A DNA stretch of 64,000 bases, taken from the NCBI GenBank assembly GCA_949358305.1, contig OX442314.1, positions 26,288,001 to 26,352,000 on the forward strand, given 5' to 3'. Positions 1 through 64,000 of this stretch are shown one piece after another. The position numbers and the translations under genes were made by a program. Numbering within the stretch: the first letter of the stretch is position 1; every line of letters begins with the position of its first letter. The DNA is from Strigamia acuminata. Taxonomy: Eukaryota. The notes beneath the pieces are model-generated. The model made no database searches, was not told where the DNA came from, and saw nothing but the letters and a program-made list of their open reading frames with translations.

Positions 1-2547
1 CTCGACCCAAGAGCCTGGGAGGGATTTCTCGTGGGTTACGCCACCGGTACACGTGGTTACCGCGTATGGAATCCTGTGGACAATAGCGTAACAGAATCAA
101 TTCACGTACGCATTGATGAGCATCAGTCTTACAAAAAGACACTGCGGAACCAAAACGGCAATCGCTATCCCATTTACGAGGAACCCGACGTTGGTCAACA
201 ACCTCGAGTCACTTTTGACGACAGTGTCCAATATCTGGACTGGCCCAAGAATGATTCTGATGAAGACTCATCGAATGCATCGGACAATGATAATAACGAC
301 GATGATGATGATGATGAGAATGGAGATGGAAATGTTTCCAGATCAATTTCTATCCCACTAGTACATCTTTCGCCACTTGGGACTCCCGAACGTCAATTAC
401 TAGAGGCATGTGCACTAGCATTACCGGGTTCTGCAACATTGAGACATTCAGCATCGTACCCAACCCTTTATCAAGAAGAACAGGACACTGACGAGGACAT
501 CGATCAACTCGATGATGATGCTATTCAATCGTTCGCAGCCGTATCACAACAATTTGACTCCCCAAATATTTCCTCTGTTCCTGCCAGTTCTCCTGAAATT
601 TCACCACCTGGCTCACCGAATCGCTTCATTACATTACGTCGAAGACACGGTGGGGACATTCTTCAGCACACGATGCCCATACTTGGCCAAGGAGCAATGT
701 CACCTTTGCCAACTGGCTCGACGTCCGTTCCGGCTCATGGAAACAGGACCTCTTTTATGTGGCGTTATGTGGGTGGAGACACAGTCTTCAGGAGATGGGT
801 TCGTGAAGAACACTTAAGGAAAGATCAACGACCAGGATCGATTGATGCGGATGTCTATTATTTTCCGCAACCTGGCCTGCGACTTCGATCACGTAACGAA
901 ATTCAGGCATACTGTACCGTGAACGATCTCCCTTATGATCCTGAATTATTCTTCTTTGGCGTTATGGAACATTCGTTACCGCTGATTCCTCCAGCCCGTC
1001 ATGCAGCTCATCTTTGCCGTACGGAGCCATCATCCTATTCTGATATACCGACATTCCCAGATGCCCCAAAATGGCGCGAAGCCGTTAATGAAGAATTGGA
1101 CATTTTCAAAGAAAGGGAGATTTATCAAGAAGTTCCAAGGCCGCCCAACACTACGGTCTTAGGCTGTAAATGGATCTTCAAATTGAAAACGGATCTAAGC
1201 GGCGAAATAACTCGTTATCGTGCTCGACTCGTCGCACAAGGCTTTCGCCAAACCATCGGGGTAGATTACGAAGAGGTCTTTAGCCCAGTCGTGAACTTTG
1301 TTTTAATCCGGCTATTCTTCTGTCTTCTAGTCGTCCTCAGAGGATGGAAGGATGCTCACCTCGACGTCAAAAGTGCATACCTGTATGGGGACCTGAAGCA
1401 CAAGGTGTACATGCGCATCCCCGCAGGTGCAACTTGTTCGAATCCTGGAAACGTCTGGCTGCTTGTTAAATCCCTCTACGGACTTCACCAATCAGGGAGG
1501 GAGTGGTACGAAAAGTTGGATGGAACGCTTCGAGCCCTCGGTTTTCGGAAGATGCCCGCGTGCAATTGTGTGTATATTTACGGCAATTGTGCCGTCATGT
1601 TAGTTTACGTGGACGACATCGTTCTCTTTTACGCTTCCGACACCGTGTTGACCCGGATTATCCGACTTATTTCGTCCAAATTCGACATCGTTAATCTTGG
1701 TCCCATCACGAAATTATTGGGAGTCGAGTTTATTCGCGACGCCGGACGGACTTTCATCACACAACGTGGCTACATCACAAAGCTCGTTAAGAAGTTCGAA
1801 GTTTCCATCAACCGTCTAGTAAAAGTTCCCGTCACACCTGGGACGACACTCGTGAAGGGGTCAACCGAGAATCTACCGGACTTTCCTTACCGATCCCTAA
1901 TCGGTTCGCTTCTATTCCTCGCGTCGAGAACACGCCCCGATATCTTATTTTCGGTTATTTCGCTGAGCCAGTTCAATACATGTTACGACAAAACGCACAT
2001 CCGAGCCCTCACACAAGTTCTCCAGTACGTGGCTAACACCGTCGACTATCGAATCGAACTTTCCAACTGTAATTCAAGTCAACTGTGGGCTTTTACGGAT
2101 GCGTCGTGGGCAAGCGATCAAGCAACGTCTTTGAGTTTCGGTGGCTATATCAACTTTATCGGAAATGTGCCTATTGGCTGGTCGTGCCGAAAACAGTCAA
2201 CGGTCGCATGTTCTACCATGGAGGCGGAATTTCTTTCTCTAGTGGAATGTGTTAAAGAATCCTTCTGGCTCGACCACATTTACTCCGAATTTCCAGTTCT
2301 CAACAGACAATCCCGACCAATGATCTATTCCGACGCTCTCTCAGCTATCCAGTTTACTGAAAATGACGTGGAAAATTCCAAGACCAAGCATATCCGCGTC
2401 AAATATCATTGGCTGCGAGAGTGGTATAAGGCGGGATGTTTCGACCTTCATAAAGTATCCGGTGAACAGAACATTGCGGACATTTTCACCAAATGGCTTG
2501 GTTCCGAACGTTTGAAGTCCTTAATCGACAAGATCTTCCGGCACTGA
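1..2547 (+). CDS. pol: Copia polyprotein, partial: integrase C-terminus, MBD (~787-950), reverse transcriptase, RNase H
   Basis: Frame is open from base 1 (LDPRAWEGFLVGY). RT motifs CKWIFK, RARLVAQG, LDVKSAYL, SLYGLHQS and YVDD. RNase H motifs TDASWA, STMEAEF, KHIRVKYH and ADIFTK. Stop TGA at 2545-2547. Confidence 0.95.
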   Translation, partial: LDPRAWEGFLVGYATGTRGYRVWNPVDNSVTESIHVRIDEHQSYKKTLRNQNGNRYPIYEEPDVGQQPRVTFDDSVQYLDWPKNDSDEDSSNASDNDNNDDDDDDENGDGNVSRSISIPLVHLSPLGTPERQLLEACALALPGSATLRHSASYPTLYQEEQDTDEDIDQLDDDAIQSFAAVSQQFDSPNISSVPASSPEISPPGSPNRFITLRRRHGGDILQHTMPILGQGAMSPLPTGSTSVPAHGNRTSFMWRYVGGDTVFRRWVREEHLRKDQRPGSIDADVYYFPQPGLRLRSRNEIQAYCTVNDLPYDPELFFFGVMEHSLPLIPPARHAAHLCRTEPSSYSDIPTFPDAPKWREAVNEELDIFKEREIYQEVPRPPNTTVLGCKWIFKLKTDLSGEITRYRARLVAQGFRQTIGVDYEEVFSPVVNFVLIRLFFCLLVVLRGWKDAHLDVKSAYLYGDLKHKVYMRIPAGATCSNPGNVWLLVKSLYGLHQSGREWYEKLDGTLRALGFRKMPACNCVYIYGNCAVMLVYVDDIVLFYASDTVLTRIIRLISSKFDIVNLGPITKLLGVEFIRDAGRTFITQRGYITKLVKKFEVSINRLVKVPVTPGTTLVKGSTENLPDFPYRSLIGSLLFLASRTRPDILFSVISLSQFNTCYDKTHIRALTQVLQYVANTVDYRIELSNCNSSQLWAFTDASWASDQATSLSFGGYINFIGNVPIGWSCRKQSTVACSTMEAEFLSLVECVKESFWLDHIYSEFPVLNRQSRPMIYSDALSAIQFTENDVENSKTKHIRVKYHWLREWYKAGCFDLHKVSGEQNIADIFTKWLGSERLKSLIDKIFRH

Positions 2548-2763
2548 TTTCACCGTGACTTTATTGTGACTTTCTTTATTTCTTATTCCCAATTGTGAGG
2601 ATCATCGAGTTCCAGTGGGAATATTCGGGCTTATGTAGCGTTCTTCAATTATAGTACCCGGCTCGATGATTCGATTTTATTATTTCTGTTTTATCTCTTA
2701 TACACTGTAATTCCAGTATCTGTCCATTATTTCCCCGATTCTATTTCCATCGAAAGGGGGAAT

Positions 2764-3282
2764 TGTTGGTTTTGAGAAACCCAAATGTTTTATGTCGATG
2801 TGATATAGAATCACATTTTGATTGTTTAGTTTAATTATCTTGATGTATTAATTTCACATGTTTATTTACTTTGGTATTATGTTTGCTTTATGCATTTAAG
2901 CATGAAGCATCATGCATTCCCTAGTTTTATATTTATGTAATGCATAATTCCGACACAAGGTGTCGTTGCTTATGTTTTCATCATCCAAGATGGCCGCGCA
3001 CAGTGATGTGTGCTCTCCTTTTGATTTTCCCTTTGAAAAGGATCCCATATGTAAGCTTTTTCTTGTTTATATTAAATGCCTATTATTTTAGAGTCTTTAG
3101 TATTGATTTACAGCACCTTCTGTGCTATTTAAGCGCAGATAAGCGGCATTTTGCCGCGCGCTTTGTTTGGAATCGGTCACGTCGCTTTTACGTTCGTGTC
3201 AGAGACACGACGCCGCCATTTTCGCTTCCACACACTCGGTTTATACCGAATTCGCGCCGCTCGCCTCTGCTACTAACGTTCA
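2764..3282 (+). repeat. 3' LTR of element 1 (519 bp)
   Basis: Starts TGTTGG directly after the PPT and ends CA where the satellite begins. Shares the GCATCATGCAT and A(A/G)ATGGC motifs with the other two LTR families. Its partner LTR is outside the window. Confidence 0.85.
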
Positions 3283-4593
3283 GTTAACGGCCCGTGCGGG
3301 CCGTTGCGGGATCGTGACGGGATCGTCGACGGCCCGTTAACGGCCCGTGCGGGCCGTTGCGGGCCGTTGACGGGCCGTTGACGGGCCGTTAACGGGCCGT
3401 TAACGGGCCGTTACGGCGTGAATCGAAAAAATCAACAACCGACAACACGTACATGAAAACGCGTACAACATTCATAGACATTAATCTCGAATCCTGTTTT
3501 CGGTTTTGCCCCGTTAACGGGCCGTTAACGGGCCGTTAACGGGCCGTTAACGGCCCGTGCGGGCCGTTGCGGGATCGTGACGGGACCGTCGACGGCCCGT
3601 TAACGGCCCGTGCGGGCCGTTGCGGGATCGTGACGGGACCGTCAGCGGCCCGTTAACGGCCCGTGCGGGCCGTTGCGGGATCGTGACGGGATCGTCGACG
3701 GCCCGTTAACGGCCCGTGCGGGCCGTTGCGGGCCGTTGACGGGCCGTTGACGGGCCGTTAACGGGCCGTTAACGGGCCGTTACGGCGTGAATCGAAAAAA
3801 TCAACAACCGACAACACGTACATGAAAACGCGTACAACATTCATAGACATTAATCTCGAATCCTGTTTTCGGTTTTGCCCCGTTAACGGGCCGTTAACGG
3901 CCCGTGCGGGCCGTTGCGGGATCGTGACGGGACCGTCGACGGCCCGTTAACGGCCCGTGCGGGCCGTTGCGGGATCGTGACGGGACCGTCAGCGGCCCGT
4001 TAACGGCCCGTGCGGGCCGTTGCGGGATCGTGACGGGATCGTCGACGGCCCGTTAACGGCCCGTGCGGGCCGTTGCGGGATCGTGACGGGACCGTCAGCG
4101 GCCCGTTAACGGCCCGTGCGGGCCGTTGCGGGATCGTGACGGGATCGTCGACGGCCCGTTAACGGCCCGTGCGGGCCGTTGCGGGCCGTTGACGGGCCGT
4201 TGACGGGCCGTTAACGGGCCGTTAACGGGCCGTTACGGCGTGAATCGAAAAAATCAACAACCGACAACACGTACATGAAAACGCGTACAACATTCATAGA
4301 CATTAATCTCGAATCCTGTTTTTGGTTTTACGCCGTTAACGGGCCGTTAACGGGCCGTTAACGGCCCGTTAACGGCCCGCGTGAGGTCGTACGGGCCGTC
4401 GGCGAGCCGAAGTCCGGGAACGAAGGCCGTGACGGGATCGTGACGGGACCGTCAGCGGCCCGTTAACGGCCCGTGCGGGCCGTTGCGGGATCGTGACGGG
4501 ATCGTCGACGGCCCGTTAACGGCCCGTGCGGGCCGTTGCGGGCCGTTGACGGGCCGTTGACGGGCCGTTAACGGGCCGTTAACGGGCCGTTAC
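3283..4593. repeat. CpG-dense palindromic satellite, family 1
   Basis: Tandem GGCCCGTTAACGG(G)CC and GTGACGGGATCGTGACGGGACCGTC modules, with an AT-richer ~85-bp core at ~3421, 3790 and 4243. Confidence 0.95.
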
Positions 4594-5166
4594 TGTTGGT
4601 CCTTGAAACCACTTCGGACGTTTATTTAACGCTTTTTCGATGCGTAATGACGCTACCTGAACTTTTTCACATCATTGGTTGTTATATTTTCTTTCCCCAA
4701 ATGATTTAGTGTTTATTTCCTACTTAACTGGTTGTTACCAGTATATTTCCGTATATTTACTTTATATTGTAAGGGAAATGCATGGTGCCTGCATTAACTG
4801 TGTCTTAACACACTGGGCATCATGCATCGCCTATCTGTTTATACCTGTGTGTCGCTCGCTTCTGTCACCAGAGCGCACTGCCTTTTATTCCAAGATGGCG
4901 ACGCACACTGCTAAGTGTGCTCCTGTGCTTTTCAATCCTGTTTTCGTAAGTTTTAGGTTAATAAATCGTTTATTTTGTTTATAAATAATTCGTTTCTTGT
5001 GTCTGCACGTAGATAAGTGCAGACACCACGCAAATTCGACCAGAACCGGCTCGAATTCGCGTACACGACGCGCCGCACGTCTCGTGCGTGCTATATCGTA
5101 CGTGTTGGCTTATTTTTAAGCGTTTCCACTGCCTAGTCTGTGCTGTTTTTGCAGCATACCACCACA
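4594..5166 (+). repeat. 5' LTR of element 2
   Basis: Direct repeat of 10830-11402 (offset 6236); no differences seen by eye. Confidence 0.97.
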
Positions 5167-5168
5167 AT

Positions 5169-5180
5169 TGGTAGCAGAGG
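5169..5180 (+). promoter_or_regulatory. Primer-binding site complementary to the initiator tRNA-Met 3' end
   Basis: TGGTAGCAGAGG, 2 nt after the LTR; it is the reverse complement of the animal tRNAi-Met 3' end (...CCUCUGCUACCA). Confidence 0.9.
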
Positions 5181-5842
5181 CCTGGAAAGACACCAGGGCC
5201 TCGTTTTTTCCTTAATTTTCCACAATTTTCGCGATTTTTTCGCGAATTTTGCGGAAATTTTCTATATTTTCAGATTTTTCGCCGATTTACACCGATTTTC
5301 GACATGCGACGACGTCTACACGACGTTATCACCGAGAAACGGGTGTAACCCGCTGTTTAGCACCCCGGAGTGCGACAGTATCGACGATTTTCGTTCATTT
5401 TTCGCGATTTTTCGTTTAAAATCGCACATATCCGTGTTTTTCACACGAGGATCGCGTGTTGCGACGTGCACCGCGACTGATTCGTCAATTTCGCCTTATT
5501 TTGCCTTTCAGAGTCGAATTACCTTTGTTAATTTTAAGTGGGAATTTTGGTGTGGGACAATTAGAATCCTCGGCGCCCTTCGTCCGAATCCGGGCAAGCG
5601 CCGTTGTATTTTTCGGTTGTGCTTGTCGTGGTACAAGTGAGGTTTCCCGCGGCTCCAGGAAGTCGAACGGACCCTCTCAGACTGGCAACCGAAAGCTATT
5701 TAATTCCTTCAGAAGGAATTGCCCATTCTTGGTTTCCGCTTTGACAGTGCTACGGAAAGTGCTTCGCATCGTAATTTGTGCTTCGTTTGTGCGTCGATTG
5801 TGCGTCAATTTCCCATTTCTACGCTTTTTTCTCCGTGCAATC

Positions 5843-8800
5843 ATGAAAAAGGCCACCGACCAGTCGTCAGGCCATGTGCCGATTCTCGTGACCGGCAATT
5901 ACGAACACTGGCACCGTGCAATTAAAATGCTATTGATGTCCGACGGCGTATGGCACCACGTCACCGAAACGGAGGAACTAGTGAAAGCCAACGTCGATGA
6001 AGACGTTTGGCGAAAATGGCAACGTCGGAAAGCCCGAGCGCTGGGGACCATTTATTGCCACGTCTCGCAGGCCAAACAGTCGGCCCTCGACGGTTGCACC
6101 ACTCCGAAACAGGCGTGGGACATTTTAGCGAAAATTTACGCCCCCAGCTCTCTCGCCCGCCAAGCGGCGATGCGCCGTGAGTTCCTGCAGCTCAAGTTGG
6201 AGCCCGGCGAAGAAATGGCCGATTTCCTCAGCCGCGTTGACCTTATGGTCCGCCAACTTAAAGACGTCGGTGAAGACATCCTCCCTCGACATCACGCGTA
6301 CCAGTATTTAGACTTTCTTCCGGACGAATACGACCAAGCAACTTTTGCCATTTATCATTGGCCGCTGGCAGAGTTTACCCCGGCTAAAGTCTCCGATCAG
6401 TTGTTGTCGGAATATCTACGATTAAAGTCGCATTCGAACCGAAACTCCGGTAATTCCTCCGCTTATGCTACTGGGCGACAAGGACGTAACCAGTCGCGAC
6501 CTCCGCGCCCGCTTGCGCAGGTGCGTTGCTTCAATTGCAACGAGCTTGGACACTACGCCAATAAGTGCCAGCATCCTCGCAAGCAAACAACTGGGCAACA
6601 GCCGGTAGCTACGTTTCAGACACGATCTCGCAGCAAGAGTCGACGCCGCAATAAAGGCTCGAATCCGAATGTGAACCCGAATCAACAGCAGCAGGGACAG
6701 TTTCGCGAGTCTTCACGCCCGCGCCGAGATGCAGCATATCTCCTGTCCGCACCACCTGCGATCCAGGTTCCTACCGTTCATTTCGTCCAATCTCACGAAT
6801 GGATTGTTGACTGCGGCGCCACCGACCACGTTTCACACGTTAAATCGTGGTTCTTGGACTTTGTTGAGGTCGTCCCTTTTAATATCGAATTGGGACAAGG
6901 AAGCTCCAAAGTTACCGGAAAAGGGAATGTTCCAGTCAAGTCACTCATCGATGGCTGTGAATGCACCGTACTTCTCCGCGATGTTTTGTACGCACCTGAT
7001 TTCGGCGCTAATTTAATTTCGGTTTCGCGAGTCGATAAATGTGGGCATCACATACACATTTACAATTCGGAGTTGCATACATATGGGACGGATATCAAAC
7101 AAAGTGTTCTTCGGGCGAAGCAAAAGTCAGGACTTTACTTCGTAGATGGACTAATTTCGCCATTTGCGTCGCCGACTGTTGTTTCAAGTACACCGCCCAT
7201 CCCAATGTCACCTCCGACTACTGCGCCGATGACTCTCATCACGAAGGAGGAAGATTTTCCTGCACTACCGGCAAAGAAGTCCAGACAGAAATCGAACGTC
7301 CAGATAACTGACTTCCGCCTGCCTATCTCTCCCAACACCTTACTACTGCCTCCTCCTTCCCCGATTATTCCAACTCCTGTTCCCGGATCTCAACCACAAC
7401 AGATCCGGATGTATTCCAACATCCTATCATCTCCTCCTCCTCCCGTTGCCAAAACAAAGGCACTTCCTATCCCTAATCCGGTTAAGACTTCGAATGTCAA
7501 CGTTGCTGATGCCACGGGATTATGGCACGCCAGGTTGGGCCATCTCCACACCAAAGCCATGCGGACTTTGGCGAACAATTCCCAAGTTTATGGACTCGAT
7601 CCGGCTGCGGTTCGACAAGAACTTTCCTGCAACTCATGTCGCATTGCCAAGTCCACGCGCGCCTCGCATAAACCGATTCCCACACCTTCGACGACCAAAC
7701 CGTTGGAGTTGCTGCACATGGACGTCTGGGGCCCGTCAAGACTGACTTCGATTGGCGGTGCTGATTATGCCTTCTCCATTGTTGACGACGCGACCCGATA
7801 TTCGTGGATTTTTCCGATTGCACGCAAATCCGACGTTTTTGCGACTTTCAAAGACTTTGTTTCTCGCGTTGAACGCATTACGGATTCCCGCGTCAAATCA
7901 ATTCGCACGGATCGCGGCGGGGAATTTATTTCTAAGACTTTTGACCGTTACCTCGCTGACAAGGGCATTGTCGCACAACGGACCAATCCCGGAAGCCCAC
8001 AAATGAACGGGGTCGCCGAACGCCTAAACCGGACGATGGGCGACTATCTTCGCTCCGTTACCTCCGAAACCGGTTTTCCGCACACACTTTGGGCTGAACT
8101 CGCTGTGACATTTTCGTACGTTAAAAATCGCAGCCCGCATTCGAAACTTAACGACGAAGTTCCATATGTTTTATGGCGCCAGCGTGCCCTCTCCGTCAAA
8201 CATTTCCGAAAAATTGGTTCTAAATGCTGGGTGCATTTCACCGCACCCGGGCGCAACAAAATGGATCCACGGGCGTGGGAAGGATTTCTCGTAGGTTACG
8301 CCTCCAACACTCGCGGTTATCGGGTTTGGAATCCGGCTACGAACACCGTCACGGAATCCGTTCACGTTCAAATCGATGAACGTCAGAATTTCAAACGCTC
8401 GCCGTTTTACGTTCCGGATCCCTACGAAAATGCTCCATTCATGGAGGAGCCCTCTCACGTCACTACACCGTCCCGTGTCACTTTTGACGATGGCGCTTTC
8501 CCATCTGTCCCCTGGTCACGTCGACGTCGTGATTCCGACGATGAATCATCTAATGACGATGATGAATTCCGCCATCGGGCTCCATCAAGCGCTTCATCAG
8601 TCGCTTCATATCGCTCCGTCCTCGAGGAGGTCGAAGAGGACATTGCTGATGAATTGCCTCCTCCTATTCTGTTTGCGGACGATGTACCGGAGGACATCGA
8701 TTTGGACGTCACGCCTGACCCACCACTTCCGCTTTACCGTCCTCGGAGGAGATTACGTCCCGACGCTTTGGCTCGTCAACCTCACACCCCTGAGGCCAGC

Positions 8801-10783
8801 GATAGTGAACTCGACGTTGATCACGATATCGAACAATTTTTCGAACGCTATCCCGAACGTGATTTCGAGCACGACCCCGAAGATGATCCACTTGATAATC
8901 TCCTCGATGATCTCCTCGATAAGGCAGCCGCCTTACCAGCGGCCGCTGCAACGCCTGCACCGCCTCTCGCTCCGTTACGCGCTCTTCACTGCCCCTATCG
9001 TTTTATTGGTGGAGATACGCCCTTCAGCGGATGGAGGAGGGAAGAGCATCTCCGGAAAGAACAAGCGCCTGGCAAAATCAAGGTCGACGTTTATTACTAT
9101 CCGGAGCACGGTGTCCGCTTAAGGTCGAGAGGGGACATCGAAAGATATTGCGTCGCTCACCAACTTCCGTATGAGGAGGACATTTTCTTTTTCGGCAACC
9201 TCGAACATCAATTGCAGGACGAGCAACCTGTTCATCGCGTCCTTATGTGTTTTCGAGAGCCGTCCACGTACGCCGAAGCTGTTAAGCTACCCGAGGCACC
9301 GAAGTGGACCGAGGCAATCGATGAGGAGCTCACGACTTTCAAGGAACGCGAAGTTTATAAGGAAGTTCCACGACCCCCGGACAAGACAATCCTCGGGTGT
9401 AAATGGATTTTTCGGTTGAAATCGGATGCCACCGGGAAAATTCACCGCTACCGTGCTCGACTTGTCGCACAAGGTTTCCGCCAAACAATGGGCGTTGATT
9501 TCGATGAAGTTTTTAGTCCGGTGGTTAACTTCGTGCTCATCCGATTCTTTTTCTGCCTCCTAGTCGTTTTACTAGGATGGAGGGATCTCCACCTCGACGT
9601 CAAGTGTGCCTACCTTTACGGCGACCTCGACCACGAAATTTACATGCGGATTCCCGCCGGCGCCACATGCACCTCACCCGACAACGTCTGGTTGTTAACC
9701 AAGTCACTTTACGGTCTTCACCAGTCGGGGCGCATGTGGTACCAGAAGCTCAACGAGACGTTAACCGACCTCGGATTCCAGAAATTTCCCGCTTGTAATT
9801 GCGTTTACGCATTTGGACATTCGGCTGTTATGTTAGTCTACGTGGACGATATCGTCGTATTTTACGCGTCGGAGAGTATCCGAGACCGTATTTTGGCGCT
9901 GATTTCCAGCAAATTCGACATCGTCAACCTCGGACCAATAACCAAATTACTCGGGGTAGAATTCGTGCGTCGCGATGGGAAAGTTTTCATGTCCCAACGC
10001 TCCTACATCGACAAACTTCTTAAAAAGTTCAACGTTTCGTCAGATGCACTCATTAAAGTGCCTGTCACACCGGGGACCACGCTCGTCAAAGGCTCGTTGG
10101 ATAATCTCCCGGACTTTCCGTACCGATCGCTCATCGGATCGTTATTATTCCTCGCCTCTCGCACTCGTCCCGACATATTATACTCGGTCATCGCTTTATC
10201 GCAGTATAATAACTGCTACGACCACCGCCACATCAAGTGTTTGCTCCAAGTTCTCAAATACGTGGCGAACACGAGCGATTTCTCGATCGAACTCTCGGGG
10301 TGTAATTCCAGTCAGCTGTGGGGATACACAGATGCGTCGTGGGCGAGCGACATTGCGACATCGAGAAGTTTCGGAGGATACATCTTTTATATCGGTTGTG
10401 TGCCAATCGGCTGGAGCTGCAAAAAGCAGACCAGCGTCGCCTGTTCCACCATGGAAGCCGAGTTTGTGGCACTAGTCGAAATCGTTAAAGAGTTATACTG
10501 GTTGGACAGTATCTATCGAGTCTTTCCACCGTTAAACCGATTATCGAAACCGATTATTTTCTCCGATGCCCTCGCCTCGATCCAATTCACGAACAACGAC
10601 ATCGAGAACTCGAAAACCAAACATATTCGAGTGAAGTTCCATTGGCTTCGAGAATGGCATATTGCCGGGTGCTTCGAACTCCGCAAAATTCCGGGTGAAA
10701 TAAATGTTTCAGATATTTTCACGAAATGGCTTAGTTCCGAACGCCTCCGAAATTTGTTGTCCCGGATCTTCATCTCGAAATAA
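5843..10783 (+). CDS. gag-pol: Copia gag-pol polyprotein, 1646 aa from ATG 5843: Gag, CCHC knuckle, protease, integrase, MBD (~9020-9190), RT, RNase H
   Basis: Knuckle CFNCNELGHYANKC. Protease WIVDCGATDH. Integrase WHARLGH...CNSC, LHMDVWG, IRTDRGGEF and NGVAERLNRT. MBD GWRREEHLRK...VDVYYYPEHGVRLRS. RT YVDD. RNase H TDASWA and SDIFTK. No stops or frameshift. Confidence 0.96.
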   Translation: MKKATDQSSGHVPILVTGNYEHWHRAIKMLLMSDGVWHHVTETEELVKANVDEDVWRKWQRRKARALGTIYCHVSQAKQSALDGCTTPKQAWDILAKIYAPSSLARQAAMRREFLQLKLEPGEEMADFLSRVDLMVRQLKDVGEDILPRHHAYQYLDFLPDEYDQATFAIYHWPLAEFTPAKVSDQLLSEYLRLKSHSNRNSGNSSAYATGRQGRNQSRPPRPLAQVRCFNCNELGHYANKCQHPRKQTTGQQPVATFQTRSRSKSRRRNKGSNPNVNPNQQQQGQFRESSRPRRDAAYLLSAPPAIQVPTVHFVQSHEWIVDCGATDHVSHVKSWFLDFVEVVPFNIELGQGSSKVTGKGNVPVKSLIDGCECTVLLRDVLYAPDFGANLISVSRVDKCGHHIHIYNSELHTYGTDIKQSVLRAKQKSGLYFVDGLISPFASPTVVSSTPPIPMSPPTTAPMTLITKEEDFPALPAKKSRQKSNVQITDFRLPISPNTLLLPPPSPIIPTPVPGSQPQQIRMYSNILSSPPPPVAKTKALPIPNPVKTSNVNVADATGLWHARLGHLHTKAMRTLANNSQVYGLDPAAVRQELSCNSCRIAKSTRASHKPIPTPSTTKPLELLHMDVWGPSRLTSIGGADYAFSIVDDATRYSWIFPIARKSDVFATFKDFVSRVERITDSRVKSIRTDRGGEFISKTFDRYLADKGIVAQRTNPGSPQMNGVAERLNRTMGDYLRSVTSETGFPHTLWAELAVTFSYVKNRSPHSKLNDEVPYVLWRQRALSVKHFRKIGSKCWVHFTAPGRNKMDPRAWEGFLVGYASNTRGYRVWNPATNTVTESVHVQIDERQNFKRSPFYVPDPYENAPFMEEPSHVTTPSRVTFDDGAFPSVPWSRRRRDSDDESSNDDDEFRHRAPSSASSVASYRSVLEEVEEDIADELPPPILFADDVPEDIDLDVTPDPPLPLYRPRRRLRPDALARQPHTPEASDSELDVDHDIEQFFERYPERDFEHDPEDDPLDNLLDDLLDKAAALPAAAATPAPPLAPLRALHCPYRFIGGDTPFSGWRREEHLRKEQAPGKIKVDVYYYPEHGVRLRSRGDIERYCVAHQLPYEEDIFFFGNLEHQLQDEQPVHRVLMCFREPSTYAEAVKLPEAPKWTEAIDEELTTFKEREVYKEVPRPPDKTILGCKWIFRLKSDATGKIHRYRARLVAQGFRQTMGVDFDEVFSPVVNFVLIRFFFCLLVVLLGWRDLHLDVKCAYLYGDLDHEIYMRIPAGATCTSPDNVWLLTKSLYGLHQSGRMWYQKLNETLTDLGFQKFPACNCVYAFGHSAVMLVYVDDIVVFYASESIRDRILALISSKFDIVNLGPITKLLGVEFVRRDGKVFMSQRSYIDKLLKKFNVSSDALIKVPVTPGTTLVKGSLDNLPDFPYRSLIGSLLFLASRTRPDILYSVIALSQYNNCYDHRHIKCLLQVLKYVANTSDFSIELSGCNSSQLWGYTDASWASDIATSRSFGGYIFYIGCVPIGWSCKKQTSVACSTMEAEFVALVEIVKELYWLDSIYRVFPPLNRLSKPIIFSDALASIQFTNNDIENSKTKHIRVKFHWLREWHIAGCFELRKIPGEINVSDIFTKWLSSERLRNLLSRIFISK

Positions 10784-10829
10784 TTTCATCGAACTGTTAA
10801 TATCGACATTGCACATCGAAGGAGGGAAT

Positions 10830-11402
10830 TGTTGGTCCTTGAAACCACTTCGGACGTTTATTTAACGCTTTTTCGATGCGTAATGACGCTACCTGAACTT
10901 TTTCACATCATTGGTTGTTATATTTTCTTTCCCCAAATGATTTAGTGTTTATTTCCTACTTAACTGGTTGTTACCAGTATATTTCCGTATATTTACTTTA
11001 TATTGTAAGGGAAATGCATGGTGCCTGCATTAACTGTGTCTTAACACACTGGGCATCATGCATCGCCTATCTGTTTATACCTGTGTGTCGCTCGCTTCTG
11101 TCACCAGAGCGCACTGCCTTTTATTCCAAGATGGCGACGCACACTGCTAAGTGTGCTCCTGTGCTTTTCAATCCTGTTTTCGTAAGTTTTAGGTTAATAA
11201 ATCGTTTATTTTGTTTATAAATAATTCGTTTCTTGTGTCTGCACGTAGATAAGTGCAGACACCACGCAAATTCGACCAGAACCGGCTCGAATTCGCGTAC
11301 ACGACGCGCCGCACGTCTCGTGCGTGCTATATCGTACGTGTTGGCTTATTTTTAAGCGTTTCCACTGCCTAGTCTGTGCTGTTTTTGCAGCATACCACCA
11401 CA
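10830..11402 (+). repeat. 3' LTR of element 2
   Basis: Follows the PPT GAAGGAGGGAA and matches the 5' LTR. Confidence 0.97.
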
Positions 11403-12485
11403 GTTACGGCGTAAATCGAAAAAATCAACAACCGACAACACGTACGTGAAAACGCGTACAACATTCATAGACATTAATCTCGAATCCTGTTTTTGGTTTT
11501 ACGCCGTTAACGGGCCGTTAACGGGCCGTTAACGGCCCGTTAACGGCCCGCGTGAGGTCGTACGGGCCGTCGGCGAGCCGAAGTCCGGGAACGAAGGCCG
11601 TGACGGGATCGTGACGGGACCGTCAGCGGCCCGTTAACGGCCCGTGCGGGCCGTTGCGGGATCGTGACGGGATCGTCGACGGCCCGTTAACGGCCCGTGC
11701 GGGCCGTTGCGGGCCGTTGACGGGCCGTTGACGGGCCGTTAACGGGCCGTTAACGGGCCGTTACGGCGTAAATCGAAAAAATCAACAACCGACAACACGT
11801 ACGTGAAAACGCGTACAACATTCATAGACATTAATCTCGAATCCTGTTTTTGGTTTTACGCCGTTAACGGGCCGTTAACGGCCCGTTAACGGCCCGTTAA
11901 CGGCCCGCACAGGCCGTGACGGGATCGTGACGGGACTGTCGGCGGCCCGTTAACGGCCCGCACGAGCCGTGACGGGATCGTGACGGGACCGTCGGCAGCC
12001 CGTTAACGGCCCGTACGACTCCATGCGGGCCGTTGACGGGATCGTGACGGGACCGTCGGCAGCCCGTTAACGGCCCGCACGGGCCGTGACGGGATCGTGA
12101 CGGGACCGTCGGCGGCCCGTTAACGGCCCGCACGAGCCGTGACGGGATCGTGACGGGACCGTCGGCAGCCCGTTAACGGCCCGCACGGGCCGTGACGGGA
12201 TCGTGACGGGACCGTCGGCGGCCCGTTAACGGCCCGCACGAGCCGTGACGGGATCGTGACGGGACCGTCGGCGGCCCGTTAACGGCTTGTACGGGCCGTT
12301 ACGGGATCGTGACGGGACCGTCGGCGGCCCGTTAACGGCTCGCACGGGCCGTTAACGGGGTCGTTACGGGACCGTCGGCGGCCCGTGCGGCGGCCTCGCC
12401 AACCTCGTGCGGCCCGTTAACGGCCCGTACGGGCCGTTACGGGGCCGTTGCGGGATCGTCGGCGGCCCGTTAACGGCCCGCACGG
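11403..12485. repeat. CpG-dense satellite, family 1
   Basis: Same modules as 3283-4593; cores at ~11414 and 11771. Confidence 0.93.
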
Positions 12486-12770
12486 GACAACGGGCGCCAA
12501 CGAGCGCCGGTAGTCCCGGTAATTTGTTTCAAAATAAATATTTGTCACCGTCTCCCCTCCCTCCTCCTCCTCCCCCTCCTCTCCCTCTCGAGGCCAGACA
12601 CGGCCGCTCCAAAATACGAACCACGACGATGCCTCCGTACCGATAGACCGAGTGGGTCGCGCGACAGACAATGCGCGCAAACTACCGTCGGCGCACGGTG
12701 TGCACGGCGCAACACCACGGAAGTAACTACCGGTGCGCCCCTCGTGCGTGCGAGGCAATCCCGAGCTCGC

Positions 12771-13620
12771 TTAACCTTGGGGTATGTGTGCGGATTTTGT
12801 CGGGGGCGAAAGGGTCCCGCTTTTTAACATTACGGCGGCCTATACGTTGTTTCGTTGATCGCGACTGCGATGCGGAATTTGCGGATGTTGTTTTGGCCGA
12901 GTAGTTCGTGCGACCGAGCGCGTTTTGTTCGTTGCTTTTCGGTGTTCGGTGGGTTTTGTGACCGGTCAAGGGTTTCGCTAAAACGTGGTTTTTGAGTACG
13001 GGGGGGAGGGGGGGGATCGGGTCGCGTGCTCCGAAAGCGCCGCGACGCGCCGTGACTTGGGCCAAAAACGACCCGGTCGGAAACCGGGTCCCGGGCTTCG
13101 TCGAGGCGTGGTCCCGATCGGGACAAACTCTTCCGGAAAATGTCCGGTGGAATGTTGAGAGTGTCGATGGACGACGTTCGAGTTTATATCGTAAGTAAGT
13201 AAGTATCTGACAAAACTTGCACAGAATTTTGTCAACATTTGATAAATTTCCACAGAATTTAACGTTGTTTTGCTAAAACCTGCGGAAACGTGTCTAGTCG
13301 GGCAGAAACGTCTCGTAAAATGTTGCTGAAATTCCGTGGAAATTTGTCAAAAATTGACAAAAGTTGGTGACCGACCCACATCGCGTTGCGGCGCGGTCGG
13401 AGCACGCGACCCGATCCCCCCCCCCCCCCTCCCCCCGTCCCCAAAAAACCACGCCTCGAGGAACCCCGAGGTTCGGTTTCCGACCGGGTCGCCTCTTGAT
13501 CCGACTCGGGGCGCGTCACGGCGCGGTCGGAGGACGGCCCTCGCCCCCAAAAACCACACTCCGGGTCACGTGGTCTCGCACCCGACTCTTTCAGTTTTCC
13601 CGTTTTCAGCCCGTTACGGG
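12771..13620 (+). repeat. Satellite-associated dispersed repeat starting TTAACCTTGGGG
   Basis: Internally deleted copy at 27248-27660; inverted partial copy at ~23080-23450; internal inverted repeat (~12990-13100 vs ~13375-13490). Confidence 0.8.
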
Positions 13621-14989
13621 ATCGTGACGGGACTGTCGGCGGCCCGTTAACGGCCCGCACGAGCCGTGACGGGATCGTGACGGGACCGTTGGCGGCCCGT
13701 TAACGGCCCGCACGGGCCGTGACGGGATCGTGACGGGACCGTCGGCGGCCCGTTAACGGCCCGTACGACTCCATGCGGGCCGTTGACGGGCCGTTGACGG
13801 GCCGTTAACGGGCCGTTAACGGGCCGTTACGGCGTAAATCGAAAAAATCAACAACCGACAACACGTACGTGAAAACGCGTACAACATTCATAGACATTAA
13901 TCTTGAATCCTGTTTTTGGTTTTACGCCGTTAACGGGCCGTTAACGGCCCGTTAACGGCCCGTTAACGGCCCGCGTGAGGTCGTACGGGCCGTCGGCGAG
14001 CCGAAGTCCGGGAACGAAGGCCGTGACGGGATCGTGACGGGACCGTCAGCGGCCCGTTAACGGCCCGTGCGGGCCGTTGCGGGATCGTGACGGGATCGTC
14101 GACGGCCCGTTAACGGCCCGTGCGGGCCGTTGCGGGCCGTTGACGGGCCGTTGACGGGCCGTTAACGGGCCGTTAACGGGCCGTTACGGCGTGAATCGAA
14201 AAAATCAACAACCGACAACACGTACATGAAAACGCGTACAACATTCATAGACATTAATCTCGAATCCTGTTTTCGGTTTTGCCCCGTTAACGGGCCGTTA
14301 ACGGGCCGTTAACGGGCCGTTAACGGCCCGTGCGGGCCGTTGCGGGATCGTGACGGGACCGTCGACGGCCCGTTAACGGCCTGTGCGGGCCGTTGCGGGA
14401 TCGTGACGGGACCGTCAGCGGCCCGTTAACGGCCCGTGCGGGCCGTTGCGGGATCGTGACGGGATCGTCGACGGCCCGTTAACGGCCCGTGCGGGCCGTT
14501 GCGGGATCGTGACGGGACCGTCAGCGGCCCGTTAACGGCCCGTGCGGGCCGTTGCGGGATCGTGACGGGATCGTCGACGGCCCGTTAACGGCCCGTGCGG
14601 GCCGTTGCGGGCCGTTGACGGGCCGTTGACGGGCCGTTAACGGGCCGTTAACGGGCCGTTACGGCGTGAATCGAAAAAATCAACAACCGACAACACGTAC
14701 ATGAAAACGCGTACAACATTCATAGACATTAATCTCGAATCCTGTTTTCGGTTTTGCCCCGTTAACGGGCCGTTAACGGCCCGTGCGGGCCGTTGCGGGA
14801 TCGTGACGGGACCGTCGACGGCCCGTTAACGGCCCGTGCGGGCCGTTGCGGGATCGTGACGGGACCGTCAGCGGCCCGTTAACGGCCCGTGCGGGCCGTT
14901 GCGGGATCGTGACGGGATCGTCGACGGCCCGTTAACGGCCCGTGCGGGCCGTTGCGGGATCGTGACGGGACCGTCAGCGGCCCGTTAAC
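13607..14989. repeat. CpG-dense satellite, family 1
   Basis: Same modules; cores at ~13837, 14194 and 14669. Confidence 0.93.
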
Positions 14990-15542
14990 TGTTGGACTTT
15001 GGAACCGCTTTTCACCTAATTAAATCGTTTTTCGATGTGAAATGACTTTGAAATGTTTATTTTATTATCCATCGGTTATCTTTTCTTATTCGGGGTAATT
15101 TAGTATTGTTTCTTATGTTTTTCCTTAGTTTCTGTGTAAAGGGAATGCATGATGCCTTTTAGATGTGTCTTATCCATCTGGCATCATGCATCCTCTATTC
15201 TGTGTGTATTTCTACTTATTGTTTCTATTTTCGGCCACCAGATGTCTCTGGCACTTTGCAAATGGCCGCGCACACAGCCAGTGTGTTTCTCTATGTTTTC
15301 AAATGGTTTTTGGATCAATTATGTAAGTTTTCTCGAATTAAAGTGTATTTTGTTAATTATCAGTATTAGTTTATGTGCCACACGTCTTTATAAGTGTGGT
15401 ACACGCGTTTTCTGGCCCAATACAGACCCGAACTCGCGTTTACGCATCACGGCAATTTTTCCAGCTCATGCATTGCCGTGAGCACGTTATTTTCACGCTT
15501 CCAGCACGATTTATCGTGCATTTATTGCGCCACAGTGCTACA
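14990..15542 (+). repeat. 5' LTR of element 3
   Basis: Direct repeat of 21219-21771 (offset 6229); no differences seen by eye. Confidence 0.97.
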
Positions 15543-15544
15543 AG

Positions 15545-15556
15545 TGGTAGCAGAGG
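15545..15556 (+). promoter_or_regulatory. Primer-binding site (tRNAi-Met)
   Basis: TGGTAGCAGAGG, 2 nt after the 5' LTR. Confidence 0.9.
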
Positions 15557-16264
15557 CCTGGAAAGACACCAGTGCCTCGTTTTTTCACTAATTTTCCGTA
15601 AATTTCGCGATTTTTTCGCGATTTGTGCGGAAATTTTTGTTTATTTCCAGTTTTTCGCCGAATTTCCGATGTCTCGACACACTTTGTACCCCGGAGTACA
15701 GTGTGGCCACATAGAACTTCATCTCGCTTAGTACCCCGGTGTACGGCGAATTTTTTTTCAGAAGTTTTTCCCGATTTTCACAATCGGACGGCGATTTTTT
15801 TCCCGATTTTCGAAATCGGTCGGCGATCTTTTGAAGAATTCCGCATTTTTTATGCGCGGTGTGCACAGGGACGTCTGTGCATACAGATTCATCAACTTCT
15901 CCTTCCTTTTATTTCAGATTTCGAATTTATTTGTTAGTTTTAAGTTTTTTGGTGTGGGTCAATTAGAATCCTTGGCGCCCTTCGTCCAAATCTGGGCAAG
16001 CGTCACTGTATTCTTAGACAAGGCTGAGCCCTGCGCCACCTAACATTCCCGCGGCCCCAGGTGGTCATAAAGGACGTTAGGGGGACACTTGTCTAAGGTT
16101 TTCAAGCCAATTTTAGCATTGGCTCCCCGTCGAGGTCTTTCCGCTTCGAACAACGTTTGTGTGTGCGTCGGTAGTGCTTCGAGTGCTTCGAGTGAAAAGT
16201 GCTTCAATTTCGTCAATTGTGCTTCGATTTTCGGAAATTTTTCGACGATTTTTCCTCCGCAATC

Positions 16265-19200
16265 ATGCAAAAGGCTTCCGAAGCGACGTTGGGACGTGTA
16301 CCGGTCCTGACGACCGGCAACTACGAACAATGGCAACGAACAGTTAAGATGTTGCTCAAAAGTGAAGGCCTGTGGCATCACGTCACAGAAGACGGCGAGG
16401 AGGATTTTCTGAAGACGGCGGATGATAAAGAGAAACGCAAATATCAACGTCGGAAGGAACGAGCCCTAGGAACAATTTATTGTTTGGTATCCGAAGCCAA
16501 ACAGTCGGCACTCGATGGCTGCGAGACACCGAAGGAACAATGGGACATGCTCGCCAAGATCTACGCCCCCAGTTCACTTGCCCGTCAGGCAGCTATGCGC
16601 CGACAGTTCTTGCAATTGAAACTGGAGCCGAACGAGGAGATGCCCGATTTCCTGGGGCGTGTAGACCTGATGGTTCGTCAATTGAAGGACATCGGAGAGG
16701 ACATTCTCCCTCGACATCAGGCCTACCAGTACCTCGATTTTCTTCCAGCGGATTACGACCAGGCAACGTTCTCCATTTACCATTGGCCGTTGGCGAATTT
16801 TACCCCGGCCAAAGTCTCCGAACAGCTCTTGTCGGAATACCTTCGTTTGAAGTCGAAATCCGACCACGATACGAAGAAGACGTCGGCATTCGCCGCGGAC
16901 AATCGCAACCGCAGTCAATCTCGCAATCCTCGTCCACTATCGCAAATTTGTTGTTTCAATTGCGATCAGATGGGCCACTACGCGAACAAATGCCCTCTTC
17001 CGCGCCGACAATCGAAGGAACAGCAACCGGCAGCTGCACTACAAGGACGATCTCGCAGCAAAAACCGACGTCGAAAGGGAACCAATTCTCAGCAACCGGG
17101 TGGTCAAAGCCGTGAAATTTCCCGCCCGCGACGTGATGCTGCGTACCTCTTGTCTGCGCCACCAGTTGTTACAGCACCGACTGTGCATTTCCTCCAATCC
17201 CACGAATGGATCGTTGATTGCGGCGCAACCGACCACGTGTCGCACGTTAAAGCGTGGTTCACGAACTTTGTTTCCGTTGTCCCGTTTAACATCGAGTTAG
17301 GACAAGGCAGTTCGAAGGTCACAGGCAAAGGTGACGTTCCGGTCAAGTCGCTCATCGATGGCTGCGAATGCACCGTAATGCTACGCGACGTCTTATTCGC
17401 ACCTGACTTCGGCGCCAACTTAATCTCGGTTTCTCGGATTGATAAATGCGGACATCACATCCACATTCACAACTCGGAATTGCATACGTATGAAACGGAC
17501 ATCAAACTAAGTGTTCTTCGGGCGAAACAGAAGTCTGGACTTTATTTCGTGGATGGGCTTATCTCGCCATTCGCCGCTCCGACTAATGTTTCGAGTTCTC
17601 CACCCGTTTCATCGTTGCCTCCGACTCCGACACCGACCACTCTAGTGACGAAGGAAGAGGACTTTCCCGCATTGCCCAAGTCTTCCAACAAGGCTAAGAC
17701 GAAGTCGGCTGACAATATGACCGATTTCCGCTTGCCCGTCTCCTCCAACACCTTACTGGTCCCTTCACTTTTTCCTACCAGTCCTGCTCCCATTCCCGGA
17801 TCCCAACCTCAACAGATCCGGATGTATTCCAATGCCCTCACCTCTCCTCTTCCCGTTGCCAAGTCAAACGCAACATCACCTCCTCCTGTTGCTAAGTCAA
17901 ATGCAACATCACCTCCTAAACCGGTTACTACGTCGGTCAACGTCGCGGATGCCACGGGATTGTGGCACAGCAGACTGGGTCACCTGCACACCAAAGCCAT
18001 GCGGACTTTGGCTGCTAACTCCCAGGTTTACGGACTTGATCCAGCTGCTGTTCGACAGGAACTTTCATGCAACACGTGCCGTGTCGCCAAGTCTACGCGT
18101 GCTTCGCATAAGCCGATTTCCGCACCTTCGACCACGAAACCGCTTGAATTGCTTCACATGGACGTCTGGGGCCCGTCGAGACTGCCTTCCATTGGTGGCG
18201 CTAATTTCGCCTTCACCATTATCGACGACGCCACCAGGTATGCCTGGCTTTTCCCGATTGCCCGTAAATCCGATGTTTTCGCTACGTTCAAAGACTTTGT
18301 TTCCCGTGTCGAACGTATAGCCGATTGCCGGATCAAAACGATTCGTACCGACCGTGGAGGAGAATTCATTTCAAGGGATTTTGACCGTTATCTCGCCGAC
18401 AAGGGTATTGTTGCGCAACGGACCAACCCCGCGAGCCCACAGATGAATGGAGTCGCCGAACGCCTGAACCGGACGATGGGCGATTATCTCCGCTCCGTTA
18501 GATCCGAAACCGGATTTCCGCATACGCTTTGGGCCGAACTTGCTGTGACATTCGTGTACATCAAGAACCGAAGTCCACATTCGAAGCTCAACGACGAAAT
18601 CCCGTACATTTTGTGGCGCCAGCGAGCTCTCTCCGTCAGACATTTTCGTAAAATCGGTTCCAAGTGCTGGGTGCACTTCACCGCACCTGGACGCAATAAA
18701 CTGGACCCTCGAGCTTGGGAGGGATTTCTCGTCGGCTACGCGTCTGGAACTCGAGGATATCGTGTTTTGAATCCGGCTACGAACACTGTCACCGAAACTG
18801 TCCACGTCCAAATCGATGAACGGCAGAACTTTAAACGCTCGCCCTTTTATGTTCCGGATCCGGATGACAATGCTCCACCCATGGAGGAGCCTGCTCGTGG
18901 CCACACCCCGTCGCGTGTCACTTTTCATGATAATTTCCCAACTCAACCTTGGCCTCGACGACGTCGCGATTCGGATAACGATTCTTCCGCCGGCAGTAGT
19001 GACGATGATGGAATTATCAGTCGTGCTCAGTCTGTCGCTTCGACCGCTCCGTCTTTCGCTTCATTTGCCCCGTCCGCCGCTGCAAGCGTGCCTCTGGATG
19101 GTGAGGCTATTCCTGATGGCTCCGTGACCGCTGCCGATGACTCCGTTACTGCAGCGACCGTTGCAGGACATGGCCAATTTTCTCCAACCATACGTTCCAC

Positions 19201-21172
19201 GCGTTTACCCCAGCTGCGACGTTCGATCTCTTACCCAACTCTTCCATGTCTTGACGATACCACGGCGATGTCTGTACAGGGTTCTGACTTTGACGACGAC
19301 CTTCTTGACGAAGCGGCCGCCTTACCTATTCCCGCTCCGGGTACGCCTAATTTGGCCCCTTTACGTGCTCTTCATTGCCCTTGGAGTTTTATTGGCGGCG
19401 TTTCGCCCTTCAGCGGATGGAGGAGAGAGGAACATCTCCGGAAAGATCAAATCCCGGGAAAGATCAAGGTCGACGTTTATTATTATCCGGAACACGGTGT
19501 CCGCTTGCGGTCGCAGAACGATATCGCCGCTTATTGTTTCGCACATCGGCTACCGTATGACGAGTCTATTTTCTTTTTTGGCAATTTGGAACACCACATG
19601 CCCTATGTTCCACCATCGCCTCATCGTGTCTTCATGTGTTTTCGGGAACCGGCCACATATGCCGAAGCAGTTAAATTGCCCGAAGCACCGAAATGGACCG
19701 AAGCAATCGACGAGGAGCTTTCTACTTTCAAGAAGCGCGAGGTTTACAAAGAGGTTCCGCGTCCACCGGATAAGACAGTCCTAGGTTGCAAGTGGATTTT
19801 CAAGTTAAAATCGGACGCCACCGGGACAATTCATCGATACCGTGCCCGACTTGTCGCACAAGGTTTCCGCCAAACAATGGGCGTTGATTTCGATGAAGTT
19901 TTTAGTCCGGTAGTTAACTTCGTGCTCATCCGATTTTTCTTCTGTCTTCTAGTCGTCTTGTTGGGATGGAGGGATACTCATCTCGACGTAAAATGTGCCT
20001 ACCTCTACGGCGACCTCGACCACGAAATCTACATGCGGATTCCCGCCGGTGCCACATGCTCCTCGCCCGACAACGTCTGGTTGTTGACCAAGTCGCTTTA
20101 CGGTCTTCATCAGTCGGGGCGCATGTGGTACCAAAAGCTCGATGAAACGTTAACCGGACTCGGATTCCAGAAATTTCCGGCTTGTAATTGCGTTTACGCA
20201 TTTGGACATTCGGCCATCATGTTAGTTTACGTTGACGACATCGTTTTATTTTACGCGTCGGAGAACATCCGAGACCGTATTCTTGCATTGATCACGAGCA
20301 AGTTCGAAATCGTCAACCTCGGCCCGATAACCAAGTTGCTCGGAGTGGAATTCGAGCGTCGTGACGGGAAAGTCTTCATGACTCAACGCAATTACATCGA
20401 TAAACTCCTCAAAAAGTTTAATGTTTCGTCCGATGCACTCATTAAAGTGCCTGTCACACCGGGAACCACGCTCGTGAAAGGCTCGTTGGACAATCTCCCA
20501 GATTTCCCGTATCGGTCGCTCATCGGATCATTACTTTTTCTCGCTTCTCGCACTCGTCCCGATATCTTATACTCGGTCATCGCTCTCTCGCAGTACAACA
20601 ACTGCTACGACCAAAGCCACATTAAGTGTTTGCTTCAAGTTCTTCGATATGTGGCCAATACGAGTGATTATTCCATCGAACTTTCGAAATGCGATTCGAG
20701 TCAACTATGGGGTTGCACAGACGCCTCTTGGGCCTCCGACATTGCTACATCGAGATCATTCGGCGGATACATTGTCTACATCGGAAGTGTGCCCATTGGC
20801 TGGAGCTGCAAAAAACAGACCAGTGTTGCTTGCTCCACCATGGAAGCCGAGTTTGTGGCATTAGTCGAAATCGTCAAGGAATTATACTGGTTGGACAGTA
20901 TTTATCGAGTATTTCCGCCTTTACGTCGATTATCGAAACCGATCATATTTTCCGATGCCCTCGCCTCGATTCAGTTCACGAACAACGACATCGAGAACTC
21001 GAAAACGAAACATATTCGAGTGAAGTTTCACTGGCTTCGTGAGTGGCATATTGCCGGATGTTTCGAACTCCGCAAGATTCCGGGTGAGATAAATGTATCC
21101 GACATTTTCACCAAGTGGCTCAGTTCAGAGCGCCTCCGGAATTTATTATCACGCATTTTCGTCTCGAAGTAA
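16265..21172 (+). CDS. gag-pol: Copia gag-pol polyprotein, 1635 aa from ATG 16265, with MBD (~19405-19580)
   Basis: Same domain motifs as element 2. The ATG context GCAATCATG is shared with element 2. MBD GWRREEHLRKDQIPGKIKVDVYYYPEHGVRLRSQNDIAAYC. Confidence 0.96.
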   Translation: MQKASEATLGRVPVLTTGNYEQWQRTVKMLLKSEGLWHHVTEDGEEDFLKTADDKEKRKYQRRKERALGTIYCLVSEAKQSALDGCETPKEQWDMLAKIYAPSSLARQAAMRRQFLQLKLEPNEEMPDFLGRVDLMVRQLKDIGEDILPRHQAYQYLDFLPADYDQATFSIYHWPLANFTPAKVSEQLLSEYLRLKSKSDHDTKKTSAFAADNRNRSQSRNPRPLSQICCFNCDQMGHYANKCPLPRRQSKEQQPAAALQGRSRSKNRRRKGTNSQQPGGQSREISRPRRDAAYLLSAPPVVTAPTVHFLQSHEWIVDCGATDHVSHVKAWFTNFVSVVPFNIELGQGSSKVTGKGDVPVKSLIDGCECTVMLRDVLFAPDFGANLISVSRIDKCGHHIHIHNSELHTYETDIKLSVLRAKQKSGLYFVDGLISPFAAPTNVSSSPPVSSLPPTPTPTTLVTKEEDFPALPKSSNKAKTKSADNMTDFRLPVSSNTLLVPSLFPTSPAPIPGSQPQQIRMYSNALTSPLPVAKSNATSPPPVAKSNATSPPKPVTTSVNVADATGLWHSRLGHLHTKAMRTLAANSQVYGLDPAAVRQELSCNTCRVAKSTRASHKPISAPSTTKPLELLHMDVWGPSRLPSIGGANFAFTIIDDATRYAWLFPIARKSDVFATFKDFVSRVERIADCRIKTIRTDRGGEFISRDFDRYLADKGIVAQRTNPASPQMNGVAERLNRTMGDYLRSVRSETGFPHTLWAELAVTFVYIKNRSPHSKLNDEIPYILWRQRALSVRHFRKIGSKCWVHFTAPGRNKLDPRAWEGFLVGYASGTRGYRVLNPATNTVTETVHVQIDERQNFKRSPFYVPDPDDNAPPMEEPARGHTPSRVTFHDNFPTQPWPRRRRDSDNDSSAGSSDDDGIISRAQSVASTAPSFASFAPSAAASVPLDGEAIPDGSVTAADDSVTAATVAGHGQFSPTIRSTRLPQLRRSISYPTLPCLDDTTAMSVQGSDFDDDLLDEAAALPIPAPGTPNLAPLRALHCPWSFIGGVSPFSGWRREEHLRKDQIPGKIKVDVYYYPEHGVRLRSQNDIAAYCFAHRLPYDESIFFFGNLEHHMPYVPPSPHRVFMCFREPATYAEAVKLPEAPKWTEAIDEELSTFKKREVYKEVPRPPDKTVLGCKWIFKLKSDATGTIHRYRARLVAQGFRQTMGVDFDEVFSPVVNFVLIRFFFCLLVVLLGWRDTHLDVKCAYLYGDLDHEIYMRIPAGATCSSPDNVWLLTKSLYGLHQSGRMWYQKLDETLTGLGFQKFPACNCVYAFGHSAIMLVYVDDIVLFYASENIRDRILALITSKFEIVNLGPITKLLGVEFERRDGKVFMTQRNYIDKLLKKFNVSSDALIKVPVTPGTTLVKGSLDNLPDFPYRSLIGSLLFLASRTRPDILYSVIALSQYNNCYDQSHIKCLLQVLRYVANTSDYSIELSKCDSSQLWGCTDASWASDIATSRSFGGYIVYIGSVPIGWSCKKQTSVACSTMEAEFVALVEIVKELYWLDSIYRVFPPLRRLSKPIIFSDALASIQFTNNDIENSKTKHIRVKFHWLREWHIAGCFELRKIPGEINVSDIFTKWLSSERLRNLLSRIFVSK

Positions 21173-21218
21173 CTTTTTCGATCATTCAACACCGACATTT
21201 TACATCGAAGGAGGGAAT

Positions 21219-21771
21219 TGTTGGACTTTGGAACCGCTTTTCACCTAATTAAATCGTTTTTCGATGTGAAATGACTTTGAAATGTTTATTTTATTATCCA
21301 TCGGTTATCTTTTCTTATTCGGGGTAATTTAGTATTGTTTCTTATGTTTTTCCTTAGTTTCTGTGTAAAGGGAATGCATGATGCCTTTTAGATGTGTCTT
21401 ATCCATCTGGCATCATGCATCCTCTATTCTGTGTGTATTTCTACTTATTGTTTCTATTTTCGGCCACCAGATGTCTCTGGCACTTTGCAAATGGCCGCGC
21501 ACACAGCCAGTGTGTTTCTCTATGTTTTCAAATGGTTTTTGGATCAATTATGTAAGTTTTCTCGAATTAAAGTGTATTTTGTTAATTATCAGTATTAGTT
21601 TATGTGCCACACGTCTTTATAAGTGTGGTACACGCGTTTTCTGGCCCAATACAGACCCGAACTCGCGTTTACGCATCACGGCAATTTTTCCAGCTCATGC
21701 ATTGCCGTGAGCACGTTATTTTCACGCTTCCAGCACGATTTATCGTGCATTTATTGCGCCACAGTGCTACA
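21219..21771 (+). repeat. 3' LTR of element 3
   Basis: Follows the PPT GAAGGAGGGAA and matches the 5' LTR. Confidence 0.97.
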
Positions 21772-23084
21772 TTAACGGCCCGTGCGGGCCGTTGCGGGAT
21801 CGTGACGGGATCGTCGACGGCCCGTTAACGGCCCGTGCGGGCCGTTGCGGGCCGTTGACGGGCCGTTGACGGGCCGTTAACGGGCCGTTAACGGGCCGTT
21901 ACGGCGTGAATCGAAAAAATCAACAACCGACAACACGTACATGAAAACGCGTACAACATTCATAGACATTAATCTCGAATCCTGTTTTTGGTTTTACGCC
22001 GTTAACGGGCCGTTAACGGGCCGTTAACGGCCCGTTAACGGCCCGCGTGAGGTCGTACGGGCCGTCGGCGAGCCGAAGTCCGGGAACGAAGGCCGTGACG
22101 GGATCGTGACGGGACCGTCAGCGGCCCGTTAACGGCCCGTGCGGGCCGTTGCGGGATCGTGACGGGATCGTCGACGGCCCGTTAACGGCCCGTGCGGGCC
22201 GTTGCGGGCCGTTGACGGGCCGTTGACGGGCCGTTAACGGGCCGTTAACGGGCCGTTACGGCGTAAATCGAAAAAATCAACAACCGACAACACGTACGTG
22301 AAAACGCGTACAACATTCATAGACATTAATCTCGAATCCTGTTTTTGGTTTTACGCCGTTAACGGCCCGTTAACGGCCCGCACAGGCCGTGACGGGATCG
22401 TGACGGGACCGACGGCGGCCCGTTAACGGCCCGTGCGGGCCGTTACGGGATCGTGACGGGACCGTCACGATCCCGTCAACGGCTTGTACGGGCCGTTACG
22501 GGATCGTGACGGGACCGTCGGCGGCCCGTTAACGGCCCGTGCGAGCCGTTACGGGATCGTGACGGGACCGTCACGATCCCGTCAACGGCTTGTACGGGCC
22601 GTTACGGGATCGTGACGGGACCGTCGGCGGCCCGTTAACGGCCCGTGCGAGCCGTTACGGGATCGTGACGGGACCATCACGATCCCGTCAACGGCTTGTA
22701 CGGGCCGTTACGGGATCGTGACGGGACCGTCGGCGGCCCGTTAACGGGCCGTTAACGGCCCGCGTGAGGTCGTACGGGCCGTCGGCGAGCCGAAGTCCGG
22801 GAACGAAGGCCGTTACGGGGTCGTCACGGGACCGTCGGCGGGCCGTTACGGGACCGTCACGATCCCGTCACGGCCCGTGCGGGCCGTTAACGGGCCGCCG
22901 ACGGTCCCGTCACGATCCTGTAACGGCTCGCACGGGCCGTTAACGGGCCGCCGACGGTCCCGTCACGATCTCGTAACGGCTCACACGGGCCGTTAACGGC
23001 CCGTCAACGGCCCGTCAACGGCCCGCATGGGGTCGCACGGGCCGTTAACGGGCCGCCGACAGTCCCGTCACGATCCCGTAACGG
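21772..23084. repeat. CpG-dense satellite, family 1 (module orientation flips near 22850)
   Basis: Cores at ~21909 and 22266; modules are reverse-complemented after ~22850. Confidence 0.92.
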
Positions 23085-23475
23085 GAAAACTGAAAGAGTC
23101 GGGCGCGAGACCACGTGACCCGGAGTGTGGTTTTTGGGGACGAGGGCCGTCCTCCGACCGCGCCGTGACGCGCCCCGAGTCGGATCAAGAGGCGACCCGG
23201 TCGGAAACCGAACCTCGGGGTTCCTCGAGGCGTGGTTTTTTGGGGACGGGGGGAGGGGGGGGGATCGGGTCGCGTGCTCCGAACGCGCCGCGACGCGCCG
23301 TGGGTCGGTCACCAACCTTTGTCAATATTTTATAAATTTCCACGGAATTTCAGCAATGTTTTACATAAGTCCGTCAAATCGGGCAGAAATATCTCGTACA
23401 ATGTCGCTGCAATTCTGTGGAAATTTATCAGATATTGACAAAATTCGGTGACGGGCGGAAGGGCGATTCCCGGGC

Positions 23476-23707
<232 letters not shown>

Positions 23708-23729
23708 TTTTTTTTTTTTTTTTCGCTAG

Positions 23730-24131
23730 TTGCGTCGAGGGGGTGCGTCTGCGCGACCACCGCCGCCGCCGCCGCCACCGACACCGAGTGAAAAGAAGAG
23801 CGAGGAGACGGCGCTGGAGGCGATGGTCGAGAAGATGATGGCGAGGACGGAGGCAAAATTGGAAGCGATGCTGGCGAGAACGGAGGAACGATTCGAGAAC
23901 ATGTTGGAGAGGGTGGAGAAGAAGTGGATGGGAGCGATGGCCGATGATACGGAGCCGGTGGACGACGAAGGCGACGACAAAGGGGCGACCGGTGGTAAAG
24001 GTGGCGAGGAGAGGACCGGCGGCGACGGCGGCGACGACGACGACGACAGCCACTCTTCGATTCTAATTATTCATTCATTCATTCATTCATTTATGTATTT
24101 ATTTATTTATTTATTTCCCCGTGGACCGTAA
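23730..24131 (+). CDS. Putative coding exon or short gene, coiled-coil-like, related to exon 10 of the 1060-aa gene
   Basis: Long pyrimidine tract plus AG at 23728-23729; first ATG at 23823. EAKLEAMLAR...KGATG...EERTGG resembles EAKMEAMEAR...KGATG...NERTGG at ~36120-36235. AATAAA at ~24188. Confidence 0.4.
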   Translation: MRRGGASARPPPPPPPPTPSEKKSEETALEAMVEKMMARTEAKLEAMLARTEERFENMLERVEKKWMGAMADDTEPVDDEGDDKGATGGKGGEERTGGDGGDDDDDSHSSILIIHSFIHSFMYLFIYLFPRGP

Positions 24132-24208
24132 ACGAGTGGTTTACAATATTTTTTTTTTTTATTTTTTTTATATTTTTAAGACTGAAGAATAAAGTCTGAT
24201 TATTGTAT

Positions 24209-24247
<39 letters not shown>

Positions 24248-24422
24248 TACATTTGTACATTCAAAAGTTAAAAATAAAAATTTCAAAAATTACAAAATTA
24301 CAAAATTACAAAATTACAAAATTACAAAATTAACAAAAATTAACAAAAATTAACAAAAATTAAAAGAAAAGGAGAGAAGAGACGACGATGGTGGTGGTGG
24401 TGGTGGTGGTGGTGGTTTAGGT

Positions 24423-24453
<31 letters not shown>

Positions 24454-24870
24454 GCGACTACATCACACAGTGGAGTTTCTGGCACGACGACGGAGCCTGC
24501 GCGCGCCCATCCCCACCGCAAGCGCGAAATCCAGTGACAAAATTTGGAAAATGCGACCACGGAGATTGGGCGAGTAGGTTTTCGCGCGCCCTCCCGACAC
24601 ACCGTGGAAATAAAAATAGAAACATGTAAACGAAAATAAAAAACGAGAATGAAAATAAAGATGAGAACGGTAAATGAAAATAAAAAAATAAAACGAAGAA
24701 ATAAAAGGAGAGCCGAATCTTTCGACTCCCCCCCACCCTCCCGCAACCTCGCGGGAGAGTGTTCACCATCACTATCTGAAACGAAGAAGGGACCAAACTG
24801 AAACGGCACAATGTATGGCAATGTCAATGGAATGCGTGTTTGACAATACAGCTTTGCCAGAAACGAAAAC

Positions 24871-24946
24871 TCGCGGGAGCGGGATTCGAACCCTCGATCC
24901 ACAACTCCGTACGGCAGGTAACTCTGCCCGCTCGGCCACCCGGGCC
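24871..24946 (-). pseudogene. tRNA-like sequence (tRNA pseudogene or tRNA-derived SINE head)
   Basis: Minus-strand A box TGGCCGAGCGG (24938-24928) and B box GGTTCGAATCC (24892-24882) at tRNA spacing; acceptor and anticodon stems pair poorly. Confidence 0.6.
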
Positions 24947-25149
24947 CGGAGACAAAGCGTCGCTATTTTCGATGACGACGTTTGTCGTTATTACTAATCA
25001 TTATCGGTTATTGATTATTAATCGTCGATTATTAATTAATTATTGATTATTAATTATTAGTTGTCAGTTATTGCCATTATTAGTGTCGTTTATTCATTAA
25101 TCTTTTTCGCGTCACCGGTCGACCGACATGCTCTAGCGTCACATCTCGC

Positions 25150-25208
<59 letters not shown>

Positions 25209-25429
25209 TGTGAGTGAGTGCACTTTTCCCGACCACGCGACGTCTGCGTTTTGCGACCAACTTCGTTCGACGACCGACAGACATTTATCCATTCATACAT
25301 ACATACATACATACATACATACATACATACATACATACATACACAACGTGGTAAGTTTCTCCAACGCTATTACCGCGACAACCATTTCGTTCTCGTCAGT
25401 CGGCGTCAACTTTTCGTTCCGTTTTTCAG

Positions 25430-25597
25430 ATGGAACCGAACCGCGAACGAAACGAGGATCCGAGATGGCCGCCCATTCCCGTCGTCACGGTGAGCGCGTT
25501 TATTTTCTTCGACGTGTCACGTCGCCCCGCTTAAAATTTTGCTTTCAGGTTGACATCACCGACGACGACGAAGAAGACGGCAATGGCGCTGTCGTTG

Positions 25598-25675
<78 letters not shown>

Positions 25676-26766
25676 ACAACGACGACGAAGACCTAACCGA
25701 GATCGACGCCGCCATGTTGCGCGACGTTAAACGAGGAGTCAAACTCGAGGTCGAAGTGAGTAAAAATTTTCGCGTTGCCCCGCGTTACCCGGCGCAATAT
25801 TTTTGTTCATTCGTTCGTTCCTTCGTTCTCTCTAGACTGGGGCGGTCGAATTCGAGCTGCCGTTCGAAAAGAAGGAAGGAGAGGAGGGGGAGGAAGAGCC
25901 GCCGTCGACCGCGCGGCTCCTGTGGGCGCTGGGAAACCAGCTGGGAGAGGAGCAACGACAACTGCGTCGAACCACGGACGACGAGTTGGAGAGGTTCAAG
26001 CGAGAGATGCGAAGACGGTTGGAGGCGAAGAAGAGAGAACTTGATGAGCGGTTGAGACTACAAGAGGTGTCCCACCAGCGCCAAATCCATTTGCGTCTCG
26101 AACAGTTGGACCGAGAAAGCGCGGTCTATCGGCGGGCGTGGCGTCGACAGGAGCGGGAGCAACGAGAGCGGGAGCAGCGAGAGTGGGAGGGATTGGAGCG
26201 GGAGCGATTGGAGCTGGAGCAGTCGGAGCAGCAGTGGGAGCGGGAGCGAGAGCAGCAGTGGCAGCAGTGGCAGCAACAACAACGACGACCACTCGAGTCG
26301 GAGCCGGAGTCGGAGTCGGCTCATGACGTGGAGGTGGAGGACTTAAAAAAAAAGGCGTTGGATCTCGAGAAGCGCCCGAGACAAGAACACGTGAGTGTCT
26401 GTCTGTCTCTGTCTCTCTCTCTTTCCCCCCTTCCCATTTCACGGCGCACGGGGTCAAACTCGATTTCGATTAGACACCGTCCCACCCCGGCCAATTTATT
26501 TTCCATTTACTTTGTTTTATTTTACTTTACTTTACTTTACTTTACTTTACTTTACTTGTCCCCAGTTGAGTCACTCGCCGACCCGAGAGCCCGACGACCA
26601 ACCGCCAGCCACCATTGTCGTTGCCGAAGGACCGACCGAAACCCGAGAGCGATCCGAGTCGGACGAGGCGATGGACGCGGCCACGGCCACGACGAGTGGG
26701 TACCGCGAGCACCGGGCCATCGCTCCAACGCGCCCCGACGCGACCGATCGACCGGTGGACCAATAA
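25430..26766 (+). CDS. Spliced gene, ~340-aa poly-Ala / E-R-Q-rich coiled-coil protein of unknown function
   Basis: Exons 25430-25489, 25549-25755, 25836-26390 and 26566-26766 join through GT-AG phase-0 introns into one open frame (MEPNRERNEDPRW...PVDQ*). An upstream donor GTAAGT at 25351 suggests a 5' UTR exon. Confidence 0.65.
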
Positions 26767-26922
26767 ATTGATCGATTAATTAATTAGTTAATTCGTTCGT
26801 TTTTATTTATCCCTGTTTCATTTGTTTTCAATTCTTCTTCTTTTTTTTTTTTGTTTTTTTTTTTTTTTTTCCTCGTTGGCACCGACAATACGTCGTCATC
26901 GCCTTTGTTTTTGTTGTTGTTA

Positions 26923-26972
<50 letters not shown>

Positions 26973-27247
26973 TAATAAAAATGGAAAAATGAAATAAAAT
27001 ACAATAAAATATAATAAAATAAAACGAAACAGAATTAATCGGCCAGTCGGCTGTCCAAAATTGACACGTGTTCGGTCGTGAAGACGTCGCGGATTGAGCG
27101 AACACACACAGTCGTCCGTCGAAGCGAGAAGGAAGAGGGCGATGTTGTCGTGGCGACCCACACACGCGCGTCCGCGTCAGTTTTGGGAAAACCGTCCGCC
27201 ATGGCCTAGAAGAGACCGACGGATAAATGGGCGAATGAAACGCTCGT

Positions 27248-28098
27248 TTAACCTTGGGGTATGTGTGCGGATTTTGTCGGGGGCGAAAGGGTCCCGCTTT
27301 TTAACATTACGGCGGCCTATACGTTGTTTCGTTGATCGCGACTGCGATGCGGAATTTGCGGATGTTGTTTTGGCCGAGTAGTTCGTGCGACCGAGCGCGT
27401 TTTGTTCGTTGCTTTTCGGTGTTCGGTGGGTTTTGTGACCGGTCAAGGGTTTCGCTAAAACGTGGTTTTTGTGACGGGAGGGAGGGGGGGGATCGGGTCG
27501 CGTGCTCCGAAAGCGCCGCGACGCGCCGTGACTCTTGATCCGACTCGGGGCGCGTCACGGCGCGGTCGGAGGACGGCCCTCGCCCCCAAAAACCACACTC
27601 CGGGTCACGTGGTCTCGCACCCGACTCCCTCAGTTTTCCCGTTTTCAGCCCGTTACGGGATCATGACGGGCCGTTACGGGATCGTGACGGGACCGTCGGC
27701 GGCCCGTTAACGGGCCGTTAACGGCCCGCATGAGGTCGTACGGGCCGTCGGCGAGCCGAAGTCCGGGAACGAAGGCCGTTACGGGACCGTCACGGGACCG
27801 TCGGCGGCCCGTTAACGGCCCGTGCGAGCCGTTACGGGATCGTGACGGGACCGTCACGATCCCGTCAACGGCTTGTACGGGCCGTTAACGAGCCGCCAAC
27901 GGGACCGTCACGATCTCGTAACGGCCCGTACAAGCCGTTGACGGGATCGTGACGGGACCGTCACGATCCCGTAACGGCCCGCACGGTCCGTTAACGGGCC
28001 GCCGACGGTCCCGTCACGACCCCATCACGGCCCGTACAAGCCGTTGACGGGGTCGTGACGGGACCGTTACGGGACCGTCGGCGGGCCGTTACGGGCCA
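27248..28098 (+). repeat. Deleted copy of the TTAACCTTGGGG repeat followed by satellite family 1
   Basis: 27248-27532 matches 12771-13057, 27533-27660 matches ~13495-13620, then satellite modules to ~28098. Confidence 0.85.
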
Positions 28099-28405
28099 TA
28101 TACGGTATTTTTGCGGAGTCGCGGTCGCGCGAGATTCGTCGCGGTAAAAGCGAATTCATTTACGGTCTCGGCTACCACTCGAAGTCGACGGCCTCGACTC
28201 GCGCGGCCACGAAATGGTTTGCGAGCTCGACACCAGATGTCACGACAAACGCGCACGTTGGTCCGACAGCGTATATCGCGCGAGTGTTTCATTTTCCTCC
28301 CGGTTTTCATCGGCACTTCGTCTCCGTTGGTAAGTTTGGTGTTTTGTGTGGTTTCTCTCTCCAATTTATTTTCAATTCTCTACTCGTCTCCCACACAGAA
28401 GAAAG

Positions 28406-28923
28406 ATGGAAGGAGCGCAGCATGCAGAGGGCGACAAGTCACATTACTGCGCTTTGTGCTGCGGTAAATACCCCGACAGTAAGAAACAAACATCCATTTA
28501 TTTACTTATCAGTTGTTCAATTTATTTATTTATTTATTTTTTAATTATGTATATTTTATTTGATTTTAATTTTTTCTCGTTTCAGAACCGAACGGTGTTT
28601 TCTGTAAAGATGCCTTTCGTCACTGGCGACGGTACCATAACATCGGCGGAGATGCGGACGATTCCACCCGAGGGCTGCTACGAATCCATTCGCGCGACCC
28701 CGTTCGTTTGGCATTGGTGAGCTTTTAGTTTCTTCGCCGAGTTAACTAGTCAACTAATTTATTTTTTTTTATTTTTTATTTTTTTTTCAAGGCACTGAGA
28801 CGGGTGTACCGACACAACGACGGACGCTGTCCGTTTTGCGCGGAAACACCCTTTTTCGAGGATCTCTCTACCCATTGGGTGGAAGCGCATAGATTTCAAG
28901 CACCGACCGCCCACCAGGGATGA
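28406..28923 (+). CDS. Small (111-aa) double CCHH zinc-finger-like protein, paralog B
   Basis: Exons 28406-28478, 28586-28716 and 28792-28923 give MEGAQHAEGDKSHYCALCCGKYPDKPNGVFCKDAFRHWRRYH...RGLLRIHSRDP...CPFCAETPFFEDLSTHWVEAHRF. Confidence 0.75.
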
Positions 28924-29118
28924 CGGAGACAGCATCGGTGGACCGTGCATTCGATTTTATTTGACCTTTTTTTGTTTTTTTGTTTTTTTGTTTTTTTTTG
29001 TATTGTATGACTTCTTCTTCATTTCTTTTTATTTGTTTTAATTAATTAAAAATAAAAAAAATAAGAATAAAAATAAAAATAAAAATAAAAAAAAATCCAC
29101 ATTAATCGTAGTTGTTAT

Positions 29119-30078
29119 TTAACGAGGCGGACGACGGAGTTTTGGTTGCCGGATTCGGTTGTAGCGGGGCACGCCATTGGTGATGTTCCCGGCGCGCGAT
29201 TCAAAGTGGCCAAAGTCGCAAATGTTTCGTTGTTGGCTTTGTACGGGGAGAAAAAGGAAAGACCGAGGTCTTAAAATGTGTTTTTTTTTTTTTTGGTTCG
29301 TAAAAAAAAAAAATAAATTAATTAATTAATAAATAAAAAAATAAATAAATAAATAAATAAATAAAAATTAAACAGAAAATCAAGAAAGAAAAAAAAAAAG
29401 AAACAAAACATATTACGGCGAGAGACCGCGCGAACAAATTCGGCGGCAAATTCGAACTCGGCGACCAAAATTCAAAAATAAACCGATCGACCTTCCGTAT
29501 CCAACGAGCGAAGCGGGTAAACCGCGAGGTCGGCGAACTGCGAGGAAACATCGTGATCATCGTCGCGAACAACGTTTGGCGCGACGAAGACTTCGAAAAA
29601 GACAGACACGCTCGGGCACCCGATGGAAGGCAAATCCTCTCGGCGGCGAGCAAAGATGACGAACACGCGGGTGAGCTAATTGTTTCTTGGATGCTAACGC
29701 GGCGCCCGAAGTCACTCGGTTTACTCGCCACCCCGTTGTTTGTTTGTAATAAACGATAGTGTCGTCCGATCAAAAAGTCGTTGCCGCCATTAAAACGAAT
29801 GAGAAATTCTACGTTAAAGTCTCGTTTTTAACGTTTCGATCGATTTATTTTTGAAACTCGATCGAATTCAAATTTGCCACTAAACAAGCAAACAAACAAA
29901 AAAAAAAAACAAACACATTTTAAGACCTCGGTCTTTCCTTTTTCTCCCCGTACAAAGCCAACAACGAAACATTAGCGACTTTGACCACTTTGAATCGCGC
30001 GCCGGGAACATCACCAACGGCGTGCCCCGCTACGACCGAATCCGGCAACCAAAACTCCGTCGTTTTCCATCTCGTTAA
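29119..30078. mobile_element. MITE-like segment with ~165-bp terminal inverted repeats and TTAA at both outer ends
   Basis: 29119-~29285 is the near-perfect reverse complement of ~29910-30078; no credible coding capacity. Confidence 0.5.
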
Positions 30079-30641
30079 AATTCAAACAAACATCCGTCTC
30101 TGGGCGCGCAAGCCACGATCTTCTTTCCGTCCCCGATCAACTGGACACGAACGCACTTCCGGGTGGCGGAATTCGGCCGCCTGGCTTCGACTCCAACTTT
30201 CTTTCTCCGGCACGGTTCCCTCGGCATGGGACGCGCCATCGAGAGGATTCGCCTTCCACCGGGTGCCCGAGCGTGCCTGTCTTTTTAAAGTCTTTGTCGT
30301 GCCAACGTTGTTCGCAACGATGGTCGTGATGTTTCCCGGTAGTCTCGTTTGCTGGCTTCGACTCCAACTTTCTTTCTCCGGCACGGTTCTCTCGGCGTGG
30401 GATGCCGACCCCGTTCACTCGGCGAGTGCATATCGGAGGGAACGTCGCTAATCGACCGCATGTTTTGCACACACGCGCCCGCGTACAATTCCTCGTTGTA
30501 CCGAGCGCGGTACAGCGCATCTCCGGGCGCTCCGTAGTCCAGACGAAATGGTTTGCGGTCTCGACATCAAGTGTCACGACAACGTGGATCAAGTGCGCGT
30601 TTCATCATCCGCCCGGTCCCCGTCGCCACATCGTCTTCGTT

Positions 30642-30700
<59 letters not shown>

Positions 30701-30794
30701 GAGTAAGTTTGATGCTTTGTGTGATCTCCCTTTCCAATTTATTTTCAATTAATTAATTAATTCTTTATTCGTCTCCCACACGGAAGAAAGAAAG

Positions 30795-31295
30795 ATGAAC
30801 GGAGCACCAGCACCACACAGAGAAGAGGGCGGTAGGTCGTATTACTGCGTTTTGTGCGGCGAGCACCCAAACGGTGAGAAACATCTATTTATCTACTTAT
30901 TAGTCGTCCATTTTCTTTTTATTTTTTCATTTTCTTTTATTTTATTTTATTTTTATTTTTCTTATTTATTTCAGACCCGGACGGCTACTTTTACATGGAC
31001 ATCTTCCGCCACTGGCGACAGCGACACGACATCCGTGAAGGTGCGGACGAGGCCATCCGGGGATTGCTACGAATGTATTCGCGCGAGCCCGCTCATCTAG
31101 CGTTGGTGAGCATTTAACTCCTTCGTCTAGTTAACCAACCAACTAATTCGTTTCTTCCTCCCTTCCCCCCCCCTCTTTTAGATATTGGGGCAGGTGCACC
31201 AACGCGGCAGACGCTGTCCGTTTTGTGCGGAGACACCCTCTCCAGACAACCTGATTGGCCATTGGACGGAGGCGCACAGGATTTCGTTAATTTGA
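30795..31295 (+). CDS. Small (107-aa) double CCHH zinc-finger-like protein, paralog C
   Basis: Exons 30795-30873, 30975-31105 and 31182-31295 give ...YYCVLCGEHPNDPDGYFYMDIFRHWRQRH...RGLLRMYSREP...CPFCAETPSPDNLIGHWTEAHRI. Intron positions and phases match paralog B. Confidence 0.75.
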
Positions 31296-31937
31296 TCTTT
31301 TTCTTTTATTGTATTGTCTCAAATATATAAAAAAAAAAAATAAATAAAATAAAAAAAAAATAAATAAATCCACATTAACCATTGTAATTGTTGTTGTTGT
31401 TGTTTTTGTTGTTATTATTATTATTATTACATCATTACATCGTTATTATTACAAACAAACGACTCGTCCTTGTCGTCCACCGTCTCCAACTCATCCGCTC
31501 CCAACTCGTACAGGTCGGTCCCCGGGCCCCCGAGCCTCTTCCTCGTCAAGTTCAACTTCAACGCGACCACTTTTGTCTTCTCCCGCATCTTCCTCGTCAG
31601 CCTCTCGACTCTCTTTCCGAACTTCGTCGTCGTCGTCGTCGTCGTCTTTGTCTTCTCCTCACGCAGCGACGATAAAATCGAAACAAAACGTCTTTGATCA
31701 GGGCACTGGATCGGCGCGCTTCTGCGACGTGACCGCGTTTAGGCGCGTGCGGGGGACACGGGAGCGCGCGAGGGCGCGTCGGGCGAGCGACGGCTGCCGG
31801 GAACGACGTAACGAGGGGCGGTGGTGTCGTTACGTTTCGGCGCGACCGTGTAAGAGAGGGAATGAACAACAAAATAGATGATAAAACAAAAGAAATCGAC
31901 CAACATATCCGTCAACTTCGAAACGAGACAGACAAGC

Positions 31938-31977
<40 letters not shown>

Positions 31978-32791
31978 GCGCGCCTCCTCGGCCAGCGCCG
32001 GGTCGCCCGTCTTATTGATAGATCGGATTCGTCCCGTTGGCGCCGCTACCACGGTTTCCTTTGACGCCGACTCCTTTTATTTTATTTTATTTTATTTTAT
32101 TTTATTTTATTTTTTTCTCTTGTTTGTTTTGTTTTTTTTTAAATATAAACCGATGGTTGGTTTGATTAAACCGCCTACTTGTAGGTTAGAAATGAAATGA
32201 AATTGTTCGCGGACTTGTCACCAGATGTCACACGGGTTTGTTTATCCACGGTGCACCCTAGCGCGCGATTGTTTGGCACCAACAACGTTTATCAATTGCC
32301 TGTCGATTGTCGAGTGAGTAAACAAATTGGTCTATTAACCACGATCGCGACCACACGTATGCACCCGTACACGCGGAACAGCGTACGCCAATACGGCGTG
32401 CAAATTCGTTTGGTCGCGTTTCGGTCGCGTCGCTCATGGCGGCGAGAAAACTTGATCGCGGGAACAGCTTCATTTCAACTTTTTTTTCTTTTTAATTAGT
32501 TTTAATTAACTAACTGATCAATTAATTAATTAATTAATTAATTAATTAATTAATAAAAATAAATAAAAATAAAATGAAATAAAATAACGAGACGCAAACG
32601 GCCGGGGTAGCGGGCTCGGTGTCCCGCTCGCGGATTTCGCGCGACGTGTTCTGTCGCCCCATCTTCGATCCCTCGTTCCCGGTTTATCGTCGCTTGTCAC
32701 TCAATTTATTTTCACATTTTCACGTTGTTCGTTTGTTTTATTTATTTAATTATTTATTTATTTAATTTTTCTTCTCCCGCGTAGACACCAG

Positions 32792-46159: not shown

Positions 46160-49100
46160 CAAATGTACCGTATTGCCTCGAATAAACGCCGGGACGTTTA
46201 TTAAACTTCTCGTGTGTGTTTAATTTTGATCCGCATTTAACTGTTTTTTTTTTCACCGAAAGTTACTTCATTTTTTATTAACATGGAAAAAAAATGAACC
46301 TTTACAAAATACTAATAATAACGTTATAATAAGCAGTTACAATTGAAATTAAAACAACATTTTTTTTTTAATTAGAAACCAAAGCAGAATCATCCCTAAA
46401 TTCTGACACGGCGTTGTCAAACAAACAGTTGGCGCCAAAACGAGAAATTAGGCAACAAAACATTTTGAATGCTACAAAAACACATTAAATAACCATAAAA
46501 CAAATAAAAATAAATACAACAGCTAAACCAAATTGTAATAAACAAGACAGCAAAGTGCGGGAGTGAGTGACAACGCCAAAAAAACGCCCGAAAACGCCCC
46601 AAGAACGCACCAAAACGCCCCAAGAACGCACCAAAACGCCAGATAACCGTGCAACTTGAGGCAAAAAACATGCAAACATAATTTTTTGCTTTGAGTGGCA
46701 CGATTTTCAGGCTTTTTGGAGCATTTTGAAGCGTTTTGGGGCGTTTTAGAACGTTTTTGCTTATTTTTTAGCATTCTCATGCGAGCTCGCGCGTGCAGGC
46801 GAGAAAAAAACAAACTTATTTCTTCAAGAGTTAAAAAAAAAATAACCCTAACCAGGAAATTACTGTAAAAACAACGGCTTGCCTCGAATAAACGCCGGGG
46901 CGTTTACTAATTTTCAAGACTGGAAGTGAGGCGAGATGTTGTTTGCTTTATTTGTTGAAACAAATTAGGCGTCACTAATTCACCTGTATTAGGGTTTCGG
47001 TTCTGAGAAACCGGACGAGGAGTCACAATAACGGGACACGGGAAATTTCAAAACTTACCGGTTTCGTCAAAACGCCATTGAAACGTTACATTTTTATAGC
47101 GTGTCAATGATAAAAATGGTCATTTTGGATGAAAAACGGCCATTTTGGATGAAAAATGGCCACTTTTACTATAAAAAATGGCTGAAAATGGCCATTTTTA
47201 CTATGACAAATGGCTGAAAATGGCCATTTTAATAAAAAAAGGCCATTTTTACTTCGAAAATTGGCTAAAAATGGCCACTTGAGTGAGTGACAATGCCAAA
47301 AAACGCGTGCAAACGCCTGCGAACGCCCCAAAACGCCCCAAAACGCCAGATGACAATGCAACTTGAGGCATAAAACTTGAAAACACAATTTTAAACGTCA
47401 CAAAAGTTGAAACAAAGATGAAAAATTAATTTTTTGCCTCAAGTTGCGCGATTTTCAGGCCTTTTGGAGTGTTTTTGAGCATTTTTTGGCGTTCTCAGCG
47501 GCGTGTTTGCCTCAAATAAACGCCGGTTTAAACAAAAAATGACGTCATTTTTGGTTTAAAATTGAAGTAAAACACAAAATATTTTAGTTTTTAAATGCAA
47601 CTGGTCTAAATTTTGTCAAATGTTGTCATACTTCTTGAAAGTCATCATTTATTGATAAAAAATTTGAAAATTTACCTAATTGTAGCATGTATTTGTGGTT
47701 AGTTTTGATTTGAATTCAAACTGTAATTTTTTGCTTCGAGTTGCGCGATTTTCAGGCGTTTTGGGGCGTTTTTGAGCTTTTTTTGGCGTCCTCGGGCGAG
47801 CTCGCGCGTGCACGTCACAAGTAACCCTAATCAGGAAAGAACCTACAAAAACTATGGCTTGCCTCGCATAAACGCCGGGGCGTTTATTCATTTTCAAAAA
47901 GACAAATGAAATGGATAAATAAAGAAATTAGCGGGGAAATCCAACATGGCGCCCACTTCAAATCCGCTAGAGCGGCAAAACACGACATTTGAATTTCAAC
48001 ACAAGAATAAAATCAAGAATACACACTGTATTGAATAAAATAACATTAGGAAATGTAATTTCCTACAACAAAAGCACTATTTATTAAAAGAACACTTGAA
48101 AATAATCGTTTGCCGAACGGAATGAACTCGGTCAGCAGCGCACAAGTGCGTACCGACAACGAACGCTCGAAACGACAAAACGACCGTTCCGGGACAAAAA
48201 TAAAGCAAACCAATCGACAGATCACCCCCAAATTAGTCTAAATCAATTCTAAAACCTATCCATAACACAAGAATAAGGTCCAAACAAAAGGTTAGAAGTT
48301 TGAACACAACCGAACTAGATTAAGAAATATGACGTCACGCGTCTTACGCAAGTGATCTGTAAATCGACGAATGCACTAAAAATCATCCAAAATCACACAA
48401 AATGAGCAAGAATTAAAGAAATAAGACACAGAGAAGTAATAAAACTTTAAATAGCAATGAATAAAGATAATATCAATATCATAGACACTAAAATTCATGA
48501 AAACACTGTAACTTTTAATAAATCACAAAAAATGAAAGTTTAATATGTAAAAATATCTAAAAAGCTGAAATTCAAGAAAAGCAAAAATTAAAGACACTTT
48601 GTTAACTTTAATTAAGACAATAAATGACATAAAATCCGGACACAACAATTATTCCATTTTGGATGAAAAACGGCCCTTTTGGATGAAAAACGGCCATTTT
48701 GGATGAAAAACGGCTAAAAATAACCATTTTTCTATGAAAAATGGCTAAAAATGGCTAAAAATGGCCATTTGATTGAATGACAACGCCAAAAAACGCCCAA
48801 GAACGCCCGCAAATGCCTAAAAATGCCTAAAAACGCCCCAAAACGCAAAATGACAATGCAACTTGAGGCAAAAAACATGAGAACACAATTGTAAACGTTA
48901 CAAAAGTTGAAACAAAAATAAACAATTAATGTTTTGCCTCGAGTTGCACGATTTTCAGGCGTTTTGGAGTATTTTTTGGCGTTCTCAGGCGTACTCGCGC
49001 GTACACGTCACTGCCGAGTAAAAAAAACATACTTATTTCTTCAAGAGTTAAAAAGGAAGTAACCCTAATCAGGAAAAAAAATGCAAAAACAATGGCTTGC

Positions 49101-50375
49101 CTCGAACAAACGCCAGAAGTGAGGCGAGATGTTGTTTGCTTTATTTATTAAATCAAATTAGGCGTTGCTAATTCACCTGTATCTCTTAGTTCGACGTAAG
49201 AACACGCGCTTTTTTTAAAATGAAAGCCCAAGTTGGGTTTCATAAACGTACCGTATTGCCTTGAATAAAAGCCGGGGTGTTTATTAATTTTTAAGACCAG
49301 AAACGAGGCGAGATCACGACTCAAGATTAAGCGAGAAGAAATAAACGTGTTTCTTCTAAAGGAAGTAACCCTAATCAGGAAAAACTTACATAAACAATGG
49401 TTTGCCTTGAATAAACGCCGGGGCGTTTATAAATTTTCAAGACGGGAGGCAAGGTGAGATGATGATGCGGTGCGACGCGAATAAAAGCCCAAGTTGGGTA
49501 TTGCCTCGAATAAACGCCGGGGCGTTTATTAATTTTCAAAACCGGAAATGAGGCGAGATCAAAACGCCATTGAAACGTTACATTTTAATAACGTTTCAAC
49601 GATAAAAACGGCCATTTTTGATTAAAAAAACGACTAAAAATGGCCATTTTACTATAAAAACGGTGAAAAAAAAACATTTTTACTCTGAAAAATGGCTAAA
49701 AATGGCCATTTTGACGAAAAACGGCCATTTTTACTACGGAAAATGCTAAAAATGGCCACTTGAGTGAGTGACAACGCCAAAAAACGCCTGCGAACGCCTG
49801 CGAACACATAAAAACACTCCAAAACGCCAGATGACAATGCAACTTGAGGCAAAAAACATGAGAACACAATTTTAAACGTCACAAAAGTTGAAATAAAGAT
49901 GAAAAATTAATGTTTTGCCTCGAGTTGCGCGATTTTCAGGCGTTTTTGAGCGTTTTTTAGCATTTTTTGGCGTTCTCAGGCGTGCTCGTGTGTACACGTC
50001 ACTGCCGAAGAAAAAAACAAACTTATTTCTTTTAGTTAAAATGTATTTCAAGCTTTAACAGGGGTTTAAACAGGAAATGACATCATTTTTAGTTTAAAAT
50101 TGAAGTAAAACACAAAATATTTTAGTTTTTGAATGCAACTGATCCACGTTATGTCAAATGTTTCCATTACTTCTTGAAAGCCAAAAAATTTGAAAATTTA
50201 GCTAATTTCAGCATGTATTTGTAGCTAGTTTTGATTTGAATACACACTGTAATGTTTTGCCTCGAGTTGCGCGATTTTCAGGCGTTTTGGGACGTTTTGG
50301 AGCAAAAAAAACAAACTTAATTCTTCAAGAGTTAAAAAGGAAGTAATCCTAATCAGGAAAAGCCCACAAAAAACA
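46160..50375. repeat. Degenerate AT-rich complex repeat
   Basis: Recurring GCCTCGAATAAACGCCGGGGCGTTTATT, AAAATGGCCATTTT, AAAACGCCC and GTAACCCTAATCAGGAAA motifs. TA-CCGTATT ends at ~46166 and ~49249 resemble Tc1/pogo-type termini. Confidence 0.6.
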
Positions 50376-51000
50376 ATGCAAGATCACGCGGTACGACGCA
50401 CGGACTCCCAGCGCACGGAATGCACGGACTTTCTGTGGACTTCCCGTGCACGGAAGACCGGCGCGGACATTTCCATTGGAGACCAGCGCAGAATTACCTA
50501 CAGGCAATTCCGAATCAAAGGCTTCTTTATGGTTTATACATTACTTTGCAGTAGGTATGCCTGGCCTTGATTTGAAAGTGCAGTAAATTCTGCTGAATGC
50601 AGTGTTTTAAACTCGCAGCAATTGCGATGGTGCCAACTATTGGAAAATAAATTTAAAATGTAAAACCAAAGAATTTGTAAAAAAAATTTGTTTTAATCAA
50701 TTGCAATAATGATATTCTACTTAATTGTTGGATTATGAAACGTGAAACCAATCCCATGATTAGGAAATATAAATTTTATTAAATTCATCGTGTATCTCAC
50801 ATCTCACATTCACTGCCATTTACTTAGTGTCATCCAAAAATCAGGTTTTATCAAATCCTGAGGTTATTCTAGTACGTCTTAACTGCCCGGCAGGTCGCGC
50901 AACCTGTGGAGCAACAATTGATGTAAATAGTGCAAGCAGCACGCACGGGAAAGTGCGCACTGATGGGTCCATGCCAGTGCAAGTACATTGGGTAATGTAT

Positions 51001-51272
51001 CCTTTTCGCGGATTGGCTTCCGCGAAATCCGCATTTTGGGGGTGACTATTCTGGGAATTCCGGGTGGACCATACTCTTCCGAAAAATGTCCGGGGTGGTG
51101 TTGGGAGTGTCGATAGACTGTTTTGTGTCAAGGTTGCCAATTTTCATGTAAGTATTGGAAGGTTCATTTCTGTGCATTCTCATATATTTTTTTCACAGGA
51201 GCAACGAGGCGCGATGAAGGGGGATCAAGCGAGAGTGAATAAAATAAACTCGTTTTTGTCTCAAATGCGCGT
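51001..51272 (+). repeat. ~270-bp dispersed repeat, second copy
   Basis: Direct diverged copy of 38300-38573. Confidence 0.85.
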
Positions 51273-52460
51273 TTGCGTTTGTAAATTTGGTTGTCTTGCA
51301 ACGCGGTGGCGCGTTTGAGTTTCGTGTTGCGATACAAACACGCACGGGTGCGTATTGGAGTCGTAAACGACTTTCTGTCGCAATGCGATCGCGTATTTGA
51401 CAAATTTCTGCAGATTTTTGCCAATATTTGACAATTTTCAGACAAATTTCAATTAATTTTAGAAATTTTTGAGAGATTTCAATAAAAGTTTGAGGAATTT
51501 CTTATGCTGACGCTAAAATGCCAAAAGGAGTCTTAACTCAGAAGAGCACTTTTCCGACCACTTAGGTGTCGGAAAAGCACTTCCAAAGGTCGCAAAATGT
51601 GCTCTACGCGTTTTTTGACACTAGAACGGTCGAAAACGAGTCTAAAACTGCTAAGCTGGCGCCTGTAACTTGGCGCATTCGCTGGGTCGCTCAAAAATGA
51701 GATTCGAGCGAACCGAAACCTATGAGAGAAACGCGCCGGCGGAAATATTCGTTTTTACCAATGAATACTTAATAAATCTTCATGGGAATTTAATCCCAAT
51801 CTACTGTAGGCTTAGGAACCTTGAATACCAAATAAAAACAAAGGAGCAAAGGCGGGAAACAAAGAACAAGGGCCCGACGCCCGTAAATCACCAAAATGGC
51901 TATCTGCCAGACACGCTAGTGGCCTTGAGCCACTTCTAACTTCGTTTTCGAGGTTGTGGGTCTCGAAAACGACTAAACCGAGTGGTGGGAACGATTCCCG
52001 AGGTCTTTTTAGTCAATGTCGCCCAAAACCCGAATCAACAAGCTAACTTTCAACGAGAAACGAAGACTGGAGCCGAATGCGGTGATAAGCGCTCATTCCA
52101 GACTCGTGTAAGCGATCTCCGCTTAAAGCCAGTTGCTCTGAGCAGACGACGCAATCGCTTACCAAGGAAAAAGACGGGTTTATGGGCTCAAAACCCGACG
52201 AAACACTTAAACAGGATCCAGAAATTACCAAGCGAGTTGGTAAGCTAAACTAAAACTGTAAAATAAGTTGGGGACTTGGTAAAATGCGAGTCTCTCAAAC
52301 TTTTGTTGCGTCCTGCTCGCAACACGCGCGATGTACGCGCGTGGCCGCGTGTTGAACGTGCGCACTACGCGCAAGAACCGTACAAACCGAGGTAAAACGA
52401 ATTAAACACATATCTAATGCAAAAACAATTATTAAATACATCATTCTTGTTGCTGTTTGC

Positions 52461-55400
52461 AAACTTGCAAAACTTGCACCGAATTTGGGCAATTTTTTAC
52501 AAATTTCAGCAGATTTTTGTCTATATTTGACAAATTTCAGCAGATTTTTGTCTATATTTGACAAATTTCAGCAGATTTCCTCAATCCTCAAACATTTGCT
52601 GATATTTCTCAAACATTTTCTAAAATTAATTGAAATCTGTCTGAAATTTGTCTTGAATGTGTCAAATATTGTCAAAAATCCGTGGAAATTTGTCAAATAC
52701 TGGCAAAAATCCATGTAAATTTGTCAAAAATTGCCATAATTCGGTGCAAATTGTGTTAGATATTGGAAAAATTTATTTTAACGCTTCCAACGCGCCAGTA
52801 AATCGCGCGTGCACACGCGTGGATTTTTCGTCATAGTTGGATGCGCGCAAACCTCACGTAACTTGCGCCAAAATTTGGCAATTTTTGACAAATTTCAGCA
52901 GATTTTTGCCAGTATTTGACAAATTTCCACTGATTTTTGACAATATTTGACCCAACAACTGCGCCACGTTCCAGGCGCCGGTTTAGGCATTTTAGACCCG
53001 TTTTAGACCGTTTTAGATGGCGAAAACGTTCTCTCCATCATTTTCTACCCCTGGGTGAGGTTTTCAGCGTTCATGATTGATGAAAAAGCTGTTTTCTAAC
53101 TAGCTGTCCCATTGCTAGTTTTGGCGTCAGGTTTTAGCAACCTTCCGATCCGACTCTGTCGTCTGCACGACCTCCAAGACCGTTTTAGGGTTAATTTGAG
53201 TCAAATAATTCATTCTGGGGGTTGTTTTGGGTTTTTTACAAGTGTGTTTTTGTAGTTTTTATTGGTTTCAAACATTGTCAATTCTTTATACAAGTGTAAC
53301 TTTCATTTCTCTGTATTTTGAGAACTTTGCATTGCAGCAAAGTTCATTTCTTGCCCCTTAATTATTGTGTAATTGTTGGTTTTCAAGCCCGTTTTTTAAC
53401 AATAACTTTATTTGAAGTGCCTATTGTTTCAGGCACGTGCTTCCACGTGCCTTTTATTGTTGAGCAATTTCTTGGGCAGTTGCGCTCCTGTTGCTAGCAT
53501 TGCCGCGCGTTCTCCGCGCGCGTACTCGCGTTTCGCATCACACACATTCGGATTCGATGGCCTATCGCGGCGGCACATTGTGTGGCATAGCGCGGCAGGT
53601 TGCAATTGCTAATGCTACGGTCGACGGCGATTCGCATGCGCTATCCGCTGCATCAAACCCCAAATACCGATCAAAAATCGCAGAAAACACTAATCCCGAC
53701 CCAAAAACCGCCAAAATTACCCTCAACACACGCCAACAACCTTCCACCACTTAAATTACACCGGAAAAAAACAATTTCAAACCGAAAAATCAACAAAAAA
53801 GGCCAAAAAAATATTGCAAACAAAGAGAAAAGATCAATTATCGAGGCAAATCCCCACCACAAAACAACGCATCGCCGGTATACACTTAAGCGTACAGTGC
53901 ACAACACTACTGTTTATTTTCAATGATCCAATAAATAAAATTTGAAACAAAGTTGAGTGGAATTGTACGTTTCTTGTATATTAAAGTTTTTATTTTGTTT
54001 GTTTACACTTAATTTTTTTTTTCCATCATAGAATGGCGACTCGATACTTTTGTAGCTCGAATTCACTTCGTAAACGTGGTCGGTGTTCATCACGCGTCAA
54101 TGCGCTCGTGCAATAGTATAGGCGCGCATACGATTTGATGCGCGCAAAACTTGCAAAACTTGCACGGAATTTGGGCAATTTTTGACAAATTTCAGCAGAT
54201 TTTTGCCTGTATTTGACAAATTTCAGAAGATTTTTGCCTATATTTGACAAATTTCAGAAGATTTCCTCAATCCTCAAACATTTGCTGAAATTTCTCATAA
54301 AATTTCTAAAATTAATTGAAATTTGTCTGAAATTTGTCTGGAATTTGTCAAATATTGTCAAAAATCCGTGGAAATTTGTCAAATACTGGCAAAAATCCAT
54401 GTAAATTTGTCAAAAATTGCCATAATTCGGTGCAAATTGTGTTAGATATTGGAAAAATTTATTTTAACGCTTCCAACGCGCCAGTAAATCGCGCGTGCAC
54501 ACGCATGGATTTTTTGTCATAGTTGGATGCGCGCAAACCTCACGTAACTTGCGCCAAAATTTGGCAATTTTTGACAAATTTCAGCAGATTTTTGCCAGTA
54601 TTTGACAAATTTCCACTGATTTTTGACAATATTTGACCCAACAACTGCGCCACGTTCCAGGCGCCGGTTTAGGCATTTTAGACCCGTTTTAGACCGTTTT
54701 AGATGGCGAAAACGTTCTCTCCATCATTTTCTACCCCTGGGTGAGGTTTTCAGCGTTCATAATTGATGAAAAAGCTGTTTTCTAACTAGCTGTCCCATTG
54801 CTAGTTTTGGCGTCAGGTTTTAGCAACCTTCCGATCCGACTCTGTCGTCTGCACGACCTCCAAGACTGTTTTAGGGTTAATTTGAGTCAAATAATTCATT
54901 CTGGGTGTTGTTTTGGGTTTTTTACAAGTGTGTTTTTGTAGTTTTTATTGGTTTCAAACATTGTCAATTCTTTATACAAGTGTAACTTTCATTTCTCTGT
55001 ATTTTGAGAACTTTGCATTGCAGCAAAGTTCATTTCTTGCCCCTTAATTATTGTGTAATTGTTGGTTTTCAAGCCCGTTTTTTAACAATAACTTTATTTG
55101 AAGTGCCTATTGTTTCAGGCACGTGCTTCCACGTGCCTTTTATTGTTGAGCAATTTCTTGGGCAGTTGCGCTCCTGTTGCTAGCATTGCCGCGCGTTCTC
55201 CGCGCGCGTACTCGCGCGTTTCGCATCACACACATTCGGGTTCAATGGCCTATCGCGGCGGCACATTGTGTGGCATAGCGCGGCACGTTGCAATTACGTG
55301 ACGTGGCACGTTGCTGTTACGTGACGCGATAGCCAGTATTTAAGCAGGGGATTCCATCATCGTTTACACAAATGCGCATTGCAACGTGGAGGCGCATTCG

Positions 55401-58400
55401 AGTCCTTTTCCCAAGCGTTGAAAAAGGACAAAACTCGTATTCGATTCGAAAGCGAATCGAATACGATTTTTGTCCTTTTTCAACGCAAAATTGTATTCGA
55501 TTCGCTTTCGAATCGAATACGAGTTTTGCCCTTCTTCAACGCGAAATCGTATTCGACTCGCTTTCGAGTCGAATGCGAATTTTTCCCTTCTTCAACGCGA
55601 AATCGTATTCGACTCGTTTTCGAGTCGAGTACGAGTTTTGCCCTTCTTCAACGCGAAATCGTATTCGACTCGTTTTCGAGTCGAATACGAGTTTTGCCCT
55701 TCTTCAACGCGAAATCGTATTCGACTCGTTTTCGAGTCGAGTACGAGTTTTGCCCTTCTTCAACGCGAAATCGTATTCGACTCGTTTTCGAGTCGAGTAC
55801 GAGTTTTGCCCTTCTTCAACGCGAAATCGTATTCGACTCGTTTTCGAGTCGAATACGAGTTTTGCCCTTCTTCAACGCGAAATCGTATTCGACTCGTTTT
55901 CGAGTCGAGTACGAGTTTTGCCCTTCTTCAACGCGAAATCGTATTCGACTCGTTTTCGAGTCGAATACGAGTTTTGCCCTTCTTCAACGCGAAATCGTAT
56001 TCGACTCGTTTTCGAGTCGAGTACGAGTTTTGCCCTTCTTCAACGCGAAATCGTATTCGACTCGTTTTCGAGTCGAATACGAGATAGTCGATGACCCGTT
56101 CCCGGACTTTGACTCGTACGACTCGTATTCGAGATGTATTCGAGATGTATTCGAGATGTATTCGAATCGTATTCGAGTCGCATTCGAGATGGTCGATGAT
56201 TTCCACTCGCTCGTATACGCGTTGTATACGAGCTCGTATTTTGATCGTAATCGTAAACGAATCGTTTACAAGTCGTATACAAGTTGTATACGACGTGTAT
56301 ACACCTCGTATACGAACGAAGTTTGTGAAAACACAATTTCCAAATAAGACGTATGTGACTACTATGTGTTTTCATGTCGTAGTAAGTATCCGGTGGATTT
56401 TCCAAACTTCGTTCGTATACGAGGTGTATACACGTCGTATACAACTTGTATACGACTTGTAAACGATTCGTTTACGATTACGATCAAAATACGAGCTCGT
56501 ATACAACGCGTATACGAGCGAGTGGAAATCATCGACCATCTCGAATGCGACTCGAATACGATTCGAATACATCTCGAATACATCTCGAATACGAGTCGTA
56601 TACGAGATGGTCGATTTTTGTTTCCCGGACTTTGATTCGTATTCGAGTTGTTACGAGTTCGTATTTTGATCGTATTCGTATTCGAATCGAATTCGAATCG
56701 TATTCGAATCGAATACGAATCGAATTCGAGTCGTATTCGAGATGGTCGATGATTTCCACTCGCTCGTATACGCGTTGTATACGAGCTCGTATTTTGATCG
56801 TAATCGTAAACGAATCGTTTACAAGTCGTATACAAGTTGTATACGACGTGTATACACCTCGTATACGAACGAAGTTTGTGAAAACACAATTTCCAAATAA
56901 GACGTATGTGACTACTATGTGTTTTCATGTCGTAGTAAGTATCCGGTGGATTTTCCAAACTTCGTTCGTATACGAGGTGTATACACGTCGTATACAACTT
57001 GTATACGACTTGTAAACGATTCGTTTACGATTACGATCAAAATACGAGCTCGTATACAACGCGTATACGAGCGAGTGGAAATCATCGACCATCTCGAATG
57101 CGACTCGAATACGATTCGAATACATCCCGAATACATCTCGAATACGAGTCGTATACGAGATGGTCGATTTTTGTTTCCCGGACTTTGATTCGTATTCGAG
57201 TTGTTACGAGTTCGTATTTTGATCGTATTCGTATTCGAATCGAATTCGAATCGAATACGAATCGAATTCGAGTCGTATTCGAGATGGTCGATGATTTCCA
57301 CTCGCTCGTATACGCGTTGTATACGAGCTCGTATTTTGATCGTAATCGTAAACGAATCGTTTACAAGTCGTATACAAGTTGTATACGACGTGTATACACC
57401 TCGTATACGAACGAAGTTTGTGAAAACACAATTTCCAAATAAGACGTATGTGACTACTATGTGTTTTCATGTCGTAGTAAGTATCCGGTGGATTTTCCAA
57501 ACTTCGTTCGTATACGAGGTGTATACACGTCGTATACAACTTGTATACGACTTGTAAACGATTCGTTTACGATTACGATCAAAATACGAGCTCGTATACA
57601 ACGCGTATACGAGCGAGTGGAAATCATCGACCATCTCGAATGCGACTCGAATACGATTCGAATACATCTCGAATACATCTCGAATACATCTCGAATACGA
57701 GTCGTACGAGTCAAAGTCCGGGAACGGGTCATCGACTATCTCGTATTCGACTCGAAAACGAGTCGAATACGATTTCGCGTTGAAGAAGGGCAAAACTCGT
57801 ACTCGACTCGAAAACGAGTCGAATACGATTTCGCGTTGAAGAAGGGCAAAACTCGTATTCGACTCGAAAACGAGTCGAATACGATTTCGCGTTGAAGAAG
57901 GGCAAAACTCGTACTCGACTCGAAAACGAGTCGAATACGATTTCGCGTTGAAGAAGGGCAAAACTCGTATTCGACTCGAAAACGAGTCGAATACGATTTC
58001 GCGTTGAAGAAGGGCAAAACTCGTACTCGACTCGAAAACGAGTCGAATACGATTTCGCGTTGAAGAAGGGCAAAACTCGTACTCGACTCGAAAACGAGTC
58101 GAATACGATTTCGCGTTGAAGAAGGGCAAAACTCGTATTCGACTCGAAAACGAGTCGAATACGATTTCGCGTTGAAGAAGGGCAAAACTCGTACTCGACT
58201 CGAAAACGAGTCGAATACGATTTCGCGTTGAAGAAGGGCAAAACTCGTACTCGACTCGAAAACGAGTCGAATACGATTTCGCGTTGAAGAAGGGCAAAAC
58301 TCGTATTCGACTCGAAAACGAGTCGAATACGATTTCGCGTTGAAGAAGGGCAAAACTCGTACTCGACTCGAAAACGAGTCGAATACGATTTCGCGTTGAA

Positions 58401-61400
58401 GAAGGGCAAAACTCGTACTCGACTCGAAAACGAGTCGAATACGATTTCGCGTTGAAGAAGGGCAAAACTCGTATTCGACTCGAAAACGAGTCGAATACGA
58501 TTTCGCGTTGAAGAAGGGCAAAACTCGTACTCGACTCGAAAACGAGTCGAATACGATTTCGCGTTGAAGAAGGGAAAAATTCGCATTCGACTCGAAAGCG
58601 AGTCGAATACGATTTCGCGTTGAAGAAGGGCAAAACTCGTATTCGATTCGAAAGCGAATCGAATACAATTTTGCGTTGAAAAAGGACAAAAATCGTATTC
58701 GATTCGCTTTCGAATCGAATACGAGTTTTGTCCTTTTTCAACGCTTGGGAAAAGGACTCGAATGCGCCTCCACGTTGCAATGCGCATTTGTGTAAACGAT
58801 GATGGAATCCCCTGCTTAAATACTGGCTATCGCGTCACGTAACAGCAACGTGCCACGTCACGTAATTGCAACGTGCCGCGCTATGCCACACAATGTGCCG
58901 CCGCGATAGGCCATTGAACCCGAATGTGTGTGATGCGAAACGCGCGAGTACGCGCGCGGAGAACGCGCGGCAATGCTAGCAACAGGAGCGCAACTGCCCA
59001 AGAAATTGCTCAACAATAAAAGGCACGTGGAAGCACGTGCCTGAAACAATAGGCACTTCAAATAAAGTTATTGTTAAAAAACGGGCTTGAAAACCAACAA
59101 TTACACAATAATTAAGGGGCAAGAAATGAACTTTGCTGCAATGCAAAGTTCTCAAAATACAGAGAAATGAAAGTTACACTTGTATAAAGAATTGACAATG
59201 TTTGAAACCAATAAAAACTACAAAAACACACTTGTAAAAAACCCAAAACAACACCCAGAATGAATTATTTGACTCAAATTAACCCTAAAACAGTCTTGGA
59301 GGTCGTGCAGACGACAGAGTCGGATCGGAAGGTTGCTAAAACCTGACGCCAAAACTAGCAATGGGACAGCTAGTTAGAAAACAGCTTTTTCATCAATTAT
59401 GAACGCTGAAAACCTCACCCAGGGGTAGAAAATGATGGAGAGAACGTTTTCGCCATCTAAAACGGTCTAAAACGGGTCTAAAATGCCTAAACCGGCGCCT
59501 GGAACGTGGCGCAGTTGTTGGGTCAAATATTGTCAAAAATCAGTGGAAATTTGTCAAATACTGGCAAAAATCTGCTGAAATTTGTCAAAAATTGCCAAAT
59601 TTTGGCGCAAGTTACGTGAGGTTTGCGCGCATCCAACTATGACAAAAAATCCATGCGTGTGCACGCGCGATTTACTGGCGCGTTGGAAGCGTTAAAATAA
59701 ATTTTTCCAATATCTAACACAATTTGCACCGAATTATGGCAATTTTTGACAAATTTACATGGATTTTTGCCAGTATTTGACAAATTTCCACGGATTTTTG
59801 ACAATATTTGACAAATTCCAGACAAATTTCAGACAAATTTCAATTAATTTTAGAAATTTTATGAGAAATTTCAGCAAATGTTTGAGGATTGAGGAAATCT
59901 TCTGAAATTTGTCAAATATAGGCAAAAATCTTCTGAAATTTGTCAAATACAGGCAAAAATCTGCTGAAATTTGTCAAAAATTGCCCAAATTCCGTGCAAG
60001 TTTTGCAAGTTTTGCGCGCATCAAATCGTATGCGCGCCTATACTATTGCACGAGCGCATTGACGCGTGATGAACACCGACCACGTTTACGAAGTGAATTC
60101 GAGCTACAAAAGTATCGAGTCGCCATTCTATGATGGAAAAAAAAAATTAAGTGTAAACAAACAAAATAAAAACTTTAATATACAAGAAACGTACAATTCC
60201 ACTCAACTTTGTTTCAAATTTTATTTATTGGATCATTGAAAATAAACAGTAGTGTTGTGCACTGTACGCTTAAGTGTATACCGGCGATGCGTTGTTTTGT
60301 GGTGGGGATTTGCCTCGATAATTGATCTTTTCTCTTTGTTTGCAATATTTTTTTGGCCTTTTTTGTTGATTTTTCGGTTTGAAATTGTTTTTTTCCGGTG
60401 TAATTTAAGTGGTGGAAGGTTGTTGGCGTGTGTTGAGGGTAATTTTGGCGGTTTTTGGGTCGGGATTAGTGTTTTCTGCGATTTTTGATCGGTATTTGGG
60501 GTTTGATGCAGCGGATAGCGCATGCGAATCGCCGTCGACCGTAGCATTAGCAATTGCAACCTGCCGCGCTATGCCACACAATGTGCCGCCGCGATAGGCC
60601 ATCGAATCCGAATGTGTGTGATGCGAAACGCGAGTACGCGCGCGGAGAACGCGCGGCAATGCTAGCAACAGGAGCGCAACTGCCCAAGAAATTGCTCAAC
60701 AATAAAAGGCACGTGGAAGCACGTGCCTGAAACAATAGGCACTTCAAATAAAGTTATTGTTAAAAAACGGGCTTGAAAACCAACAATTACACAATAATTA
60801 AGGGGCAAGAAATGAACTTTGCTGCAATGCAAAGTTCTCAAAATACAGAGAAATGAAAGTTACACTTGTATAAAGAATTGACAATGTTTGAAACCAATAA
60901 AAACTACAAAAACACACTTGTAAAAAACCCAAAACAACACCCAGAATGAATTATTTGACTCAAATTAACCCTAAAACAGTCTTGGAGGTCGTGCAGACGA
61001 CAGAGTCGGATCGGAAGGTTGCTAAAACCTGACGCCAAAACTAGCAATGGGACAGCTAGTTAGAAAACAGCTTTTTCATCAATTATGAACGCTGAAAACC
61101 TCACCCAGGGGTAGAAAATGATGGAGAGAACGTTTTCGCCATCTAAAACGGTCTAAAACGGGTCTAAAATGCCTAAACCGGCGCCTGGAACGTGGCGCAG
61201 TTGTTGGGTCAAATATTGTCAAAAATCAGTGGAAATTTGTCAAATACTGGCAAAAATCTGCTGAAATTTGTCAAAAATTGCCAAATTTTGGCGCAAGTTA
61301 CGTGAGGTTTGCGCGCATCCAACTATGACAAAAAATCCATGCGTGTGCACGCGCGATTTACTGGCGCGTTGGAAGCGTTAAAATAAATTTTTCCAATATC

Positions 61401-61698
61401 TAACACAATTTGCACCGAATTATGGCAATTTTTGACAAATTTACATGGATTTTTGCCAGTATTTGACAAATTTCCACGGATTTTTGACAATATTTGACAA
61501 ATTCCAGACAAATTTCAGACAAATTTCAATTAATTTTAGAAATTTTATGAGAAATTTCAGCAAATGTTTGAGGATTGAGGAAATCTTCTGAAATTTGTCA
61601 AATATAGGCAAAAATCTTCTGAAATTTGTCAAATACAGGCAAAAATCTGCTGAAATTTGTCAAAAATTGCCCAAATTCCGTGCAAGTTTTGCAAGTTT
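52461..61698. repeat. ~9.2-kb palindrome made of 1.69-kb units and family-2 satellite
   Basis: Mirror-image ORFs have coordinate sum 114159 in the outer arms. The sum falls to 113823 inside the 56-bp arrays, i.e. six extra units in the right arm. The centre (~56326-57497) holds three cores. Confidence 0.92.
55420..58740. repeat. CpG-dense hairpin satellite, family 2, second foldback block
   Basis: About 10 56-bp units on + (~55528-56082) and about 16 on - (~57740-58640); cores near 56326, 56879 and 57421. Confidence 0.93.
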
Positions 61699-63915
61699 TG
61701 CGCGCATCAAATCGTATGCGCGCCTATACTATTGCACGAGCGCATTGACGCGTGATGAACACCGACCACGTTTACGAAGTGAATTCGAGCTACAAAAGTA
61801 TCGAGTCGCCATTCTATGATGGAAAAAAAAAATTAAGTGTAAACAAACAAAATAAAAACTTTAATATACAAGAAACGTACAATTCCACTCAACTTTGTTT
61901 CAAATTTTATTTATTGGATCATTGAAAATAAACAGTAGTGTTGTGCACTGTACGCTTAAGTGTATACCGGCGATGCGTTGTTTTGTGGTGGGGATTTGCC
62001 TCGATAATTGATCTTTTCTCTTTGTTTGCAATATTTTTTTGGCCTTTTTTGTTGATTTTTCGGTTTGAAATTGTTTTTTTCCGGTGTAATTTAAGTGGTG
62101 GAAGGTTGTTGGCGTGTGTTGAGGGTAATTTTGGCGGTTTTTGGGTCGGGATTAGTGTTTTCTGCGATTTTTTATCGGTATTTGGGGTTTGATGCAGCGG
62201 ATAGCGCATGCGAATCGCCGTCGACCGTAGCATTAGCAATTGCAACGTGCCGCGCTATGCCACACAATGTGCCGCCGCGATATGCCATCGAATCCGAATG
62301 TGTGTGATGCGAAACGCGAGTACGCGCGCGGAGAACGCGCGGCAATGCTAGCAACAGGAGCGCAACTGCCCAAGAAATTGCTCAACAATAAAAGGCACGT
62401 GCCTGAAACAATAGGCACTTCAAATAAAGTTATTGTTAAAAAACGGGCTTGAAAACCAACAATTACACAATAATTAAGGGGCAAGAAATGAACTTTGCTG
62501 CAATGCAAAGTTCTCAAAATACAGAGAAATGAAAGTTACACTTGTATAAAGAATTGACAATGTTTGAAACCAATAAAAACTACAAAAACACACTTGTAAA
62601 AAACCCAAAACAACCCCCAGAATGAATTATTTGACTCAAATTAACCCTAAAACGGTCTTGGAGGTCGTGCAGACGACAGAGTCGGATCGGAAGGTTGCTA
62701 AAACCTGACGCCAAAACTAGCAATGGGACAGCTAGTTAGAAAACAGCTTTTTCATCAATCATGAACGCTGAAAACCTCACCCAGGGGTAGAAAATGATGG
62801 AGAGAACGTTTTCGCCATCTAAAACGGTCTAAAACGGGTCTAAAATGCCTAAACCGGCGCCTGGAACGTGGCGCAGTTGTTGGGTCAAATATTGTCAAAA
62901 ATCAGTGGAAATTTGTCAAATACTGGCAAAAATCTGCTGAAATTTGTCAAAAATTGCCAAATTTTGGCGCAAGTTACGTGAGGTTTGCGCGCATCCAACT
63001 ATGACGAAAAATCCATGCGTGTGCACGCGCGATTTACTGGCGCGTTGGAAGCGTTAAAATAAATTTTTCCAATATCTAACACAATTTGCACCGAATTATG
63101 GCAATTTTTGACAAATTTACATGGATTTTTGCCAGTATTTGACAAATTTCCACGGATTTTTGACAATATTTGACAAATTCCAGACAAATTTCAGACAAAT
63201 TTCAATTAATTTTTGAAATTTTATGAGAAATTTCAGCAAATGTTTGAGGATTGAGGAAATCTTCTGAAATTTGTCAAATATAGGCAAAAATCTTCTGAAA
63301 TTTGTCAAATACAGGCAAAAATCTGCTGAAATTTGTCAAAAATTGCCCAAATTCCGTGCAAGTTTTGCAAGTTTTGCGCGCATCAAATCGTATGCGCGCC
63401 TATACTATTGCACGAGCGCATTGACGCGTGATGAACACCGACCACGTTTACGAAGTGAATTCGAGCTACAAAAGTATCGAGTCGCCATTCTATGATGGAA
63501 AAAAAAAATTAAGTGTAAACAAACAAAATAAAAACTTTAATATACAAGAAACGTACAATTCCACTCAACTTTGTTTCAAATTTTATTTATTGGATCATTG
63601 AAAATAAACAGTAGTGTTGTGCACTGTACGCTTAAGTGTATACCGGCGATGCGTTGTTTTGTGGTGGGGATTTGCCTCGATAATTGATCTTTTCTCTTTG
63701 TTTGCAATATTTTTTTGGCCTTTTTTGTTGATTTTTCGGTTTGAAATTGTTTTTTTCCGGTGTAATTTAAGTGGTGGAAGGTTGTTGGCGTGTGTTGAGG
63801 GTAATTTTGGCGGTTTTTGGGTCGGGATTAGTGTTTTCTGCGATTTTTGATCGGTATTTGGGGTTTGATGCAGCGGATAGCGCATGCGAATCGCCGTCGA
63901 CCGTAGCATTAGCAA
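58860..63915. repeat. Three tandem copies of the ~1.69-kb unit
   Basis: Near-identical short ORFs recur at offsets of 1686 and 1676 bp (59637, 61323, 62999). Confidence 0.93.
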
Positions 63916-64000
63916 GTGCGCGCGCAAGTTAAATGTGTACAGGACTGTGAGAAAATAAAACGTGTGTGGAAAAGTAAATGTTCTTTGGTGATCGCCATGA

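What the first reader, a model, noticed from the sequence alone, without database searches (positions are those of the whole stretch)
787..19580. Three Copia retrotransposons each carry a methyl-CpG-binding domain between integrase and RT
Seen: after a long variable linker, each polyprotein has W.REEHLRK.Q.PG.I..DVYY.P..G.RLRS..[ED]I..YC (~787-950, ~9020-9190, ~19405-19580). Established: this matches the MBD fold (MeCP2 GWTRKLKQRK...YDVYLINPQGKAFRSKVEL). The equivalents of the mCpG-reading R111, D121, Y123 and R133 are all kept. The position is where Ty5 targeting domains and chromovirus chromodomains sit. From memory, such CopiaMBD elements were reported in Strigamia centipedes and spiders (de Mendoza, Pflueger and Lister, 2019), so the fusion itself is probably known. 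Inference: the MBD stays on integrase and steers integration.
Basis: partly seen in the sequence, partly recalled or inferred. Interest (0 to 1): 0.85.

Follow-up and report, generated by a model that had tools for sequence, protein, structure and literature searches.

The report
Methylation-reading retrotransposons in CpG-rich repeat
Three jumping genes of an already described centipede and spider family each carry a domain of the methylated-DNA-reading type and all three sit in the same CpG-rich tandem repeat, which fits, but does not prove, the idea that this domain likely steers where they insert.

Summary
Observation confirmed. Three separate Copia elements (E1 cut by the window edge; E2 and E3 complete, LTR pairs identical) carry an MBD about 20 residues upstream of the RT start motif. 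Pfam PF01429 hits all three (two above cut-off), the predicted fold matches MBD2/MeCP2/MBD4, the four mCpG-reading residues are kept, and dN/dS is 0.14. They belong to the published CopiaMBD family (de Mendoza 2019): the nearest MBD and RNase H relatives are Strigamia maritima elements, so the fusion is known.

New here: all three inserted independently into one CpG-dense (17 CpG/100 bp) 53-bp tandem array, at GTTAA/GTTAC/TTAAC sites. E2 and E3 have 5-bp target duplications and empty paralogous sites nearby. The array is 12% of the window's host DNA (naive p 0.002), but a local null (0.12) or an integrase sequence preference (0.36) removes the significance. CpG-decay tests for methylation of the array were inconclusive.

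The family also reaches Araneus and Trichonephila and includes a subclade with a degenerate MBD. Steering of integration by the MBD is likely but inferred. New member of a known kind; interest 0.35.

The parts
1..2547 (+). E1 pol ORF, 5' part outside the window (integrase SH3 end, linker, MBD, RT, RNase H)
757..960 (+). E1 MBD (W at 796; R 817, D 850, R 886)
2764..3282 (+). E1 3' LTR (TG...CA) after a purine tract; followed by GTTAA of the array (likely right target duplication; left side not in window)
3283..4593 (.). CpG-dense 53-bp/11-bp tandem array with 357/475-bp higher-order units, 17.2 CpG/100 bp
4594..5166 (+). E2 5' LTR, 573 bp, identical to 3' LTR; preceded by target duplication GTTAC (4589-4593)
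5169..5180 (+). E2 primer-binding site (match to initiator tRNA-Met 3' end is recalled, not tested)
5843..10783 (+). E2 gag-pol ORF, 1646 aa (gag, zinc knuckle, protease, integrase, MBD, RT, RNase H)
8993..9196 (+). E2 MBD (W at 9032; R 9053, D 9086, R 9122)
10830..11402 (+). E2 3' LTR, followed by target duplication GTTAC (11403-11407)
11403..12480 (.). continuation of the tandem array interrupted by E2
13315..13647 (.). left arm of an inverted repeat (about 90% complementary to 23037-23364) enclosing the second array
13611..14989 (.). second copy of the CpG-dense array, 17.1 CpG/100 bp
14990..15542 (+). E3 5' LTR, 553 bp, identical to 3' LTR; preceded by target duplication TTAAC (14985-14989)
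16265..21172 (+). E3 gag-pol ORF, 1635 aa, same architecture as E2
19379..19582 (+). E3 MBD (W at 19418; R 19439, D 19472, R 19508)
21219..21771 (+). E3 3' LTR, followed by target duplication TTAAC (21772-21776)
21772..23084 (.). continuation of the second array; units switch orientation near 22850
27648..28105 (.). short third copy of the array, no insertion

Best explanation
Three independently inserted Copia retrotransposons of the published CopiaMBD family each encode an MBD just upstream of reverse transcriptase and all lie in one CpG-dense tandem array; the domain likely stays on the end of integrase and likely tethers the integration complex to densely methylated CpG DNA. Shown: domain identity, reading residues, purifying selection, family membership, independent insertion of E2 and E3 with 5-bp duplications, CpG-dense flanks. 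Inferred: (1) the protease cuts at the hydrophobic patch just before the EP-[ST]-Y RT start motif, leaving an integrase-linker-MBD product; (2) these MBDs prefer mCpG as three tested Strigamia relatives do; (3) the array is methylated; (4) the integrase core then picks the A/T-rich GTTAAC-type core between two CpGs.
For: Pfam, PDB profile and fold all give MBD. R/D/Y/R are kept in 3 of 3. E2 vs E3 dN/dS: MBD 0.14, adjacent linker 0.34, integrase core 0.065, RT 0.057; amino-acid identity 82% vs 37% in the linker. RT tree: the 33 MBD-like rows among 112 form one clade, support 1.0, no MBD-less row inside. RNase H tree: window elements group with three S. maritima pieces, support 0.999. P0136 (S. 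maritima) is by eye near-identical in its MBD to DAP-seq-tested CopiaMBD1 and is 44% identical to the E2 MBD over 43 residues. Flanks carry 13-19 CpG/100 bp against a host median of 8.7; the array is 11.8% of host DNA; p(3 of 3) is 0.0016 uniform and 0.01 weighted by local CpG. Empty paralogous sites exist for E2 and E3. One further flank of the E2 LTR family in run X3 has 5 CpG in 30 letters (counted by eye). C-terminal integrase modules direct Ty1/Ty5 and Tal1 integration.
Against: Only three insertions, one window, and no MBD-less LTR elements as a control. Restricting the null to the 0-28 kb cluster gives p 0.12; a post-hoc null limited to GTTAA/TTAAC/GTTAC/GTAAC sites gives 0.36, because 71% of such sites lie in the array. 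Other CpG-rich satellites (12-14 CpG/100 bp, 15.5% of host DNA) hold none of the three. CpG-decay evidence for methylation is not significant: 11 vs 6, p 0.30; singletons 7 vs 1, p 0.065, post hoc; LTR-region variants p 0.09-0.15, and four-fold sites go the other way, 11/78 vs 22/92. CpG o/e is above 1 in every compartment tested. This 'REEH' subclade was not among the three domains tested by DAP-seq (by eye). E1 scores below Pfam's cut-off. The X3 flank is not array sequence.
Confidence: 0.65

Rival explanations
1. The MBD is real but does not choose the site. The clustering comes from a sequence preference of the integrase core for the GTTAAC-type palindrome, from local hopping into a permissive repeat region, or from selection sparing insertions in dispensable repeats.
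For: All three target 5-mers belong to a class that makes up 4.6% of array 5-mers, and 71% of that class in the window's host DNA is in the array (p 0.36); the local null gives 0.12. The array spacer is one to two orders of magnitude deeper than the LTR in three runs, so it is likely a large target genome-wide (qualitative only). PMC6673714 itself cannot exclude post-insertion selection.
Against: The sequence null was chosen after seeing the data. With a generic A/T-core preference the array would be disfavoured (4.8% of sites). The X3 flank has a different terminal 5-mer yet is CpG-dense. The MBD is under purifying selection, so it does something.
Confidence: 0.2
2. The MBD acts outside site selection or without methylation. 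It is cut free or binds CpG regardless of methylation, for example to compete with host MBD silencing proteins or to bind the element's own DNA.
For: A 250-residue low-complexity linker separates it from the integrase SH3 region and could hold a cleavage site. The loop and V164 position differ from MBD2. No significant CpG decay in the array. Close relatives P0006-P0010 keep an MBD-like domain without the reading residues.
Against: Three Strigamia CopiaMBD domains bound native but not amplified DNA. The Tyr that distinguishes methyl-readers is kept. The domain sits where targeting modules sit in other Copia integrases.
Confidence: 0.1
3. The array is a centromeric or heterochromatic satellite and integration is tethered by a chromatin protein, as for Arabidopsis Tal1, with CpG density incidental.
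For: High-copy array with higher-order units. There is precedent for Copia targeting satellite arrays through the integrase C-terminus.
Against: The arrays here are only 1-3 kb, partly enclosed by inverted arms like a foldback-type element. No chromatin data. The domain keeps its DNA-reading residues.
Confidence: 0.05

Closest known systems
CopiaMBD of Strigamia maritima and Stegodyphus (de Mendoza, Pflueger, Lister 2019, PMC6673714)
   Same: Single ORF gag-PR-INT-MBD-RT-RH; reading residues kept; purifying selection; CpG-dense flanks; same subclade as two rows of its Table S3 (TRINITY_DN9193, DN7553, by eye) and UniRef T1IKL2, T1JMZ2, T1IGT7; 47% identity over 62 residues to T1IKL2.
   Different: Only 49-64% identical to the S. 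maritima RT-end/RNase H pieces, so new families and probably another host; this subclade was not binding-tested; the paper's main text has no mention of satellite, tandem repeat or target-site duplication; dN/dS 0.14 is slightly above its <0.1.
Ty5 and Ty1 integrase targeting domains (PMC7459421)
   Same: Copia-type element with a module at the integrase C-terminus that can determine insertion sites.
   Different: Those are short peptides that bind host proteins (Sir4, AC40); here it is a folded domain predicted to read DNA directly, and targeting is untested.
Tal1/EVD ALE Copia elements of Arabidopsis (PMC11735389)
   Same: Copia insertion into tandem-repeat arrays governed by the integrase C-terminal region.
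   Different: Tal1 follows CENH3 chromatin and no MBD was mentioned in the passages read; centromeric status of this array is unknown.
Host MBD2/MeCP2/MBD4 domains
   Same: Fold and R166/D176/Y178/R188/S189 equivalents.
   Different: One extra loop residue, His at V164, and no repression domains; embedded in a polyprotein.

Membership tests
CopiaMBD | Copia order gag-PR-INT-RT(RVT_2)-RH in one ORF between LTRs | tested here: met
   E2 and E3 complete; E1 visible only from the integrase SH3 region on
CopiaMBD | MBD (PF01429) between INT and RT with no stop | tested here: met
   3 of 3 hit, 2 of 3 above the gathering score; fold
CopiaMBD | RT/RH lies in the monophyletic CopiaMBD clade | tested here: met
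   one clade with spider and S. maritima MBD-bearing elements. The paper's own RT rows were not in the tree (supplement cells cut); Strigamia is represented by three RNase H-region pieces.
CopiaMBD | DNA-binding residues, notably the Tyr, conserved | tested here: met
CopiaMBD | MBD under purifying selection | tested here: met
   dN/dS 0.14 E2 vs E3; dS saturated against E1
CopiaMBD | Young copies in flanks denser in CpG than those of other LTR elements | tested here: inconclusive
   flanks in the top 2-11% of the window's 926 host 300-bp windows, but no other LTR element was available as a control
CopiaMBD | Methylation-dependent DNA binding of the MBD | not testable with these tools
   shown for three other Strigamia clades only
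CopiaMBD | Flanks methylated | tested here: inconclusive
   indirect CpG-decay tests p 0.065-0.49 and one in the opposite direction
Centrophilic Copia (Tal1-like) | Integration into CENH3-bearing satellite arrays | not testable with these tools
   no chromatin data; arrays here are short

The most novel reading that the evidence does not exclude
These CopiaMBD families are repeat-tropic. Their MBD reads the paired methylated CpGs of the CCGTTAACGG palindrome (107 copies in the arrays, 0 elsewhere in the window's host DNA) and positions integrase to cut between them, so three diverged lineages converge on one CpG-dense array.
Probability: 0.2. Interest if true: 0.65.

Novelty: new member of a known kind. 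Interest (0 to 1): 0.35.

Why it matters
The fusion is published, but whether the MBD actually directs integration is still open. This locus offers complete elements with identical LTRs and defined target sites in a single repeat, where the 2019 study reported assembly gaps and collapsed copies. That makes the steering hypothesis testable by counting insertions per repeat family. The wider spider range and a degenerate-MBD subclade give natural contrasts.

Tried and rejected
One insertion duplicated three times: rejected. The LTRs are 52-61% alike between elements, the target duplications differ, and empty sites exist.

A novel loop insertion: rejected as new. The same 11-residue spacing is in Strigamia P0128.

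A protein search with the MBD region alone found 0 of 8 candidates; a search with MBD+RT+RH worked.

CpG-decay tests were inconclusive.

No whole genome is held, so there was no genome-wide count. No RNA holder was listed among 6 runs. Only one usable extra flank was seen (18 loose ends shown, 23 hidden; the X1 row merges 3 contigs at 0.59 agreement and was not used). Flanks of other E3-family copies remain unsampled.

Host genes: 125 of 134 candidate frames outside the elements were scanned; 3 weak Pfam hits, all below cut-off. No Rfam match. The host is not identified; nearest named relatives suggest a myriapod, probably a centipede (inference).

Earlier findings of the scan: none.

Literature: 'CopiaMBD' occurs in 1 paper. 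Searches listed no follow-up on the family's range or on satellite targeting. A centromere-atlas preprint had 0 hits for MBD or centipede terms. The library lacks most subscription papers.

Full report
Observation. Three stop-free Copia ORFs lie on the + strand: E1 1-2547 (5' part outside the window), E2 5843-10783 from its first ATG, and E3 16265-21172. Pfam gives gag, zinc knuckle, protease, integrase, SH3, MBD and RVT_2 in that order. MBD scores are 18.7, 23.9 and 24.5 bits against a cut-off of 21.

It is an MBD. Profiles of the domain retrieve MBD proteins from the PDB (13 best of 22 at E<=1; 30 of 30 at E<=0.001 with a 19-row profile). The second AlphaFold model has pLDDT 84. Foldseek reached no E<=0.001 but listed only MBD/TAM domains through rank 42. 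VIA-align gave Z about 6 with rmsd 2.3-3.9 over 61-73 residues, well above the first unrelated row at Z 2.8; Z under 8 is middling on its own. The R166, D176, Y178, R188 and S189 equivalents of MBD2 are kept in 3 of 3 (residue roles from one passage of PMC12466977). MBD2 and MeCP2 columns correspond in the published alignment. The loop is one residue longer and V164 is His, both as in Strigamia P0128. Between E2 and E3 the MBD has dN/dS 0.14 and 82% identity, against 0.34 and 37% for the linker and 0.03-0.07 for the catalytic domains; comparisons with E1 are saturated at silent sites.

It is the published family. PMC6673714 (parts 1-4 of 7 of the text; supplement table parts 1, 42, 43 and 164 of 164; term searches) describes CopiaMBDs, shows methylation-dependent binding for three domains and reports CpG-denser flanks, but only hypothesises steering. 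Two rows of its Table S3 share the GG..WRREEH.R subclade pattern with the window (by eye). A search of 1.84 billion representatives gave 54 hits; six top full-domain hits that I looked up are all S. maritima, and the other 4 of those 10 look-ups were unnamed RT relatives. Of 10 further look-ups, 4 were Strigamia and 6 spiders. An MBD+RT+RH search listed the best 120 of 1189 relatives, 11 with a precomputed MBD. An iterated profile built from these same rows found an MBD-like domain in 30 of the 120. In an RT/RH tree of 112 of 123 rows (11 dropped for short coverage; FastTree, midpoint root) the 33 MBD-like rows form one clade with support 1.0 and no MBD-less row inside. In an RNase H tree of 61 rows (33 MBD-like, 25 of 79 MBD-less, 3 Strigamia pieces) the window elements group with the Strigamia pieces at 0.999. 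Identity to those pieces is only 49-64%, so these are new families. Twenty of 33 rows keep all four reading residues.

E2 (4594-11402) and E3 (14990-21771) have identical LTR pairs (0 of 573 and 0 of 553 differences), TG...CA ends, a shared primer-binding site and purine tract, and 5-bp duplications GTTAC and TTAAC. E1's 3' LTR is followed by GTTAA. All three sit in one family of tandem array: a 53-bp unit with 10 CpG, 11-bp sub-repeats and 357/475-bp higher-order units, 17 CpG/100 bp. Empty versions of the E2 and E3 sites occur in other units of the arrays (E3: exact over 200 bp each side at 4106; E2: exact over 100 bp each side at 11760 and 22255). The LTRs are 52-61% alike between elements. 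So these are independent insertions, and at least two are very recent.

How strong is the clustering? The arrays are 5,539 of 47,127 host bases (11.8%). Three of three has p 0.0016 under uniform placement, 0.01 weighted by local CpG and 0.0001 under a generic A/T-core preference. It is 0.12 if only the 0-28 kb cluster counts, and 0.36 if integrase prefers GTTAA-type 5-mers, a post-hoc null. Other CpG-rich satellites (15.5% of host DNA) have no insertion. Public contigs show the array spacer far deeper than the LTR (qualitative only), and one further flank of the E2 family that is CpG-dense but not array. Sequence-based tests for methylation of the target were inconclusive. In S. maritima most transposons are methylated (PMC7343188 passages) and are among the CpG-densest regions, so lack of CpG depletion does not exclude methylation. 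The host here is not identified.

Mechanism. The MBD ends about 20 residues before the EP-[ST]-Y motif that opens RT. A hydrophobic patch just before that motif recurs in relatives with and without MBD; that it is the integrase/RT cleavage site is inferred from recalled Ty1/copia processing. The MBD would then be the last folded domain of integrase, where Ty1 and Ty5 carry their targeting modules (PMC7459421 passages) and where Tal1/EVD specificity maps (PMC11735389 passages). Most likely (0.65) it tethers the intasome to dense mCpG, and the integrase core cuts at the A/T-rich core between two CpGs. Rivals: placement independent of the MBD (0.2), an MBD role elsewhere or blind to methylation (0.1), and protein-tethered satellite targeting (0.05).

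Verdict. The fusion is known, so this is a new member of a known kind. The convergence on one CpG-dense array, the wider spider range and the degenerate subclade are modest additions; I found no paper reporting them in searches, within a library that lacks most subscription journals. The RT alignment cells of the paper's supplement were cut, so its RT rows could not be compared directly. Interest 0.35.

Noticed in passing
proteins P0006-P0010: Five unnamed close RT relatives form a clade (support 0.999) with an MBD-like domain in the same place that lacks the Asp and Tyr equivalents (5 of 5) and the second Arg (4 of 5), and has no Pfam MBD hit at E<=0.05: a possibly rewired reader.
   Followed up: partly
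proteins P0011, P0015, P0028, P0031, P0040, P0125, P0137, P0141, P0152, P0160, P0168: Copia-linked MBD-like domains are labelled Araneus ventricosus, Trichonephila clavipes and T. inaurata, beyond the two genera published. 'Nephila clavipes' was on the paper's scanned list (synonymy recalled).
   Followed up: partly
window 13315-23364: The second array is enclosed by inverted arms about 90% complementary, like a foldback-type non-autonomous element; related ends recur at 12765-13057 and 27242-27533.
   Followed up: partly
window 38549-42480 and 55380-58760: 56-bp and 551-bp tandem repeats with CpG o/e near 3 and strong TpG/CpA under-representation; no Copia insertion in them.
   Followed up: no
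window 42971-43800, 52400-54700, 59200-64000: About 1.68-kb repeat units with 31-bp sub-repeats in inverted arrangement, several tandem copies.
   Followed up: no
window 23700-37200: Exon-like GC-rich, low-complexity frames separated by (TTTA)n-rich stretches, including a Lys/Glu-rich frame at 34098-35261; no Pfam hit above cut-off.
   Followed up: partly
whole window: CpG o/e is 1.63 over the window, high for an animal (recalled); no CpG depletion in any compartment tested.
   Followed up: partly

What the first reader, a model, noticed from the sequence alone, without database searches (positions are those of the whole stretch)
3283..21776. Three independent MBD-Copia insertions land in one CpG-dense satellite, all at its GTTAAC/GTTAC core
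Seen: target duplications are GTTAC (element 2) and TTAAC (element 3), and GTTAA follows the 3' LTR of element 1. GTTAA and TTAAC are the two symmetric registers of the palindrome GTTAAC, flanked by CpG on both sides. The three elements have different LTRs, so they are separate events within only ~4 kb of host sequence, all on the + strand. No such element lies in the other ~42 kb. Inference: a reader-target system in which the MBD docks on methylated satellite and integrase cuts the AT core. The satellite may act as a landing pad or a host decoy. This satellite-level specificity is the strongest candidate for an undescribed system here.
Basis: partly seen in the sequence, partly recalled or inferred. 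Interest (0 to 1): 0.9.

Follow-up and report, generated by a model that had tools for sequence, protein, structure and literature searches.

The report
Methyl-reader retrotransposons clustered in palindromic repeat
Three related jumping genes of an already described arthropod family, each carrying a domain predicted to read methylated DNA, sit side by side in a CpG-rich palindromic repeat, most likely because they favour CpG-dense DNA and GTTA-type palindromic cut sites rather than because they are dedicated to this one repeat.

Summary
Three Copia elements with an MBD between integrase and reverse transcriptase lie in one CpG-dense repeat. Elements 2 and 3 are intact, have identical LTR pairs, and carry target duplications GTTAC and TTAAC; GTTAA follows element 1. 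They are CopiaMBD elements, a family described in 2019 (PMC6673714) together with the idea that the MBD steers insertion to methylated CpG-dense repeats. The shared GTTA core is beyond chance (P about 0.02 after allowing for a post-hoc motif). A satellite-specific system is not needed to explain it: 57% of the GTTA-type sites in the window's host DNA lie in this block, so a plain site preference gives 3 of 3 with P 0.19, or 0.41 with CpG weighting. The two other element-2-family junctions that were resolved in public runs are not this array, and one still begins GTTA. Methylation of the repeat is unshown; I found no CpG-decay excess. What may be new is a GTTA/palindrome target motif for CopiaMBD. 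Genome-wide enrichment could not be tested because no genome is held, and the junction sample is tiny and biased against satellite flanks.

The parts
1..2547 (+). Element 1 pol ORF, 5'-open (SH3, MBD, RT, RNase H region)
796..960 (+). Element 1 MBD (Pfam PF01429, E 1.4e-3, below the curated cut-off)
2764..3282 (+). Element 1 3' LTR (519 bp, TG...CA), purine tract upstream
3283..3287 (+). GTTAA, putative 3' copy of the element 1 duplication (5' copy outside the window)
3283..4593 (.). Array A of the CpG-dense repeat (11-bp palindromic monomers, 53-bp units, 98-bp AT-rich spacer); ends in GTTAC at 4589-4593
4594..5166 (+). Element 2 5' LTR; primer-binding site at 5169-5180
5843..10783 (+). Element 2 intact gag-pol ORF, 1646 aa
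9029..9172 (+). Element 2 MBD (E 2.9e-5, above the curated cut-off)
10830..11402 (+). Element 2 3' LTR, identical to the 5' LTR; GTTAC follows at 11403-11407
11403..12490 (.). Array B, the continuation of array A
12491..13608 (.). Non-array linker with boxes that recur at 27242-27649 and, inverted, at 23080-23450
13609..14989 (.). Array D; ends in TTAAC at 14985-14989
14990..15542 (+). Element 3 5' LTR; primer-binding site at 15545-15556
16265..21172 (+). Element 3 intact gag-pol ORF, 1635 aa
19415..19552 (+). Element 3 MBD (E 2.1e-5, above the curated cut-off)
21219..21771 (+). Element 3 3' LTR, identical to the 5' LTR; TTAAC follows at 21772-21776
21772..23084 (.). Array E, the continuation of D; orientation flips near 22850
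27648..28098 (.). Array F, a short uninvaded copy of the same repeat

Best explanation
These are three CopiaMBD retrotransposons whose MBD likely draws integration towards CpG-dense, probably methylated repeat DNA, and whose integrase likely prefers GTTA-type palindromic sites, which this abundant repeat supplies more densely than any other DNA in the window. Shown: family membership, domain order, LTR identity, the two duplications, and site and CpG densities. Inferred: methylation of this repeat, MBD binding to it, tethering during integration, and that the GTTA preference belongs to the integrase.
For: Domain order. RT clade of 26 sequences, 24 with an MBD, support 1.0. The MBD keeps the R, D, Y and R that align with MBD2 and shares WRREEHLRK with a published Strigamia CopiaMBD (by eye). 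The arrays have 17-18 CpG/100 bp, the highest in the window. The element 2 and 3 sites are centred on, or half a base off, palindromes with 5-bp arms; element 1's flank matches element 3's. Palindromic target motifs are general for LTR integrases (PMC3276498 passages). 57% of GTTAN/NTAAC sites fall in the invaded block; P(3 of 3) is 0.19 on motif alone, 0.41 with CpG, and 0.002 under uniform insertion. A non-array junction of the element-2 family also begins GTTA (run X3). Two young CopiaMBDs 3.4 kb apart on one scaffold are already in the published Strigamia table (AFFK01019209).
Against: The motif rests on 3 window sites plus 1 outside site, and was defined after seeing them. The other resolved outside junction ends in GATCG, not GTTA. 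The GTTA-starting outside flank resembles the spacer's right end over about 12 of 14 letters by eye, so it could be a degraded array edge. The array shows no CpG-transition excess (5 of 12 against 0.42 expected). Elements 1 and 3 hit the same position of the higher-order unit (P 0.036), which hints at finer positional preference. Generic AT-centred preference and generic palindrome preference do not explain the clustering: shares in the block are 0.06 and 0.31.
Confidence: 0.6

Rival explanations
1. Satellite-specific targeting: this CopiaMBD subclade is dedicated to this repeat. The MBD or a repeat-bound factor would dock on it, and integrase would cut its GTTAAC core at a fixed distance from the spacer.
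For: 3 of 3 window insertions from three LTR families are in it. A second CpG-rich satellite (7.1 kb, 12.8-12.9 CpG/100 bp) has none. CpG-only models give P 0.01-0.03. Elements 1 and 3 use the same unit position. Short-read contigs break at satellite junctions, so likely under-reports them.
Against: 2 of 2 individually resolved other junctions are not this array. Three merged 5' flanks in run X1 agree only 0.59 and are not array-like. The second satellite almost lacks GTTA sites (8 in 7.1 kb), so it does not discriminate between the models. Spacer depth is about 100-200 times the element-2 depth (not a true copy number), so the repeat is a very large target.
Confidence: 0.17
2. Retention rather than targeting: insertions are broadly spread but persist or accumulate in this gene-poor, repeat-dense block, and the GTTA core reflects only integrase chemistry. 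The MBD would play no part in site choice.
For: The whole window is repeat-dense. PMC6673714 itself says selection after insertion cannot be excluded. There is no sequence sign of methylation in the array.
Against: Identical LTRs leave little time for selection to act. About 41 kb of equally repeat-rich host DNA holds no insertion. The published DAP-seq and flank data favour an MBD role.
Confidence: 0.18
3. Chance clustering in a window picked after the fact.
For: n = 3. The window and the motif were chosen post hoc.
Against: Two separate low probabilities: location 0.017 given the first insertion and shared 4-mer 0.017.
Confidence: 0.05

Closest known systems
CopiaMBD of Strigamia maritima and Stegodyphus spiders (de Mendoza, Pflueger and Lister 2019, PMC6673714)
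   Same: Copia gag-pol with an MBD between integrase and RT in one ORF, conserved methyl-CpG residues, and young copies in CpG-dense repeat DNA. The MBD signature is closest to two Strigamia sequences in Table S3.
   Different: A new host lineage or subfamily: the closest database protein is 51% identical. The paper's main text has 0 occurrences of 'satellite', 'tandem', 'target site' or 'TSD', so the GTTA/palindrome motif and the tandem-array context are not described there.
Centrophilic LTR elements in satellite arrays: Tal1 (Copia), ATHILA, CRM chromoviruses (PMC10984392; bioRxiv 10.64898/2026.09.17.752431, passages)
   Same: Young LTR elements inserted into tandem-repeat arrays, in some cases through a chromatin-reading part of integrase.
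   Different: Tal1 reads CENH3 chromatin and CRM carries a chromodomain; neither uses an MBD. Nothing shows that this repeat is centromeric, and its arrays here are short and boxed.
Palindromic target-site motifs of LTR integrases (PMC3276498, PMC6911290, passages)
   Same: 5-bp duplication centred on a palindromic, AT-cored site.
   Different: The published motifs are usually weak. Here 4 of 5 resolved sites share GTTA in one orientation, on a very small sample.
TE-borne satellite-like arrays (Tetris foldback PMC4079207, Helentron arrays PMC7492417; search listing and abstract start only)
   Same: Short tandem arrays bounded by conserved boxes and inverted repeats.
   Different: No transposase or diagnostic terminus was identified here, so this is a resemblance only.

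Membership tests
Ty1/Copia LTR retrotransposon | gag-protease-integrase-RT (RVT_2)-RNase H order in pol | tested here: met
   Retrotran_gag_2, Pol_BBD, rve, then RVT_2 in elements 2 and 3; element 1 is partial
Ty1/Copia LTR retrotransposon | TG...CA LTRs, primer site, purine tract, 5-bp duplication | tested here: met
   met in full for elements 2 and 3. That the primer site matches initiator Met tRNA is recalled, not from a call
CopiaMBD | MBD between integrase and RT in the same ORF | tested here: met
   PF01429 in 3 of 3, above the curated cut-off in 2 of 3; best PDB hit MBD2, E 8e-4
CopiaMBD | Methyl-CpG contact residues kept (two Arg, Asp, Tyr) | tested here: met
   aligned with MBD2 in 3 of 3. 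Their role is from PMC6673714 (Tyr) and from recall (Arg, Asp)
CopiaMBD | RT monophyletic with other MBD-bearing Copia | tested here: met
   clade of 26, 24 with MBD, support 1.0, includes Araneus and Trichonephila proteins; 40 of 96 non-MBD homologues used, midpoint root. The published Strigamia RTs were not in the tree; their MBDs were compared by eye
CopiaMBD | MBD binds methylated CpG DNA | not testable with these tools
   shown for three Strigamia MBDs in PMC6673714, not for these
CopiaMBD | Flanks CpG-denser than for other LTR elements | tested here: inconclusive
   flanks have 17 CpG/100 bp against 5-13 elsewhere, but the window holds no MBD-less control element
Satellite-specific (centrophilic-type) targeting system | Most copies genome-wide lie in the one repeat | tested here: inconclusive
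   0 of 2 resolved outside junctions are in the array; 26 of 43 loose-end rows were hidden and the sample is biased; no genome is held
Satellite-specific (centrophilic-type) targeting system | Target repeat is methylated or bears the mark read | tested here: inconclusive
   5 of 12 transitions are CpG-type against 0.42 expected; low power

The most novel reading that the evidence does not exclude
A CopiaMBD subclade has become a specialist of one methylated palindromic repeat. The captured MBD tethers the integration complex to the array and integrase cuts its CCGTTAACGG core at a set position in the higher-order unit. This would be the first satellite-targeting retrotransposon guided by DNA methylation, and the repeat would act as a sink for insertions.
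Probability: 0.17. Interest if true: 0.7.

Novelty: new member of a known kind. Interest (0 to 1): 0.36.

Why it matters
The 2019 model that an MBD steers Copia insertion rests on flank statistics. Intact copies with identical LTRs, readable duplications and a candidate GTTA/palindrome motif offer a concrete system in which methylation reading can be separated from integrase sequence preference. If satellite specialisation were real, it would add a methylation-guided route to the known CENH3- and chromodomain-guided invasion of satellites. On present evidence this is a good example of a known family.

Tried and rejected
No whole genome is held, so no genome-wide copy collection was possible. 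No RNA holder was listed; this says nothing about expression. Earlier scan notes: none in 4 look-ups. Metagenome search: 4 of 79 loci carry an MBD, none offers both flanks, and none of the 79 matches the repeat. Rfam: 0 matches in the window. Pfam on 12 ORFs of the 23-37 kb region: only one sub-threshold coiled-coil-like hit and no transposase, so the carrier of the repeat is unidentified. CpG-decay test: no excess in the array, the second satellite, the linker or the 1.7 kb units; only the 46-50 kb repeats reach p 0.015, one of five regions tested. Rejected: one insertion copied by segmental duplication, because the LTRs are 56-64% identical and the duplications differ. Rejected: generic AT-centred preference, because only 6% of such sites are in the block. 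Rejected: shared strand as evidence (p 0.25). Literature: 'CopiaMBD' occurs in 1 paper of the library. A six-term search linking MBD, LTR elements, satellite and target site in arthropods found 0 papers. Subscription papers are not covered, and supplement file 1 of PMC6673714 was unreadable.

Full report
The observation. The window holds the 3' part of one Copia element and two complete ones. Element 2 spans 4594-11402 with identical 573-bp LTRs and a GTTAC duplication. Element 3 spans 14990-21771 with identical 553-bp LTRs and a TTAAC duplication. Element 1 ends at 3282 and is followed by GTTAA; its 5' end is outside the window. Elements 2 and 3 have open gag-pol frames of 1646 and 1635 aa. 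The empty site of element 3 occurs exactly, over 300 bp on each side, elsewhere in the array, and that of element 2 over 100 bp on each side, so these are clean insertions. The LTRs are 56-64% identical between elements. The RT-RNase H regions are 90% (2 vs 3) and 70% (1 vs 2) identical in protein. These are three separate events by related elements.

What the elements are. Pfam finds an MBD between integrase and RT in all three. The element-2 MBD's best solved relative is MBD2, with the two arginines, aspartate and tyrosine aligned. In an RT tree of 64 sequences (24 MBD-bearing, plus 40 of 96 others), the three fall in a 26-member clade in which 24 carry an MBD, support 1.0. This is the CopiaMBD family of PMC6673714. 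I read parts 1-4 of 7 of its main text, the supplementary figure legends, and Tables S3 and the start of S5. That paper shows by DAP-seq that such MBDs bind methylated CpG-dense DNA, shows that young copies sit in CpG-denser flanks, and proposes MBD-guided integration. By eye, the window MBDs share WRREEHLRK and the surrounding pattern with a Strigamia CopiaMBD in Table S3; a myriapod host is plausible but inferred. Table S5 already lists two young CopiaMBDs 3.4 kb apart on one scaffold.

What the target is. The repeat is built of roughly 11-bp palindromic monomers grouped in 53-bp units and interrupted by a 98-bp AT-rich spacer. It has 17-18 CpG per 100 bp, against 12.8-12.9 in a second satellite and 5-10 elsewhere. 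It forms short arrays bounded by recurring boxes, one pair inverted, which resembles TE-borne arrays more than a long satellite; no carrier element was identified. In three public runs the spacer's summed depth is about 100-200 times that of element 2's interior (my ratios, and the tool warns that depth is not copy number), so it is a very abundant target.

Is the core beyond chance? The four core 5-mers are 4.6% of array sites. Allowing for the motif being chosen afterwards, three random sites share any 4-mer with P = 0.017. Element 2's duplication is centred on an odd palindrome with 5-bp arms, and element 3's lies half a base off the centre of CCGTTAACGG. Element 1 uses the other register at the same unit position as element 3; their 3' flanks are identical for 217 bp, and P of sharing a position class is 0.036. 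Palindromic target motifs are the general rule for LTR integrases (PMC3276498 and PMC6911290, passages).

Is it satellite-specific? The invaded block is 13% of the 47,102 host sites in the window. Under uniform insertion 3 of 3 has P 0.002, and under CpG weighting 0.01-0.03. But 57% of all GTTAN/NTAAC sites are in the block, so a site preference alone gives 0.19, and with CpG weighting 0.41. The uninvaded second satellite has only 8 such sites, so it cannot separate the two models. The only outside data are for the element-2 family (4 runs laid, 3 with coverage; 17 of 43 loose-end rows shown). Run X3 gives one 5' flank ending GATCG in a CpG-rich stretch, and one 3' flank starting GTTAT. Neither of the 18-19-letter motifs taken from them occurs in the window at up to 3 mismatches. 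Run X1 gives three merged 5' flanks with agreement 0.59 whose summary ends TTAAC but is otherwise not array-like. So the family inserts outside this array, and GTTA recurs there at least once. Against my reading: the sample is tiny, contigs break at satellite junctions and likely hide array insertions, one site lacks GTTA, and the GTTAT flank loosely resembles the spacer's right end. Flanks of the element 1 and 3 families remain unexamined.

Methylation. Variants among array copies show no CpG-transition excess (5 of 12 against 0.42 expected; in the spacer alone 3 of 5 transitions are CpG-type), and CpG is over-represented throughout the window. The test is weak, so methylation of the repeat is neither shown nor excluded.

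Mechanism. Most likely (0.6), the MBD biases integration towards CpG-dense, probably methylated repeat DNA, and integrase picks GTTA-type palindromic sites, of which this repeat is the richest local source. The structure, motif and densities are shown; methylation, binding and tethering are inferred from the published family. Rivals are satellite specialisation (0.17), retention without an MBD role (0.18) and chance (0.05).

Novelty. Retrotransposon invasion of satellites is also known (Tal1, ATHILA, CRM; passages of PMC10984392 and bioRxiv 10.64898/2026.09.17.752431; the latter has 0 mentions of MBD). A target-site motif or tandem-array context for CopiaMBD was not found in the 2019 main text, its searchable supplements (file 1 unreadable) or my searches. 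Verdict: new member of a known kind, with a testable new detail. Interest 0.36.

Noticed in passing
window 13220-13604 and 23080-23450; 12765-13057 and 27242-27533: The invaded repeat is boxed. Array D+E is flanked by an 86% inverted repeat and flips orientation near 22850, like a foldback element, and linker boxes recur 98% identical before array F. One higher-order unit folds into long hairpins (z -14).
   Followed up: partly
window 38660-42470 and 55415-58745: A second CpG-rich palindromic satellite (56-bp and 551-bp units) with no Copia insertion. It shares the motif AAGTCCGGGAA with the invaded repeat (seen by eye), and both are preceded by a similar 49-bp box (13124-13172, 38370-38418, 51070-51118).
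   Followed up: partly
window 52461-63919: Large near-perfect palindrome (52461-56083 against 61698-58076, 99.4%) with tandem 1.7 kb units around the second satellite.
   Followed up: no
window 23500-37600: A run of apparent multi-exon genes with short microsatellite-filled introns and duplicated segments, with no Pfam family above cut-off in 12 ORFs. Possibly cargo of a large mobile element.
   Followed up: partly
P0001-P0026: MBD-bearing Copia are more widespread than the two genera reported in 2019. 21 of 120 listed homologues carry the domain by my profile, including Araneus ventricosus and Trichonephila clavipes proteins; two clade members (P0005, P0008) had no MBD hit.
   Followed up: partly
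window-wide: CpG is over-represented everywhere (observed/expected 1.3-1.7, including the elements themselves), so there is no long-term CpG depletion.
   Followed up: partly
window 3421-22266: Spacer-to-spacer distance in the host array is most often 357 bp (4 of 8 intervals). All three insertions lie within about 130 bp upstream of a spacer.
   Followed up: partly
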